Shown: positions 1 through 64,000 of the stretch, one piece after another
How the letters are laid out: each line of letters starts with the position of its first letter
How positions within the stretch are numbered: position 1 is the first letter of the stretch
Source: Candidatus Latescibacterota bacterium
GTDB lineage: Bacteria > Latescibacterota > UBA2968
Assembly: GCA_965204745.1 (NCBI GenBank)
Contig: OZ242010.1
Coordinates: 352,001-416,000, forward strand
Length of the DNA stretch: 64,000 nt
Reading direction: 5' to 3'
Notes under the pieces: generated by a model
Told to the model about the DNA's origin: nothing
Seen by the model: the letters and a program-made list of their open reading frames with translations, nothing else
Database searches by the model: none
Translations under genes and position numbers: made by a program

Positions 1-480
1 GGGATCGTCGCTGTTGGGATCGGCCAAATCATCGTGAAATGCCAGCCACAGCGAAGTCCCCGCGCCGGCAGAACCGCCATAAGACGCGATGCGCTTGGGA
101 TCGACATGCCACGCTTCGGCATTGTATCGAATAAACTGAACGGCCCGCGCCGCATCGCGCAAGATATGTTGGATGGGCGCGGCGGCTCGGAACCGATAAT
201 TGATCGCCGCAAACGAAACGCCCTTTGCCAAACACGAATCGACAATCGCATTTTTGCGAATGCCCTTTTTATCGCCATTGACGAACCCGCCCCCGTGAAT
301 ATAAATCAAAACGGGTACTGGCGCGTCCGACTCTGCCCGCCAAAAGTCCAGCACATTGCGTTCATGCGGGCCATACGCCACATTCTCCAGCGTGGGCAAC
401 GTCTGCTCTACTTCCTGAGCGCGCACACTGCCCACCAGCGCGATCAACACAACGCCCAAAATCCATTTTCCAACGCGCAT
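1..480 (-). CDS. Secreted alpha/beta hydrolase (HGGG-type esterase/lipase), 3' end runs off the window
   Basis: Not in the ORF track. Manual translation from ATG at 480 (AGGAGG RBS upstream) gives MRVGKWILGVVLIALVGSVRAQ (signal peptide)...LIYIHGGGF...INYR...YGGSAGAG, i.e. HGGG oxyanion motif and GxSAG nucleophile elbow. Confidence 0.88.
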   Translation of the reverse strand, partial: MRVGKWILGVVLIALVGSVRAQEVEQTLPTLENVAYGPHERNVLDFWRAESDAPVPVLIYIHGGGFVNGDKKGIRKNAIVDSCLAKGVSFAAINYRFRAAAPIQHILRDAARAVQFIRYNAEAWHVDPKRIASYGGSAGAGTSLWLAFHDDLADPNSDDP

Positions 481-639
481 ACCAATGACCTCCTATCGTT
501 TTTTCTGGATACCGCTCGTCCCAAGTCTGCCACCGAATGCGGCATCTGATCGCTACAATGTCAATATAATGCCAAAGCACATCCGCGGCTTGCTGAATCT
601 GATCCTCGCGCACCGCCTTGTAGCTCGCCCCGCAAACAC

Positions 640-676
640 AAAAAACTCGAGTGCCCAAAAGCACCCGAGTTTTTTT
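640..676. terminator. Bidirectional rho-independent terminator downstream of the DUF1501 gene
   Basis: AAAAAA-CTCGAGTGC-ccaaaa-GCACCCGAG-TTTTTTT hairpin flanked by A and T tracts. Confidence 0.75.
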
Positions 677-694
677 GCGTGACGAATCGCGCCT

Positions 695-1981
695 TTACGC
701 CATCACCTTAAACCGCTCGCCCTTCCAACCGGGGAACATCGCGCTATCCTTTGCCCGATCAATATGCAGATGCTTGCCGGCCACATCGGCAAAGACAGAG
801 CGGAAATCGGTCGTCACGGGCAAATCGCGCCGATCTTCGAGCGCGTCTTTCACCAACTTCTCGGGCACCGTGCCGTGGACCTTGCCACCGTCCACTTGAT
901 TGCCCAAGACGAACAAACACGACCCGCGGCCGTGATCTGTGCCCATCGAACCGTTCTGATGCACTGTGCGGCCAAATTCGGTCATGGTCATCAGCACCAC
1001 GTCGTCTTGATGCGTGCCCAGATCCGTCCAGAAAGCCGCGATGGCTTGCGACAATTCCGTCGCCTTATTCGAGAAAGAACCCGAGGTCGTGCCCTGTTGC
1101 ACATGCGTATCCCAGCCGCCCGTCTCGGTGAACGCCACCTCGAGGCCCACATCGGACTTGATGAGCATGGCGATCTGCTGCATCCGACGCCCCAATGACG
1201 TCAGATTGCCCGAGGCATTTGTGGGATACTCCGCGCCATTGGCGGGTTCGTAATTTCTCAAATTCGTTTTTTCCAACATCTCGATGGCTTCAAAGCTCTC
1301 ATGGCTCACCCGCTGAACCAAGCGTTTGGCACTTCGGGCGTACATGTGCTCAAACCCTTCCTCGAGCTGTTCGGCAACCTGGTGATTGCCCGGCACCTGA
1401 ATGCCAAAGGAACGCAGATCATCCACGGCGATTGCGGGAAGATCTCCGTAAAATGCGCGCGGCAGTGCCCGCGTCAGCGCGACCGACCGAAACGGCGTGC
1501 CCTCGTGCCCGAGCAGGCCCACTGCGCGATTGAGCCACCCGGACCGCGTGCCTTTCACACCGGGCGTGCCCGTCTCCATATAATCTTGGGCATCGAAGTG
1601 CGACCGCGTCTTATTGGGAGAACCAACGCCGTGAACAACGGCCAAGCGGCCTTCCTTGTACAGCGGCGCGAGGTCCGCAAACGAGGGGTGCAGTGCAAAG
1701 CGACCATCCAGATCCGTCAACTCATTTTTCGGATCGTTCAAGCGCATAAACAAATTGGGGCGCGCCTCGGCCAGCGCGGGATCGTTAAACGGCGTCACCG
1801 CCATCAACCCATCCATCGCGCCGCGCTGGAAAATCGTCACCAGCACTTTGCGGCGGCTATGCGCCAGCGGATTGTTCGCAGCATCCGCAGCACGGCTCAA
1901 AAACAGCGGCGTGCCGCCAAACGACAGGGAAAACAAGGCCAACCCACTGCCCTTCATAAAGGCCCTTCGCGTCCATTCCAT
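695..1981 (-). CDS. DUF1501 family protein, Tat-exported
   Basis: Twin-arginine signal TRRAFMK; motifs RGAMDGL, RSHFDAQDYME, GGWDTH, TEFGRT, GTDHG; adjacent to DUF1800 as is typical. Confidence 0.9.
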   Translation of the reverse strand: MEWTRRAFMKGSGLALFSLSFGGTPLFLSRAADAANNPLAHSRRKVLVTIFQRGAMDGLMAVTPFNDPALAEARPNLFMRLNDPKNELTDLDGRFALHPSFADLAPLYKEGRLAVVHGVGSPNKTRSHFDAQDYMETGTPGVKGTRSGWLNRAVGLLGHEGTPFRSVALTRALPRAFYGDLPAIAVDDLRSFGIQVPGNHQVAEQLEEGFEHMYARSAKRLVQRVSHESFEAIEMLEKTNLRNYEPANGAEYPTNASGNLTSLGRRMQQIAMLIKSDVGLEVAFTETGGWDTHVQQGTTSGSFSNKATELSQAIAAFWTDLGTHQDDVVLMTMTEFGRTVHQNGSMGTDHGRGSCLFVLGNQVDGGKVHGTVPEKLVKDALEDRRDLPVTTDFRSVFADVAGKHLHIDRAKDSAMFPGWKGERFKVMA

Positions 1982-2008
1982 AACAGCCTCCTTTGTGAGA
2001 ATCGACTC

Positions 2009-3799
2009 TTATCGGTATTGAAATTCCGGCGATCCGATCAACATACTGACCACCTGAATATCTTTGCGCTTCACGTCTTTGGGAATCACGTCTTTGATCT
2101 CGGCGGCGATGGCACTCGTATCTTGCGCCGGCAACAACAACTTGCCGTAAACCGCCAAGGCGCGTTCTGTGGAATCCCAAGCTCTGTCTTTGGGCAATCG
2201 CTTCAGCACGATCCCGTTAATGCGCCCCGTGGCCAGATGGATGCCAAAGTTCATGCGCGCGACCAGCGTGCCCGAATTTGTCCACGATTCGGCATAGTCG
2301 GGATAACCCGTGGGCGGCACATAGCCGTAAAGCGGTTCGCCCATGCGATCAAACCAGCGCATCATCGGCTGGGGATTTTTCACATCGGCTTCCAATGCGC
2401 GGAGAGAACTGATCACCAATTCAAATGGCGATTTCATCTTGCTGCGCGTTTTGGCCTCGGCCCAAAATGCACGCGATTGCGCCAAGGTCGCCATCACCGC
2501 GGCCAAATCGCCATCGGTTTTGGAAAATGTTTCGGCCATCGCATCGACCAAACCCGCGGGCGGTTCGTCATTGACGAATCGCCGTGCCAACTTGGTGGAA
2601 ATAAACCGCGCAGTTGACGGGTGTGCAGACAGCATATCCAAGACGCGCTCGCCTTCTTCTATGCCGCCACCTGCCGGAAATTCCTCACCCAAGACCACTT
2701 TGGCTTTTGAATCGTGCCACCCCTTGCGAAACAGAAATTCCCCGTCTCGAATGAGGTTTTTACTGCCGTTTGCGATTTGCCTCTCGACATTTTTCCGCCC
2801 ATTCCCGTAGGGCATCGTGCCCCAGCCGGTCAACACGCGCGCAACTTCGGTGACGTCTTTCTGCGTGTACCCCCCATCCACGCCCAGGGTGTGCAACTCC
2901 ATCAATTCGCGGGCGTAGTTCTCGTTCAACCCGTACTTGCGCTTGGGCCTTGCAGGGGCCTTCGCCTTTTCAGGCGCAGGGGCTTTCGCCATGCTCTCGC
3001 CGGACATCATCCCACCGTCCATCCCGCCATCCATGCCCATCTCGCCATCCATGCTTTTTGCCGTTGCTTGTTGCTTGGGCTGATTCTTTGGCGGAGGGGG
3101 TGCCATGCGCGACTGCGCGTTGTCCAAATAGTACAACATCGCGGGATGCTTGGCCGTCGTGCCCAAAATGGTGCGGAACTCGCCCAGCACATAAGGGCGA
3201 ATCGCATCGCGCTCATAAGAGAGCACCCGAGGGCGCGCGCCGCCATCGCGCGTCGTCACATTGAAGTGATTAAACCAGAAATCCGTGAGCACTTCCGCGA
3301 GTTGGTTTTCGCTATAAACCGCCCGCATCACTTTCTGCCCGCGCAACTCCTGATTGGAAATCATGCCATAAGGTCGCAACCCGTGTTCCTTGCGATACGC
3401 CGCCATCTTTTGATTCATCTCTTTGCGCGGCGTGTTCGCAGGATCTAGCACCCCTTCTCTTTTCATTCTGTTGCGGAGGCGCCCATTTTGGAGATAGACC
3501 TCGTTCATTTTTGCCAGCGTCATTTCCAGCGCGGGAAATGCTTTCAGGCGTTTGGCGATCTCTTCGTCCGGCAAATTGCCCGCCAACTGCTGCGCCAACC
3601 ACTTCTCGGGCCCCATCTGGGCCACCTTCTCCACTTCGCCCGGCCGCGGGCCAAAGGCAAAGCGTTCCAACAAATACGCCGCGGCTTGCTCTTTGCTCAA
3701 CCCTTCCTCCGCATAGGGCAACTTCAACTTGCTGGCATCAGCCGCCCCAGCGAGCAAAGCACCGCAGCACAACACAGCCAGTACAACGCGAACCACCAT
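2009..3799 (-). CDS. DUF1800 family protein with signal peptide
   Basis: Motifs RFAFGPRPG, DFWFNHFNV, AMLYYLDN, NENYARELMELHTLGV, C-terminal SPEFQYR. Confidence 0.9.
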   Translation of the reverse strand: MVVRVVLAVLCCGALLAGAADASKLKLPYAEEGLSKEQAAAYLLERFAFGPRPGEVEKVAQMGPEKWLAQQLAGNLPDEEIAKRLKAFPALEMTLAKMNEVYLQNGRLRNRMKREGVLDPANTPRKEMNQKMAAYRKEHGLRPYGMISNQELRGQKVMRAVYSENQLAEVLTDFWFNHFNVTTRDGGARPRVLSYERDAIRPYVLGEFRTILGTTAKHPAMLYYLDNAQSRMAPPPPKNQPKQQATAKSMDGEMGMDGGMDGGMMSGESMAKAPAPEKAKAPARPKRKYGLNENYARELMELHTLGVDGGYTQKDVTEVARVLTGWGTMPYGNGRKNVERQIANGSKNLIRDGEFLFRKGWHDSKAKVVLGEEFPAGGGIEEGERVLDMLSAHPSTARFISTKLARRFVNDEPPAGLVDAMAETFSKTDGDLAAVMATLAQSRAFWAEAKTRSKMKSPFELVISSLRALEADVKNPQPMMRWFDRMGEPLYGYVPPTGYPDYAESWTNSGTLVARMNFGIHLATGRINGIVLKRLPKDRAWDSTERALAVYGKLLLPAQDTSAIAAEIKDVIPKDVKRKDIQVVSMLIGSPEFQYR

Positions 3800-3895
3800 A
3801 GCAAACCTCCTTACGAAATGTTCCCCAAAGGGAACGGCCCTTGTTGATTACAACCCTTAATGTACGCCATAATACCTTGTAACGCAACCAAAAAA

Positions 3896-5218
3896 TTAGA
3901 ACAAATTTGCGGGAACGGGCTTCACGACAGTCGAGTCAACCCCAAAACCCGCCAGTTCCTGGGGATTCAGCGGGGCTTGCCTGTACTCCAAAACATAAGA
4001 CCCGCCCCCCTGCGTCAGATTCATCGTCAAAATATCGCCCGCCTTGCTGAACGACACATCGTTCGCCCCGACATCGGTCAGGCTCATCCCATCCGGGGAC
4101 CCGCCGCGCAACGTGCCCGTCAGCACCGGCAACCCATTTTGAATCACGTACCCCGCGCGCTGGTTGAAAAACCGGGTTTCATCTGCATGCGTGGCAAACT
4201 CAATCGGCGTGCTAAACGTGATCTCCACCAACCCATCCTCGATGATCACGCCATTCTCGATCAGCGGATCGATCACCCCAGCGGCCGACACATGGCCCGG
4301 GGGCTTGCGGTGGCGAGGGCTACGCCGCTCCAAAACCGGCATCCACTGCAAATCGAGCGCGGCTGGAATGCTCGGGAAAGGCGCCTCGGGATCCATCCAG
4401 GTGCCATTGAGGTGGGCGTCTATCAATCCCCATGTGCCAGAGGGCGGTCGCGCTTGGTTTTCCAGTTCTGCGACCACCTCGGCAGGTGGCTCGTACATGG
4501 CAAAGCGCACGCCTTGCCCATCTTGCACCCACATCGTCATGCGATATTTCTGCGGGTATTCCCACGGCCATGGGCTATTAAAATAAATCGCGGTTCGGTT
4601 GTTGCGATTTTCAAACGAGCGATTGTCCGGCCTTTGATCGTTGGTGATGGTCATGCGAACGTTCCCGTTGCTCAACACCGTCACATTGCTATTGGCATCG
4701 GCGTCGGTCAGCAGGCGCACCAACGTATTCGGCTCGTTCAATGCCTCGGACGCATTCGGTGGCCTGCGCCGCGTCAGGGGGGCCAAATTATTTCCATTCT
4801 CACCGACCAGCGGCAACCTGGGGCCGGCCTCCCAAAGATAAAACGCGCCCAGGGCCAAGCGGATGCGCTCCACATTATTTTGTGCGTACTCAATGCGGAG
4901 TTGGTCGCGCGTACCCCGCGCCGTGCGCGAATAATGCCGCACGGTCTTCTCATACGTCACCGACGCCATGGGCGGCGCGGTCAGCGGTGGATTGTACACA
5001 AACACAAGCGTGCCGTAATCCGAGGCCGCTGCTGTGAAAATCACATGCCGGGGCGTGCCCTGCGGCGGATTGGCAACGTCAACCGGGCTACCGTCTCTCA
5101 TACCGGAGATCAACCGATAGCTCCCGCGCCACTCTTCTGCGGGCTGAACCGGGATGTCTCGGCTACACCCCATCGCGCCCAACAGGCCAATAAATGAAAA
5201 AAATAAAACCTTCCGCAT
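3896..5218 (-). CDS. Hypothetical lipoprotein with two lipocalin-like repeats
   Basis: Lipobox-like GAMGC; internal similarity WRGSYRLISGMRDG vs PSGTWGLIDAHLNG; AGGAGG RBS upstream. Confidence 0.7.
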   Translation of the reverse strand: MRKVLFFSFIGLLGAMGCSRDIPVQPAEEWRGSYRLISGMRDGSPVDVANPPQGTPRHVIFTAAASDYGTLVFVYNPPLTAPPMASVTYEKTVRHYSRTARGTRDQLRIEYAQNNVERIRLALGAFYLWEAGPRLPLVGENGNNLAPLTRRRPPNASEALNEPNTLVRLLTDADANSNVTVLSNGNVRMTITNDQRPDNRSFENRNNRTAIYFNSPWPWEYPQKYRMTMWVQDGQGVRFAMYEPPAEVVAELENQARPPSGTWGLIDAHLNGTWMDPEAPFPSIPAALDLQWMPVLERRSPRHRKPPGHVSAAGVIDPLIENGVIIEDGLVEITFSTPIEFATHADETRFFNQRAGYVIQNGLPVLTGTLRGGSPDGMSLTDVGANDVSFSKAGDILTMNLTQGGGSYVLEYRQAPLNPQELAGFGVDSTVVKPVPANLF

Positions 5219-5238
5219 CTGTGATTCCTCCTATCTGA

Positions 5239-5276
5239 CCCCTCCCTCGTCCCTTCCCTGCGTCAGGGAAGGGAGA
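5239..5276. repeat. REP-like palindrome (CCCTTCCCT/AGGGAAGGG family)
   Basis: TCCCTTCCCTG-cgt-CAGGGAAGGGA hairpin; related copies at ~9121, 17351, 22988, 53310 and 53552. Confidence 0.7.
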
Positions 5277-5310
5277 AAGGGAAGTCTCACTTCGCCAAAC
5301 TGACAACTGC

Positions 5311-6333
5311 TTAAAACGTTCCCGAAAGGGTCAAGCGCAGCGGACGCTCTTGGATCTTTCCGCCGATGTCGCTATACGAAACATCCACGCTCAACTCGCG
5401 ATCTTCGCTCACATTCAAATTCAAGCCCGCGCCCACGCTCCAAGTCTCCACATCGTAGCGGAACTTGTACCCGGCGCGCAGGGCCAAGATATTCTGCAAC
5501 CACAACTCGCCGCCGACGTGATCGCGCTCCCCGTAATCCCGGTAGAACACATGCTCATACGCGGCGGTCAGGTACAGCGGGTCGCCTTCCTTCCCGATCA
5601 ATTCCATCGCGAGGGCGAGGTTGTAGAAAAACGGCAGGCGATAATCCTCGGTCAACACCTCCACATTGCCACCCAAGTTGCTGATGGTCATGCCCACGCG
5701 CAGACTTTTGAACCCGGTATAAAAAATCGTGCCAATGTCAAACGTCGTGGAACTCACATTGGTGACATCGTGGAGTTGCGACCGTGCGTATTGCAAGCGA
5801 AACCCCATGGAAAACTTGTCGGTCAGTTGCTTGGCAAAGGCCACCCCAACGGCAAAATCCCCGAGTTGAATACTGCGGCCCGTGCCATTCGGCTGCAAGG
5901 GCTTGGTCTCTTCCACATCCGGATAGGTGAACGAGCGGAACGAGACGCCCACGACCCCCACCGGGATGCGATAGGCCAAACCCGCCGCGCCCATCCGCGT
6001 GCCCACCAACCACTGGTTGTAAGACGCCACATACCCGATGCGGTCGATATGCACCAACCCGGCGGCATTTTGGAAAATCGCGTGAATATCGCGGGATGTG
6101 CCCACATTGGCATCGGCCATGCCTGCCAAGCGCGCAGACGCGGACAATTTCAACAGCGTGAACCCACTGCGCGCAATGCGGTTGCCCTTGTCGCCTTCGG
6201 ACCGAAAATGCCCATCTGCTGCCACCGGCTCCAGATCCAAGGTTTCACTCGTGAGGGCTTGTGTTTCCTGCGCCATAGCACTTGTCGGGCAGAGAAAAAG
6301 CGCGATAACTGCCATCCAAATCAATCGTTTCAT
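5311..6333 (-). CDS. PorV/PorQ-like (UPF0164) outer-membrane beta-barrel
   Basis: Signal peptide; LKLSASARLAGMA..AIFQNAAGL is characteristic of the PorV-family N-terminus; alternating beta-strands; C-terminal Phe. Confidence 0.82.
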   Translation of the reverse strand: MKRLIWMAVIALFLCPTSAMAQETQALTSETLDLEPVAADGHFRSEGDKGNRIARSGFTLLKLSASARLAGMADANVGTSRDIHAIFQNAAGLVHIDRIGYVASYNQWLVGTRMGAAGLAYRIPVGVVGVSFRSFTYPDVEETKPLQPNGTGRSIQLGDFAVGVAFAKQLTDKFSMGFRLQYARSQLHDVTNVSSTTFDIGTIFYTGFKSLRVGMTISNLGGNVEVLTEDYRLPFFYNLALAMELIGKEGDPLYLTAAYEHVFYRDYGERDHVGGELWLQNILALRAGYKFRYDVETWSVGAGLNLNVSEDRELSVDVSYSDIGGKIQERPLRLTLSGTF

Positions 6334-6346
6334 TCTCAGCTCCTCG

Positions 6347-9091
6347 TTAATTGATAATGACGAACAGACCCTTTTGAATCTGCCCCATACTCTCGGGATG
6401 GTGCGACTCTATCGCCCAAATATAAGTACCGGCGTTGAGACGCCCGCGCGTATTGGCATTCAAGCCCACCGTGTGCGTATCCCATTCGATCTCGGCACGC
6501 GCCACCGGGTTGCCCCGCTGTGGATCGAGCGTATCAAAGGTCTGACGCCACGCCAAGTCCCCGCTGAGCGTGTAAATGTACAGCGTACACCGGCTCGGCA
6601 CGTTGACCCAACGAATGCGCGGCGCGCCATAGCTGTGCTCGTCCCTGCCCTGCACCCACGGATTGGGCACCACGCGAATGGGCAGTGCCATGCGTTCGTT
6701 TTCAGCATTGAGCAAGGCAGACGTCAAACGCGGCACGATGCCATCGGCCGGGAACAAGTACTGGTTGCGCTCGTCCGAGTGCCCGGTTTCCAAGCCCTGC
6801 TCGTCATAAGCGCGGATCGAGTAGTGGTGAATAAACCCGGGATCCGGCTCCGGGTCGATAAACGTGTACGTACCCCAGCGGAAAGGCCCATCGACTTCGG
6901 CCTCTGCGGGTTGCTCCTGGCCTTCTGCCCACGGCTCATTGAGAAAACTCACGCCGGCAGGCGCGCCCGAGGGCAACTGCCGGTTGCCTTCAGGCCCTTC
7001 GGCCTTGGGAACAGTCGCCAGCAACTTCCACGGCCCGGCCCGCACAAAATCGGACCGGTAAATCCGATACCCCACCACGTCGGGCCGACCCAGGTCCGGG
7101 TCAATCGCCGTATCGGCAACGCCCGACCAGTTCAGTTCGATATTGGAGGCCAAATTCGTGAACCCATTGACCTTCACATCCGGTGGTTGGTTGACCCCGT
7201 CAAACCCCAGGTCGTACAGCTTTTGCGCTTCGTTGGCGTGCGCGTAAATCGCTTCGAGACCCAATTCCAATTCATTGACCAAGCTCTGTTGTTGCCAGTT
7301 CCACTCGTAGGGCCGCGCATAGCCCCCGGTGTCTGCGCGATACTTGGCCGAGTTGGACGCCATCCCCGCCACGTACGCAATGACCACTTTGGCTTTGTCC
7401 CCAGGCCCCAGCGTGTACGGGCCATAAACCTGTGCATCGACCCACGCGCCCAATTCGTCATTGTCGTGGTACTGCACCATGCGGTCCGTATCGGTATCGC
7501 TGAGCGCGCCATCCGCATCGCTGTAATAGTCGAACAACTGGCTCTGACCGTGCGTGCCGCCGTGTGGATCATCGCCCAGTGCCGAAGAGTACATGCGCCA
7601 GCGGAACACCGCATGGGGTTGTGGGCCTTGTGGCAACTTGTAGCCCTGACCTGTATCCAGCGCATTAAACGGGTGATCCGCCGTGCCCGTGGCGATGGGC
7701 ATCATCCCGATGTACTGCGGAGACAACAGCGTGCCGTCTATGATATTGGCCGTCGAAACGTATTGGTGCTGTGCGCGAGAACGGGTATAGGGTTCGCCCA
7801 AATCGTTCCACAGTCGCGCAACCGCATCGCCGTCATACACGTACGTCAAGTGCATCGGCGCGCCCCGATAATTGAGGGCGTATTCCGGATGATCGTAATT
7901 TTCCGCCTGCGTATAACGCCAGTAATCGTCTTGCGTGGAGGGCTGAACAAAATCCCACGCATTCGAGTTCGACCCGCCAGCAGGCACCCACTCCGCGCCG
8001 GTCTTGCTGGTGATGAAGCCGTTTTTGACCACGATATAAACTTCGTCGAGTTGCTTGGGATACCCGGCATCGGCTTGGCCGTCGCCATCCGTATCGCCAT
8101 TGTTCCAAAACTCGATCTCCGTAAGCAAAAAGTCATCGTAGTCGCCCCGCGTCACAATCGACGACTGGCTACCATCCGGAGACGGCACCGGAATCATCAC
8201 GTCATTATCCGTACCCGGCGTGGAATACGCATGCACCATCCGCTTCACCGTAATGCCCGACGCCTGTGACCACCCGGTCACCAGCAAATTCTCGCTGAAC
8301 AACTCGGGCGACAAGCGCGGATGATTGGTCGGCACCCCATTTGACCGCATCTGGTTCAACCCGTTGCGAACGTTGGGGTAAGAAGACGTCAGCATCTCCC
8401 GAAACGCCTCTTTGTTCAGCGGGTAAAAACCAAAGCCCCAGTTGTAATAATCCATCGGTTCCACTTTGTCCGGCCCCGGTGGAAAACCGCGCTGCCCCAA
8501 GCCGCCATAGACGCTGACGGCGTACTGATATTCCACGGCCTCGCCATTCACGAAGTGGCTTTTGATCTTCATATTCCGCATGCGCGGCCAGTAAAGCGCG
8601 GCATTTTGCCCGTAATTGAACAGATTGAACGGACGACCACCAGACCGCCACACGGACCGCCAAATCGGCCCGATGCTCTCGACATTGTTGCGCGGGTTGT
8701 GCTGAATCGGGAAAATATCCGCCGAGGGTTTGCGCGGCCCACCCAGCGAGACGAACTTGCGCCCGTCGTCTGCGCGCGCCATCACCCACATGCCATTGCC
8801 CCGCGAATTGTCCTGCCGATTCACCCGATTCACAATGCCCGACCGGTACGTGGAGGTCCACCGCCCGGGATAGGACATGCCCACTTCAGGGCCAAAGATG
8901 TCACCCCCGTCCAGCGAGTGCCCCAGCGTGCCATTGTTCCGCATCGACAACCAGAGTTTCGCCCGGTTGGTCGTGCGGCGGCGCGTGCGTTGCTGGGCAT
9001 CAACATCGATGGCGTTCCACAATTCAGACGCCCCCCACAGCACCACAAACGCGAGCAACACCCGTACAAATCGCTTCCAAATCCGTTGCAT
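6347..9091 (-). CDS. Large secreted protein with FN3-like segment and T9SS-type C-terminal sorting domain
   Basis: Signal peptide; VVGYRIYRS and HYSIRAYD (FN3-like); C-terminal IRVVPNP...IRWVNVP..CTLYIYTLSGDL...WD...GTYIW typical of FlgD-Ig/T9SS CTD; GDTDGDGQAD Ca-binding-like motif. Confidence 0.75.
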   Translation of the reverse strand: MQRIWKRFVRVLLAFVVLWGASELWNAIDVDAQQRTRRRTTNRAKLWLSMRNNGTLGHSLDGGDIFGPEVGMSYPGRWTSTYRSGIVNRVNRQDNSRGNGMWVMARADDGRKFVSLGGPRKPSADIFPIQHNPRNNVESIGPIWRSVWRSGGRPFNLFNYGQNAALYWPRMRNMKIKSHFVNGEAVEYQYAVSVYGGLGQRGFPPGPDKVEPMDYYNWGFGFYPLNKEAFREMLTSSYPNVRNGLNQMRSNGVPTNHPRLSPELFSENLLVTGWSQASGITVKRMVHAYSTPGTDNDVMIPVPSPDGSQSSIVTRGDYDDFLLTEIEFWNNGDTDGDGQADAGYPKQLDEVYIVVKNGFITSKTGAEWVPAGGSNSNAWDFVQPSTQDDYWRYTQAENYDHPEYALNYRGAPMHLTYVYDGDAVARLWNDLGEPYTRSRAQHQYVSTANIIDGTLLSPQYIGMMPIATGTADHPFNALDTGQGYKLPQGPQPHAVFRWRMYSSALGDDPHGGTHGQSQLFDYYSDADGALSDTDTDRMVQYHDNDELGAWVDAQVYGPYTLGPGDKAKVVIAYVAGMASNSAKYRADTGGYARPYEWNWQQQSLVNELELGLEAIYAHANEAQKLYDLGFDGVNQPPDVKVNGFTNLASNIELNWSGVADTAIDPDLGRPDVVGYRIYRSDFVRAGPWKLLATVPKAEGPEGNRQLPSGAPAGVSFLNEPWAEGQEQPAEAEVDGPFRWGTYTFIDPEPDPGFIHHYSIRAYDEQGLETGHSDERNQYLFPADGIVPRLTSALLNAENERMALPIRVVPNPWVQGRDEHSYGAPRIRWVNVPSRCTLYIYTLSGDLAWRQTFDTLDPQRGNPVARAEIEWDTHTVGLNANTRGRLNAGTYIWAIESHHPESMGQIQKGLFVIIN

Positions 9092-9120
9092 AAGTTAGCT
9101 CCTCATCAAGCTGCCCTAGT

Positions 9121-9157
9121 CCCCCTCCCCGCGTGCGGAGAGGGGTTAGGGGAGGGG
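9121..9157. repeat. REP-like palindrome
   Basis: CCCCTCCCCGC-gt-GCGGAGAGGGG-TTAGGGGAGGGG immediately after the TonB receptor stop codon. Confidence 0.65.
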
Positions 9158-12100
9158 TTAAAATTTCATCCGCAAACCAAAGTGGAACTCGCGCGGCGAA
9201 TCCTGGAACCGCAGATAATCCCCCACATCGCCATAAGAGACGTATTCGGGATTGTCCGGCAATGGCGTGTAAATCACGCCCCATTCCACGTACTCGGCGC
9301 CCACTTCCACCAACTGGTTGTCCACGCGATAGCTGATGTGCGGGTCTTTCTGGTTGAACAGGTTGAACGATTCAAAAAAGATCGTCATGCTCGCACGCCG
9401 GTTGATGTTAAACGTCTTCTCGAAGTTGATATCAGTGCGCGTGTGAATCGGCCCGTTGAAAAATCCTTCACCGCCCTTTTCCGGCGGCGAATAGAAAAAC
9501 CTGCGCCCGGTGAACAAGCGGTACACCACGTTCAACCGCAAATTCTCAAAGGGCCGGAACCCCACAAACCGCGGCCCAAACGCCTTGGGAGACGAAAACA
9601 TAAACGTCACCGTGCCGAAGTTGGTGCGGTTCAAATTGGCAGGGCGAAACTCCTGAGATTGGTTGTTGCGCTGCAACCACGTCGACGCGCCTTTGCCATC
9701 CCAGTTGAGCAAGCTGTTTTCCTGATCCAGCGACCAGTTGTTGCGCCCGACGCCATCTTCGACCTGTTCGAGCTGATTGCGCGCTTGGCTACCAAACGCC
9801 TGCCCCCGTTGAAAGCGCGTAATCCCATCCATTGGCCGCGGGAACTCTTCGCCCGTGTCGTCGCCATTGACGATCCCTGGGCCATCGACGCCGTCGACGC
9901 CGGTAAAATCGCCATCGCCATTGGAATCCGCGGTCCACTCATACCAATAGTGCGACAAGAAATTGCCATTGTTGTCGATATAACCCGCGTAGTTGCCAAA
10001 GTTGGACGGGTTCTTCGTCGCCAGCCTGTCTGGATTGACATAGTGATGGCCGCGCACACCCGAGTTGCCATTTTCGACCCACTGCACGTTGTACGCTATC
10101 GTGAACGCGGTCATGTGGTTGAATTTCTTCTTCAGCGACAACTCAAAGCCGCGCGTGTCCCGGTTGTTCGTCTGGCCCGATGAATTTACCAACCTCTGAT
10201 GCTGCAAACCCTGAGATTGGTGGCGATAGCTACCACCACTGCGCCGGTTGACCTGTTGCTTGTAATACGCGGTCAGGCCCGCCGTGTAATCCGTGATGAA
10301 GTTCCAGTCCGCGCCCACTTCAAAACTCGTGGTGATCAGCGGCCTGAGCAACGGCCAACCCCACTGCCCGGCATCGACGACATCCTGCGTATTGTACAAC
10401 TCGGACTCGTCGATCCGACCATTCTGGTTCAAATCCAGAAAAGCCTCTTCGGTGCGATAGCTGTGCGAGAAAATCCACCAGAATTGCTCGATCTGCTCGA
10501 ACTTGCCAAACGTGAAGTGCATCGCACTGCTCTCTGTAATCGGATGCGACACCCCCACGCGCGGCGACAAGACGTGAATGGCCGGCGGGCGATAGGTCGG
10601 GATATTCTCGATCTTCGTGGGATCGTGATACTTGTACAGGGAAAGGAAATAGGCCGCCTGCGGCATCTCGGTGTTCGGGCTCCAGCGCAACCCGCGCAAG
10701 CCCACGTTCACCACAATGCCCTCGAACTCCATCTTGTCTTGGAAGTAAATCGAGTACTGGCGCGGCACAACCCCGACTTCGGGGTTGTTGAACTGGCTGT
10801 AATACCGGTCGATCAGGCCCCGAAAGTCGTTCTTGTTGCGGGAAAAGCCCCAGTTGTCGTAAAACAACATGTCGAACCCGGTTTTGATAAAGTGCCCCTT
10901 GGTCACTTGGCTCGAATAGTCGAACTTGATCTGGAGGCGATCCCGCTCGGAATTCGTCCAGTTCACCACCGGGCGACCGATGTAAAACCACCCCGATTCA
11001 TTGCCGATGCCCGGCTCCACGTAGGGCTGATCCGTGTTGACCGGCAATTCCGTATTCACCTCGGTCGTGCGCGAATACGACACGCGAATTTCGTAAAAGG
11101 TGCGCGCCGACAAGGTGTGCGTCAGCGACGCATAATTCATAAAATTGCGCGTTCGCAACTTGCCCGCCCCCGAGTATTCCGAGGGCACGAAGAGGTTGCG
11201 CCCCGAAGAATTCATATTCTTGCGCGACCCCTGCTCGATCCGCCGAATCACGCCCGCATTGTAGCGCGACCGCTGGTTGAACAGCGAACCGTAGTTAAAT
11301 TTGACGTTGCCACTCGGGCGATAGGTCAACTTCAAGTTCGTGCGGTTGTTGAACAGCGAGGTCGCGGTTGGCGCGGGCAATGACGACGGGTTGCGATTCA
11401 TCGAAGACGTCAACGTAAAGCCCATCTTTCTCACAATCGGCCCGCCGAGCATGGCCTCGCCGCGCCCGCCCCACACGCCCGTGTAGTCTTGGCGCACGTG
11501 AACTTTGCGCTGCACGTCATCAGCGGCAAATTCGGCATCGGTAATTTCCCCGGTTTCATTGCTGTGCCCCAAAATGCCATCTGCGCCGGGGAACCACGCT
11601 TGCAAGTTCTCCCATTCGCTGTTGCCCCACTGCATTCTGCCGCGATGCACGGGCGCCTCGTACACATTCGCGCCCCAGTGCTTCTGCCCCGGCGGCGTGA
11701 TGCGGTATTCCCCTCGGCCCGTGTATTTTTGACCGCCTTCTTTGGTCACCACGGAAACCACGGACCCGGCATTGCCGTACTCCGCATTCATCCCGCCGCT
11801 CAACACGGTCAATTCCTGCACCGCACTGGTATTCACACCTTCAAACCGCGTGAACCCGGCGCGCGCGTCATTGTTCACCACGCGCACCCCATCCACCATA
11901 TACGCGGTTTCCCAGAAGTTGCCCCCGCGCACGCTCTCTTCTTCATCCGGCGTCACGCCGGCCTGCAACTCCACAAAATCCGACATTTCGCGCACAATCG
12001 GCAACGACTCGATCTCTTCTGCGGTGATGACCGACTTGCTCTCGGTCTTGTCGTGCTCCACAGGCGGACGCTCCGCAACGACGATCATTTCGCCTAATTG

Positions 12101-12436
12101 CAGGGCTTCTTCCTGCATCTGAAAATTCACCGTCGTGGTATGGTCGACATTGATCACCACGCCCTGGCGCACGGACTTGGAATATCCCATCATCACGGTT
12201 TCGATATCATAGGTCCCAGGCGGGATGTTGATGATGAAATACTCCCCCTTCTCATCGGTGATCCCAGCGCGTTTCACGCCGTCGATGTCGATCACCACAT
12301 TGGCCCCGGGAAGCGGATCACCCGTAACCTCCGTGACCTTCCCGCTGATTTTACCCGTCGTGCCCGCATGCGCCAATCCCGTACAGATCAGCAACGCGCC
12401 CAACAAGCCCGAACAAAACAAGAATCGTTTGCCCAT
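9158..12436 (-). CDS. TonB-dependent receptor with N-terminal carboxypeptidase-regulatory-like domain
   Basis: GTTGKISGKVT..GDPLPGANV; plug motifs VRGG, YMVDG, SGGMNAEYGN; C-terminal PREFHFGLRMKF. Confidence 0.9.
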   Translation of the reverse strand: MGKRFLFCSGLLGALLICTGLAHAGTTGKISGKVTEVTGDPLPGANVVIDIDGVKRAGITDEKGEYFIINIPPGTYDIETVMMGYSKSVRQGVVINVDHTTTVNFQMQEEALQLGEMIVVAERPPVEHDKTESKSVITAEEIESLPIVREMSDFVELQAGVTPDEEESVRGGNFWETAYMVDGVRVVNNDARAGFTRFEGVNTSAVQELTVLSGGMNAEYGNAGSVVSVVTKEGGQKYTGRGEYRITPPGQKHWGANVYEAPVHRGRMQWGNSEWENLQAWFPGADGILGHSNETGEITDAEFAADDVQRKVHVRQDYTGVWGGRGEAMLGGPIVRKMGFTLTSSMNRNPSSLPAPTATSLFNNRTNLKLTYRPSGNVKFNYGSLFNQRSRYNAGVIRRIEQGSRKNMNSSGRNLFVPSEYSGAGKLRTRNFMNYASLTHTLSARTFYEIRVSYSRTTEVNTELPVNTDQPYVEPGIGNESGWFYIGRPVVNWTNSERDRLQIKFDYSSQVTKGHFIKTGFDMLFYDNWGFSRNKNDFRGLIDRYYSQFNNPEVGVVPRQYSIYFQDKMEFEGIVVNVGLRGLRWSPNTEMPQAAYFLSLYKYHDPTKIENIPTYRPPAIHVLSPRVGVSHPITESSAMHFTFGKFEQIEQFWWIFSHSYRTEEAFLDLNQNGRIDESELYNTQDVVDAGQWGWPLLRPLITTSFEVGADWNFITDYTAGLTAYYKQQVNRRSGGSYRHQSQGLQHQRLVNSSGQTNNRDTRGFELSLKKKFNHMTAFTIAYNVQWVENGNSGVRGHHYVNPDRLATKNPSNFGNYAGYIDNNGNFLSHYWYEWTADSNGDGDFTGVDGVDGPGIVNGDDTGEEFPRPMDGITRFQRGQAFGSQARNQLEQVEDGVGRNNWSLDQENSLLNWDGKGASTWLQRNNQSQEFRPANLNRTNFGTVTFMFSSPKAFGPRFVGFRPFENLRLNVVYRLFTGRRFFYSPPEKGGEGFFNGPIHTRTDINFEKTFNINRRASMTIFFESFNLFNQKDPHISYRVDNQLVEVGAEYVEWGVIYTPLPDNPEYVSYGDVGDYLRFQDSPREFHFGLRMKF

Positions 12437-12551
12437 ATACGACCCTCCGAAAAAAAGGTTGTGAGTGAAAATTCACCAGACGGATATGCAAAAAATATTA
12501 AACTCCGAACATACGGAAACCACGGGGCAGGCTTGGAAGTTGACAACTCAT

Positions 12552-13364
12552 TTAATCAAAATAGTATTTGAAACTCACGCCCGCATCCAAGGTCCCTATC
12601 GGAAATGCCTTGTTCAACCGCCACGAGGTCAAGGGGTTGATCTCGCCAAAAACCAGATTGTAGCGGATGCGGAAATCGAGCCCGTAGGACGCCCCCATCG
12701 ATCCCTCAATACCAGCACTCACGGGAATCGTCCAAGCAGTGCGCGTATCCTCTGTTGGCACCAACCCGTCCAACATCACCTGTCCGTTGATCACCCGACC
12801 GATGTCGTCTTTCTGATCCTCTGAAAAATTTTGCGTATTCCGAGTTGGGTCCGGATGCCCGGGATACACCAACAAAACCCGCAAGCCGCTCAGTGCATCG
12901 GGAATGGCTTGGGACGGATAGATCAAACCGCTGACCTTGTGGCTATAATCGTAAAACCCAAGCCCCAAGCCCAAATACGGCGACCATTTCCGCTCGGACA
13001 TCTGCTCGGCATTTTCCCGGAAAAACCACAGCCAATTCGAGGCGACGCTGTTCCACGTCATCTCTGAATCGGCCTCTGGGGTCGGCACCTGACGCCCCCC
13101 GATATAATTAAACGTGCGACCGGGAAGACTCGATCTTCCAAATTTTGAGTAGTGATATTCGACCTCTGTGGTCAGGCGCGGCGAAATCACGTAACTCACA
13201 TTCACGCCGAGCTTCAAATCGCCCGCGTACCATCCGTTCAAAGGACCCGTTGGCTGGTGGTACTGCACCAACCCGCCAACGGCCCACATGCCCGTGTCTC
13301 GGGCATCGACATAAGACGCAACGAGGAAAACCCCGGCGAACAAAATCAACGAAAATCGCTTCAA
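12552..13364 (-). CDS. Outer-membrane beta-barrel protein (OmpA/PorT-like)
   Basis: Probable start is TTG at 13364 after AAGGAGG (ORF track extends to 13538); signal peptide; SPYLGLGLGFY and GVSFKYYF beta-strands. Confidence 0.75.
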   Translation of the reverse strand: MKRFSLILFAGVFLVASYVDARDTGMWAVGGLVQYHQPTGPLNGWYAGDLKLGVNVSYVISPRLTTEVEYHYSKFGRSSLPGRTFNYIGGRQVPTPEADSEMTWNSVASNWLWFFRENAEQMSERKWSPYLGLGLGFYDYSHKVSGLIYPSQAIPDALSGLRVLLVYPGHPDPTRNTQNFSEDQKDDIGRVINGQVMLDGLVPTEDTRTAWTIPVSAGIEGSMGASYGLDFRIRYNLVFGEINPLTSWRLNKAFPIGTLDAGVSFKYYFD

Positions 13365-13767
13365 GCAGTACCTCCTTTGGTTTGGGGTAGATAAAAAGGA
13401 CAGAAAGAATAATACCGAATCCGCAACAACGCAAACAATTATTTTTTGCCTCAAAATGCTTTTTTGACCCCTCCCCGAAAACGAGTACCGGGGTTCGGGG
13501 GTAGGTCGAAAATTGTAAGCATACCTGAACTTGTCCATTAAGCAATGGGCTATAAATAATAACGTGCAAACGTTCTTGTCAACGAAAATTTTAGCCCCCC
13601 AACCCGGTCACTAAAGTAGAAAGTCCACCCGTTCCATCCCCCAAGCGGTTGATCTATCCGACCTCTATCCCCATCCCTCAAAAACGGCCGGTTATACCCC
13701 GATCCATTGATGAACTGACCTGAGAGACAGTCAGTTGTACCCATTCGCAGATTCGCTGGCCTGCCCA

Positions 13768-13893
13768 AAAGGCGATGTCGATGGTTCTGTCGAGGCCCTG
13801 CAAGACGCGCTCTTGCAAATCGAACACGAGGAAGTGCGCCTCTCGGTGATTCACCGCACTGTGGGCGCGATCTCCGAATCCGATATCGCGCTC
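13768..13893 (+). pseudogene. infB: Isolated ~42-codon internal fragment of translation initiation factor IF-2
   Basis: Reads [42 protein letters not shown], matching the conserved IF-2 KxDVxGSxEAL...IH..VG.I.ESD segment; similarity stops abruptly at both ends. Confidence 0.85.
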
Positions 13894-14884
13894 ACAAATC
13901 CAATATCTGATCGATGTCCGCTGCATTCAACTCGCGTTCAAAGCGCGGGCCATACTTGGCGACCACGCGAGAGGACACATACGTTGCGATCTTGGCCGCC
14001 TGCGCCGCGTCATAGCCGTGGGTGATGGCGAACAAATACGCCCCCGCAAACGCATCGCCCGCGCCATTCGTATCCACCGCATCCACCGCAAACCCAGGCG
14101 CACGCCATACATCCCCGCTATCGCACACCCACGCGCCACCCGCGCCCCGCGTGAGGGCCAGATGCCCGACCCGTCCGTTCAGCGCGTCAAAAGCCGCGGC
14201 TGTGCTCTCGGCATCCGCGAACATCCGCGCCTCATCTTCATTGCAAAACAGCACATCCACCCCCGCATCGACCAACGCCGCCATCCTGTGCTTAAACGCC
14301 GCCACAATGGACGGATCGCTCAAAGTCAGCGCGACCTTCGCACCGCGCTCCCGCGCCACCTGTTGCGCCACCTGCGCCGCTTCAAACCCATCCTCTGTTG
14401 CGACCAAATAGCCTTCGATATAAATATACCGGCTATCGGCGATCACCTCCGCCTCGATCTGCGCGGGACCGAACGCGCTCGTAATACCCAAAAACGTGTT
14501 CATCGTGCGGTCCGCATCCGCTGTAATCATCACCAAGCACTTGCCCGTAATCCCCTCCCCGCGTGCAGATGGATTGGACGCCACCCCGGCAGCGCGCAAA
14601 TCCCGCACGTAAAAATCCCCATCCGCATCTTTCGCCACCTTGCATGCGTAATACCCCCGGCCCCCGCAATTTGCCAACGCGATCATCGCATTCGCCGCGG
14701 ACCCGCCCGACGAACGCGCCAGCTCCTGCCCGCCCAATGCGCGAATCAACGCACGCTGCCGGTCTTCCCCAATCAGCGTCATCACCCCCTTGTCGATCCC
14801 CATCGCCTCAAAAAACGACGCCGCCACCCGATACTGAATATCCACCATCGCATGGCCCAACCCATACACATCGTATTGACGCAT
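13892..14884 (-). CDS. PfkB family carbohydrate/adenosine kinase
   Basis: [32 protein letters not shown] PfkB signatures. Confidence 0.92.
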
Positions 14885-14970
14885 AACGTCTCCTGTCAGT
14901 TGTCAGTTGTCAGTCCGCCCCGCCGCTGGTGCGTGGGGAAAAATGCGAAACGCAAGACAAGGCGGTGGAG

Positions 14971-15072
14971 ATGGCGTCAAAGATAGAAGCCATTAAGGCG
15001 GCGATTGAAGCCCTGCCCGAAGTGGACGAAGATATTGCGCGTGAAAATGTTCGCGGTTTTATTCGCAAATAA
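14971..15072 (+). other. 33-aa micro-ORF, possible truncated small antitoxin-like gene
   Basis: GGTGGAG RBS then MASKIEAIKAAIEALPEVDEDIARENVRGFIRK*; N-terminus resembles small addiction-module proteins. Confidence 0.35.
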
Positions 15073-15667
15073 CGACCAGTGTATTCTGAAAATGAGGCCA
15101 AAATCCATATAGAAATTTTTTCACAAAAAACTGTGGTACCAGCGAATAATTGCAATGGTGAAGTGCGATATTAGAAAACCCCTCGCGTTCCAATAACTGT
15201 GTTATCGCGGTCGGGGTAAAGTAACAAACGTGTTCAGGCCAAGGTTCTTTCTTCTTCAAAACACCGTGACGAAGCCAAAATAACAGCCCCAAAACATTTG
15301 GGGTGGTCAATATCAACCTGGATCCCTCCCGCAATAATTGACGAGCAGAACGCAAAAACAACCCCGGATTCTCAAGGTGTTCGATCACCTCACCTGCCAC
15401 AATCACGTCAAATTTTCCGGTTGATTTTGGCAGATTGTGGGCATCCCCTACAAGTGCTTTCATGCCTTTGTCGTTCAATTCTCGGACGCGCTTCTCGTTT
15501 ATATCCACACCGATCAAATTGTCTCCGAGCAAGTCGTGCAGATATTTGTGGAGTGCGGTTCCCGCTTTCCACTCTTGTTCAAAGCTATGATCGTCACCGC
15601 AACATCCGACGTGAAGGACTTTATGATTGGGTTACAGGTAGTTCAGAATGCAGTCGACGCGATTCAT
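15059..15667 (-). pseudogene. Class I SAM-dependent methyltransferase with a premature stop at codon 12
   Basis: ATG at 15667 with GGAG RBS: MNRVDCILNYL*PNHKVLHVGC...; TAA at 15632-15634 is in frame with ORF 15059..15532 (GVDIN, FDVIVAGEVIEH, LTTPN). More AT-rich than its neighbours. Confidence 0.8.
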
Positions 15668-15754
15668 TGTTTCTCCGTGGTTGGACGGATACCTCGCCAT
15701 TCGCGTTTATCTGTGTTTATCGGCAGTTGCCTTTCGCCTTTTCGCGTCTCACCG

Positions 15755-17323
15755 TCAGCCCCGCTTGGCGAGGATATTGTCCCACGGTTCGACGCCGCAC
15801 CGCTCGGCCCAGGCGTCGTAGAGGGCCGCGAGGTCAGCGACCACATCCGGATGGGCCTGTGCGCGGTCGTGGCGTTCGGATCGGTCGGCTTCGAGGTCGT
15901 AGAGCTCCCAATCGCCCGGGTAGCGTTTGACCAGTTTCCACTTGCCCTTGCGGATCGCGCCATTGCCCTCGTGTTCCCATATCAGATAGGGCTTTCCATT
16001 GTCCCGATTGTCGAAAATCGGGGTCAGGGACGCGCCTTCCAGCGGCAAAATGTCGCGTCCATTATGGGTTTCGGGATAGTCGGCAGCAGCGATGTCGAGA
16101 CACGTTGCCATCACATCGGTCAACTGCCCGGGTTGGTCGCGCAACGCGCCCTTATCCGCGATGCGATTGGGCCAATGGACGATAAAAGGCGTTGAAATCC
16201 CGCCTTCGTGAACCCAGTGTTTGTACAGGCGGAAGGGCGTGTTCGACACGTTTGCCCATGGCACGCCGTAGCTCTGGTAAGTGGTCTCGTCGCCCGGCAT
16301 CACAGTGGGATCATTGCCGCGTTGCACGGGACGACCATCGCGCGTGGTTGCAGGGGCTATCGCGCTTCTCCGCATCCTATTTCCCAACTCTTCGGCGCAA
16401 CCCCCATTATCGGCCAAAAAGATGATCAGGGTATTGTCTAATTGCCCGCTCTCTTCGAGGGCTTGGACGATGCGCCCAATGCCTTGATCCATGCGATCAA
16501 CCTGCGCGGCATAAACTTCCATGCGCCGCTGTTGCCACGCCTTGTTCTCGGCGTCTTCCCACGGCACTTGCGAGGGATCGCGGTCGCTCAATCCCCATTC
16601 GGGTTTCAAAATGCCCATCTCGCGCATGCGCGCCAACCGCTCTTCGCGCAACTTATCCCAACCCGCGGCGAATCGCCCGTTGTATTTTTCGATGTCTTCC
16701 TCGTGTGCGTGCAAGGGCCAGTGCGGCGCGGTATAGGCCGTGTACAAAAAGAAGGGTTGATCCCTATTTGCCCGCGCATGCGCTCGGATGTAATCCGCCG
16801 CGTGATCGCTGATGGCATCGGTCAAAAAGAAATCCTCCGGGAACTCATCCACCGAAATTTGCTCGTTGTCTCGCGTCAGGGTTTGCGGCTTCCAATAATT
16901 GGCCGCGCCGGTAATGATGCCAAAAAAGCGGTCAAACCCGCGCTGGCAGGGCCAACTGTGCTTGGGTCCCTCTGCATCCGCATGCCGCGTGATGTGCCAC
17001 TTGCCGCTCATGTAGGTCGCGTAGCCCGCGGTCTTGAGCACTTCGGCAATGGTCACGCTTTGAAAATTCAAATCGCCGCGATACCCCTCGTACTCCCGAT
17101 CATCCATCATGTGGCCCACGCTGGCTTGGTGCGGATGCAACCCGGTCAGCAGAGACGCCCGCGTGGGACAGCACCGCGCCGTGTTGTAAAATTGCGTGAA
17201 CCGCAACCCATTGCCCGCCAGCTTGTCCAAATTGGGCGTGTGGATTTCGCCGCCGTAACACCCGATATCGGAATAGCCCATATCGTCGTTCATAATCAAC
17301 AAGATATTCGGTCGTTCTGCCAT
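15755..17323 (-). CDS. Arylsulfatase (formylglycine-dependent sulfatase)
   Basis: RPNILLIMNDDMGYSD, CCPTRASLLTG (CxPxR), GKWH, APHWPLH, DNG. Confidence 0.95.
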   Translation of the reverse strand: MAERPNILLIMNDDMGYSDIGCYGGEIHTPNLDKLAGNGLRFTQFYNTARCCPTRASLLTGLHPHQASVGHMMDDREYEGYRGDLNFQSVTIAEVLKTAGYATYMSGKWHITRHADAEGPKHSWPCQRGFDRFFGIITGAANYWKPQTLTRDNEQISVDEFPEDFFLTDAISDHAADYIRAHARANRDQPFFLYTAYTAPHWPLHAHEEDIEKYNGRFAAGWDKLREERLARMREMGILKPEWGLSDRDPSQVPWEDAENKAWQQRRMEVYAAQVDRMDQGIGRIVQALEESGQLDNTLIIFLADNGGCAEELGNRMRRSAIAPATTRDGRPVQRGNDPTVMPGDETTYQSYGVPWANVSNTPFRLYKHWVHEGGISTPFIVHWPNRIADKGALRDQPGQLTDVMATCLDIAAADYPETHNGRDILPLEGASLTPIFDNRDNGKPYLIWEHEGNGAIRKGKWKLVKRYPGDWELYDLEADRSERHDRAQAHPDVVADLAALYDAWAERCGVEPWDNILAKRG

Positions 17324-17350
17324 GTGGAACTCCTTGTGGGAAGTGGAGGT

Positions 17351-17532
17351 GGGACCTATCCCCTAACCCCCTTCCTAGCAGGAAGGGGGAGCCTGGGTTT
17401 CTCGATAGATGAATGCAAGGGATATGGCGATGGCTTTGGCGCGTGTGGAGAAGGCCATGAAAAACCGCAAATTCCTCACTCAAGCCCTCGCAAAACCGAT
17501 CCTCGTTTCCCCCTTTCAAAGGGATAGAGGGA
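17351..17532. repeat. REP-like repeat cluster
   Basis: GGGACCTATCCCCTAACCCCCTTCCT-agc-AGGAAGGGGG and CCCTCGCAAAACCG...TTCCCCCT, both recurring at ~22700-23040 and ~53300-53660. Confidence 0.7.
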
Positions 17533-18399
17533 TCAAAGGTAGATCAGCACGCCGAGGGTGAGCAGCCATAGAGCGCAGGTGATCGAGAGGGGGGCGTCTC
17601 CCAAGATGGTCGAGGCGGGATTGCCGCCTTGGCTTTTTGTGTACATGAGGTAGAGGTAGCGCAGCATCCCGTAGATCACAAAGGGAATGGTGATGTTGAG
17701 GTGGTTGCTCCCGAGTTTTTCCATCACCTCGGGCGACATGGTATAAAGCGCGTAGGACACGAGCGCGCCCGCTGTGACAATGGCGATGACTTGATCGAGA
17801 AATTGGGGGGAATAGTCTTCGAGGATGCGACGGTGGTTGCGCGCCTCGGCCTTGAGCAACATGCGTTCTTGCCGGCGTTTGGCAAAGCACAGGAACAGCG
17901 CCAAGAGTACGGTGCAAAGGATGAACCACGAGGAAATGGAGACTTGAATGGCGACTGCCCCGCCAATGGCGCGTAGCAAAAACCCCATGGCGATGATCAT
18001 GACGTCGAGAATGACGACGTGTTTGAGATACAGGGTATAGGCGGCGTTCAGGCCCGCGTAAATGAGGAGCACGATGCCAAAATGGGGATGCGCGTAAAAT
18101 CCGCCACTTAGGGCGACGAGCGCGAACACAACCGCGGCGACGCTCGCGCTGGGAACGCGCAAGGCACCCGAGGCTATGGGCCGATGGCATTTTTGGGGAT
18201 GCTGGCGGTCGGATTCCCGATCCCGAATGTCGTTGAACAAGTACGCGGCGGCGGAGATCAGACAAAAACACGCAAAGGCCAGCCCGCTTCGCAACAGGTC
18301 GTCGGGTTCAAAAATGCGTTTGGCAAAAACGAGTGCGGCCAGCACAAAGACGTTTTTGAGCCATTCGTGCGGGCGCATCGCGCAGATGAGATGAGGCAT
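17533..18399 (-). CDS. UbiA family prenyltransferase (decaprenyl-phosphate phosphoribosyltransferase-like)
   Basis: MRPHEWLKN, YLFNDIRDRESDRQHPQKCHRPIASG, multiple TM helices. Confidence 0.92.
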   Translation of the reverse strand: MPHLICAMRPHEWLKNVFVLAALVFAKRIFEPDDLLRSGLAFACFCLISAAAYLFNDIRDRESDRQHPQKCHRPIASGALRVPSASVAAVVFALVALSGGFYAHPHFGIVLLIYAGLNAAYTLYLKHVVILDVMIIAMGFLLRAIGGAVAIQVSISSWFILCTVLLALFLCFAKRRQERMLLKAEARNHRRILEDYSPQFLDQVIAIVTAGALVSYALYTMSPEVMEKLGSNHLNITIPFVIYGMLRYLYLMYTKSQGGNPASTILGDAPLSITCALWLLTLGVLIYL

Positions 18400-18403
18400 A
18401 CGG

Positions 18404-18640
18404 CAGTTGTCAGTTGTCAGTTGTCAGTTGTCAGTCCCCGCCCAACCCCCTTCGGTAAGAGGGGAGACGGGAGACGGGAGAGGGGAGAGGGTGGTCGCAC
18501 TATCCCGCTCAAGTCGTCAGTAGCCAGTAGGTCGGTCAGCCCACCTATCTCCAAGTTCCCGTAGGGACAGGCCCCTGTGCATGTTCTCAACACCGACCTC
18601 AAGTGGTCAGTCGTCAGTCCCACCCATCCCAACCATGCAC
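18404..18640. repeat. Composite intergenic repeat: heptamer arrays, core motif and GTAG-REP
   Basis: (CAGTTGT)x4, CCCCGCCCAACCCCCTTCGG core, (GGGAGAC)n, GTAGGGACAGGCCCCTGTGC. Confidence 0.75.
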
Positions 18641-18681
18641 CGTGCCTGCGCGTCAGTCAGGATCCCATTCGTCTCGTTGCC

Positions 18682-21600
18682 TTACAATGCCAAGCCAAAA
18701 TAGATGCGGTACCCGCCGATTTCCTCGAGGACGGTCGGATCATTGCGGGAGGGGACTTCGCGTTTGGTGGGGCGGGCGAAGATGAGATAGCCGAACACGG
18801 GCAAGCGGTAATGCGAAAACATCTGGAAGCGCAACTCCGCGCCGTAATCCGTCAAGAAAGAACTTTTGATTTTGTCCCATCGCCCATCGTGGAGCGCGCT
18901 ATCCACAGAGAACAGATCGCCGAAACTCGCGGCATTGGACGTGCCGCCAAATTCAAAAAAGAGCGTGGCGTAAATTTTGTCAAAAAAGAACGGAGGCAGT
19001 TCCGCGCCGACGCGCTGAAACAGGGGAATGGTCAGCGACGTGCGCCCAAACAGGGCTTTGCCGCCAGCGGTCGTAAAATACGGGTACCCGCGCAACGTGC
19101 CCAACCCCCCGAGATAATAGCGCAGGGGATAGTAGAACACGCCCTCATACGTGCCCCCGTCTTGTCGTACTTCTTTGACATAGCCGTCTTTGTAGGCGCC
19201 AAAGACTTGAACAGCGAGCGTGTATCTGCCGGCGAGCGGGATAAATTCGTTGTAGGACGCGATGTATTCGTTGAAACTGACATTGGCTTTGTCGTCTCGA
19301 AAATACGCGGGCGACAAGTCATCGCCGATAGGGTCGGGCACGAAGTCCTCGTTGGCGTCGGGCGTGCGGGCGAGTGAATCCGTCACGGTCGCATTGATGC
19401 GCCGATAGCGAAAGCTCAAGGCGCGTCCGCCCGAGGGGTTGATGAAGAGATCGGTCGCCGGTTTGAGGGTGATGTAATTCCAACCGGCCATCCATTCGTG
19501 GCTTTTGAAAAAATCGAGGTCTTTGTACAGAAAATTGTCGAGAATGGTTCTCTCCGATCCGTAATCCGAGTTGGGAATCTGATCCGTAATATCTGAAACC
19601 GTGCCGGTCTCCAAGTTGGTCTGAAAAATGCGCGTGCTATCGTGGACGACCTGAACCGCGTGGAGGTTTTCCGCGTACTTGCGAAAGCCATACGCCATGC
19701 TGACCGCGTGCCCGCGCCCGATCCCCATTTCCGCGCCCACGGTAAAATCCGAGAAAACATCCTTAAAATCGTCTTCTTCTGTCACCGTGAGGTTTAAGTA
19801 CTGAGTGACATTGGGGATCAGCACTTGTTGCCCCTCGCTGTTTTGGGAGACCAATGTGCCGCTCATGGTATCGCGCACGGTTTGCACAGCGCCCAAATCC
19901 ACGATGCTGTTGATGGTTTGCCGGCTGCCCCCAAAGAAGATGCGCGGGAAGTACGCGCGTTGTTCAGACAAAATGGGGGTCAAGCTGTTTTGGTAAAAAA
20001 AGGCAAATTCCGAGTTGAAATCCTGTTGCCGTTTGAAGTTCTTGCCGATCAGCGCGGTGGAAACAAAAACGTCATTGCCGAGCAGATCGCCCCAGGCCCA
20101 TTGAAAGCCCGCGCTGATTTGATCCAAGCCAAATCGGTTGCCGATAAATGTGGGCCCCAACAAGGCGATAGGCGTGATGCCATAAGACACGAGGCGCGGA
20201 GAATAACGCCCGATGTCGTGGAGATCGGCGATGGCTTTGCCGGTGTAAATTGTGGCGTAATCGCGTTCGACGCCCTCGGCCGCGTCAACCGCTATGGCCT
20301 CGGCCATGGGGATGCGATACAAATTGTAATTCGCCGCGCGATAGCCCACGTAGATCGCGTCGCTCGCGTCGGGCGACAAGGTGGGCAAAAACGCGCCGCC
20401 GATGACATTGGTCAGTTGCTTTTGCGCGCCGCTTTCTAGGTCGTGCGTGTACAGATTGAAAATGCCCGTGCGGTCCGAACTGAAGACGAAGCCACTGCCG
20501 TCGGGTAGCCACACCGGGTCGCGCTCGTCGGCTTCGGAATGTACGAGGGCCCTAAACTTGGCGTTGTTCGCATAGGCCACGCTGTCCGGGAATGCCGCGA
20601 GGCTGTCTGCCCGCGCTTGTTGGAGGCTGTCTAATTGGGTTTCGGCTTTTTCTGGGTCGAGCGCGCGGCGGCCCTGGTCTTTTTTCCAAGGCGTGGCATC
20701 GATGTCGATGATGGCAATGTCTCGGTCCTCACCGGTGCGGAACACGCTGAAGAGCAGGCGCTCGCCGTCGGGCGACCACTTGGGGCCGAAGTACTGAGTG
20801 GCGTCGTTGTTGTTCGTGAGGAATCGCACCTCCGTGCCATCGGTGTTGACGAGGCCGATATTGGCCGTGCCGTCTCGCATGGTCACAAAGGCGATTTGCG
20901 AGCCGTCGGGCGACAGCGCGGGATCTTTGCCGCGCAGCCCCACGGTGACGCGGGTCTCTTTTTTTGCGGTCAGGTCATAAGTGAAAATGTCCCACCGAGG
21001 GCCCACGGCTTTGATGTACATGAGGCTGTCGCCGCTGGCGGTCCACACAAAGCGATTATCCACGCGATCCGCGATTTTCGTCACTTTTTTGGTGGCGAGA
21101 TCCATCACTTTGAGTTCGGTGATGAAATAATCGCTGTCGTCATTGGAGATAAAGCCCAACTTGCTGCCATCGGGCGAATAGACCGGATGATAGTCCAAAC
21201 TGCCCAAATCCGCGATCAATTCGCCCTCGCGCTCATCTTCTTGGACCGCGGTTTGCACGGCGCGGTACTGTTCGCCGATGTGCGCGGTCCAGTCCCGATA
21301 GAGTTGTTTGGCGGAAACCCCGGTGGCTTTTTTGAGCGAGGAGTTGAAATTGACGATGGGCTTGTGTTCAAAAATTTGCCTGACTGTGGCGGGGCAAAAG
21401 CGGTCGCCGATGTAGTTGATCATGGCATATCCCTGATTGTACACCATTTCCCCGTGGAAACTGCCCTTGCCCCCGAGTTGCCCCATGCTGGGCAACGACA
21501 ACAAGTCGTTTTCGAGGGATGCCATCCGCAGCAACATGTCTCGGTGCGTGTCCCAACGGTCGTCGCCGTATTGCGCGGCTTCCCACTGGGCAATGCCCTC

Positions 21601-22248
21601 GGCAAAACCCGCACTGACCGCGAGGTGATACAAGCCGAGCGTAAAGTTGAAATCGGGATTTTCATTGGCGCGGGAGGTATTGATCAGGCCGATTTGAAAT
21701 GGCAATCCCTTGTGCGCGGCTTTCAGGGAGACGATGTGCGTGAGTTCGTGGACGAAAACATTGCGAACCCAGTCGCTGGTGCCGCGGATCTCCCAGTCGA
21801 TGGGATTGGTCCAAAAGTGGATGTAATTCGCGCTGTATATGGCATACGCATTGCCCAAAAAATCCGCCTGATCGTCAACGACGACGTGGATGGGCGCGAT
21901 GCGATCCACAAAGGTGGGATAATGCCGCATGAGATTGGACAACACGTCGTCGCAAAAATCGGCGATCTGGCGCGCGGTTTTTTCCGCAGTCGAGAAATAG
22001 ATGTTGAAATACCGGGTGCGAATCACTTTGGCACTCGCCGACCGCAATCCCAAAAGAGACGGGAAAAAGCCATCGGCAGTTTCGGGCGTCCAATACGTAT
22101 AAGGCTTTTGATCCGGCGACGGGCGGTTCAGAGGGGTATTTGCCAAATCGACCCCAATGGCTTTGGCAGGGCCTAAAGACGGGGGCTGTGCAAGTGTTGC
22201 GAGAGGACTAAGACCGATGAAACACAGGACAGACAAAAAAGTTTTCAA
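18682..22248 (-). CDS. Large exported protein: gluzincin-like metallopeptidase, PD40/TolB-like propeller and C-terminal beta-barrel
   Basis: Signal peptide; HELTH...EGIAQW; repeated P..SPDG motifs; LRGYPY and terminal YFGLAL resemble Omp85-type barrel features. Confidence 0.78.
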   Translation of the reverse strand: MKTFLSVLCFIGLSPLATLAQPPSLGPAKAIGVDLANTPLNRPSPDQKPYTYWTPETADGFFPSLLGLRSASAKVIRTRYFNIYFSTAEKTARQIADFCDDVLSNLMRHYPTFVDRIAPIHVVVDDQADFLGNAYAIYSANYIHFWTNPIDWEIRGTSDWVRNVFVHELTHIVSLKAAHKGLPFQIGLINTSRANENPDFNFTLGLYHLAVSAGFAEGIAQWEAAQYGDDRWDTHRDMLLRMASLENDLLSLPSMGQLGGKGSFHGEMVYNQGYAMINYIGDRFCPATVRQIFEHKPIVNFNSSLKKATGVSAKQLYRDWTAHIGEQYRAVQTAVQEDEREGELIADLGSLDYHPVYSPDGSKLGFISNDDSDYFITELKVMDLATKKVTKIADRVDNRFVWTASGDSLMYIKAVGPRWDIFTYDLTAKKETRVTVGLRGKDPALSPDGSQIAFVTMRDGTANIGLVNTDGTEVRFLTNNNDATQYFGPKWSPDGERLLFSVFRTGEDRDIAIIDIDATPWKKDQGRRALDPEKAETQLDSLQQARADSLAAFPDSVAYANNAKFRALVHSEADERDPVWLPDGSGFVFSSDRTGIFNLYTHDLESGAQKQLTNVIGGAFLPTLSPDASDAIYVGYRAANYNLYRIPMAEAIAVDAAEGVERDYATIYTGKAIADLHDIGRYSPRLVSYGITPIALLGPTFIGNRFGLDQISAGFQWAWGDLLGNDVFVSTALIGKNFKRQQDFNSEFAFFYQNSLTPILSEQRAYFPRIFFGGSRQTINSIVDLGAVQTVRDTMSGTLVSQNSEGQQVLIPNVTQYLNLTVTEEDDFKDVFSDFTVGAEMGIGRGHAVSMAYGFRKYAENLHAVQVVHDSTRIFQTNLETGTVSDITDQIPNSDYGSERTILDNFLYKDLDFFKSHEWMAGWNYITLKPATDLFINPSGGRALSFRYRRINATVTDSLARTPDANEDFVPDPIGDDLSPAYFRDDKANVSFNEYIASYNEFIPLAGRYTLAVQVFGAYKDGYVKEVRQDGGTYEGVFYYPLRYYLGGLGTLRGYPYFTTAGGKALFGRTSLTIPLFQRVGAELPPFFFDKIYATLFFEFGGTSNAASFGDLFSVDSALHDGRWDKIKSSFLTDYGAELRFQMFSHYRLPVFGYLIFARPTKREVPSRNDPTVLEEIGGYRIYFGLAL

Positions 22249-22329
22249 CTTTTACTCCTTTACGATGGGTGGGAAATGGCATTCAGCTTCACGGGGGTTG
22301 GGGACTGGGGGCGCGCTTGGAAATGGGCG

Positions 22330-22623
22330 TTACAATTCCAGCACTTTGACCACGCGATCAATGGTTTCTCCATGTTTGGCACGGGAGATTTCCAAGTCGT
22401 ATTGGACTTGCAATCGCATCCAGATACCCGGGGTCGTTCCAAAATAACGCGCAAGTCTGAGGGCAGTATTGGGCGTCACGGAACGCATCCCACGCACGAT
22501 TTGGCTGATTCGCAATGGGGGAACGCCGATGTCCTTGGCGACGCGGTATTGACTCAAACCCAGGGGCTTCATAAAGTCTTCGAGAAGCACCTCGCCCGGA
22601 TGAACAGGAGGAAGTTTTTCCAT
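22330..22623 (-). CDS. higA: HigA family antitoxin (HTH)
   Basis: PPVHPGEVLLEDFM..LSQYRVAK...TALRLARYFGTT..W..LQ..YDL. Confidence 0.93.
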   Translation of the reverse strand: MEKLPPVHPGEVLLEDFMKPLGLSQYRVAKDIGVPPLRISQIVRGMRSVTPNTALRLARYFGTTPGIWMRLQVQYDLEISRAKHGETIDRVVKVLEL

Positions 22624-22636
22624 TTTTTGATCTCCG

Positions 22637-22675
22637 TCAGTGGTAGTCCGTGATTTCTACGCGGTGAGCATCGGG
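22637..22675 (-). pseudogene. higB: C-terminal remnant of HigB toxin
   Basis: Reads PDAHRVEITDYH* just upstream of higA, matching the VEIxDYH* terminus of HigB; upstream DNA is replaced by a repeat array. Confidence 0.75.
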
Positions 22676-23040
22676 TCGCTCTGACGGCGTTGACCGAGGG
22701 GACCTATCCCCCGGCCCCGTTATTCGCTTCGCTCATTGTAGGCTACGCCTGTGCCTACGAGGAAAGGGGAGTAAAGTTCCTTTGATGGCTTCTCGCTCTG
22801 GTCGCTCTGACGGCGTTGACCGAGGGGACCTATCCCCCGGCCCCGTTATTCGCTTCGCTCATTGTAGGCTACGCCTGTGCCTACAAGGAAAGGGGAGTAA
22901 AGCTCTTTTGGTGGCTTTGGGCGAATGGATCACGCCATAGAACCCAAAAAACCTCTCGAGCAATCCCTCGGAAGACCCATCACCGTTCCCCCTTCCTCTT
23001 AGGAAGGGGGTTAGAGGGTAGGTCCCCCTCGCAAAACCGC
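22674..23040. repeat. 126-bp tandem duplication plus REP palindrome
   Basis: Units start at 22674 and 22800 (GGTCGCTCTGACGGCGTTGACCGAGGGGACCTATCCCCCGG...); an inverted relative lies at ~63950-64000. Confidence 0.85.
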
Positions 23041-23077
23041 TCAAGCCAGTTGCTTTGCTCGTAAATGTCAACACGAC

Positions 23078-24022
23078 CTAATGATGCCTCAAAATACACG
23101 CGACGCGATGGCCCGATTCAATCTCCAAAAGCGCTGGCATTTCCCGCGCACAATCGCGCACCGCTTCGGGGCATCGCGGATGGAACGGACAACCCGATGG
23201 CCTGTTGATCGGGCTGGGCACGTCACCCGTCAATCTGATGCGCGAGCGGTTGACGCGCGGATCGGGCACGGGAATGGACGAGAGCAAGGCGTGCGTATAG
23301 GGGTGTTGCGGGTTGTCGTACAAGTTTTGGCTAGGGGCCAATTCGACAATACGGCCCAAGTACATGACCGCCACGCGATTCGAGATGTGTTTGACCACGC
23401 TCAAGTCGTGGGCGATGAAGAGATAGGCCAAGCCGAACCGCGCTTGCAAGTCCTGAAGCAAGTTCACAATTTGCGCTTGGATGGACACGTCGAGCGCGGA
23501 CACGGGTTCGTCCGCCACAATGAATTGCGGTTTGACGGCCAAGGCGCGCGCAATGCCAATGCGCTGCCGCTGGCCCCCGGAAAACTCGTGCGGATAGCGG
23601 CGGGCCGCATCCGGGGACAAACCCACCGTGTTGAGCAAATCAGCGACCCGATCTTTTTCCCCGTGGATTTTTAGGGGTTCCGAGAGGATGCCGCCAACCG
23701 TGAGGCGCGGATTGAGCGATCCATAAGGGTCTTGAAAGATGAGTTGCATGTGCCGGCGCAATGCGCGGAGTTGCTTTTTCTCGAGCGAGAACACATCCGT
23801 ATCCCGGAACCGAACCGCGCCTGCGGTCGCGTCGATCAAGCGCAAAATCGCCCGACCGACCGTGGTCTTCCCGCATCCGGATTCGCCCACCAAGCCGAGG
23901 GTCTCGCCGGGCGCAATATCAAAACTCACGCCATCCACCGCTTTGACCTGCCGCGTTGCGCGCCGAAAACCCCCGCGCGAGATGGGGTAGTGTTTTTTGA
24001 GATTTTGAACTTGGAGGAGCAT
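23078..24022 (-). CDS. oppF: Oligo/dipeptide ABC transporter ATP-binding subunit (OppF-like)
   Basis: [27 protein letters not shown]-terminal CPFHPRC..C..C. Confidence 0.9.
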
Positions 24023-24178
24023 GAGAGTAGTTAGTCCGCCCCGCCCTTCAACCCTTCAGGTGAGACGGGAGAGGGAAGACGTAAGAGGGCCGCCCCACTC
24101 GCTTCAAGCGAGATGTGAGACCAAATTGAATTTCTGTTGACCTCATGTGATGCGATATGCGACAGCAAGTGATCCCCT

Positions 24179-24532
24179 TGACGTTCCGTAGTCATTCAAA
24201 GAAGCGATAATTAAGAATGCCCTCGCAAAAGCCCATCAGCTAAAGCCATCAGGCACAGCGCGCAAGTCCGTCTCGCAACCAACGTCCATTATGCAACCCA
24301 CTTTGCAGGCTGGCGCATGTCGTTTTGTTACAAAAGCGATTTGCGCTGTGCAAGCCTCTCGGCGTTTGAGAGTGCCCTTTTTTGCTTCTTTTTTGGGCAA
24401 GCAAAAAAGAAGTCGCCGAAGGCATCGAAGGCAACCAACGAGGCTTTAGGACCAAATGCCTTAAATGAGCAAGCAACACATTTGCTAATCTGTGCGCGTA
24501 ACGTTAAAAAATAAAATGTCAACACGACCTAA
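24179..24532. mobile_element. ~350-bp non-coding MITE-like repeat, copy 1
   Basis: Diverged inverted copy at 56681-57037; ends in AATGTCAACACGACCTA, which also occurs alone at 23063-23081. Confidence 0.7.
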
Positions 24533-24541
24533 CCACTGATT

Positions 24542-25504
24542 TTAAGCCATCCAACACGCGGTTTGGTGATCGCCCGCCATCGTTTTTAATGGTGGAATGG
24601 ATTCGCGGCAAATCGCATCCGCGCTTTCGCATCGGTCGGCAAAGCGACACCCGGAGGCAAAGCGCGTGGCTTCGGGCACATGGCCCGGAATGGTTTTGAG
24701 GCGGTCACGCGCCACATCCAAGCGGGGCACGGACGCGAGCAAGCCTCGGGTGTAGGGGTGCATGGGATGGTGAAAGATCGCATCGGCCGGCCCCATTTCC
24801 ACAATTTTACCCGCGTACATCACCGCCACGCGATCCGCGACCTCGGCAATGACGCCCAAGTCGTGCGTGATGAGCAAAACCGCCATGCCGAGTTGGCGTT
24901 GCAAATCGCGCAACAAATCCAGGATTTGGGCCTGAATGGTGACGTCGAGCGCGGTGGTGGGTTCGTCGGCGATGAGAACCTTGGGATCGCACGAGAGCGC
25001 CATGGCGATCATCACGCGCTGGCGTTGCCCACCGGACAACTGGTGCGGGTATTCGTCTGCCCGCTGTTCCGGATCGGGCAAGCCGACCAAGTGCAACATT
25101 TCCACTGTTTTGCGCCGCGCTTCTTTTGGCGAAAGCCCCTGATGCCGGCGCACGGCTTCATCCACTTGAAACCCGCAGGTGTACACCGGGTTGAGGCTGG
25201 TCATGGGTTCTTGGAAGATCATCGCAATCTCATTGCCGCGCACGTCTCGCATTTCGAGGTCGGACAGGGCGAGCAGGTCGCGGTTGTCAAAAAAAATGTG
25301 CCCACCTTCAATGCGGCCAGGATAGGGCACCAATCGCATGATGGACAGGGAAGTAACGCTCTTGCCGCATCCCGATTCACCCACGAGCCCAAAGGTTTCG
25401 CCCGCGTTGAGTGTGAATGATACACCATCTACGGCCCGAGCCGTTCCGCTGTCTGTATGGAAGTGCGTTTGCAGGGTATCAACTGTCAGCACAGTATTTG
25501 GCAT
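24542..25504 (-). CDS. oppD: Oligo/dipeptide ABC transporter ATP-binding subunit (OppD-like)
   Basis: [36 protein letters not shown]. Confidence 0.9.
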
Positions 25505-25551
25505 TGCAATGTTTCATGAACTTCTTGAAGGTGGTGAACGTTCCCGGTTTT

Positions 25552-25658
25552 TTAGCCACGAGCGGGGTACAACTGGCGATAGCCAGTTCAAAGGCTTAGC
25601 CACAAAAGGCACGAGCGGGGTACAACTGGCGACAGCCAGTTCAAAACACAAAAGGGGG
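25552..25658. repeat. Tandem GGGGTACAACTGGCGA repeat
   Basis: CACGAGCGGGGTACAACTGGCGAyAGCCAGTTCAAA twice; inverted relatives at ~30679-30761 and a partial one at ~13730. Confidence 0.75.
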
Positions 25659-25720
25659 CGATGTTCCCGTGCTCGCCCAAAGATACGAGGGAAATGAGGA
25701 CTCCTCTCCCCGTCTCGGGG

Positions 25721-26452
25721 TTAAAACAAAGGCAACTGGAGCATGAGCCATTCTTCGAGCAAGAAGCCGACGCGACCGATCAACAGGGAAAGACGCGCCA
25801 TGATGGTGTAGCCAAAGGACGCGCCAAACGAGATCATGAGAAAATAAATGCCGATTTTGGACGCGATGCCGACCGGGCCCGTGTGTTCGAAAGAATAAAA
25901 GAAATAGACGAGCACGGTCACGACGCCGACCAGAATGAGAAAGAGATCGAGTCCCGCCCAGTCCAGCGTGATGGCCTGCATCGTCAACTCCATTTGGGCG
26001 AGCAAATTGGCCGCGATGGTGCGCGGGATGGCGAGGCCAGATCCCAGGCCCACGACAAACGCAAATGCGATGCGGCTGAGCCAACTGTACTTTGCCGCAG
26101 AGAGTTGCGTGAGCATAAAAAACCCGAGCATGGTGGGCACGAGCAACCACAAATTGTCCAGGCTTTCGCCATCGAGTTCCCGAAGGGGCGTGATGACGTC
26201 GGTCAGGAGCACGGTGTACCACACCTGACTGAGCGTGTACGCGGCCGCGACGCCCACGTAGAGGTTTTCGGCAAATTTGAAGAGGGGATTGTCTTTGTAC
26301 AAAAAGCTGTAGAGCGACAGGGTAATGCCGGCCGCGATGAACGTGCCCAAGCCATCCCAGTCCATAGACAAGCTGTTCGAGGCAAAGAGGTACAGATTGA
26401 CCGCGGCAAAGACCACTAAAAAGACGAAAAAAATGATGGAATCGCGATTCAC
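25721..26452 (-). CDS. Conserved hypothetical integral membrane protein
   Basis: About 7 TM helices; YSFLYKDNPLFKFAE..YVG and MISFGASFGYTIMARLSLL; start overlaps the upstream stop. Confidence 0.82.
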   Translation of the reverse strand: MNRDSIIFFVFLVVFAAVNLYLFASNSLSMDWDGLGTFIAAGITLSLYSFLYKDNPLFKFAENLYVGVAAAYTLSQVWYTVLLTDVITPLRELDGESLDNLWLLVPTMLGFFMLTQLSAAKYSWLSRIAFAFVVGLGSGLAIPRTIAANLLAQMELTMQAITLDWAGLDLFLILVGVVTVLVYFFYSFEHTGPVGIASKIGIYFLMISFGASFGYTIMARLSLLIGRVGFLLEEWLMLQLPLF

Positions 26453-27279
26453 CGAGCACCGCCTTTCTGCCGTCCGTACAGGAAATACATCACATTGCCC
26501 AAGACGATGAACAAAATGATGATGAGATGCACAAAGGATTGGGCGCCCATGCCCGCGGTGGCTTTGCCCGATGCGTCAATCAGGGTTTCGTATTCGGCCG
26601 CGCCGGCCAAGCCGCCCATCATGCCGTGCATTTGCCCGGTTTGCAAATAGGGATATTGATCGGGCGCCATCACCGCTGTGCAGCCGAGGCCGAATTTGAA
26701 TTTGTAGCGTTCCTGACCGTAGGGGATCCATGTGCCGTCCGGGGTGTTGCCAGAGGCCAAGCAGATCACGTAGTCGAAATTCGCCAATCCCTTGATGTTT
26801 TGCGTGACGGGCAATTCGGTTGTGTCGCTGCCGCGCAGGTCTTTTTGAAACGCGCCGTGAAAGTCGCTGCCCATGTTGATGACCAATGACCCCCCGCCCG
26901 GCTTGAACCCCAAGAACGTGTAATCCTCGCCGTATTGCGCGCCGTATTCTCCCGCGGCGGTTTCAAAGGCTTGTTGCGCGAGGCCCACAGAGGTCGGAAC
27001 GTGCGACATGCCGATCACTTTGATGCGGTTGCGAAAACAATGGCGCAACACCGAGATGGCCATGGGTTGCACTTCGGGCTTGGCGCTAGGGCCATAGTCG
27101 AACGAGATGAGCACCGTGCCGTTTTTCGCGCCCACGTCTTCAACGGTGTCGTAAAACGCTTGCACATCTTTGGTAATGGGGATGGGCATACGCACCGGCG
27201 CCAGCGAGGGAATGATAATGCCGAGCGCGACGAACGCGAAGATGATGCGACGGTCGATATTGTGCAAAAATGCTTTCAT
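26449..27279 (-). CDS. Conserved hypothetical membrane-anchored protein
   Basis: N- and C-terminal TM helices around an alpha/beta domain; YPYLQTGQ..G..GGLAGAAEYE; ATGA overlap with upstream gene. Confidence 0.82.
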   Translation of the reverse strand: MKAFLHNIDRRIIFAFVALGIIIPSLAPVRMPIPITKDVQAFYDTVEDVGAKNGTVLISFDYGPSAKPEVQPMAISVLRHCFRNRIKVIGMSHVPTSVGLAQQAFETAAGEYGAQYGEDYTFLGFKPGGGSLVINMGSDFHGAFQKDLRGSDTTELPVTQNIKGLANFDYVICLASGNTPDGTWIPYGQERYKFKFGLGCTAVMAPDQYPYLQTGQMHGMMGGLAGAAEYETLIDASGKATAGMGAQSFVHLIIILFIVLGNVMYFLYGRQKGGAR

Positions 27280-27935
27280 TCTTCGCCTCCGCCGAGATAC
27301 GAGCGTTCAATGCCAAAGATGATCCGCAAGGCCGTTGCGACCGCGCCCAAGCTGACGCCGAGCAAGATGCCGCGCTTGGCCGCCAAATTGGGCACGTCCA
27401 TCATCCATTGGGCGAGGTCGGGCAATTCCTGGTAAATGACCGCGCCAATGGGCACGCGCCCGATCATGACGATGATGGCCGATACGAGCAGGATGGCCGC
27501 TTCGATGGTGCGCGCGCGAAAGGTGCGATACGCCGCCGATGCGATGAAAAACGCGAGGATGGAGAACATGGTGGCGTCCGCGGGCACTTGCACGTTTTTG
27601 TACATCCACACAAAGGGGCCCGTGTCGATTTCTTGGGGATTGTGCGGCCACTGTCCGTCGTTGTAAATCGCAAACAGGGTCATGACCGCAAAGCCCAAAA
27701 ACACGAGAAAGCTGTACCCCCAGCCGGGGTTCTGCCGCCGCACGCGGCTCCAGTGCAAGCGCATCAAGCTGTAGATGCCCAGCACCAGCGCGAACGCCGC
27801 CACGATGCGATCCCACTTGGTCAATTCCAATTCGAGGCTTTCCGCGTCGCTGTGTGGAATGTAAAAACACAGAATGCCGATGATGCCCATGACAAAGGCG
27901 ATGATCAGCGGGAGTGTGCGTCTAAAAAAAAGCAT
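27276..27935 (-). CDS. Conserved hypothetical integral membrane protein
   Basis: About 6 TM helices; ATMFSILAFFIASAAYRTFRAR, LRIIFGIERSYLG. Confidence 0.82.
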   Translation of the reverse strand: MLFFRRTLPLIIAFVMGIIGILCFYIPHSDAESLELELTKWDRIVAAFALVLGIYSLMRLHWSRVRRQNPGWGYSFLVFLGFAVMTLFAIYNDGQWPHNPQEIDTGPFVWMYKNVQVPADATMFSILAFFIASAAYRTFRARTIEAAILLVSAIIVMIGRVPIGAVIYQELPDLAQWMMDVPNLAAKRGILLGVSLGAVATALRIIFGIERSYLGGGEE

Positions 27936-27947
27936 GAAAGACTCCTG

Positions 27948-29378
27948 TTAATACGCCGAGAAAACGTGCGTGAGTTCCTGAAAGTCAAAGACGGTCGCCA
28001 AAAGCGTACCCAAGATCATGGCGATCAAGAGCACGGCTTTGCCGATGTCCTGCCCCTTGAGGCTGCCGAGCAACTTGGGTTCGCGGGAGAGATACGCGCT
28101 CGCGGCGTAGAGTTCTTCGCCCATCAAGGTGTAGTCGCAGGTGGTGATGAAAAAGGGCAGTTGGGTGTAGGAATCCGTGCCCGCGATCTGAATCGCCCCG
28201 ATAGACGCGCCGGTTTCGGCCAAGAGCAGAGATTCCGCAAAGAAATAGCCCATCAGGATGTTGGTCGCAGGTCGGTCGCGCACCATCATGCCGTCGAGCG
28301 CGGCAGCATAACTAAATTGCTCGGTGGCGACCATGAACACCATGTCCTCGGAATACGCGTCGGGCCGCCCGGCATTGAGATAGGATTCCTTGACGACCTC
28401 TCGGCTCACGGCCAGAACCACGGGGTCGTTGTTGGCGACGCGCAATTCCGTATTAAATTCAGCGGTGCGATTCGCAACGCGCGAGAGCACGTTGATCGCC
28501 GCAATGGTCGAGACGCTGCCCATCGACGCCAAGCCGTGTGCAAAGAGCACGGGTTTGCCCATTTCCGTGGCGCGCCCCAGGGCCTCGTCCAAGGCTTCGA
28601 GGCCCGCGATGCGCCGAATGAACAGGTCGCGCTTTTGCGCGAGGATGATGCCGCCCAAAATGATGAGCGAAAACACCGTGCCGATGACAAAATTGTTTGC
28701 TTTGGCCCAGTTGAAGAAATTTTCAGCCGCGGTTGCAGACGCGATAGCAAAGGGCACTGTCTCGCCGGAAGGGAGATGCGCGTTGACCCGCACGTAATAG
28801 GTTTTGCCGTTTTCAATGGGGATCCGCTTTGACGGATCCGCGGGATCGGCATAGTCGGTGATTTTGGCAAAGAGCATGTGATGCGTTTCCTCGCCGTGCC
28901 CAAAGGTGCCGGGTTCGCTAGATTGCAAATCGATCCTGCTGATCCCAGTGGGATGAAAAGGCCCATTTTCCGATTCGCCAACTGCGATTGTGAATTTGAG
29001 TCCTTCGGGAGATTCGAGGATTTTCATGAGTATAAATGCCATCAGTTTATTTTTATTTGACCATTCCTCAATTTCCAATCCAAAATGTTCCACTAAGTCC
29101 CGGATGTCGTCAATGAGGTCGCCGAAGCTCGGATGCGACATTGCCCGGAAAAGATTATTGTCAATGAAGTCGCTGATGTCCCATGTAACGGTGATGCTAC
29201 CGCCCGAGTCGTTGGGGGTGTCTATCGCTCGCACCACAGGGGGTTGCTGGAACGCTGTTGCCCGCACCTGTGCGCGTATAACCCCCAGGGTGTCTTTCGC
29301 TTGCACCACAGGGGGTTGTTGGGCCTGCACCTGCGCCGCGCAAATCAGCAGAGCGCACGACAAAAAACAATATCGCAT
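27948..29378 (-). CDS. DUF6754-like protein with exported FN3-like N-terminus
   Basis: Signal peptide; DTPNDSGGSITVTW...YYVRV; IRRIAGLEALDEALGRATEMGKP; CDYTLMGEELYAASAYL. Confidence 0.78.
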   Translation of the reverse strand: MRYCFLSCALLICAAQVQAQQPPVVQAKDTLGVIRAQVRATAFQQPPVVRAIDTPNDSGGSITVTWDISDFIDNNLFRAMSHPSFGDLIDDIRDLVEHFGLEIEEWSNKNKLMAFILMKILESPEGLKFTIAVGESENGPFHPTGISRIDLQSSEPGTFGHGEETHHMLFAKITDYADPADPSKRIPIENGKTYYVRVNAHLPSGETVPFAIASATAAENFFNWAKANNFVIGTVFSLIILGGIILAQKRDLFIRRIAGLEALDEALGRATEMGKPVLFAHGLASMGSVSTIAAINVLSRVANRTAEFNTELRVANNDPVVLAVSREVVKESYLNAGRPDAYSEDMVFMVATEQFSYAAALDGMMVRDRPATNILMGYFFAESLLLAETGASIGAIQIAGTDSYTQLPFFITTCDYTLMGEELYAASAYLSREPKLLGSLKGQDIGKAVLLIAMILGTLLATVFDFQELTHVFSAY

Positions 29379-29390
29379 ATCTTTCTCCCG

Positions 29391-30509
29391 TTATTCTTGA
29401 ATCAACTCGACATTGGCGCGGGGCACGATGGCGCGGTCGCCATTTTCAAATTCGACTTCGAGCACGCGCACGCGGGTTTCCGATTCGACGGTTTGCAACT
29501 CGGGCGGCAGGGCCGTGACTTTGCCCACGCGCCCAAAATGCGGCGCGCGAATCGCCCGCAAGTGCGCCCCTTCCGCGAGGCCCACCTGATCGGCTTCTTC
29601 GGCGCGATGATCCGCACCGACTTCTGGGATGATGATTTCGGGCCGCAACACGCCTGCGCGGATTTGCGTGGCGCCCGAGAGCGAGGCTTCTTTGCCGTGG
29701 TTTTCGCGCAGAATGTCAAAGGTTTTGCGCGCCATCGCAATGGGGCCAAAGCCCTCGGTGACGATGACCGTGAGGCCGATATCCTCGGTGCCGGTGATGG
29801 CCACGCCCAAGTCGTAGCCGAGCAGGTCGCGCAGATCTGCATCGCGGATCCCGCCGCCGATGATGCCCACCGCGCCGCAGGCCCGCGCTTTGTCGATTGC
29901 GGCTCGGGTCAACAAATTGCCTCCCACGACGATTTTGCCCGCGCACTCGGCGTCGATCTGATCCGCGCTCAGGGTCTCATCCGGCTCGCCGGAGATGACG
30001 TGCAGGTTGCCCCAGGTTTCGCCGCCCACGCCAAAGATGCCCTGCACAAAAACGCCGGTGGTTTCGATGATGACGCCTTCGTCCGGCAAGACCTCGACCA
30101 CGTTGCCGTCGATGTAGGCCCTGACCTGAACGGGCCGCGGCGGCGCGCGAAACAGGACTTGCCCGGTGATTTTGGAGATGTTTTCGAGCGTGCCGCCAAT
30201 CGGGGCTTTGACCGTGGTTTTGAACCATTTGATGAAGGGCCGCGTCTCTGCAATGGGTTCGCCCGCTTGCACCGCGTCGCCTTCGCGTTTGAGCATGTAA
30301 TTGGGCAATTCCTCGGGCGTGCAACTCAAGATGTTGACCAAATTGAGGGTGGTGACATTGCCGGGCAAGTCCGTGCGCGCAACGACCTGATCGCGCGTGA
30401 CCCCATCGCCCCGCGCCACCACGACCTCGCCCTTGAGGGGCAGTTGCCGTTGCCGCCGAATCCTCGCCCGCCGCGTCACGCGAAGCCCGGGTGTGTATGC
30501 ATGTGCCAT
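29391..30509 (-). CDS. Conserved hypothetical soluble protein (barrel-sandwich hybrid-like repeats, C-terminal KOW/SH3-like domain)
   Basis: Probable start MAHAYTPGL at 30509; GEVVVARGDGV, VQGIFGVGGE, TEGFG, VPRANVELI. Confidence 0.8.
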   Translation of the reverse strand: MAHAYTPGLRVTRRARIRRQRQLPLKGEVVVARGDGVTRDQVVARTDLPGNVTTLNLVNILSCTPEELPNYMLKREGDAVQAGEPIAETRPFIKWFKTTVKAPIGGTLENISKITGQVLFRAPPRPVQVRAYIDGNVVEVLPDEGVIIETTGVFVQGIFGVGGETWGNLHVISGEPDETLSADQIDAECAGKIVVGGNLLTRAAIDKARACGAVGIIGGGIRDADLRDLLGYDLGVAITGTEDIGLTVIVTEGFGPIAMARKTFDILRENHGKEASLSGATQIRAGVLRPEIIIPEVGADHRAEEADQVGLAEGAHLRAIRAPHFGRVGKVTALPPELQTVESETRVRVLEVEFENGDRAIVPRANVELIQE

Positions 30510-30644
30510 AAAAAAATTCCGGTTTGCTCGACCATCGGTCAAGCGTTTGACAACTGATTGTGCAAGATAAACATTTTTGGCGTAAAAGTCCTGTTAATTT
30601 TTTTCAAACGCAGAATCGATTTGTACCCTGTTCTGCACATTCAA

Positions 30645-30970
30645 GCGAGCACGGGGGCACCGCCCCTACACATATCGCTCGCCTTTGAATGGGCTGTCGC
30701 CATGTACCCCTTTTGTGCCTTTGAATGGGCTGTCGCCAGTTGTACCCCGCTCGTGGCTAAAATCCCTCTCCCATCTCGCCTCTTACCTCTTGTATCTTTG
30801 GACGATCATTACATCTGCGCCCTCTACATGATCTGCGACCCGCCTTTGGGCGGCGATGGGCGGGGACTGACCACTGACTACTGACTACTGACCACTGGCG
30901 GTTGGGCGGGGCGGTCTCGCCTCTCGCCTCTCGCCTCTCCCGTCTCACCGAAGGGCGGTGGCGGAGCGGC
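30645..30970. repeat. Intergenic repeat cluster
   Basis: GTAG-REP (CCCCTAC), inverted GGGGTACAACTGGC units, (CTGACyA)n and (TCTCGCC)n heptamers, CCGAAGGGCGGTGG core. Confidence 0.7.
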
Positions 30971-30981
30971 GATCTCGCCTT

Positions 30982-31341
30982 TCACAATCCCGCTCGTTGG
31001 AGAATGACCTCGCCGAGTTTCTCGTGCAGACCCAAGGGCGCGGTGACGCGGATAGTGACGCCGGGATGTGTTGCCGCGGCTTCTGTTGCCAGGCGCGGAA
31101 TGTCTTGGGTGGCATGGCGTCCGGGCGAGAGCATGTAGGGATGCACGACTATTTCAGTCGCACCCGCACGCACACATGCCGCAATGCCCTGCCCGATGCT
31201 CGGTTCGGCCAGTTCCATGTGCGCGATCTGAACGATGAGTTGCGGGCGTTTTTGACGCAGGATCTCGGCAACGCCATAAAGCATTTGATTGGCTTCTTCA
31301 CGCCTTGAGCCGTGATCGACAATGAGGAGCGCGGTACGCAT
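30982..31341 (-). CDS. cbiX: Small sirohydrochlorin chelatase (CbiX/SirB family)
   Basis: LIVDHGSR, AHMELAEPSI, PYMLSPGRHATQDIP, PLGLH. Confidence 0.9.
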   Translation of the reverse strand: MRTALLIVDHGSRREEANQMLYGVAEILRQKRPQLIVQIAHMELAEPSIGQGIAACVRAGATEIVVHPYMLSPGRHATQDIPRLATEAAATHPGVTIRVTAPLGLHEKLGEVILQRAGL

Positions 31342-31372
31342 AGGCCAATGTGGAAAATGATCTCGTCGCCGG

Positions 31373-31969
31373 TTACAACTGCCGCAACCGATTCAAAAGT
31401 GCCTCGGCATGCGGACAGGCGGTTGCCACGAGAGCGGGGTCAATGTGTGCCAGCAATTCAAATGAGACCTTGCCCTTGGCATAGTGTTTGGTGCATGCGG
31501 CGGTAGCGCATTTGAGCGCGTAGAGGACTGTTGGCTTGGGCACGGCCTCTAAGCCGGGCCATTTCTTGAGCGCGTTTTGCCTAAACCTTGCGCCGAAGTA
31601 CTTTCGCAACGCATCTCTATCGGCCAAGAACCAAGTCTCCATGGCTTGAACCATTAAAAACGCCTGATCGTCGTCCGCGTTGGAAGGCCGTTGCCAACCG
31701 TCGCGGGCGGACAAGTGTTGCCAAACCGTGTGTCCCTTCGCAACAGGATCCTCGCTGTCGACGAGCAGGATCGGAACCACGTTAGGGCGATTATTCTCGA
31801 TGGCTGTGACAAAAAGGTCAAAGGTCTTGTCTCGCCCGCCGCCCCGTACAATCTTCGTCTTGCTAGCAAGGTCAGCTTTTTTGAAAAACGCATTCCAACC
31901 CTCGCGGAAACGCGCTCCGAGCTCTCGACCCTCGCCACCGCCCTCAATGTATAGCGTGGCTCTTACCAT
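31373..31969 (-). CDS. DUF4276 family (TOPRIM-like) protein
   Basis: Probable start MVRATLYIEGGG at 31969 overlapping the ATPase stop; LLVDSE, QAMETWFLAD, YAKG. Confidence 0.8.
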   Translation of the reverse strand: MVRATLYIEGGGEGRELGARFREGWNAFFKKADLASKTKIVRGGGRDKTFDLFVTAIENNRPNVVPILLVDSEDPVAKGHTVWQHLSARDGWQRPSNADDDQAFLMVQAMETWFLADRDALRKYFGARFRQNALKKWPGLEAVPKPTVLYALKCATAACTKHYAKGKVSFELLAHIDPALVATACPHAEALLNRLRQL

Positions 31970-33174
31970 CGATTGCCTCCCAACTCGCCCGAAGTCCAGA
32001 GGTCGCCGAGTCTGTATTCCTCCAACCATTTCGCCAAATCATTCTTGTCGAGACGCCGCATCTCGGTCTGTCCATCGTGCTTTTCGCAGATCACAACGCT
32101 CTCCGGCTTGTCCGTCAGCGCATCTACAAGCACATCGGAATGGGTCGTGATGATCAGTTGCGTGCGCTCTGACGCTTCGCACATCAAGTCAGTCAAGGTG
32201 GGTAGCAAATCGGGATGCAACCCCAGTTCCGGTTCTTCAATGCAGATCAAGGGCGGCGGTTCGGGATGCAGCAAGATCGCCAACAGACTCAAGTAACGCA
32301 ACGTCCCATCCGAGAGACGAGTAGCGGGAATTGAACGGTCGCCTTCTTCTTCCAAAAATAACGCCACTGTGCCGCCCGTCACGGGACAATGCACATCGAC
32401 AATGCCATCGAATAACTTGCCCAACGCGCTTAGGAGTTTTCTCTTGTGCGTTCCGTGTAATTGGGATAACACGAGCGGCAGGTTCTCCGCGCCCTCATCT
32501 AAAAAATCACTGCGACCGTGCGCGTTGCAGGGTTGGCGTAAATTCGCGCCAGGCCCGAACGACCAGTTCCGATAAATGTGAATGCGCGTGTATTGCTCCC
32601 GCAGGCGCCAAAGTGCCCAATATTCAGGAGTGGCAACATGAGCGAGTAGGGAATCTTCCGGTTCAAACCAGCGCGCGAACTCAACAGCACCTGCACGCTC
32701 GTTGACCCGGTGCTTCTCCGCCTCTAACGGTGACCACTCGATATCATAAGCCATCTCTGATGCCACGCGCTTGTCTTGAGGAGGACGATAGTAGGATCGT
32801 CCTATCCTCTCATCAGAATGTGCTTCGGTGGGTTCGACGCGTTCGTCAACCACCCTGGGGCGACCAACAGGGCCAGCCGATAGGGTCAACGCATGCCGCA
32901 GCATGCCGCCCAATCGGTAGTTGACCATCGCCTCCATTGTGATCGCATTTGGCACATCAGGGCCTTTCCACAGCCACTCGCGGATGCCGCCCATGCGCGA
33001 GATGGGTTCCGAGATGCTACGCGGCGCAGCGTGGAACAGCGAGATCGCCTCGAGCAAATTGGACTTGCCCGAACCATTCGGACCGATCAGGACATTCAGC
33101 GGTTGCATCGGCAAGTCGATTCCCTCTGGCCCAAAGGACAAAAGCCCGGAAAACTTCAGTCTGTGAAATAACAT
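31963..33174 (-). CDS. ABC-type AAA ATPase (AAA_21/AAA_15-like)
   Basis: IGPNGSGKSN, LSDGTLR, IEEPELGLHP, TTHS. Confidence 0.9.
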   Translation of the reverse strand: MLFHRLKFSGLLSFGPEGIDLPMQPLNVLIGPNGSGKSNLLEAISLFHAAPRSISEPISRMGGIREWLWKGPDVPNAITMEAMVNYRLGGMLRHALTLSAGPVGRPRVVDERVEPTEAHSDERIGRSYYRPPQDKRVASEMAYDIEWSPLEAEKHRVNERAGAVEFARWFEPEDSLLAHVATPEYWALWRLREQYTRIHIYRNWSFGPGANLRQPCNAHGRSDFLDEGAENLPLVLSQLHGTHKRKLLSALGKLFDGIVDVHCPVTGGTVALFLEEEGDRSIPATRLSDGTLRYLSLLAILLHPEPPPLICIEEPELGLHPDLLPTLTDLMCEASERTQLIITTHSDVLVDALTDKPESVVICEKHDGQTEMRRLDKNDLAKWLEEYRLGDLWTSGELGGNRW

Positions 33175-33255
33175 ATTTACCTCTCGGTCAACGCCCTCGC
33201 GTCTTCAGCCTGGATTATTTTCATAAACCCACGCCTTTGTGCTTCACACAATACA

Positions 33256-33348
33256 ATAACAGAATGCCCGCTGAAAAGCAATCTCATCGCCGATCACTTC
33301 GACCACAAACCAAAAGCCCGATAGACAACCGCTCTACCGGGCATTTTA
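33256..33348. repeat. ~93-bp direct repeat copy 1 (terminator plus promoter-like sequence on the minus strand)
   Basis: Matches 40985-41073; contains an AAAAGCCCG...CGGGCATTTT hairpin and minus-strand TTGCTT...TATTGT. Confidence 0.75.
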
Positions 33349-33374
33349 TTTTTTTTGAATTGGATCGCTAGTGC

Positions 33375-34241
33375 CTACTGACTCAATGCGTCCTCCAAAT
33401 CCGTTAAAAACTCGTCTCCATTCTGTGGTCGTTTCGCAAAGTCATGATAGAGAGAACGATGTAGCAAATGAAAAAGTTTTTGGGGGCCTGTCCAGTCGTC
33501 TTCTGTCACAATGCCAACAGGTTGGCGGCCGGTCACCACGTACCAAAAAATGGCAGCCATTTGAAACACATCAGATGCCTCATCGATTTCATCATTGCAC
33601 CCCAGCCGTCGATTGTGAGCTTCTGGAGAAAGCCAAAATTTCGGCCCAACATTCTGCGCCTCGGGCGTCAAATCTTCTTCACCCGGATTAACAAAAGTAC
33701 AAAGCCCATAATCGCTTAGGAGCCATCGTTCGCCTGCAACCAAAATATTTTCTGGTTTAATATCCCGATGTACTGCCCGCTCATGCAAGGAAGCCAAAGC
33801 ACCTGCAAGACCGCGAAACTGGCCGGCATATCGCTCGTAACTCAACGCCCCTTCTTCGCGCATCACGTCCTGCAAGTTGCCGTCAGCCAATTCCATTGCG
33901 ACAAAGGGTAGTTGATTGTCTCGGGAAGCCTTGTTATGCCTGACGGTCACGCGCCCAGTTCCATGATATCGCGTCAGGTGATCGCCGTGCATTGCTTTGA
34001 GCAACTTTACCTCTCGCAGAAACCGTTTGGTATTTCTCCATCCGGTATTCATAAGGAATTTAATTGCACATTCTTCACCTGTGTTGCGCTGGCGACCACT
34101 GAATACCGCTGCGTTTCCCCCCCGGCCAATCCAGTTTTCAATCTCGTAGGGATCTCCCTCTTCAGTCCGAATTTCGCTTTTCAGGCTGAAAAAATTACCT
34201 CGACGTAAATGAGCCGGATCAAAATAGAGTTGGCTACTCAT
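33375..34241 (-). CDS. Hanks-type Ser/Thr protein kinase
   Basis: IGRGGNAAVF, AIK, HRDIKPEN, DYG, SPE, SDVFQ; ATGA overlap with the DUF262 gene. Confidence 0.92.
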   Translation of the reverse strand: MSSQLYFDPAHLRRGNFFSLKSEIRTEEGDPYEIENWIGRGGNAAVFSGRQRNTGEECAIKFLMNTGWRNTKRFLREVKLLKAMHGDHLTRYHGTGRVTVRHNKASRDNQLPFVAMELADGNLQDVMREEGALSYERYAGQFRGLAGALASLHERAVHRDIKPENILVAGERWLLSDYGLCTFVNPGEEDLTPEAQNVGPKFWLSPEAHNRRLGCNDEIDEASDVFQMAAIFWYVVTGRQPVGIVTEDDWTGPQKLFHLLHRSLYHDFAKRPQNGDEFLTDLEDALSQ

Positions 34242-35539
34242 CGACGCTCCAAAATTAGCCAGTCATAACGATTCTCAACGCATGAACGGTGAATCCAATC
34301 TGCATTCGAGATTTGATGCACGGTCACAGACTGGGGCCATGCCAACACGCAGTCGGTAAAATCTCCGGAAATTTCTTTATCGCAAACCGGACATGAAAAC
34401 CAAGGTGCTGGACAATAACCATATTCGTCAGCCCTGTTAAGCCCATCCTGCAATCTATAGACCACTTGAGCGCGTCCTTCGAATATTTTAGGGTCAACGG
34501 GAGCCAGTGATTTACCGACATAAGTTCCTACCAATATCGACTTGAGAAAACGATGGCGCCATCGGCGGCTCGATGCGGAGTTTGCTTGCGATACGCATTT
34601 GATAGCGTACTCACTGCAAATTTCCACATCGGACTCTGGACGGATAGTCTCCTGCAAAATCCCCAAGTCCTCTTGTAAAGGCTTTATGTCCTTGTGGTTC
34701 AAGGTTAGCCCTTGCGATACGAACTCGTCTATCACGAGAAACAAAGTGTAAAAGTCCGCTTTCTGCCGAAACCTGCTTCTCGAAATCTCAATGTCGCCAT
34801 CCGAGAATAGAACCCTCAATTCTTGCAAGACCCCGAGAAATCTCGTCTCAATTTCTTTTTTGTGACCAGCATTCCAGTTTGAATATTTGATATAGAAATC
34901 GTCGAGAGATGTTTTTTTGTTTTGTATGCCATCAATCATAGCTGCCAATAATTCTGATACGTACTCGACATCGCCGTATCTACGTCGCGTAGCTGGCGTG
35001 AAAATACCTATTTTGTCAAAATAGTCGTTCACGGCGAGTTCTTCCGAGACTTTCAGAAAGTCGCCGGGAAAATCGGCTCGTCTCAGTTCTTGTTTTCTGA
35101 GGGGCACAGTGTACTTATTGACGCGAGCATATACTTCACGCACTTCCTCGTCTGTCAGTTTTACTGCCTCATTAAAATCAATTTGGTAGCTCAAAAAACT
35201 GTCCTGTGTGTCGGGGTCTAATTCTGAAAAGGTTTTGCCTTTGTTTTTTCCCGTGAACGGATGATTTAACGCGAAGTTGTCTCGAAGAAAATCGAGAATT
35301 GCTGAAATACGCTGTTGACCGTCAATAACCACGCGATACGTGGAACCGTCACGAACAGTATTCGCCAAAAAAATTTTGGGCATTGGGATACGACGCAGGA
35401 TAGTATCCATCAACATGATGCGGGCAGCGGCAGACCACACTCCTCGCCTTTGAAAATCTGGCCGAAGTTCGAGCCGATTGGCTTCGCTCCAGTCTCGAAT
35501 GTCGGAAATAGGATGCGGGCTGGAATTCCAACGAACCAT
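34238..35539 (-). CDS. DUF262 (ParB/GmrS-like) protein with C-terminal degenerate HNH/Zn domain
   Basis: PDFQRRGVW, VIDGQQR, YARVN; C-terminal CPVC...SNADWIHRSC. Confidence 0.85.
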   Translation of the reverse strand: MVRWNSSPHPISDIRDWSEANRLELRPDFQRRGVWSAAARIMLMDTILRRIPMPKIFLANTVRDGSTYRVVIDGQQRISAILDFLRDNFALNHPFTGKNKGKTFSELDPDTQDSFLSYQIDFNEAVKLTDEEVREVYARVNKYTVPLRKQELRRADFPGDFLKVSEELAVNDYFDKIGIFTPATRRRYGDVEYVSELLAAMIDGIQNKKTSLDDFYIKYSNWNAGHKKEIETRFLGVLQELRVLFSDGDIEISRSRFRQKADFYTLFLVIDEFVSQGLTLNHKDIKPLQEDLGILQETIRPESDVEICSEYAIKCVSQANSASSRRWRHRFLKSILVGTYVGKSLAPVDPKIFEGRAQVVYRLQDGLNRADEYGYCPAPWFSCPVCDKEISGDFTDCVLAWPQSVTVHQISNADWIHRSCVENRYDWLILERR

Positions 35540-35558
35540 ATCTACCTCCTTTAGCGAG

Positions 35559-36014
35559 TTATGTCGCTTTGTGATCCCTCAGAATATCGTCAAGTGCGTC
35601 GGAGAGATTCCAGATTGGATCCAAGTCGCCATCGTGTAGCATATCTACAATATGGGGAACGCCTGCTGCTGCCAAGCCATTGGCAATAGCTATCATGCGG
35701 TGCGGATCAGCTACGATTTCCACATTACCCTCAATCGCGATGGCGACGAGCATGATTGCCTGAATGCGCCAACTGTCGCTGTCGAGAACTGAGCCGTCAT
35801 TAAACTTGCGCGGCTTTCGCTCCGACAGATCAACAGGCTTAAGTTGCATTCGCGCTGCAAGCGACAGCCCAACAAACCAGAGATCAACCTTGCGCGGAAA
35901 CGGACTTTGGTCAATGCTGGCGCGACTCGCTGTCTGGCAATAGCGTTCATAATCCGCATCTTGCTCAATAGGTACAACTAACTCAATGCTATCGAATGGG
36001 TTATGGTCTCGCAC
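35559..36014 (-). CDS. Hypothetical 151-aa protein (possible DndE-like accessory subunit)
   Basis: GTG at 36014 after GGAGG RBS; directly downstream of the DndD-like ATPase; ANGLAAAG helix. Role inferred from position only. Confidence 0.65.
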   Translation of the reverse strand: MRDHNPFDSIELVVPIEQDADYERYCQTASRASIDQSPFPRKVDLWFVGLSLAARMQLKPVDLSERKPRKFNDGSVLDSDSWRIQAIMLVAIAIEGNVEIVADPHRMIAIANGLAAAGVPHIVDMLHDGDLDPIWNLSDALDDILRDHKAT

Positions 36015-36037
36015 TGCACTACCTCCGTTCAAGATAC

Positions 36038-38176
36038 TCAGTACATTTCCGTTTCTGATTCTAAATCCATCCGTCGCTGACACAGCGTACATTCTCTGTG
36101 ATGATCGCACTCACACCGTAGCACGGTCCGCTCTTTCACCTGTGGGTCATTGATCAGCATTCGGGGATAGTGTGCCGGATTTGTCAGCGTGATTACTCGT
36201 CCCGCTTCGGCATCCAAAATTTCTTCGCAGTCTGCGATTTCAGAGCGCGTGAGAAACAGAATCAGTTGTGAACTTTCTCGGATAGCAGTCTTAAGCACCG
36301 ATCTCTTGACATAGCCACTCATCATTCCAAGCGGCGTATCAATCACATTGGGGGCTTCGACCTCACTCACCTTTGTTAAAGCGAGGATGAAAGCGAGGGT
36401 CAGTGCCCGCCGGGAAGCACCATTTAGATCGCGATCAGGATTCAATGCCCGATTATTTGGGCCATAGACCAAAATATCAAAATCCCTGCTGATCTCCGCC
36501 TTTTGAATAATTGCGTTCTGTTCGGGATCAGCACCGATCATTTTCAAAAAAATGGTGTTCATTAACCTACTGACCTTAGCGAGTTCTTCAGTTGTGATTC
36601 GGGTATAGGAATTTTCCAGAACTTGCTTGACATCCTGCGTTACTTCCAGTTGAGCTAATATACGCTCTCCTCTTTTCTGCCTCCGGAGTAGGTTATTGCG
36701 GGTTGCACTCAGAGAACTTCTCTCTTTTTCTAATGCTTCAAGTTGGGTTTCGTATCGCATTCGGTCGCCGTAGAATCGGTCGCGTTGTTCTCTATAATCT
36801 CGTATGGTAGCCCTAAGACCCTGAATGTTCGTATCCGGTATATCGTCAAGTTTTGCTTCAAGTGCCCTGCGTTTCTTTCCCAAAGAATCAAATCGGGCCT
36901 CTTGCTCGTCGCGGAGTTTGAAGACTTTGGCATATTTGGCAAGCCAAGGTTCATCCCCGGTAACTCGGTCAGGTTGGAGTGGCTGAGATAAAAAATAAAG
37001 TTCGGTGATTATTCTTTGGAGTTCATCTGCCTTTTGACTCTCATCAATCAGGCATTGGATATGATCTCTTCTGCGCTTGCCATCATCGGCGCGTGGATCC
37101 AGCGATTCACCACAAATACAAGTGGCCCTCTGGAGCCGTTCTTCGAGAACGGGAATTGTCTGGTTGGGGATCTTGCCTTGGTCACGCAACTTATTCAACT
37201 CTCCGAGACTTTGTTGCAATACGGGGGTGAGGAGATCACGCGAAAGCGAAAGGTTGCGAAACAAGTTTGAATGCTCTTTACTCGCTTCCTCTTGCTGTCC
37301 TTTGATCCGCTTGCGCTGCAACTCGGTTTGTTTGATCTCTTGCTTGAGTTCTTCCCTGTTGCCTTTGACCAAGGCGTCCTCGATCTGCTTTTGAATCTCG
37401 GCGTGCTTTTCATCGAACGCTGAAAATTGTGCCTTCGCATCCTCTATCTTTTTTTCATAGCTTGCCGAATCTTCATCTATTTGCTCCAACCGAGTTGCGA
37501 TTTGGGTAAGTTCCTCATTGGCTCCAACATTCTTTGCTGCCTTATTGATCTCAGAAGCGGCCTTTTTTACATGCCCGAGAGCATCCTCAATCACACCAAG
37601 TCCCAACAGAGATCGGATCGCTTTCTCAACGCGCTTGCGCTTGGTACTGACGGTCACAGCTACTTCAATGAAACTCAATGCACGGTCTCCATCGGTAAAA
37701 AACACTTCACGAAGTGCGGGGGGCAGTTCGTCCTCAATGAACGATTCTGGCCATTTAATAGACTCATGTCCGGTATCTGTTACTGTAAATAGTTTTACTT
37801 TTGATGGGGTATGCTCCCATTTAGTGCCGTTTAAGGCCTCAAATGCGGATCGTATAATGAGATAGCGTTGCTTGGTTTCACGCGAGCCCCTTGGGCCTCC
37901 TAACTTCGTTATCTCAAATTCGACCTGTACAGAGATCGGAATCCGGTTGCCATCTGATTCATCCCAGTCAATTGGGTGGAGACGATAATCTTGACGTTTG
38001 CCGGGCAAGGCATTGTCACCGTAGAGTGCCCATTGCAAACCATTCAAAATAGTGGTCTTCCCGGTTTCGTTCTCCGCCCGAATGACTGTCAATTTCTTTG
38101 CCGTATCTGTTGAGAAATCGAGCTTCAAATTCCGCAACAGACGAAAATTTTCAAATTCGGCGCGTATGATCTTCAC
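36038..38176 (-). CDS. DndD/Rad50-like coiled-coil ABC ATPase with CxC hook
   Basis: AENETGKTT Walker A, long coiled coils, central CICG, LNGASRR signature, VIDTPLG Walker B, C-terminal CEC...CTLC. Confidence 0.87.
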   Translation of the reverse strand: MKIIRAEFENFRLLRNLKLDFSTDTAKKLTVIRAENETGKTTILNGLQWALYGDNALPGKRQDYRLHPIDWDESDGNRIPISVQVEFEITKLGGPRGSRETKQRYLIIRSAFEALNGTKWEHTPSKVKLFTVTDTGHESIKWPESFIEDELPPALREVFFTDGDRALSFIEVAVTVSTKRKRVEKAIRSLLGLGVIEDALGHVKKAASEINKAAKNVGANEELTQIATRLEQIDEDSASYEKKIEDAKAQFSAFDEKHAEIQKQIEDALVKGNREELKQEIKQTELQRKRIKGQQEEASKEHSNLFRNLSLSRDLLTPVLQQSLGELNKLRDQGKIPNQTIPVLEERLQRATCICGESLDPRADDGKRRRDHIQCLIDESQKADELQRIITELYFLSQPLQPDRVTGDEPWLAKYAKVFKLRDEQEARFDSLGKKRRALEAKLDDIPDTNIQGLRATIRDYREQRDRFYGDRMRYETQLEALEKERSSLSATRNNLLRRQKRGERILAQLEVTQDVKQVLENSYTRITTEELAKVSRLMNTIFLKMIGADPEQNAIIQKAEISRDFDILVYGPNNRALNPDRDLNGASRRALTLAFILALTKVSEVEAPNVIDTPLGMMSGYVKRSVLKTAIRESSQLILFLTRSEIADCEEILDAEAGRVITLTNPAHYPRMLINDPQVKERTVLRCECDHHRECTLCQRRMDLESETEMY

Positions 38177-38187
38177 TTGATACCCTC

Positions 38188-38412
38188 CTATTTGGTTTGG
38201 TTTCGCTTTTCTGCGAGAAAATGACCAGCCGCGTTGAACTTGTCATTTATCTTCTTCTGAATATACGTCCCCGCGATGATGTGCTCTCTTTCATATTGAA
38301 TGATGTCGGAGATCACTTCGATCATCTCTTCCTTATATCCGTCGCATCTCTCCTCAATATCTTTACACTCCTCAATAATGATCTTGATGATTTTCCGTTG
38401 GTTGAGCGGCAT
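38188..38412 (-). CDS. Small helical protein between helicase and ATPase
   Basis: 74 aa, GGAG-type RBS, tight operon spacing on both sides. Confidence 0.7.
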   Translation of the reverse strand: MPLNQRKIIKIIIEECKDIEERCDGYKEEMIEVISDIIQYEREHIIAGTYIQKKINDKFNAAGHFLAEKRNQTK

Positions 38413-38424
38413 TGTCTCCCTTCC

Positions 38425-40689
38425 TTATGTGAAAACTGCGTTGACGAGTTCATGAATGAGGTTTAAGGGGCCGTCAGCCCGACCAGCATTTCGCGCAAGG
38501 CGGGCAAATTCCCGTATCCGTAAGAGTTCCGAGCGAATCAGAATGCGGCCCTCATCGTCGATATCATCCATATCCGGCGGCAATGCGACAAAGTCGTGAA
38601 TTTCGCTATGCGTCTTGCCAATTTCTCGGCATGTGCGGAGAAGTCGCCCGCGACGTTGCACCCATTGTCGTTCCACTGTGGTGCTTGCGAGGATAAAAGC
38701 CTTTTCAATTTGCGGAATATTCACTCCTTCGTCAAGTACTCGCTTTGCGGTAAGGACGCGGTGTGTGCCTTCCTGAAAGGATTGGATAATGTGCGTTGTC
38801 TCATCGCGGTTCGCTGTCTCTACATGGGTAAGTTGGTGAGAAATTACGCCGTGTTTCTTTAATAGCGCGTTGACAGCGTCGAGTTGTTGCGGTGCCTTAT
38901 CCGAGGCATAAATCAAGGTGTGGCGGAGCGTCCGAAGGTCTTCGCGCATCAAGGCTTTTTCCAAAACGGCAATTTTATTTTTTGCATTTTCCAAGAGTGC
39001 CCGTCGATCCCTCAATAACTTGGTGAGATACTCATCGGGTCCCCCGTCCTCCTGACGCCAAGCATTTGCCTTAATTTTTGCGGTCAAAGCATACCACTCA
39101 TCCATCTCATCCCGCGTGAGTTCTACCGGATGGACATAGTAGTCGTATTCAACGAGACAGCGTCCAATGGCCTCGTTGAGCGTGAACTGAAAAACAACCG
39201 GACCGAAAAACGAAAACAGGGCTTCTGTGCCTTCGACGTCATATTGGCGAATGGGCGTTGCCGAAAGTCCGAGTCTGTAATCAAAGAAAGAGGGTGGATC
39301 GGCAATAAATCCTTCGCTTCCCAAATTGTGTACCTCGTCCGCGATGAGCAAAGTCGCGCAATCAAACTTTTTGACTTCAGTCTTAAACGCGCTATTGCAC
39401 AGCGTGCGGTGAGAAACGACGACAACTTCAACCTCGCTCATTCCATTTCGGAACCGCCGTTTGAGTTTACTGAGTTCCCAGGCCCGTCCGCGTACGCCAT
39501 TCGCCTCGGTCAGATTAATTGCCTTGAGTCCAAAGGGCGCGATCTCATCACACCATTGTTGAATGAGCGGGACATAGGGAGCCGCCACAACAATCAGCAG
39601 TGGTTTGCGTGCTTCATAGAGCCTGTGGGCGCAAATCATGGCTGTGATCGTCTTGCCCGATCCAGTCGCCATTTCCAAGACCCCTTGATGGCCGGCCTCG
39701 CACCAAGCATTTACTGCTTTGCCTTGGTGTTCAAATGGCCCGTCCTCGAATTGGAGATATGAGGGTATCGCAAATGAGCCGTAGGATTTAGAAGATTCCT
39801 CCATGACCGAAAATCTATTTGCTCGGGTATAAAGTGCTCGCAGGTCGGCCTCCGTTGGCGGGATGTTTGAGCGATAGGTTTGCAACAAACGGTCCCGGAT
39901 AGCTCGAGGCATCGCAACGACGATACAATTATCGTCCTTATTTTTCCAAAGCCGCTCGAAATGCTCACAAAACTTTTCTGTGATATAGTGCTGATTGCGA
40001 TCTTCCCACGATTTGGAAATGGAAATTTGCTCAATATTCTTTGCAACACCCGCATAAGTCAGGTTGCTCGATCTGTGTGCTGCAATTACATCATCACTTC
40101 CACGAAAAAGCCAAACCTTTGGATGGAAAAGCGCGTCTTTCATCAGAGCAATTTTGATTTTTACGCGCCCGCTACGCAACAACCACGAAAGACATTTTAG
40201 CGTGTGTTTCTGAATGAGGTCTTCTGTAACAACGATATCTTCTAAAGCGGCACTAGCGATATTTTCAGGAGTGATCACTCCTTTTTCGATAGCGACCTTG
40301 TCTTCGGCCCGGAGAAGGGGACTGATGATCAGGCGAAAACTTTCTTGTGAGCCGTTGACAAAGGTAGCCAACCCTGGAGCTAGCGATGCCAAAACCTCAC
40401 TGGAAAAGAAGCCCACCATACAATCGACTTGGGCAGCCGTTTGAAAACACGGAATAAGCACCTCTTCTGTCACAGGATCATCAGGTAGCATATAGAGCGG
40501 CCTGCTATTGGACACAGCGCGAAGATGCACGCCATCAATCCCTGCCACCTTCAACCCCCTATCAGGTGCCGCTTGGACAACTGATCCGCCAAAGTGCTTG
40601 CGTCCGGGTCCAACTTTTCTCACTTGCAAGGTTCGCAAGTCATACTCTGGCCTCAGTTCATCCTGCAATGTTGTCTCATCCTTCCTCAT
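38425..40689 (-). CDS. PLD(HKD)-like domain plus SF2 (ResIII/DEAD) helicase, with BrnA-like N-terminal segment
   Basis: FHPKVW..SSNLT; MATGSGKT, ADEVH, GLSAT, DEGVNIP, QRRGRLLR. Start is ATG 40689 or an internal GTG at 40548. Confidence 0.87.
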   Translation of the reverse strand: MRKDETTLQDELRPEYDLRTLQVRKVGPGRKHFGGSVVQAAPDRGLKVAGIDGVHLRAVSNSRPLYMLPDDPVTEEVLIPCFQTAAQVDCMVGFFSSEVLASLAPGLATFVNGSQESFRLIISPLLRAEDKVAIEKGVITPENIASAALEDIVVTEDLIQKHTLKCLSWLLRSGRVKIKIALMKDALFHPKVWLFRGSDDVIAAHRSSNLTYAGVAKNIEQISISKSWEDRNQHYITEKFCEHFERLWKNKDDNCIVVAMPRAIRDRLLQTYRSNIPPTEADLRALYTRANRFSVMEESSKSYGSFAIPSYLQFEDGPFEHQGKAVNAWCEAGHQGVLEMATGSGKTITAMICAHRLYEARKPLLIVVAAPYVPLIQQWCDEIAPFGLKAINLTEANGVRGRAWELSKLKRRFRNGMSEVEVVVVSHRTLCNSAFKTEVKKFDCATLLIADEVHNLGSEGFIADPPSFFDYRLGLSATPIRQYDVEGTEALFSFFGPVVFQFTLNEAIGRCLVEYDYYVHPVELTRDEMDEWYALTAKIKANAWRQEDGGPDEYLTKLLRDRRALLENAKNKIAVLEKALMREDLRTLRHTLIYASDKAPQQLDAVNALLKKHGVISHQLTHVETANRDETTHIIQSFQEGTHRVLTAKRVLDEGVNIPQIEKAFILASTTVERQWVQRRGRLLRTCREIGKTHSEIHDFVALPPDMDDIDDEGRILIRSELLRIREFARLARNAGRADGPLNLIHELVNAVFT

Positions 40690-40810
40690 AGTCTTGTCTC
40701 TCTCTGCGGGTTGTTTCTCTTGCACTGATCAAACGAATCGCATCCCCTCGTTCGGTGTATGATACGATTAACAAACGACCGCGATTTGATGACGCTATCG
40801 ACATCATCTG
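40676..40810 (-). pseudogene. brnT: C-terminal remnant of BrnT family toxin
   Basis: SNRGRLLIVSYTERGDAIRLISARETTRRERQDYEEG*; the N-terminal half is absent. Confidence 0.8.
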
Positions 40811-40984
40811 CGGTTTTGGCGACGTACAGCTCTTTGAAAAGCTCAGGCAGTTGTATAAAGTCAAACCTCCTGTGATGTTGAGTATTAAGACGAAATTTCA
40901 CATGCGTTACATTGTTTGCAAAGCAAAGTAACAGATGTATGATGAATCGACAAGCACGCTTGGCAAAACGCAGTGAATTTTAAC

Positions 40985-41073
40985 ATAACAGAATGCCCAC
41001 TGAAATGTAATCTCATCGCCGAGCACCGCTACCACAAACTAAAAGCCCGATGGACAACCCCACCGAGCTTTTT
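40985..41073. repeat. ~90-bp direct repeat copy 2
   Basis: Matches 33256-33348. Confidence 0.75.
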
Positions 41074-41125
41074 GTATTGTCAATGTTTCAATCTTTCGAG
41101 ACGAGTCCATCCTGATCATTCCGAT

Positions 41126-42559
41126 CTAAGATATAGCAGATTTCTGGTCTTTAATCTCCTGCCATATTTCGTCAGCACTTTTGTGAAGTTTTAGCTGAAT
41201 TTCCGGACGTATAAGTAAATTTTTCCAAAGGTCTCGCAGTTCTACAACCTCATTTTCGTCTAATTCATCAAGACCAATTACCCACTGTTGTATCCTTTTA
41301 CCGCAACGGATGACCTGCGTCCTGTCCTCACTTCTCATAGTCCAGCGATTCTTCCAGCGCGTAGTGCGGAGAATTAAAACAAAGTCTCTCCATGGCGGGT
41401 GATGGAGCCGCCATTCCAACTGATTAAGTCCCTTTAATGCCTCTTTTACAGTATCAAGGGTCGGGTTTTCTAGATCGGGAAGACGTTTGTCAAGTAACTT
41501 GCGTACGATTTCTGCTAGCATCTGTTGTCCGATAGGCCAAAATAGGAGATGATCGCTTTCACTTTTATCTTCCTCATCCTCTTTGAGCTCATGAGTTCGC
41601 ATATAGATTGGCTCTTCGGAGAGATCAGGTATCTCATCAATTAAAGCCTTCCAATACATTGTCAATTCGTTAGAAAGTTCATCAATGTATTTTTCAGATG
41701 GACGGAACCGTTTGAACGTTTTCAGATCTGTACCTTCTTCTTCGATTGGGCCCCAACCATTGTTCTCTCTCTGTCGAGAACAGAGCAATTTAACGTTCAT
41801 CTCGTACAAGGTTTCAAGGCTTGTAAAGTATGGATCTCCTGTTTTGAGGTTTTTGCCCTTCTGTGTCTTAATGCGCCTTGATTTACTCTGTATGCCGGCC
41901 GATTTGAAGAAATCGTTGTCAGTAATCAAACGCCGCGTGAGAATGGCAAATGTATCATCCTCATCCATGATAATGTTAGTTGCCTGATCCGTGGGTTTGG
42001 CATAGCGATTGAGATTTGAGAATAGCCGGCGATACTTTGGCATGAAATTTTTATTTGCATCTTCTCGTCGCTCTGGCACAATTACAATGACGGAGAACTC
42101 ATCATTCTCGAAGCCCTCTGGAGCACCATCGGACAACGGATTATTTCGATCAAGAAGGGTCTTGATAGCTGATAGGCGATGTTGACCATCTAAGGCATAG
42201 TATTTCTGCGTTCCATCAAACTTCAATACACCAAACGCTTCATTAAGCCGTCGATCATCACGAAAAATTGCAAATTGAGGATCGTCTGTGATTTCAACGG
42301 GATAAAACATTGGATCTCCCTCAAGAGCCGCGACAACAATAGAGGAAAAGAAGCGATCCTGTTGGCGTTTCAAATACTCCACAATTTCTTTCTTAACTCT
42401 GCCTTCATTCAATGTACGCTGGATTGCCTCATCAAGGGTGCGATCCTCATAGACTTCAGAAGCATACTTCACATTTTCACTTAGCTCACGTGCGCTCATT
42501 TTGACGACATAGTAGTTCCAAGAGCCCATTTGAGAACGTAAAGCAGGATAAATATTCAT
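41126..42559 (-). CDS. DGQHR-domain protein (DndB-like)
   Basis: IQRTLN, FFSSIVVA, ALDGQHRL, LFSNLNRYAKP. Confidence 0.88.
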   Translation of the reverse strand: MNIYPALRSQMGSWNYYVVKMSARELSENVKYASEVYEDRTLDEAIQRTLNEGRVKKEIVEYLKRQQDRFFSSIVVAALEGDPMFYPVEITDDPQFAIFRDDRRLNEAFGVLKFDGTQKYYALDGQHRLSAIKTLLDRNNPLSDGAPEGFENDEFSVIVIVPERREDANKNFMPKYRRLFSNLNRYAKPTDQATNIIMDEDDTFAILTRRLITDNDFFKSAGIQSKSRRIKTQKGKNLKTGDPYFTSLETLYEMNVKLLCSRQRENNGWGPIEEEGTDLKTFKRFRPSEKYIDELSNELTMYWKALIDEIPDLSEEPIYMRTHELKEDEEDKSESDHLLFWPIGQQMLAEIVRKLLDKRLPDLENPTLDTVKEALKGLNQLEWRLHHPPWRDFVLILRTTRWKNRWTMRSEDRTQVIRCGKRIQQWVIGLDELDENEVVELRDLWKNLLIRPEIQLKLHKSADEIWQEIKDQKSAIS

Positions 42560-42596
42560 GAGTTAATCCTCCAAAAAATTTAAGGGTTTATCACTA

Positions 42597-43028
42597 CTAA
42601 GCAGGTCGAGGAGTGCCTAGCTTCGCAGGGATAGTTCCAGATATGCGATTTGCCGGTGGGCCAAAACATTCGATTAGACGCGCCTCAAGTTCGTCAATCC
42701 GGTCAGGATTCACTTCAGTGTACCAATATTCAAGATTATCACCAAAGCATTGTTTTGCTTGCTTAACCCCTCGCTCTGGTCTGCGACAGTGCTCAAGAAA
42801 TCGGCGATTAAGAGAGCGAGACTTGCCAACATAAATAATCTCATATAAAGCCTTAAACAAGCTTTGTTTGAAATCAGTTAGTTTAGCACAGATAGCATAT
42901 ACTCCTGACTTCTTGGGAACACTGTCACGACAACTTTGATCCAATTGTGTCTTTGACCAACGTGTTTTACTGACAACTCGCCTCAAGTGATCCCACTCTT
43001 GCTTTTCAAGTGTCCAACCGTGTCGCAT
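42597..43028 (-). CDS. GIY-YIG nuclease family protein
   Basis: PKKSGVYAI...IIYVGKS..L..RF.EH...LE..LI....PPAN. Confidence 0.82.
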   Translation of the reverse strand: MRHGWTLEKQEWDHLRRVVSKTRWSKTQLDQSCRDSVPKKSGVYAICAKLTDFKQSLFKALYEIIYVGKSRSLNRRFLEHCRRPERGVKQAKQCFGDNLEYWYTEVNPDRIDELEARLIECFGPPANRISGTIPAKLGTPRPA

Positions 43029-43067
43029 AATTATATCACACTTTGGATAAGATACTGAAGAAAGAAC

Positions 43068-43091
43068 TTTTACACAACCCTTTGTGTAAAA
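43068..43091. promoter_or_regulatory. Perfect AT-rich inverted repeat, operator-like
   Basis: TTTTACACAA-ccct-TTGTGTAAAA between sspD and the GIY-YIG gene. Confidence 0.45.
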
Positions 43092-43115
43092 ATTTGTGCA
43101 GGGTACTTAGATATG

Positions 43116-43922
43116 TCACAAATGGCAAATCGCGCACCCTTCGGTCTCTTCGATCATCGGCAAGTCTTTGAGGGGTTGGTTTGCGATGTCGTCTAAGGTC
43201 TTCCCATCCACCCATGTGAATTTCTTCCCGTTCTTCACCTGCTCGTATTCCTTTGCCTTTTCAAACAAATCGGGATGTTCTCGTTTTAATCTTTGCCATT
43301 CCCCAACTTGCTGGTAGAAGCAAAAGTAGCACCCCGACCGCGACCGCCAGTTGTAATACTCGGGCAGTCCAAGCCCCGATTCCTCTAAAATCCGCTTAAT
43401 ATCTGCCAAGCCAAGGCCGTCGTCCTTAAATGGATAAACGGGAATGATGTTGGGCTGTTGAGAAATTGAGGGCGGTTTTTTGGCGATGTACCCATCGCGG
43501 TCTTCGTCGTCGCGGATGCCGATATAGCTATACGCCCGGCTGTCGCCAACATAATCTTCAAACGGTTCAATTTTCAACACGCGCGTACACCACCGCGATC
43601 TCGGGCTGGGCAAATAGCCGCCGTATATCTCGTTCAAATACATATCGAACGGATTGCGCCCGGGCTTTTTCTCCACCCGCAAACCGTCGAGTGCGTTCAG
43701 GCGGCGAACACTAACGCCGAGCAGTGCCTCCAAGCACTCCAGATATTCATACGTTTCATCCAACTCACATCCGGTATCGCAGAACACGTACTCCGCAGGG
43801 ATTTGCGGATAATTCTGCCGCATATAGACAGCGAGAGCCGCGGAGTCTTTGCCCCCCGAAACACTGACGATATGCCGAATGTCATCGGACAGATTGTTCA
43901 ATGCGTCTCGTATGGTTGCCAT
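43116..43922 (-). CDS. sspD: PAPS-reductase family protein, SspD-like
   Basis: SVSGGKDS PP-loop, FCDTG.EL, RWCTRVLK, GIR.DE, RSRSGCYFCFYQ, C-terminal CAICHL. Confidence 0.85.
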   Translation of the reverse strand: MATIRDALNNLSDDIRHIVSVSGGKDSAALAVYMRQNYPQIPAEYVFCDTGCELDETYEYLECLEALLGVSVRRLNALDGLRVEKKPGRNPFDMYLNEIYGGYLPSPRSRWCTRVLKIEPFEDYVGDSRAYSYIGIRDDEDRDGYIAKKPPSISQQPNIIPVYPFKDDGLGLADIKRILEESGLGLPEYYNWRSRSGCYFCFYQQVGEWQRLKREHPDLFEKAKEYEQVKNGKKFTWVDGKTLDDIANQPLKDLPMIEETEGCAICHL

Positions 43923-46900
43923 GCGAATCCTTTCCGTTATGGTCTTTGAGAATATGTGCAAATAAGGCCCGCGCTTCTTCCGGGCCGACGATAAGGGCTA
44001 AACGCCCATACAATTCCCGCACGCGCTCCTGCACCAAATTCGCCAATCCGTCTTTGACCGCGCCGTTCGCCTGAAATTCAAACGACAGTGCTCTTTCCTC
44101 GATGCGCCGCACTGCGCTGTGAATTTCGCTGTCAAAAATCGCGCTGTTGCTGTCATCCCACCGGTTGAGCGTCTTGCGAAACAGCAAGCCGGACAATGAG
44201 TCGATGAGTTTGGCATCGGACGGATACGGCATACGCAGGCGAGAGAGAAGCCCTTTTGCCGTGCTGTCAGTCAGCGCGTTGGATAGCTCATCGGGAAAAC
44301 ACAATGCCCACTGGCGAGCGACCGCGTGTACGCATCCATTTTGGGTTTCTCGGTTCGCAGGCAGTGCCCTACGCAAAGAAGCAATCGCTTCTTTCCGATA
44401 ACCGTCAATGACCGCAGAGAGTTCACATTTACAGGTTTCGAGGGATTCCAACAAGGAGTGTTGCTCGTCAATTGCGTGTTTTAATGCAGTTGGAATGCGC
44501 TCAAATAGCAGGTGTACCGGATTGGACTGCTGGCGAATTGCCTTTTGAAAGCGACGGGTCAATGGGGTTAAATGCACGGTTGACAGCGCGCCGGTCGGAA
44601 GCGTCGTCTTCCAGCTTTCAAGCGCGTCATAGCAGGCCCGAATGAGATCATTACCGGTTGTTGAACTTGCGCTCGCAACAAAGAGATCATAAACCGCGTT
44701 GAGATACGCTCGTTTTGGCTGATCGATGTCTAAGACGACAAATTCAAACCTTTCCGGTTCGCGGCATAACTGTTCGATGACAGAGGGCAAAATATCGGAT
44801 ACGTAGGTCCCTTCACGGTGGAGAGAATACGCACTCGGAAAGGCTTTGAGACCTGCGGCAAAGAAAATGGGCAGCACCCCGGCGCGAACCCCGAAAGGCG
44901 GATCCATCAGTTCATCAAAGAATCCTCGAATATCCTTTGGGGCTTTTGCGGGGGTTGTCAAAAATGCGCGAACTTTGTCCCAAACCTCTTTTATCCCCTC
45001 GTCCTCCACTTCATCGGGCATCGCATAACGCCAGCGTCCGTCGTCTTTTTTGTATAACCCGGTATGCAACAGCACTGTGCGGAACATGGACGAATCCGGA
45101 AAATTGCCTTCGAGGCCCAAATTCTCCTGACCTGATCGCTCCAATACACCGAGCAGGAGTTTCTTGCGCGCATTGACCACAATGGGGGACGGTTTGTGCC
45201 GCACGATCATCTCATTGTTGATGATGGGCGTTTGGTGGAAAATTTTTGACATGAGATTGGACAGTTCATCCCGCAAGTCATACGCGCTTTTGACGGGCAA
45301 TGCGTTCCCCCTGTAAAAATAGCGCGGCCCATCGCTGCTCGGCTGGATCAACCGGTCGAGGAGCGTTTGAAGATGGGCATGGGCATCGTCGGTCATAAGT
45401 TGAATTTCGGACGACACATGCGGGTCTGAGTCTATCAGCTTATCATCGCCTTGCATCTGCATCAAACACCACACTTCCAAAGCCATCTCAAATAGGGGGA
45501 TGGGCGCGCGGGGTATCGCAAGAACAACCCTTTCGTTGCGTAGGCGTTTTGCCGCGCGCTCTGCTTTTCGCAATTCCTCTGCTGTCTCGGCAATGACATA
45601 CACACAAATGCCATCGCAACCAACGGGCATCTTACGCAAAGAAATCTCGGCCTCCAAGTATTCGGATAATTGTTTCAAACAGCAATACGCGCCTTGCGAG
45701 AAACGCCTGATGCAAAACTCGCTGTTATACCTCACGGGGCGCCATACGGGCGGGGGGGCTTCTTCGGTCAAAAACGCAATGAACTCAAAAGTAGCCCGCT
45801 GTCGCAATTTCTCGTCTTCAAGCCTGCCCCGAAGATCGGCATCTGTCCCATGCCAAACGGAAACCTCATCGCTGTGTTTTCTGTGTAACAGGTGTTTCCC
45901 GTCTATGAGTTGGTCAATAACCGTTTCTGCCCGCTGTGATCCCGTGGTGCCATAGCCGCACAGGGCAAAGTGCAACAAAGCGCGAGTCGCGTGTGACCGC
46001 TCGCCATGGACACCAAAACCCAAGAGGCTTGCTGTTTTCAGTGTTGTTGCCGCCAAGTCATCCGCGTCGTCCAACTTTGAGAGGGCATTTTGCGTTTCGA
46101 GCCACTGCCTGTAGGTGCCTCCGACGGCTGTATCTGCACGCATATCCGATGAAAAGTATTCGTAGAGATGGTCGGGCCTAATGAGATTTTGCAAATCCAT
46201 AGCATTGAGAAAACTGAACAGGGTCCTCTCGTTTTGCGCCACGCGCCCGGACATGCGGGGCAGCAAATATAGGGTCGTCGGCTCTAGGGGATATGCCCGG
46301 CGCAAAAGCGACTGAAGTTCCGACGGGTCAAAATCGGCAAACAGGCCGAGTTGTTTGCACGCTTCTGCCACCAAGGTTGCTCGTTTGGCTGTCAAGGCAC
46401 AAGGGCTATTCTGTCTGTCGGCAAACATGCCGAGTTGGGGAGAATCATTATTCGCCCCTACTTTTGCACAAGGGCTATTCTGGTTGAAAACCACTCCTGA
46501 TATGAGGCGGTAGATCTCCTTGCTGTCGTCTATGTACTGAATCGTCTGAAAACGACCCTCAATTTTTCGCCACTCTGCGCGCACTGTTTGTGGGGAGTTG
46601 CTCGCGTACTGAAACAATTCTTGGTGGAGCAACAGGCCGAGCGTCATCGGAATGCCATGAGACCGATTGACAAACTCCGCCAACAATTGGATTTCACTCA
46701 AAGCGACGGAACGCCCCTCAGAAATCAACGACTCGATGTGGCGTCCGAACTCATCCCACAAAATCGAGACCCGATCACAGCCGGTCGCACGCGCTTTGTC
46801 CCGAACCACGCCGAGCAATTCAATGGCCTGTTCAATCGTCTCAGAGGGCATTGACGCAATGGCACGCGCTTGCCGGCCCAACTTCATACGCCGCATCCCC

Positions 46901-47307
46901 TCGAGCGCGGCGTCTTTTAGGCTTTCGCTCAAATTTCGACAATGGTCCTGCAAGACCAGCACGATCCCTTTGTCTTTGCCCTTGCGGCGTTCTTGGGAAA
47001 ATTTGCCCAAACCCGGACTGACGACGTGAAGCCTGTCTTCAATCGCCGTGAGCGTATCATCGGCCTCGGCGCGGTTCTCGATCAAGTGCAACAAATAGGT
47101 CGCTGTAATTGATTTGCCCGTGCCATAAGGCGCGACCACAAAAAACGCCCTGTCTCGTTCAAGACCGAGCAGGGATTTGATGAGCGGGACACTTTTGGCC
47201 GTGGGTTGGTAATGCGCGATCCGATGCGGATATGCTGCGTCGTACGATATGTTGATGGAACGAAGAAATGCTTCGGTGGCGAACGCGACTGGTTTTTCAT
47301 GCGGCAT
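43882..47307 (-). CDS. sspC: Large P-loop ATPase, SspC-like
   Basis: RSINISYD, APYGTGKS, WDEFGRH, EWRKIEGRF, YPL, QNERTLFSFL, PPFGVRAG; lies between DUF4007 and PAPS-reductase genes. Confidence 0.85.
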   Translation of the reverse strand: MPHEKPVAFATEAFLRSINISYDAAYPHRIAHYQPTAKSVPLIKSLLGLERDRAFFVVAPYGTGKSITATYLLHLIENRAEADDTLTAIEDRLHVVSPGLGKFSQERRKGKDKGIVLVLQDHCRNLSESLKDAALEGMRRMKLGRQARAIASMPSETIEQAIELLGVVRDKARATGCDRVSILWDEFGRHIESLISEGRSVALSEIQLLAEFVNRSHGIPMTLGLLLHQELFQYASNSPQTVRAEWRKIEGRFQTIQYIDDSKEIYRLISGVVFNQNSPCAKVGANNDSPQLGMFADRQNSPCALTAKRATLVAEACKQLGLFADFDPSELQSLLRRAYPLEPTTLYLLPRMSGRVAQNERTLFSFLNAMDLQNLIRPDHLYEYFSSDMRADTAVGGTYRQWLETQNALSKLDDADDLAATTLKTASLLGFGVHGERSHATRALLHFALCGYGTTGSQRAETVIDQLIDGKHLLHRKHSDEVSVWHGTDADLRGRLEDEKLRQRATFEFIAFLTEEAPPPVWRPVRYNSEFCIRRFSQGAYCCLKQLSEYLEAEISLRKMPVGCDGICVYVIAETAEELRKAERAAKRLRNERVVLAIPRAPIPLFEMALEVWCLMQMQGDDKLIDSDPHVSSEIQLMTDDAHAHLQTLLDRLIQPSSDGPRYFYRGNALPVKSAYDLRDELSNLMSKIFHQTPIINNEMIVRHKPSPIVVNARKKLLLGVLERSGQENLGLEGNFPDSSMFRTVLLHTGLYKKDDGRWRYAMPDEVEDEGIKEVWDKVRAFLTTPAKAPKDIRGFFDELMDPPFGVRAGVLPIFFAAGLKAFPSAYSLHREGTYVSDILPSVIEQLCREPERFEFVVLDIDQPKRAYLNAVYDLFVASASSTTGNDLIRACYDALESWKTTLPTGALSTVHLTPLTRRFQKAIRQQSNPVHLLFERIPTALKHAIDEQHSLLESLETCKCELSAVIDGYRKEAIASLRRALPANRETQNGCVHAVARQWALCFPDELSNALTDSTAKGLLSRLRMPYPSDAKLIDSLSGLLFRKTLNRWDDSNSAIFDSEIHSAVRRIEERALSFEFQANGAVKDGLANLVQERVRELYGRLALIVGPEEARALFAHILKDHNGKDSHGNHTRRIEQSVR

Positions 47308-48187
47308 GGCGATTTCTCCGTTGGATGGCTCGGTAGTGATTTTTCAGCCAAGCGATGGGTTGCATTTTTGGAATGCGTATCCTCCGATCTCCGGCGAGAT
47401 CGACCACGCGGATATCGGCGTTTGGATCCGTTTCTTCAGCATTGAGCGCGAGCGCGAGTAGCGCATCAACGGTCAGGACAAATGCTTTGCCGGGGCCACC
47501 GGGGATCGTTGTCGCCTCTCTCGCGGATATATCGACTGTATCCCGTCCTTCCCTGGCTTCCTCCAATGCGCTGGCGAGGGCATATCCGAGTAAATGCGGG
47601 GGAATCGCCTTTTCGCCTCGATGCACTTGGTAATCTCCCGATGCGTGAAAATGGCTCAACAAACCGAGTTCGACAAATGGACATTCGAGCGCGTCTTCCG
47701 GGTCGTCGCAGGTCGTTGGAATGGATCGGGCATAACTCTGCAAAAGACAAGCCACATCTCGCTCGAGCGTCCTCGGCCTAGGCGGGCGATATTGTTGCAG
47801 ATAGCGCGACAACTTGTCGATGCACACGGCCCGCTTAAATCGGGCTTGATTAAATTCGTTGAAAAACCATTGCCATGTAAAGGCGCGATTTTCGGGATGC
47901 ACCAGGTTGACGTGCAAAGCCCACCATGTTCCGATTTCGACAAAATAGGGATCGCGCTCGTAAATCAGCCGGGCGAGGTCGGTTGCATCCAACGCAGACC
48001 GCATTCGCACGGCCAGCCCCGTGACCTCCAACCAGTGGCGGATAGAGCGGGACATATTTTTGCCAACGCCGAGCCGATCCGCAACGTATTTGTCAAACAT
48101 CTGATCGGGGTCTTCGATGAGCAGCTTAAGCCCTTTGTGAAGCCAGCCTTCCCGAATCGCAAATGTTTCGTGGCCGCTAAATTTCAT
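47297..48187 (-). CDS. sspB: DUF4007 family protein, SspB-like
   Basis: MKFSGHETFAIREGWLHKG, LGVGKNM..IRHWL, DPYF..TWWALH, PFVELGLL; start ATG 48187 after GGGGAG. Confidence 0.88.
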   Translation of the reverse strand: MKFSGHETFAIREGWLHKGLKLLIEDPDQMFDKYVADRLGVGKNMSRSIRHWLEVTGLAVRMRSALDATDLARLIYERDPYFVEIGTWWALHVNLVHPENRAFTWQWFFNEFNQARFKRAVCIDKLSRYLQQYRPPRPRTLERDVACLLQSYARSIPTTCDDPEDALECPFVELGLLSHFHASGDYQVHRGEKAIPPHLLGYALASALEEAREGRDTVDISAREATTIPGGPGKAFVLTVDALLALALNAEETDPNADIRVVDLAGDRRIRIPKMQPIAWLKNHYRAIQRRNRHAA

Positions 48188-48195
48188 GATCTCCC

Positions 48196-49368
48196 CTATT
48201 CGTCCGAGAATCGTTTGAACCTGAAAAACCGACGCAACTGGTCGCACAATCGCGCGAGATGTGCAACCGCCTCGTCAACCTCTTCCATTGTGTTGAACTC
48301 CGAAAAGCTAAACCGGATACTCGAGTATGCCTCGGGTTCGGAAAGGCCCATTGCACGCAACACGTACGAGGGTTCGGGCCGCTGATTGGTGCATGCAGAA
48401 CTCTGTGAACACCGGACCCCTTCTCGATCCAACCGCGCCACGAGTGCCTGACCATCCACACCGCGAAACAGCAAATTGGTCGTATTGCCAACCCGCGCAC
48501 TGGGATCGCCGTTAATCGCCACATCGGGCACGCGCTCCATGACGGACTGCTCAAAACGGTCCCGAAGTGAAGCCGTAAATTCTCGCACGGCCGCGAACCG
48601 ATCCAATCGCACTTTGGCTGCGGTTCCCATGCCAATAATGCCTGGTACATTTTCTGTTCCCGGGCGCAACCCACCTTCTTGAGTCCCGCCCCAGAGCAAC
48701 GGGAATAACGCTTTGGTCGCTTTTACATACATTGCCCCAATCCCCTGTGGGCCGTGGAATTTATGCGCGGTAAAAGTCAAAAAATCAATGGGCAGTTCCG
48801 CTATTGAGATGGGCAACTTGCCAACGGCCTGCGCCGCATCCGTGTGAAATAAGACCCCTCGGGATCGACAAAGCCGCGCAATTTGTTCAATGGGCGAAAT
48901 CGCGCCCGTCTCATTATTGACCCATTGCACGGAGACCAAATCGGTATTTGGCGAGATGGCGTTGTCCAGCATTGCCCAATCCAACTGCCCACAGCGATCC
49001 ACGGGTATAGCTACGACCTCAACGCCTGTTGTGCCGAGATAGTCACACATTTTCACAATAGACGAGTGTTCCACAGTCGTCGTCACAATGCGAACCGGTT
49101 GTTGTGCGCGTTGCACAACCGAATTAAAGACCGTGTTGTTGGCCTCGGTGCCACTTCCCGTAAAGACGAGTTGATCGGCCGCGGCACCGATCAACTTTGC
49201 CACGGCCTCACGCGCTACAACCATGGCTTCGCGCACGCGGTCGCCTGCTGAATGCGCGCTCGACGGATTGCCAAAATCCGCGCCCAAAACGCGCATCATC
49301 GCCTCGCGGACTTCGGGCAATGGTTGCGTCGTGGCGTTGTTGTCCAAATATATTTCGCGTCTCATCAT
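48196..49368 (-). CDS. sspA: Cysteine desulfurase (IscS/SspA/DndA-like)
   Basis: YLDNNATT, GNPSS, HTDAAQ, TAHKFHGP (PLP lysine), SQSSAC (catalytic Cys). Confidence 0.9.
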   Translation of the reverse strand: MMRREIYLDNNATTQPLPEVREAMMRVLGADFGNPSSAHSAGDRVREAMVVAREAVAKLIGAAADQLVFTGSGTEANNTVFNSVVQRAQQPVRIVTTTVEHSSIVKMCDYLGTTGVEVVAIPVDRCGQLDWAMLDNAISPNTDLVSVQWVNNETGAISPIEQIARLCRSRGVLFHTDAAQAVGKLPISIAELPIDFLTFTAHKFHGPQGIGAMYVKATKALFPLLWGGTQEGGLRPGTENVPGIIGMGTAAKVRLDRFAAVREFTASLRDRFEQSVMERVPDVAINGDPSARVGNTTNLLFRGVDGQALVARLDREGVRCSQSSACTNQRPEPSYVLRAMGLSEPEAYSSIRFSFSEFNTMEEVDEAVAHLARLCDQLRRFFRFKRFSDE

Positions 49369-49530
49369 GTTAAAATATCGTTACGAGAGGCGAGATTCGT
49401 CAACAAAAAAAACGGACGCAACCCATCCGCGACATTTAATCCCGCGTCTCATGCTCGGAAATTGCGGCTGAAAATTTTTCGATCACATCGGGGGCGAATT
49501 GGACGGATCGACCAGTAGAAAAAATAATTA

Positions 49531-50610
49531 TAGGACTTACGCAAAAAAGAACGAGATCGCCCCCCCATCCTCACATTGGAGGTCTGTATGGCGAAACCAA
49601 CGCGCCTGGATTACTGCCAGTATTTGCTTAGTAGTCCGCACAACTATACCCTGACTCATTTCGCAGATCACAGCGACCGGTTCACGCATGATATGCTCAA
49701 CCGCACGCTGGGTGGGGATCGCGTCTCGCCGCGTGAGATCTGGAAAAACGTCAAACCCCACCTCACGTTGACCGCAAAGGGCGTGGTTCTCTTTGATGAT
49801 ACGGTCCAAGACAAGCGCTATGCGAAAAAGATGGCCCTCGTGCGTCGGCAATACAGTGGCAATGCGAAGGGGGTCATCAATGGGATCGGTGTGGTGACGT
49901 GTGTGTATGTCAATCCGGTTACCGATCCGTTTTGGTTGATTGACTATCGCATTGACGACCCAGAAGGGGACGGAAAAACCAAGTTAGACCACGTCAAAGA
50001 GATGTTGTCACTCTTGGTCTCTCACAAAAAGCTGCCTTTTGATCGGGTGGTGATGGATACTTGGTATGCCACCAAAGCGGTCATGCTTCACATTGAGCAC
50101 TTGCAAAAGACCTATTACTGTCCTATTAAAAAGAATCGCCTCGTGGACGATTCGGGAGGTGAAAACCCCTATCAACGGGTCGATGCCTTAACTTGGACAA
50201 AACGCGAACAGGCCACAGGGAAACGCATTAAACTCAGAGGGTTCCCCAAAAACCATAAGGTGAACGTATTCCGGGTTGCATCTCCTACGGGACGCACGGC
50301 GTATATCGTAACCAACGACTTGACGCAAACCGACCCGTCGGTGGCACAAGCGGTGTGCCACTTGCGTTGGAAGATTGAGCAAGTTCACCGGGAAGCAAAA
50401 CAGGTAACGGGGCTTGAAAAGTGTCAATGCCGATTGGCACGCATTGTGCGAAACCATATTGCGTGTGCCTTTCTCGTTTGGGGACGACTGACTCAAGTCG
50501 CCCATCAGACCGGACAAACCATCTATCAAGTCAAACATGGCTTATGGGAGGACTATTTGAGACAACAACTCAAAACACCGGCGATACCAATGACCCTGGC
50601 GTAAGTCCTA
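49531..50610 (+). mobile_element. IS701-like insertion sequence
   Basis: Terminal inverted repeats TAGGACTTACGC / GCGTAAGTCCTA; AATTA on both flanks (49526-49530, 50611-50615). Confidence 0.88.
49588..50604 (+). CDS. DDE transposase (IS701-like)
   Basis: FDDTVQDK, MDTWYA, RWKIEQVHREAKQ..G.EKCQCR; GGAGG RBS. Confidence 0.9.
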   Translation: MAKPTRLDYCQYLLSSPHNYTLTHFADHSDRFTHDMLNRTLGGDRVSPREIWKNVKPHLTLTAKGVVLFDDTVQDKRYAKKMALVRRQYSGNAKGVINGIGVVTCVYVNPVTDPFWLIDYRIDDPEGDGKTKLDHVKEMLSLLVSHKKLPFDRVVMDTWYATKAVMLHIEHLQKTYYCPIKKNRLVDDSGGENPYQRVDALTWTKREQATGKRIKLRGFPKNHKVNVFRVASPTGRTAYIVTNDLTQTDPSVAQAVCHLRWKIEQVHREAKQVTGLEKCQCRLARIVRNHIACAFLVWGRLTQVAHQTGQTIYQVKHGLWEDYLRQQLKTPAIPMTLA

Positions 50611-50642
50611 AATTATTTGCCCCTACTCATTTTTTTTGGTGA

Positions 50643-53237
50643 TCAAAACTGGTATTCGCGTTTGGTTTTGGGTTGGTCGGTCGGGGGGAGGGTTTGGGGG
50701 TTGGTGGCGTGGATTGGGCAGGGGCGTTTGGGTTCGGTGCCGGGCTTAAATACTTCGAGGTAGCGTTTGGCGCAATAGATGGACGCGACTTGGTACGTGT
50801 CCCCGCAGATTTCCACCTGTGGAATGTTGGGGGGCAAGGCGAAATCTTCGACCGGTAGATCGAGGATGTCGTGGGCGCGTTTCATGAACTCGGCCCAAAT
50901 CGGCAGGGCCACGCTTGCGCCGGACATGCGGCTGCCCATCGACACCTTGGAATCGAATCCCACCCACACGCCGCACGCGATTTGCGGGGTAAAGCCGATG
51001 AACCACGCGTCGGCGTAATTCTGCGTGGTGCCGGTCTTGCCGGCCGCGGGACGGCGAAACCCGTAGGCCGTGCGCGCGCTGCGTCCCGTGCCATTCAAAA
51101 TCGCGTCATTGTGGCCTTGGCGCATGTCCAGCACAGAGCGCAACAAATTCACGGTGACCGCGGCGGTTTCCTCGGTCAACACGGCGCGTTCGCGGCCTTG
51201 AAAATTCTCTTCCAGCACATTGCCGTTCTTGTCCTCAATTTTCAGCACGGTGACCGGGGCCACGCGAATGCCCTTGTTGCTCAACGTGCCGTACGCGGAC
51301 ACCAGTTCCAGCAACTTGACCTCGCTCGTGCCCATGCCCAAGGACAACACCGGGAAAATGCGCGAATCGATGCCCATTTTTTGCGCGTATTGCACCGCGG
51401 TTTTCGGCCCCACCTTTTGCAACACCTTTGTCGTTATCACATTGCGCGACCCGGCCAACCCCTCGCGCATGGTCATCCAGCCCAAAAATTTGTGGTCGTA
51501 ATTCTCCGGTTGCCAATACGTGCCGTCGAACATTTTGATGGAGACCGCCGTATCCGGCAACTTCCAGGTGGGCGCGTAGCCCTCGTCGATTGCCGCGGCG
51601 TAAATGAACGGCTTAAAAGAAGACCCCGGCTGCCGCAGGGCTTGTGTCGCACGGTTGAACTTGCTCTCCTCAAAATCCTGGCCTCCCACCATCGCCAAGA
51701 TATGCCCGGTGCGCGGATCGAGCGCGACCAACGCGCCTTGCAACACCAAATTGGCGAGGGTATCCCGCCGCGTCTTGATGTTGTCGAAAAACGCCTGGTC
51801 GGGCGGATTGTATTTCCAGTTGGCCGCCACGCGGTCTTTGAGTTGCCCGGTCACCTTGCGCGACACCACCTCTTCGGCGATGCGCTGCAACCGACTGTCC
51901 AACGCGGTCTGCACAGTCGCGCCGTCGTAAAGCACATTTACCCCGTAAGTGCGTTCCAAGTACTTGCGGATGTACTCGGTAAAATACGGGGCTTGACCGA
52001 TCTCTTCGGGGTGCGGTGCCAAAACGATGGGGCGTTGCAGGGCATCCCGATACTCCGCCTCGGCGATCTTGCCCGCCTGATACATGTTGTACAGCACCAC
52101 ATTGTCGCGCCTGTCCCGTGCGCGTTGCGGCCGATAAAGGGGCGAATAGGTGGTCGGCCCTTTCAAAAGCCCGACCAACAACGCGCTTTCCTCCAGCGTC
52201 AAATTTTCGGTATTTTTGCCAAAGAATCGGCGTGTAGCCGTCTGGATGCCGTACGCGCTATTGCCAAAATAGACTTGATTAAAATACATCGTGATGAGTT
52301 CGCGCTTGGTATAGGTGCGCTCCAAAAGCACGGCGGTCAGTTGCTCTTGGATTTTGCGTTTCCACGTTGGATCCAACGTCAAAAAAATGTTGCGCGCCAG
52401 TTGTTGCGTGACGGTACTCGCGCCGTGCCCCATCAATGTGCCGGACACCGTGACATTGCGAAACACCACGCGCATAATATCGGGAATGCTCACGCCCCAG
52501 TGTTGCCAGAACCGGCGGTCTTCTGTGGCAATCAGGGCGTCAATCGCGGTTTGGGGCAGTTGGTCAAATGCGATGGGATCGCGCCGTTGCACCCAAAACT
52601 TTTTCAACTCGACCCCATCTTGGGAAAAAATGTGGGTCGTCTGCGCGGGATCCACATCCTCGAGTTTTTCAAACGACGGCAGACCATCTTTGTGCGTGTA
52701 AATGACCACGGCCGCAATGACCGGGTACATCACCACGCAAATCGCACAGTAGCGCGCAACGCGCTTGAGATAGGGGTGCAACCATGGGGGAATGGAGAGG
52801 GTTTTCAAGGATCGCAACCATGAGCGGATCGCACAGTAGCGTACAACGCGCTTGAGATAGGGTTGCAACCATGCGGGGATGGAGAGGGTTTTCAAGGATC
52901 GCAACCATGAGCGGATCGCACAGTAGCGCGCAACGCGCTTGAGATAGGGGTGCAACCATGCGGAGATGGAGAGGGTTTTCAAGGATCGCAACCATGTGGA
53001 GATCGCACAGTAGCGCGCAACGCGCTTGAGATAGGGGTGCAACCATGCGGAGATGGAGAGGGTTTTCAAGGATCGCAACCATGTGGAGATCGCACAGTAG
53101 CGCGCAACGCGCTTGAGATAGGGGTGTAGCCATGGGAGGATGGAGAGGGTTTTCAAGGATCGCAACCATGAGCGGATCGCACAGTAGCGCGCAACGCGCT
53201 TGAGATAGGGGTGCAACCATGCGGGGATATTTTTCAT
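50643..53237 (-). CDS. Class A penicillin-binding protein (PBP1A) with tandem-repeat N-terminus
   Basis: Transglycosylase EDRRF..H.G and GASTVTQQL; transpeptidase SSFK, SRN, KTG. Confidence 0.95.
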   Translation of the reverse strand: MKNIPAWLHPYLKRVARYCAIRSWLRSLKTLSILPWLHPYLKRVARYCAISTWLRSLKTLSISAWLHPYLKRVARYCAISTWLRSLKTLSISAWLHPYLKRVARYCAIRSWLRSLKTLSIPAWLQPYLKRVVRYCAIRSWLRSLKTLSIPPWLHPYLKRVARYCAICVVMYPVIAAVVIYTHKDGLPSFEKLEDVDPAQTTHIFSQDGVELKKFWVQRRDPIAFDQLPQTAIDALIATEDRRFWQHWGVSIPDIMRVVFRNVTVSGTLMGHGASTVTQQLARNIFLTLDPTWKRKIQEQLTAVLLERTYTKRELITMYFNQVYFGNSAYGIQTATRRFFGKNTENLTLEESALLVGLLKGPTTYSPLYRPQRARDRRDNVVLYNMYQAGKIAEAEYRDALQRPIVLAPHPEEIGQAPYFTEYIRKYLERTYGVNVLYDGATVQTALDSRLQRIAEEVVSRKVTGQLKDRVAANWKYNPPDQAFFDNIKTRRDTLANLVLQGALVALDPRTGHILAMVGGQDFEESKFNRATQALRQPGSSFKPFIYAAAIDEGYAPTWKLPDTAVSIKMFDGTYWQPENYDHKFLGWMTMREGLAGSRNVITTKVLQKVGPKTAVQYAQKMGIDSRIFPVLSLGMGTSEVKLLELVSAYGTLSNKGIRVAPVTVLKIEDKNGNVLEENFQGRERAVLTEETAAVTVNLLRSVLDMRQGHNDAILNGTGRSARTAYGFRRPAAGKTGTTQNYADAWFIGFTPQIACGVWVGFDSKVSMGSRMSGASVALPIWAEFMKRAHDILDLPVEDFALPPNIPQVEICGDTYQVASIYCAKRYLEVFKPGTEPKRPCPIHATNPQTLPPTDQPKTKREYQF
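52740..53228 (-). repeat. In-frame 87-bp (29-aa) tandem repeat, 5 full units plus 1 partial
   Basis: Unit IPAWLHPYLKRVARYCAIRSWLRSLKTLS with few substitutions. Confidence 0.95.
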
Positions 53238-53289
53238 GGATATTTATCCGTTTCAGGCTTCGCCTGTGATGGCTTATAGCTATAGTTGC

Positions 53290-53905
53290 TCGGATGGCAT
53301 TGGGCGAGGGGACCTATCCCCCGGCCCCTTTCCTACAAGGAAAGGGGAGTAAAATTCCTTTGAGGGCTTCTAGCTCTAGCTGCTCTGATGGCGTTGGGGG
53401 ACCTATCCCCCGGCCCCTTTCCTACGAGGAAAGGGGAGTAAAGCTCCTTTGAGGGCTTATCGCTCCGGTTGCTCTGATGGCGTTGCGTTGCGCGAGGGCA
53501 TAAAGCGATCAGAAATCCCTCATCAATCCTCTCGCAAAACCGCTCACTGTTCCCCCCTTCCTCGCAGGAAGGGGGGTTAGGGGGGTAGGTCCCGATAGGG
53601 CATAAAGCGATTAAAAACCCCTCATCAATCCCCTCGCAAAACCGCTCACTGTTCCCCCCTTGTATCTTCGGGCGAGCACGGGGGCCTATCCCTACGGGAC
53701 TTAGGGTTGGGTGGTGACGGGGTTGTCTCACCTCTCACCTATCCCGTCTCACCTCTCACCGAAGGGCGTTGGGCGGTGGCGGGGTTGTCTCACCTCTCCC
53801 GTCTCACCTCTCACCGAAGGGCGTTGGGCGGTGGCGGGGTTGCCTCACCTATCCCGTCTCACCTCTCACCGAAGGGCGTTGGGCGGGGCGGGAACTAACC
53901 ACTGC
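53290..53905. repeat. Dense REP/tandem repeat cluster
   Basis: 2x GGGACCTATCCCCCGGCCCCTTTCCTAC.AGGAAAGGGG; 2x AGGGCATAAAGCGAT...CGCAAAACCGCTCACTGTTCCCCC; 3x CCGTCTCACCTCTCACCGAAGGGCGTTGGGCGG. Confidence 0.85.
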
Positions 53906-53906
53906 C

Positions 53907-55499
53907 TCAATCCGGATACAGCCACGGCACGCGGCGAATAATGTGATCGCGTTGTTCCTGCATCATGACCTCGATCACGGTGGGGCCTTCGAGCCCGAGG
54001 GTATCGGCGAACACGGACGCGAATCGGTCGGGATTATCCACGCGAATGCCCCGCGCGCCCAGAGACCGCGCTAGGTCCGCGAGTTGGGGCGTTTGCATGT
54101 CCGTGTCGATCACGCGGCCGTCAAAGGCTTTGGCTTGCGCGCCGCGAATCGCCGAGAGGCTGCCATCATTGGAAACCACGCACACGGTCTCAATGCCGTG
54201 TTCGGCGGCGGTGGCGAGTTCGCTCGCGGTCATCTGAAAGCCGCCATCCCCGCAAAACGCAATGACCTGTTGGCGCGGGCACGCGAGTTTGGCACCGATG
54301 GCAGCGGGCACGGCAAAGCCCAGCGTGACCGAGTGGCTCGGGTAGAGAAACGTGCGCGGATGGGCGATGGGATATTCGTCAAAGGCGCGATAGCCAATGG
54401 ACGTGACATCCACCACGATGATCGCATCATCGGGCAGCGCGTTGCGGGTCGCGCTCATGATGGGGATGGGCGGGCGGTTGGCCGCGACCTCAATGCGGTC
54501 GCCCCAAGCCGCCGCATAATCGCCCGTGGCTTCGGCCAGTTGGGGAATGGATTGCGCGAGATCCCCAGCGGCGCCGACTTCGATGGGATATTCGCGGCCG
54601 AGTTCCTTCGGATCCGGGTCGAGTTGGATTTTCCTCTCCGGCAGGCGGAGCGTCCAACTGCGCGTGTCGATCTGCGTGAACCTACACCCTATCGCCAAGA
54701 GCAAATCCGCATTGCCCAACACGTCTTGCCCGGCTTTGGCAGAACAGTGCCCCACGGCGAGGAGATGGCTGTCCGGGATGACCCCCTTACCCAAGCGGGT
54801 ATAGACCACCGGCAGATGGCATTGCTCCGCGAGTGAACAAAGCGCGGCTGTGGCATCGGCGTGGATGACCGCGCCGCCCGCGAGGATGACCGGGCGGTTG
54901 GCCGAGCGAAGGGCGTGGGCCGCCTGCGCGATGTCCGCGCTGTGCGAGCATGGGCGTTCTCCTTCGACCAGCGGGGGAATGTCCGCTGTGCCCTCGGCCG
55001 CGGCGATATCGGTCGGCAATTCGATCACCGCAGGGCCAGGGCGCGGGGCGCGCAATGCTCGGAACGCGCCGACGACCGCGTCGGGGATTTCCGCGATGGA
55101 CTTGGGCCGCGCAAAAAAGCGCGTGATGGGTTCAAAAAAGGATTCTTGGTCCAAGCCGTGAAAACACTTGGCGCGATCCCGTGCGTCAAATGCCACTTCA
55201 GTGCCGCCGGTGATCAGCAACACCGGGACGCAATCGGTGTGGGCATCCACAAGGCCCGTGGAGGCATTGGTCGATCCAGGGCCCGGAACCGTGAGCGCGG
55301 CCCCCACGCGCCCGGATGCGCGGGCATAGCCATTCGCGATCAGGGTCGCGCCCTGCTCGTGCCGGATGAGCAGATGGCGAATCCCTCCCGCGCGCAACAC
55401 CGCGTCGTAGAGGTGAATATTCTGGTTGCCGGGCATGCCGGTCAGGGTATCAATGCCCTGCACTTTCAGGCTTTGGATGAGAACATCGGCTCCGGTCAT
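53907..55499 (-). CDS. Thiamine-diphosphate-binding enzyme (acetolactate synthase-like)
   Basis: GMPG, RHEQGA, GPGSTN, GDGGFQMT...ND. Confidence 0.9.
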   Translation of the reverse strand: MTGADVLIQSLKVQGIDTLTGMPGNQNIHLYDAVLRAGGIRHLLIRHEQGATLIANGYARASGRVGAALTVPGPGSTNASTGLVDAHTDCVPVLLITGGTEVAFDARDRAKCFHGLDQESFFEPITRFFARPKSIAEIPDAVVGAFRALRAPRPGPAVIELPTDIAAAEGTADIPPLVEGERPCSHSADIAQAAHALRSANRPVILAGGAVIHADATAALCSLAEQCHLPVVYTRLGKGVIPDSHLLAVGHCSAKAGQDVLGNADLLLAIGCRFTQIDTRSWTLRLPERKIQLDPDPKELGREYPIEVGAAGDLAQSIPQLAEATGDYAAAWGDRIEVAANRPPIPIMSATRNALPDDAIIVVDVTSIGYRAFDEYPIAHPRTFLYPSHSVTLGFAVPAAIGAKLACPRQQVIAFCGDGGFQMTASELATAAEHGIETVCVVSNDGSLSAIRGAQAKAFDGRVIDTDMQTPQLADLARSLGARGIRVDNPDRFASVFADTLGLEGPTVIEVMMQEQRDHIIRRVPWLYPD

Positions 55500-55561
55500 G
55501 AGTTATCCTTTAAGGGTAAGATGTGAGAAGTCATGGCGCAACATGCCCCAGATTGAATGGC

Positions 55562-55588
55562 GTAGGGGGCTATAATTATAGCCCCTAC
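55562..55588. repeat. GTAG-type REP palindrome overlapping the glycosyltransferase stop codon
   Basis: GTAGGGGGC-TATAATTATA-GCCCCTAC. Confidence 0.7.
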
Positions 55589-56670
55589 TTTGCAAAAAGA
55601 GCGACGTATTCCGCTGCGGTTTTGTCCCAGGTAAATTCCGTACGGACGTACTCGCGGGCCTCGCGCTCGATTTGGGCGCGTTCTTTGGGGGAAAGGCGAA
55701 AGAAAGCGTGGATTTGATCGGCGAATGCCGCGTAGTCGTTGGGGGGAATGAGGTACCCGCCTTTGCGGACGCTTTCGGGCAGTGCGTCAACCGCGAAGAC
55801 CACCGCGGGGGTGCCGTCGTACATGCATTCGAGTTGCGCGATGCCACAGCCCTCGATGTCATTGGGATAGGGCACGTTGGGCATGATGAACAGGTCCGCT
55901 TCTCTGCGGATCATGCCGAGTTCTTCATCGCTGAGGTAGAGGAGGAACACGCGGTCTTGCAGATCGTTTTCTTCCCAAATTCTGCGAATGCGCGCCGCGT
56001 CCGGTCCCGTGCCGCTGATGATGAGTTTGATGTGCGGGTCGAGCAAGGGCAGGCCGCGTTCCAAGAATTGGGCCATGCCTTTGCGGGGGACTTGTCTGCC
56101 GAAGTTGAGGAGGATTTTGTCGCGCCCGAATCGAATGCCATGCTCGGCTTCAAACCGCGCTTTGAGGTCCCCGCGTTGCGATTCGGGAATGCTCGGCGGG
56201 TCGATGCCGAGGTAGATGATGGCGATTTTCTCATCGGGCACGCCAGCGCGCAGGGCGACTTCTCGGGTCTTTTGACTGATGACCGCCACCTTGTCGCACG
56301 CCGAGACCCCATAGCGCATCAGCCGGCTCAATATGGGATGGGCGTAGGTCATTTCCAAGCCGTAAATGGTCACGACAAATCGTGCGCGCGTCAAGGGCCG
56401 CAGAAATGGCGCGATAGAACAGATCACGCCGTCCGAAAAATAAATGACCTCCACGCGCCTGAAGATCACTTGAAAAAACGCGAGGAGAAAGGCGTAGGGC
56501 ACGAACCAACCGAGGTGCCACAGCGCGTTTTTGCCCAGCGCGACCAGTTTGACCGGGTGCGATTCCGCGAGGCGGCGATAGAGGTTGTAACAGTGCGTTT
56601 CTATCCCCCCCACACTCGGCGGATACCGCCGCGCGAGAAAGAGGATGCGAGGAGTGTTTTGAGGAGACAT
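55585..56670 (-). CDS. Glycosyltransferase family 4
   Basis: Probable start at 56670; YPPSVGGIE, GRQVPRKG, EGCGIAQLE, FTWD. Confidence 0.88.
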   Translation of the reverse strand: MSPQNTPRILFLARRYPPSVGGIETHCYNLYRRLAESHPVKLVALGKNALWHLGWFVPYAFLLAFFQVIFRRVEVIYFSDGVICSIAPFLRPLTRARFVVTIYGLEMTYAHPILSRLMRYGVSACDKVAVISQKTREVALRAGVPDEKIAIIYLGIDPPSIPESQRGDLKARFEAEHGIRFGRDKILLNFGRQVPRKGMAQFLERGLPLLDPHIKLIISGTGPDAARIRRIWEENDLQDRVFLLYLSDEELGMIRREADLFIMPNVPYPNDIEGCGIAQLECMYDGTPAVVFAVDALPESVRKGGYLIPPNDYAAFADQIHAFFRLSPKERAQIEREAREYVRTEFTWDKTAAEYVALFAK

Positions 56671-56680
56671 AGAAAATGAA

Positions 56681-57037
56681 TTAGGTCGTGTTGACATTTT
56701 ATTTTTTGACGTTACACACAGAGTAGCAGATGTGTTGTGTTGCTTGCCCATTAATGCGTTTGGTCCTACAGCCTCGTTGGTTGCCTTTGATGCCTTCGGC
56801 GACTTACTTTTTTTCAACAGCAAAAAAAAGTAAGCAAAAAATGCCGCTCTCAAACGCCGAGAGGCTTGCACAGCGCAAAACGCTTTTGTAACAGAACGAT
56901 ATGCGCCAGCCTGCAAAGTGGGTTGCAAGATGGACGTTGGTTGCGAGACGGACTTGCGCGCTGTGCGTGATGGCTTTAGCTGATGGTCTTTTGCGATGGC
57001 ACTTATTGGGATGCCTTCTTTGAACTGCGGAACGTCA
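56681..57037. mobile_element. ~350-bp MITE-like repeat, copy 2 (inverted)
   Basis: Begins TTAGGTCGTGTTGACATTT; reverse-complement homologue of 24179-24532. Confidence 0.7.
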
Positions 57038-57189
57038 GTGAATACGATGAGCGTGGTAGCAAAAGGCGAGAAATCTGAAGGAGCGACTGTCCGAGTTTCT
57101 CAAACCGAGAGCATATCCTGCGATAGTCCGTTCAAAGGCGAGCAGTGAGTGTAGGTCTTCTCCCGTCTTGCCTCTCACCTCTCACCTTT

Positions 57190-58254
57190 TTAGGGGATAG
57201 GGTGAATATCCGCTCGTTTTTCGCGGCGGGCGAGTTCGCGGTTGGCTTTTTCTCGGTCCGCTTGGGTTTTCAGCGGGATGGTGGTCGCGCCCGGGCACGG
57301 TTTGGGATAGAGGATGCGGCTGGCGCCTGCGCGTTTGACGGCTTTGACCACGGGGATTATGTCCGGCGCGAGCGCGATGATCGTGCCCCCGCCGCCCGCG
57401 CCCGCGAGTTTCGCGCCGAGCGCGCCCGCGTCGCGTGCGGCTCGAATGAGGCACTCATTTTCCGGGCCCGATCCGCCCAGGTCGCGTTGGATGTCGTGGT
57501 TTTCGGTCATGAGCGCGCCTAGGCGGTGCCAGTCCTTGGCGAGGAGGGCGCGTTTGCCCATGCGCGCGAGGTGGGCGATGCGGAGATAGCACCGCCGAAC
57601 TTCTCGGTCGCCTTCCCACCAGCGTTCTCGAATGGGCAGATGCACGGTGCCGGATGAGCGTTGCACGCCCGTGTGCGCCAACACAAAGGGGTGCTCCGAG
57701 ACGTAGGCGTGCAGCGGTTCGACGGTCGCATAGGGTTCGTCGCCAAATGCGCGGTAGAATTGCTTGCCGTTGAAATCCATGTAATTCAACCCCCCGAACA
57801 TGCACATATAGGCGTCTTGGTACCCGCACAATGCCATGTAGTTGAGTTCGATGTGGCGCGCCATTTCCGCGCGAAAAAAGGGGTGTTCATCCCGGTTGAG
57901 AAAGGCGAAAATGGCGTTGAGAATGGAGACGCTCATCGCCGACGAACTGGAAAGCCCGGCCGCAAAGGGCACGTCGCACGCCCAACGCAAGGAGAATTTC
58001 GCACGGCCCAAGTCGAGAAAATCGATGATGGCTTTGGCGACGTCAAAATAGCCCCCGTCTGGATAGAGGTCTTCGGGACGATGCACTTCAAAGCATTGCC
58101 CGGCCACTTCAAAACGGAGGATGTCGGCCGGTTCGATGAGCACGGCTGCGCGTTCTTGCGTGGAACAAGAGATGACGCTGCCGCCGTACATGTCCGTGGG
58201 ATTGCCGATGATGCCACACCGCCCTGGCGCGGTGGAGAGAAACGCATGGGTCAT
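57190..58254 (-). CDS. GHMP family sugar kinase (glucuronokinase-like)
   Basis: APGRCGIIGNPTD, PFAAGLSSSS, GAKLAGAGGGG. Confidence 0.85.
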   Translation of the reverse strand: MTHAFLSTAPGRCGIIGNPTDMYGGSVISCSTQERAAVLIEPADILRFEVAGQCFEVHRPEDLYPDGGYFDVAKAIIDFLDLGRAKFSLRWACDVPFAAGLSSSSAMSVSILNAIFAFLNRDEHPFFRAEMARHIELNYMALCGYQDAYMCMFGGLNYMDFNGKQFYRAFGDEPYATVEPLHAYVSEHPFVLAHTGVQRSSGTVHLPIRERWWEGDREVRRCYLRIAHLARMGKRALLAKDWHRLGALMTENHDIQRDLGGSGPENECLIRAARDAGALGAKLAGAGGGGTIIALAPDIIPVVKAVKRAGASRILYPKPCPGATTIPLKTQADREKANRELARREKRADIHPIP

Positions 58255-59162
58255 TAGAATTGCCTCAGACGCTTTTGCAAGTACTGGCGGATGCGGTAGC
58301 CATAGCGTTGATCGAACAGGGCAAAGTCGATGAAGGACTTAAAATACGATTCAAAATTGCCGATGTCGTAGCGCGATTCTTCCGGGTACAATCTGATGCA
58401 GCGCACGGCGTGTCCCATTTTGAGGAGCGTGGCAATGGCGTCTGTGAGCTCGAGTTTGCCCCGGTAACCGGGGGATGTGCGCTTGAGCGCGGCGAAAATT
58501 TCCGGATTGAAAATGTAGCGCGCGGCCACGCCCAAGTTACTCGGCGCGTTTTCCGGCGCGGGCTTTTCTACGATGTGGTCGATTTCAAAATCGCCTTGCG
58601 CTGCGCCGGGTTTGGGCGCGACAATGCCATACTGGTTTTCCTCGCCCTCGGGCACTTCGATGACCGCGATGGTGCAACTCGCCCGGTTTTCGACGTGCGA
58701 TTTGATCATGCGCCGCACCAAGCCCGCGTGGTTGCCCGATTTGATGATGGTGTCTCCAAACGCGACCACAAATGCCTCCCCGCCGACAAAGTCCTCGGCC
58801 CTGCCGACGGCATCGCCAATCCCCGCCGGACTGATGTGCCCGGCGGGAATGATCTGCCGGGTGTAAAAAAATTTGACGCCCTCTTTTTCGTAATCGAGTT
58901 CGTCGAGCAACTTGTTGTGGTCGCTTTCCGAGAGGTAGGATTGCAGTTCGGGGTCGCGGTCAAAGTGGTCTTCAATGGTGCGTTTGTCCTTGCCGGTGAC
59001 AAACAGGATTTTCTTCAACCCTTGCTCAATGACTTCCTCAACCACGTATTGAACGATGGGCTTCCTGCCCACGGGCAACATTTCCTTGGGCTGCGACTTG
59101 GTGGCTGGCAACAAACTGGTCCCCAACCCCGCAACCGGAATCACGACTTTTTCAATGTTCAT
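58254..59162 (-). CDS. galU: UTP--glucose-1-phosphate uridylyltransferase family protein
   Basis: VIPVAGLGT.LLPATK..PKEMLP, YGIV, VEKP, RYDIGN. Confidence 0.85.
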   Translation of the reverse strand: MNIEKVVIPVAGLGTSLLPATKSQPKEMLPVGRKPIVQYVVEEVIEQGLKKILFVTGKDKRTIEDHFDRDPELQSYLSESDHNKLLDELDYEKEGVKFFYTRQIIPAGHISPAGIGDAVGRAEDFVGGEAFVVAFGDTIIKSGNHAGLVRRMIKSHVENRASCTIAVIEVPEGEENQYGIVAPKPGAAQGDFEIDHIVEKPAPENAPSNLGVAARYIFNPEIFAALKRTSPGYRGKLELTDAIATLLKMGHAVRCIRLYPEESRYDIGNFESYFKSFIDFALFDQRYGYRIRQYLQKRLRQF

Positions 59163-59277
59163 GGTATGTCTCCGCTAAATGCCAACCGCTTGACAGGGCT
59201 TGCGTTGTCGTTTAGAATACCCCAAAAAAATAACAAGACCACCATGCAAAACGCAAGGCAAAAAGGCCATCGGCGAT

Positions 59278-60249
59278 ATGAAAAACAAAACCCCAACCGA
59301 TCCCCGCGCGTGGACTTCGCAGACCATTGACCCGTCCTCCGAGTGGTATTATCCCCTTTCCGATTTGTCCGCATTGGAGCGCGGGGCGCGGGCGGGCGCG
59401 GTGGATGACCTCCGCGTCTCCGATGCCATCCGGTCCGCCTGCGCGCCATGTCTGACGCCGGTATTGGACGCCTTGCAAACCGGGCGCGGATTTGCGATTG
59501 TCGAGCGGTTGCCTTTGGAAAATTATACGCTTGACGAGGCGCGGGGGTTGTATTGGCTGATCGGCCAGTGTTTGGGCGTGCCTTTTGAGCAGAATATCGA
59601 AGGGACTTTGCTCTACGACGTGCGCGATACCGGGCGCGATGTGAAAACCGGGGCGCGATTTTCCGTGACCAATGCCGAGAGTTCGTTCCACACAGACGGC
59701 GCGTTTGGGGTGCAAGTGCCCGATGTGGTGGGCTTGCTGTGCGTCAAGACCGCACGCTCGGGTGGACGCAGTCAGTTGATCAGCGCGTACGCCCTGCACG
59801 ACAAATTGCTCGCAGACGCGCCCGAGGTGATGAACGCGCTCTACGCGCCTTTTTGCTTTGACAGACGCGGGCAATTTTTGCCGGGGGAAGCATCTGTCAC
59901 CCGCGCGCCCATTTTTGCGTGGGATGACGAAATCCTGCAAACGCGCTATTTGCATTATTACATCCGCGTGGGCCATCGAGAGGCGGGCATGCCCTTGACG
60001 CACGACCAGATCCGCGCCCTCGACGCGGTGGAAGCAACGCTGAAGCAACCGGAGATGTGCATAGAATTTGACCTCGCGCCCGGGCAGATGCTGTTCACCA
60101 ATAACCGCTGGATTTTGCACAACCGCACGGCGTTTGAAGATCACCCCCATCCCGAGCAAAGACGGCATTATGTGCGGTTATGGTTGATGGAAAAGCAACC
60201 AAATAAGAAAGCGGATGAACCGAAGGGAGTTGGGCGGGGTAGGGCCTGA
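59278..60249 (+). CDS. TauD/TfdA family Fe(II)/2-oxoglutarate dioxygenase
   Basis: FHTD (HxD), GLLC, NNRWILHNR.AF, HYVRLWL. Confidence 0.88.
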   Translation: MKNKTPTDPRAWTSQTIDPSSEWYYPLSDLSALERGARAGAVDDLRVSDAIRSACAPCLTPVLDALQTGRGFAIVERLPLENYTLDEARGLYWLIGQCLGVPFEQNIEGTLLYDVRDTGRDVKTGARFSVTNAESSFHTDGAFGVQVPDVVGLLCVKTARSGGRSQLISAYALHDKLLADAPEVMNALYAPFCFDRRGQFLPGEASVTRAPIFAWDDEILQTRYLHYYIRVGHREAGMPLTHDQIRALDAVEATLKQPEMCIEFDLAPGQMLFTNNRWILHNRTAFEDHPHPEQRRHYVRLWLMEKQPNKKADEPKGVGRGRA

Positions 60250-60343
60250 CTACTGACTGAGGACAGGCTGTCCCTACGGATGATGGACACGCACACGGCG
60301 GGGCAGGGGAGCGGCGGGGATCGCACAGGTGGCGGAGGTGTTC

Positions 60344-62011
60344 ATGCGATTTGCGATGCGATTTGCGGTTTTGCTTTGGCTGGCACCAGGGGTCGGTTTT
60401 GCCCAGGGGGTTTTGTCTGCGGATGCGTTCGGGCGCGATCTCACCCTACTGCAATTATTGGCTGGCGTGCCCCTGGCGTTTGCGATGGTTCACTTCTTGA
60501 TGTATTTGTTTCGCGCCAACTTGCCCGGCAATCTCCCTTATGTGGCGTTTGCCGTGTGTATTTCCCTCCTCATTTTTCTGTCCAGTGAAGTGACTTTATG
60601 GCCCACCGATCAGGTCGTTTTTTTGATCGCGATTAAGACCCTCCTCATTCTCACCGCGTCGTTTGGGCTACAATTTTCCTACACGGCTTTTTTTGGCGCC
60701 TTGCCCCGCAACTGGCGTGCGCTTTGCATTGCGAGCGGGGTTTTGTGTTTGGTGGCTTGGGCCATGCCCATGCCAGTTGTGTATTTGATCGGCCTGATCG
60801 GGTTTTGCGAATTGCTACGTATTTGCGCGATAGCGATTTGGCAAAAAAGACCGGGCGCGCGAATCATCGGCGCGGGTATCGGAGTGTTTATGCTGGTGTC
60901 GGTTTATGAGTTGTTGATCGAACTGGACGTTTTGTCGCGCGATATCTCTTTGGTGTACCTCTATGGCTTTCTCGGCATGGTGGTGAGTATGTCGGCATTT
61001 TTGGCGCACATGTTTGACCGCACAAACCGAGAGGTGGAAAAACAGACGCTGGAGATTCAAACTTTGACGAGACGCGCAGTGGCGCAACAACAGCACACTG
61101 CGGAACAGAAACGCCGCTTGCAGGAGGCGGAACGAGAACGAGAACGCGCGGAGGAAGAGCGGAAGACCTTGGAGCGGGAATTGGAACGCGCCGACGAACG
61201 ACAACGCCTAGCGGAGGAACTCAAGGCGGCCAACCAAAAATTGGAGGAGGGGCAGACGCAGTTGGTTCAAGCCGAGAAGATGGCGGCACTCGGGAATTTG
61301 GTCGCGGGCATCGCGCACGAGATCAACACGCCGATGGGGGCGATCAACAGCATGCACGATACCCTCAAACGGGGGATGGAAAAACTCGCAGAAGAAGTGG
61401 CACCCCAACTTCCGGGGGATGAACATAGCCAACGGATTCGGGCGTCCCTGCAAGAGATAGACCGAGCCAATCGCGTGATGACGGCCAGCACTGCCCGCGT
61501 GCGCGAACTCGTTGCGAGTCTCCGAAATTTTGCGCGTTTGGATGAAGCGGAATGGAATCAGGTGGATATCCACGAGGGGATCGAGAGCACGCTCGCGCTT
61601 GTGCGCCACAAATTAGAGGACCGCATCGCATTGGTGCGGGATTACGGACGCCTTCCGCAGGTGACGTGTTTCCCGGGGCGGATCAATCAGATTTTCCTCA
61701 CTTTGCTGGTCAATGCCGCGCAGGCCATCGAGGGCCCCGGGCGCATTGCCATTCAAACGCGCACTGCGGATGGCGAGGTGTCGGTTGCGATTTCGGACAC
61801 GGGAAAGGGGATTGCCCAAGCGATGTTGCCCAAAATTTTCGATTTGGAATTTACAAGCGATGGACCAGGCGCGGTGGGCCTGCCGATGTGCCGCCAGATC
61901 GCCGAAGAACACAATGGCCGCGTTCTGGTGGAGAGCGAGGTCGGAAAGGGCACGGCGTTCACGCTCGTGTTGCCGATAGATCAACGGGAGAGGCAAAAAG
62001 CAACCCCATAA
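60344..62011 (+). CDS. Multi-TM sensor histidine kinase with degenerate G2 box
   Basis: 7TM-like N-terminus, coiled coil, AHEINTP, DTGKGI, FTSDGPGAVGL. Confidence 0.88.
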   Translation: MRFAMRFAVLLWLAPGVGFAQGVLSADAFGRDLTLLQLLAGVPLAFAMVHFLMYLFRANLPGNLPYVAFAVCISLLIFLSSEVTLWPTDQVVFLIAIKTLLILTASFGLQFSYTAFFGALPRNWRALCIASGVLCLVAWAMPMPVVYLIGLIGFCELLRICAIAIWQKRPGARIIGAGIGVFMLVSVYELLIELDVLSRDISLVYLYGFLGMVVSMSAFLAHMFDRTNREVEKQTLEIQTLTRRAVAQQQHTAEQKRRLQEAERERERAEEERKTLERELERADERQRLAEELKAANQKLEEGQTQLVQAEKMAALGNLVAGIAHEINTPMGAINSMHDTLKRGMEKLAEEVAPQLPGDEHSQRIRASLQEIDRANRVMTASTARVRELVASLRNFARLDEAEWNQVDIHEGIESTLALVRHKLEDRIALVRDYGRLPQVTCFPGRINQIFLTLLVNAAQAIEGPGRIAIQTRTADGEVSVAISDTGKGIAQAMLPKIFDLEFTSDGPGAVGLPMCRQIAEEHNGRVLVESEVGKGTAFTLVLPIDQRERQKATP

Positions 62012-62087
62012 GACCACGGATGATGTAGGGGCGATGCCCTGTGCCCATCTATGACCAACCCACACGAGCACGAATTGGAGGTAGCAA

Positions 62088-63644
62088 GTGATTTTAGCGA
62101 TCCCATTGGGCATTGCCCTCGCGCATTTCATGCTCTTTTTGTTCGCGCCGCGCAACCGCGAGTACCTCTATTGTGCCCTGTTGACGACGAGTGTGGCGGG
62201 CCTGATTTTACTGCCGATATGGGGATCGTTGACGGGGGATGCGGACGCAACTTTTTATGTCGATGCGCTGTTCAAGCTGGCACTGGTTTGCACGGGGGTG
62301 TTTCAACTCTGGTTTGTCTGCCACTTTTTTCAAGGCGCGTTCAACCGATCATTTAAGGTGTTTGCCGGCATTGGCTGCGCGCTCGGGCTTTTTGTGTGGA
62401 CCTTGGATGTCGATGTGTATTACGCATTTTTGCTGATGACCTATCCCGAAGCCCTGACCCATATTTTTCGCGCACTTCTCCAAAAGCGGCCCGGCGCGAG
62501 CATCGTGGGCGTCGGGGTGTTGATTTTCGTCATGGGCAATATGTACCAAGGGCTGGTGGCATTGGGCATTATCGACAGCGCGATGCTCGTTTTCCCATAC
62601 ATTTACAGCGCGCTCGCACTGATGGTGGCGATGTCGATTTACCTCGCGCAGATTTTTGCACGCACGCATCAAAATTTGCGGGAACAACTCGCGCAGGCCC
62701 AGGCATTGGCAGAACAGGAACGCGCACGGGAACGCGAGGCGCAGAGCCTTGAAGAACGCGCAGAGGCGGGCCGCAAAACACAGCGACAACTCGAGAGAGA
62801 CAACGCGCTGAAGGAATTGGCATTGGCAGAGGCGCGAGAACAGCAGGCGATTTACGAGTCGCTCCAGCAGAAAAACCGGGAACTCCGCGAGATACAGGTC
62901 AAATTGGTGCAGGCCGATAAGATGGCCTCGTTGGGCAATTTGGTCACCGGGATCGCCCATGAGATCGACCAACCGGTGCGCGACATCAACCGCATGCACG
63001 CGACCCTGATGCGGGCCATTGATCGGATCACGGGCACTTTGGAGGCGGAGCACCGGGATCTGTTAAAAACGAATCGCGCGATACGGGCGACCTTGCAGGT
63101 GATTCATGACGCGAATCGCGTGATCGCAACCGGCACAGAGCGCGTGACAGAGATCGTTCATAGCTTGCGGAGTTTTGCGCGTTTGGACGAGGCAGAGATG
63201 AAAGAGGCCAATCTCCACGAGGGCATTGAGACGACCCTGACGCTGATTCACCACGATTTCAAAAATCGCATCGAGGTGGTGCGCGACTACGGCGATATTC
63301 CCACGATCACCTGTTTCCCGAGCCGATTAAATCAGGTGTTTCTCAATGTGTTGGTCAATGCAGAGCAGGCGATTGAGGGCAAGGGCAAAATTCGGATTTC
63401 GACCCGCCTGATAGACGATGAGATCGAGATTGCGATTTCAGACACGGGCAAAGGCATTTCCCAAGACGACCTGGCGCGCGTGTTCGATCCCGGGTTTACG
63501 ACCAAAGGCGTGGGCATAGGAACGGGTTTGGGCCTGTCGATCTGCTACCAGATCATCCAAGACCACGAGGGCAGCATCCGCGCCGAGAGCGAGATCGGCA
63601 AGGGGACGACTTTTGCGATGCGTTTGCCTGTCAGTGGTCGGTAG
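62088..63644 (+). CDS. Multi-TM sensor histidine kinase (paralog)
   Basis: 7TM-like N-terminus, AHEIDQP, NVLVNA, DTGKGI, FTTKGVGIGTGLGL. Confidence 0.9.
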   Translation: MILAIPLGIALAHFMLFLFAPRNREYLYCALLTTSVAGLILLPIWGSLTGDADATFYVDALFKLALVCTGVFQLWFVCHFFQGAFNRSFKVFAGIGCALGLFVWTLDVDVYYAFLLMTYPEALTHIFRALLQKRPGASIVGVGVLIFVMGNMYQGLVALGIIDSAMLVFPYIYSALALMVAMSIYLAQIFARTHQNLREQLAQAQALAEQERAREREAQSLEERAEAGRKTQRQLERDNALKELALAEAREQQAIYESLQQKNRELREIQVKLVQADKMASLGNLVTGIAHEIDQPVRDINRMHATLMRAIDRITGTLEAEHRDLLKTNRAIRATLQVIHDANRVIATGTERVTEIVHSLRSFARLDEAEMKEANLHEGIETTLTLIHHDFKNRIEVVRDYGDIPTITCFPSRLNQVFLNVLVNAEQAIEGKGKIRISTRLIDDEIEIAISDTGKGISQDDLARVFDPGFTTKGVGIGTGLGLSICYQIIQDHEGSIRAESEIGKGTTFAMRLPVSGR

Positions 63645-63748
63645 TCAGTCCCCGCCCGGCCCTACCGCCCAAGTGGTCAGTGGTCAGTCCCCGCCCCGCC
63701 TTACCGCCCAAGTAGCCAGTGGTCAGTCCCCACCCCGCCCCTACCGCT
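63630..63748. repeat. Tandem GTCAGTCCCCGCCC...TACCGCCCAAG repeats
   Basis: Three units with heptamer (GTGGTCA) linkers. Confidence 0.75.
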
Positions 63749-63933
63749 ATGTTCGTTAGAATGAGTCAACTGACAATGCGAATTAAGAGTAGAAAGCGAG
63801 TAAGAAGCAAGCCGCGGTCAATCATCCAAAGACCTGAACGAGTCATCCATTATAGAATCGCCCTTGAACTTGTCTTAAAACGAACGATGGATGCCCCTCC
63901 TCCGGCTCTTTCCCGCAACGGAGAGATGTTATT

Positions 63934-64000
63934 CCCCCCTTGTATCTTCCTCGTAGGCACAGGCGTAGCCTACAACGAAGCGTAGCGAGTAACGGGGCTA
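63934..64000. repeat. Inverted relative of the 22.7-kb repeat
   Basis: CTCGTAGGCACAGGCGTAGCCTACAA...TAACGGGG is the reverse complement of part of 22713-22762. Confidence 0.75.

Follow-up and report, generated by a model that had tools for sequence, protein, structure and literature searches.

Which proteins read the sulphur marks of an SspABCD module when neither SspE nor SspFGH stands beside it? This question is raised by a locus of a Candidatus Latescibacterota bacterium, found in a stretch of 64,000 nucleotides that was analysed as a whole (contig OZ242010.1, positions 352,001 to 416,000; here called the window, to which all coordinates refer). The locus comprises twelve intact ORFs, all on the minus strand between positions 33375 and 49368, in the co-oriented order sspA, sspB, sspC, sspD, GIY-YIG, DGQHR, pbeA, pbeB, pbeC, pbeD, DUF262 and kinase. 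The original prediction had already recognized twelve co-oriented genes there, and its domain calls hold (Aminotran_5, DUF4007, SspC, PAPS_reduct, GIY-YIG, DndB/DGQHR, helicase with weak PLDc_2, CxC ATPase, GmrSD_N and Pkinase). It had also named the first four genes sspABCD, seen no canonical SspE and no SspFGH among the others and asked whether the downstream genes co-occur with sspBCD in other genomes; the first two points hold, and such co-occurrence is observed. In the locus SspABCD, a module known to mark DNA with sulphur, adjoins PbeABCD, a restriction module that is known as well. Two small conserved gene pairs accompany them, GIY-YIG with DGQHR and DUF262 with a Hanks-type kinase, and might serve as additional readers of the mark.

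The modification genes overlap in the pairs sspA/B, sspB/C and sspC/D, and all four products give full-length PADLOC matches. A cysteine desulfurase of 390 aa is encoded by sspA (48196..49368; PADLOC SspA 4e-130, DndA 5e-129; Pfam Aminotran_5 6e-76) and the DUF4007 DNA-recognition/nicking subunit of 316 aa by sspB (47297..48247; PADLOC SspB 1e-110, profile positions 1-292 of 293; Pfam DUF4007 2e-62). The large ATPase SspC (43882..47307, 1141 aa) has no match in Pfam or NCBIfam and is recognized by PADLOC SspC (1e-162, profile positions 4-1050 of 1054); its match to BrxC is weaker. The last gene, sspD (43116..43961), specifies a PAPS-reductase-like sulfur transferase of 281 aa (PADLOC SspD 4e-93; Pfam PAPS_reduct 2e-10). 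By homology, these genes together encode the single-strand phosphorothioate (PT) writer made of desulfurase, DUF4007 DNA-recognition subunit, ATPase and sulfur transferase. No PT writer other than Ssp is at the disposal of this organism: in its single-contig genome of 5.48 Mb PAPS_reduct is matched just twice, by sspD and by a 259-aa ORF at 3.87 Mb, and DndC is absent from the whole genome. A full SspE, the partner in the SspABCD-SspE system reportedly described by Xiong et al. in 2020, is likewise absent from the 5.48 Mb, where the SspE model yields only N-terminal DUF262 matches of ~42 bits far away from the locus. The SspH model found nothing in the entire genome, and none of the eight downstream genes is matched by PADLOC models of SspE, SspF, SspG or SspH. 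Among 2,678 sspBCD loci only 7.3% possess sspFGH and 7.4% sspE (PMC8092258), which leaves room for other Ssp partners.

The original prediction had seen a non-canonical effector set downstream of sspD. Four of these eight genes, however, match a named system: PLD-helicase, 74-aa protein, CxC ATPase and 151-aa protein are PbeABCD by profile matches, gene order and a structural model (PADLOC; available text of PMC6459918 and PMC10853773), an outcome that the original prediction had itself listed first among those speaking against it. PbeA (38425..40725, 766 aa) joins an HKD/PLD nuclease domain to an SF2 helicase and is matched by PADLOC PbeA (2e-195) over residues 78-750 and by TIGR04095, “DNA phosphorothioation system restriction enzyme”, with 368.7 bits, under the cut-off of 600. 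Pfam detects ResIII, DEAD and Helicase_C but PLDc_2 only weakly (23.4 bits, cut-off 27); the translation shows an H-x-K ... S-S-N motif, with the aspartate off the spacing that is canonical for HKD. Residues 1 to ~65 of this ORF are probably not part of PbeA, because the alignment of most homologues begins only at residue 56-73 and the PADLOC match at residue 78; the true start is probably GTG 40530 or ATG 40491. The small gene pbeB (38188..38412, 74 aa) was assigned from its position between pbeA and pbeC, where tblastn finds it in 28 of 28 loci (38-80% identity), and matches no family in Pfam, NCBIfam or PADLOC, the PbeB model included; PbeB of Haloterrigena jeotgali is given as 66 aa in the available text of PMC6459918. 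Next follows an ABC ATPase with coiled coil (36038..38176, 712 aa) that had been labelled DndD and is in fact PbeC of the CxC clade (PADLOC PbeC 2e-49, above DndD 2e-34), with AAA_23/AAA_15 domains, a C-I-C motif in mid-protein and a Cys-rich C-terminal tail. The gene pbeD (35559..36014, 151 aa counted from the ATG at 36014 within an enclosing ORF 35559-36110 of 183 aa) is kept in relatives (alignment A3, 25 sequences) and matches neither the PADLOC PbeD nor the Pfam DndE HMM. Its AlphaFold model (pLDDT 90.4) resembles DndE as a double ribbon-helix-helix protein: among 48,161 chains compared with VIA-align the best two are DndE, namely 7x4e_A (Z 8.9, rmsd 3.5, 111 aligned) and 5wtu_A (Z 7.5), followed by a relaxosome chain (Z 6.9) and Arc (Z 4.0).

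One of the closest known systems is DndCDEA-PbeABCD of H. jeotgali (Xiong 2019, PMC6459918; Krishnan 2024, PMC10853773). As far as the available text of both papers goes, order and sizes in the cassette are equal (~700-aa PLD/HKD-helicase, ~70-aa protein, ~700-aa CxC ATPase, ~150-aa DndE-like protein) and in both organisms it adjoins PT-modification genes. In contrast with dndCDEA, however, the writer in the window is sspABCD (DUF4007 plus SspC-type ATPase, single-strand marks) in a genome without DndC, and two extra gene pairs are attached. Pbe has so far been described with Dnd, and its junction with Ssp instead is new relative to the literature searched. SspABCD-SspFGH (Wang 2021, PMC8092258) also shows a multi-gene restriction partner beside sspBCD, but homologues of SspF, SspG and SspH are missing in the window, and that paper never mentions Pbe.

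The combination of Ssp with Pbe is found repeatedly. All of sspB, sspC and sspD lie within 10 kb in 21 of the 28 loci fetched with PbeA, which form a single PbeA clade (58-85% identical) and are therefore not independent samples; in most of the 21, sspD ends at most about 300 bp from pbeA. The record titles cover Latescibacterota, Poribacteria, Chloroflexota, Acidobacteriota and Pseudomonadota. Within Latescibacterota PbeA adjoins sspD in six of 16 PbeA loci and is not adjacent in the other ten. Across the genus of the window sspD is 87-91% identical while the next genes differ, and the slot after sspD is interchangeable. It holds pbeABCD in the window and in two further genomes (G087, G089), SspE in G078 (3e-268) and an SspG/DndH-like module in G088; the module in G083, compared by layout only, has the same arrangement of ORFs. 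Furthermore, a PLD-helicase with an MzaB-like gene (G081), a helicase with an MzaB-like gene (G074) or GIY-YIG and DGQHR only (G072) occur there.

The last two genes overlap by 4 nt. The DUF262 protein (34238..35539, 433 aa; Pfam GmrSD_N 1e-19; PADLOC NsnA 1e-39) consists of a ParB-DUF262 domain, a helical C-terminal region and a Cys cluster; it has no DUF1524 nuclease domain and no PADLOC match to SspE, and its DGQQR motif does not vary among 58 sequences. In the Hanks-type Ser/Thr kinase (33375..34241, 288 aa; Pfam Pkinase 9e-28; PADLOC PD-T4-6 2e-38, mad6 2e-38) the catalytic Lys, HRD...N, D-Y-G and S-P-E are invariant among homologues. PD-T4-6 is said to have been described by Vassallo in 2022 as a single-gene defence system. 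The resemblance to NsnA of Menshen NsnABC and to PD-T4-6 has limits: NsnB and NsnC partners are missing here, the kinase is fixed beside the DUF262 gene and Ssp loci, and the Menshen paper (PMC12065111) mentions no kinase. The kinase directly follows DUF262 in six of eight metagenome loci, the other two contigs ending there, and the longest contig of 58 of the top 120 DUF262 clusters equals in size that of a top-120 kinase cluster, which is only a proxy for a shared contig. Four of the eight loci contain sspD or further ssp genes (L031, L033, L034, L035), three are too short to judge (L030, L032, L036) and one (L029) has 3 kb of upstream sequence only.

We consider it fairly probable that the locus is a composite PT defence island on one modification module, with three separable downstream modules that exploit the self label; we infer PT modification, PT dependence and antiviral activity from the sequence. 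Marks written by Ssp would label self DNA, and pbeABCD would fill the slot of the restriction partner held by SspE or SspFGH in other Ssp loci. PbeC and the DndE-like PbeD may scan DNA, the HKD-helicase PbeA would stop or cleave invader DNA that lacks the mark, and PbeB could be a small regulatory subunit. GIY-YIG and DGQHR, putatively a cassette of two genes that was inserted between sspD and pbeA, would be a split SspE analogue of ParB-superfamily NTPase/sensor and separate nuclease. In line with a mosaic origin, blastn against locus L001 aligns window positions 49367-43109 and 40790-35596, which leaves GIY-YIG with DGQHR as a 2.3-kb indel, and DUF262 with the kinase is missing from L001; the uneven GC described below belongs here too. 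DUF262, presumably transcribed with the kinase and pbeABCD, would be an SspE-like sensor without nuclease domain coupled to the kinase, whose phosphorylating activity would arrest the infected cell. The modification module is identical in kind to that of SspABCD-SspE, and both the DUF262 and the DGQHR protein belong to the ParB superfamily as does the PT-sensing N-terminal domain of SspE (Gao 2022, PMC9646914, available text). Unlike that system the locus lacks a protein that fuses DUF262 to DUF1524. A gene of its own encodes the nuclease (GIY-YIG) or the effector (kinase), with a different fold, and PADLOC SspE models match neither sensor candidate.

It is rather unlikely that the genes share no more than a place, sspABCD being an orphan or epigenetic PT writer next to three independent modules that do not read PT. 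Defence genes cluster in islands anyway, and the locus is mosaic in base composition: GC amounts to 0.45-0.49 at 34-44 kb and to 0.53-0.54 in the ssp genes, against a background of about 0.57. An HEC-01A/B candidate system and an IS transposase lie at its flanks and a toxin remnant inside. By PADLOC the kinase is related to PD-T4-6, which stands alone, and the DUF262 protein to NsnA of Menshen, and ~42 of 48 sspD loci in Latescibacterota are not adjacent to PbeA. Moreover, 320 of 553 pbeAC are “solitary”, without PT genes (Xiong 2019, PMC6459918), and Krishnan 2024 (PMC10853773) questions the PT dependence of Pbe and argues that CxC systems of this type may act alone, in both cases according to the available text. 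What speaks for the composite island instead is that the same junctions recur in five phyla, the genes lying tens to hundreds of bp apart, and that, in one genus, SspE or an SspG/DndH-like module takes the place of Pbe. In addition, DUF262 and kinase follow two unrelated Ssp partners, namely Pbe (L029, with pbeABCD, L034 and G060) and SspFGH (L031; in L035 a module of the same layout, compared by layout only), and ssp genes are present in each such locus whose flank on the ssp side reaches 5 kb or more. Finally, GIY-YIG and DGQHR stand directly after sspD in nine genomes.

The latter pair consists of a small GIY-YIG nuclease (42597..43028, 143 aa; Pfam GIY_YIG_2 5e-6 and GIY-YIG 3e-5, both above cut-off), whose GIY, YIG, Arg and Glu positions are kept in homologues, and a DndB-like DGQHR protein (41126..42559, 477 aa; Pfam DndB 9e-37; TIGR03187 107.9 bits, cut-off 58.85) with its motif invariant in alignment A2. 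It almost always adjoins Ssp or Dnd genes: sspD is present in 14 of 18 DGQHR loci, one (L048, genome G073) carries dndBCDE and two (L059, L060) have pbe genes, the dnd genes there being outside the scan. In Latescibacterota nine of 24 DGQHR matches lie away from sspD/pbe or on other contigs. The DGQHR protein could regulate ssp expression or PT density in the manner of DndB instead of acting as an effector, and the GIY-YIG protein could be a repair or nicking helper for modification, which we regard as clearly unlikely. The available text of PMC10853773 cites DndB as regulating dnd transcription negatively, the DGQHR gene shares its apparent transcription unit with sspABCD, and it often follows sspD without other effector nearby (G055, G050, G135, G144). 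However, it scores far under the cut-off of the DndB equivalog TIGR03233 (56.7 vs 328), and a GIY-like ORF, detected with an HMM built from four such ORFs, is directly upstream in 15 of 18 loci. That the protein is simply DndB was rejected, since the pair stands beside canonical DndB (5e-155) in G073. In G133 the genes run sspD-pbeBCD-GIY-DGQHR: pbeA is missing between sspD and pbeB, and DGQHR stands after pbeBCD, where pbeA would be; G134 and G146 are similar without a detected GIY ORF, and G146 also without a detected pbeD.

As to expression, the genes seem to fall into two transcription units, one from sspA to DGQHR and the other from pbeA to the kinase, each putatively closed by a copy of one terminator-like hairpin. 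These copies of a ~50-nt direct repeat lie after DGQHR (41041..41072, minus strand, 14-pair stem) and after the kinase (33316..33342, minus strand, 10-pair stem with T-rich tail); they align with each other, and a 19-nt core occurs twice in the window versus 0.01 expected. Promoter-like sites are not commoner than in shuffled sequence (19 vs 16.6). A single new effector of all eight downstream genes reading Ssp marks, as originally proposed, is highly improbable: the genes are co-oriented and tightly spaced (gaps of 11-23 nt between pbeA, pbeB, pbeC, pbeD and DUF262) and pbeA to kinase may be one transcript, but the modules come apart, L001 having pbeABCD without the other four genes, DUF262 and kinase included, G072 only GIY-YIG and DGQHR, L031 SspFGH with DUF262 and kinase, and L002 a SIR2 protein in place of the kinase, and the first hairpin and the toxin remnant separate DGQHR from pbeA. 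This interval (400-630 nt) is the sole long intergenic gap of the locus. The remnant in it is the C-terminal fragment of a BrnT-type toxin gene (40679..40813, minus strand; Pfam BrnT_toxin 3e-9, 37.4 bits, cut-off 34.5) that covers just profile positions 43-77 of 77 and has stops upstream in frame.

The locus consists of twelve intact and co-oriented ORFs on the minus strand (49368 down to 33375, as given by ORF calling) and combines known modules in a new way. The original prediction had described such a twelve-gene array, and this observation as well as every domain it named was upheld by Pfam, PADLOC and NCBIfam scans. The first four genes represent a complete sspABCD set, contiguous on the same strand and with ORF overlaps of 52, 11 and 80 nt. 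In PADLOC the cysteine desulfurase matches SspA (E 4e-130) and the DUF4007 protein SspB (E 1e-110), both near full length, the ATPase matches SspC (E 1e-162) with 1,047 of 1,054 profile positions covered and the PAPS-reductase-like protein matches SspD (E 4e-93) at profile positions 1-222 of 277. The phosphorothioate (PT) motif of the SspABCD type system is the single-strand motif CpsCA, and sspABCD is predicted by homology to write single-strand PT marks also here.

Downstream of sspD follow eight genes which had been proposed to constitute one undescribed effector set reading the Ssp marks. The core of this set is the named restriction system PbeABCD. The 766-aa PLD-helicase is PbeA (E 2e-195, PADLOC); its helicase domains exceed the Pfam cut-offs, PLDc_2 reaches 23.4 bits versus a cut-off of 27 and the H-x-K motif is present. 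The 74-aa ORF between pbeA and pbeC (gaps of 12 and 11 nt) is pbeB, the position of which is conserved in 28/28 loci fetched for comparison (tblastn). The 712-aa ATPase is PbeC (E 2e-49 versus 2e-34 for DndD, PADLOC); DndD was rejected as its identity since the PbeC models score higher and the CxC motif, here C-I-C in mid-protein, is present. A further Cys/His-rich tail (C-x-C ... H-H ... C-x-x-C) is seen at the C-terminus of this protein (36038-36110). The 151-aa ORF after the ATPase occupies the same position in 27/28 loci (tblastn), the exception being L011, where the contig stops inside pbeC.

[quoted passage not shown] With its H-x-K helicase, 74-aa ORF, C-I-C ATPase and 151-aa ORF the cassette in the window agrees item by item. 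PbeABCD as described pairs with dndCDEA, whereas here its neighbour is sspABCD in a genome without DndC. The idea of an undescribed effector has to be abandoned for this core, since a match of the downstream genes to a named system is the very result that the prediction had listed first as speaking against it. What stands of its interpretation is the sspABCD set and the absence of canonical SspE and SspFGH: the 433-aa DUF262 protein has no SspE match, and the PADLOC models of SspF, SspG and SspH, homologues of which accompany sspBCD in SspFGH systems, are not matched by any of the eight genes downstream.

The two small proteins of 74 and 151 aa gave no HMM match, the PADLOC PbeD and Pfam DndE models being silent on the latter. 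As size, position and modelled fold agree, the 151-aa protein is to be regarded as PbeD, a DndE cognate. Its AlphaFold model (pLDDT 90.4) was built on an alignment of 25 sequences from which L015 was omitted because of a stop codon in its reference. Compared with 48,161 chains by VIA-align, the model finds DndE at ranks 1-2 (7x4e_A with Z 8.9, rmsd 3.5 and 111 aligned; 5wtu_A with Z 7.5), followed in the ranking by a relaxosome chain (Z 6.9) and Arc (Z 4.0). Foldseek returned nothing at E <= 0.001, with DndE second at a non-significant E of 2, and it is only VIA-align that sets DndE apart from other chains. A PDB sequence search with the PbeD profile gave no relevant chain.

The best comparative argument that Pbe probably holds the place of the restriction partner of Ssp is the variety of genes that follow sspD within the genus of the window. 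sspD occurs in nine other species of this genus and is 87-91% identical to that of the window in the eight loci fetched. It is followed by SspE (3e-268, 890 bits) and an 813-aa protein in genome G078, by a convergent SspG/DndH-like module (PADLOC) in G088 and by a module assigned by its identical ORF layout only in G083. In G081 the place is taken by a PLD-helicase akin to the N-terminal part of PbeA together with an MzaB-like protein, in G074 by a 594-aa helicase and an MzaB-like protein, in G072 by GIY-YIG and DGQHR, and in G087, G089 and the window by pbeABCD. Partner exchange can be studied in this one genus as in a natural experiment, since its near-identical sspABCD goes with at least five different partners.

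A scan for PbeA with one genome per species yielded 28 loci (58-85% identical), and their 10-kb flanks were probed by tblastn with the proteins of the window. Rows with less than 30% query coverage were left out of this survey, except those above 80 bits, as well as of the survey of DGQHR loci described below. The genes sspB, sspC and sspD all lie within these flanks in 21 of the 28 loci; as members of a single PbeA clade the loci cannot be counted as independent. The 21 loci are labelled as Latescibacterota, Poribacteria, Dehalococcoidia/Caldilineaceae, Acidobacteriota and Oleispirillum (Pseudomonadota). The end of sspD is usually found within ~300 bp of pbeA; other gene orientations occur in L017, L019, L027 and L028. 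In L003, L006 and L009 sspD is present alone and in L018 its match is weak; no ssp genes were seen near PbeA in L025, nor in L008 and L023, the contigs of which end there. In a less biased survey, which covered all 168 genomes of the phylum of the window, 15 full-length PbeA loci and one cut off at a contig end were detected, and sspD in 44 genomes. In 6 of these 16 loci (G000, G087, G089, G060, G128 and G122) sspD adjoins PbeA, and the remaining ones include at least one classical pbeABCD-dndBCDE locus, that of G073. Ssp-Pbe is one of several pairings and neither the rule nor a one-off.

Compared with the Poribacteria-type loci (L004-L026) the proteins of the window are 22-35% identical for SspB and SspC, but 66-73% for PbeA, 54-62% for PbeC and 50-56% for SspD. 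This would fit either fast evolution of the recognition subunits SspB and SspC or transfer of Pbe cassettes from one Ssp lineage to another. A third gene is inserted between sspD and pbeA at some of the Poribacteria-type loci, coding for an SspE-like DUF262+DUF1524 protein of 774 aa (L015, 7585-9909), an NsnA-like DUF262 protein of 417 aa (L026, 8693-9946) or a HATPase_c protein of 638 aa (L003, 7975-9891).

In the single-contig genome of 5.48 Mb only two PAPS-reductase-family matches exist, namely sspD and a 259-aa ORF at 3.87 Mb. The genome-wide searches over these 5.48 Mb found no DndC, no full-length SspE (best score 42.8 bits, N-terminal only) and zero matches to the SspH model. Judged by gene content, Pbe has no PT writer other than Ssp at its disposal in this genome, because there are only these two PAPS-reductase-family matches, no full-length SspE and no SspH.

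The four remaining genes form two conserved accessory pairs, GIY-YIG+DGQHR and DUF262+kinase, both apparently undescribed. The open papers that were found link neither sspBCD with pbeABCD, nor DGQHR with GIY-YIG, nor the DUF262 genes of PT loci with a kinase, and supplementary neighbourhood tables may already list them. The alignment of the window with its closest relative L001 (49367-43109 and 40790-35596) breaks between sspD and pbeA, and the first pair is therefore an indel of 2.3 kb at this place. In the homologues of L016, L017 and L039 GIY, YIG and the Arg and Glu positions are kept, as is DGQHR. Of the 18 fetched loci that bear a DGQHR homologue, 15 have a GIY-like ORF immediately 5' of it, as shown by an HMM of four small ORFs run against all ORFs of the fetched loci (those without a match being L045, L050 and L051). 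Of these 18 loci 14 contain sspD and three (L048, L059, L060) contain pbe genes, in L048 together with dndBCDE, and L045 has no ssp or pbe gene. The scan of the phylum gave 24 DGQHR matches. Of these, 12 share the strand of sspD and are no more than 6 kb away from it, 3 neighbour a Pbe cassette, and the remaining 9 were found in other places or on separate contigs.

The DGQHR domain of the 477-aa protein (Pfam DndB 9e-37; TIGR03187 107.9 versus a cut-off of 58.85; motif invariant) is common to DndB. Canonical DndB was rejected as its identity: the score against the DndB equivalog TIGR03233 is 56.7 bits versus a cut-off of 328, and dndC, upstream of which DndB sits, is absent here. In G073 the GIY-YIG+DGQHR pair is flanked by pbeD on one side and by a canonical DndB (5e-155) on the other, and because of this coexistence the DGQHR protein is considered a DndB paralogue and not the regulator. 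A PDB sequence search with it gave no relevant chain. The genes of G133 are arranged as sspD-pbeB-pbeC-pbeD-GIY-DGQHR, pbeA being absent between sspD and pbeB, which suggests that a PbeBCD core can obtain its nuclease from GIY-YIG+DGQHR. G134 and G146 are similar (the three loci being L049-L051) with no GIY ORF detected, and pbeD was detected in G134 and not in G146. In the available text of Krishnan 2024 (PMC10853773) URI/GIY-YIG appears among the nucleases of Dnd neighbourhoods, and a GIY-YIG+DGQHR pair is not described there.

The second pair begins with the 433-aa protein, which comprises a ParB-DUF262 domain (Pfam GmrSD_N) with an invariant DGQQR and, besides a helical region that is conserved, a cluster of Cys residues at the C-terminus. 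SspE is a fusion of DUF262 with a DUF1524 HNH-type nuclease, whereas in this protein neither a DUF1524 nor another nuclease domain was found; as GmrSD_N is its only match and the PADLOC SspE model is unmatched, it is not SspE. It resembles NsnA, the sensor of the Menshen system (1e-39, PADLOC). In Menshen NsnA is followed by the ATPase NsnB and the effector NsnC, whereas here the gene after DUF262 codes for a kinase, and the ATPase encoded nearby is HEC-01A (1e-138), which matches NsnB only weakly (1e-16), so that Menshen was rejected as well. No kinase is mentioned in the available text of the Menshen paper (PMC12065111). The HEC-01A ATPase (AAA_21, 403 aa) and a DUF4276 protein of 218 aa (HEC-01B, 2e-66) are encoded directly downstream of the kinase (31373-33174, minus strand) and match a candidate system of PADLOC.

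The kinase is of the Hanks type (PD-T4-6 2e-38, PADLOC) with all catalytic positions kept and invariant. PD-T4-6 is reported to act as a single-gene defence, and in the loci examined here the kinase is always located beside a DUF262 gene. In a metagenome scan it directly follows DUF262 in 6/8 DUF262 loci, and the other two contigs end there. The pair is found in varying company: after pbeABCD in L029, after SspFGH with convergent ssp genes in L031 (PADLOC SspF 7e-123, SspG 2e-199, SspH 0) and, by layout only, likewise in L035 with a convergent sspD, beside sspA and sspBCD in L033, and between a Pbe cassette of different order and convergent ssp genes in L034. G060 shows sspBCD-pbeABCD-DUF262-kinase, 72% and 82% identical to the two proteins of the window, and in G122 the two halves lie at contig ends. 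In the single case of G082, which has no sspD match, an IS (L045, 14890-15912) akin to that beside sspA in the window interrupts the DUF262 gene, and the flank with kinase and HEC-01 is syntenic with the window. In L002 (15134-17024) pbeD is followed by an NsnA-like DUF262 gene, 27% identical to that of the window in the N-terminal domain, and a SIR2_2 gene with no kinase, which fits a putative DUF262 sensor with exchangeable effectors. In L001 (15352-17944) ParB_N, HTH_ParB and a weakly metallo-beta-lactamase-like gene replace DUF262+kinase after pbeD.

Both families comprise at least 120 clusters each that are >=56% identical to the protein of the window, and 58 of the best 120 DUF262 clusters could be paired with one of the best 120 kinase clusters by identical longest-contig size, which is a linkage proxy only. 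The complex prediction for DUF262 and kinase with alignments of 58 rows each (A6 and A7, without the pair P0122/P0236 because of odd lengths) scored 0.27, 0.41 and 0.00 and speaks neither for nor against an interaction. The structure model of the DUF262 protein is poor (mean pLDDT 62.5, residues 1-157 <50); with it Foldseek found nothing significant, the top row, PT-sensing DndI (9jfl_A, E 0.14), not being counted, and the PDB sequence search gave no relevant chain.

From these comparisons we infer the mechanism as a whole. SspABCD would mark self DNA, PbeC and PbeD would scan DNA and PbeA would act on unmarked invader DNA; PbeABCD is predicted to block virus replication in a PT-dependent manner. 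The two ParB-superfamily proteins may be further PT or DNA sensors, one of which would drive the nuclease and the other the kinase. The Dnd cognates of PbeC-PbeD, namely DndD-DndE, serve as recognition pair to a writer of double-strand PT, and the mechanistic question is how PbeC-PbeD would cope with single-strand marks from SspB and SspC. A wider and rather doubtful reading is that three different readers in this locus share one writer of single-strand PT, two of these readers being new kinds of PT effector: a nuclease-less SspE-type DUF262 sensor controlling a Ser/Thr kinase (SIR2 in a sister species), and GIY-YIG with the DGQHR NTPase as a split SspE analogue able to replace PbeA beside PbeBCD. 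If true, the DUF262 route would convert PT status into a phosphorylation or NAD-depletion signal and not into DNA cutting. The accessory pairs are testable candidates for PT sensing with outputs other than DNA nicking.

Three pairings of writer and reader have been described for PT defence, in which Dnd goes with DndFGH or with Pbe, and Ssp with either SspE or SspFGH. According to the available text of Wang 2021 (PMC8092258), which does not mention Pbe, ~85% of 2,678 sspBCD loci are without a known reader, and that of Xiong 2019 (PMC6459918) reports 320/553 pbeAC without a known writer as “solitary”. The recurrent Ssp-Pbe junction joins these two orphan sets, readerless sspBCD and writerless pbeAC, and, if the three-reader proposal is true, Ssp-Pbe would explain a part of each.

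Among the terminator-like hairpins of the coding strand, the best two immediately follow DGQHR (41072-41041) and the kinase (33342-33316). Both are copies of one repeat of ~50 nt (33290-33380 and 41015-41105, minus strand), the 19-nt core of which occurs twice in the window versus 0.01 expected. They bracket a 7.7-kb block from a BrnT remnant to the kinase and may represent a recombination or cassette boundary. The remnant, between DGQHR and pbeA, corresponds to the last third of a gene for a BrnT toxin, which codes for the C-terminus (Pfam 3e-9), and is followed by a short ORF piece ending L-R-P-E-Y-D-L-like that runs in frame into the annotated pbeA start (40531-40813, minus strand). About 100 nt of this junction region, single-copy in this genome, are also present in the sister genomes L001, L002, L041 and L042, with 77-90% identity and at differing positions relative to the local effector genes in the latter three. 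Read-contig joints from three metagenome runs bypass GIY-YIG+DGQHR (40781>43109, 40790>43118, 40872>43118) or pbeA to kinase (33347>40780, 33347>41086); their shorter sides of 28-30 letters are under the 31-letter bar, and they were not counted as evidence. Sister species may be their source, or else the hairpin repeat with its two copies. Promoter-like sites did not exceed the number in shuffled sequence (19 versus 16.6) and no tRNA genes were found in the window. The region is foreign by composition, with a GC of 0.53-0.54 across the ssp genes and 0.45-0.49 at 34-44 kb in surroundings of ~0.57. Just upstream of sspA lies a DDE transposase (IS) gene (49576-50604, plus strand), related copies of which occur in G082 and are 67-73% identical.
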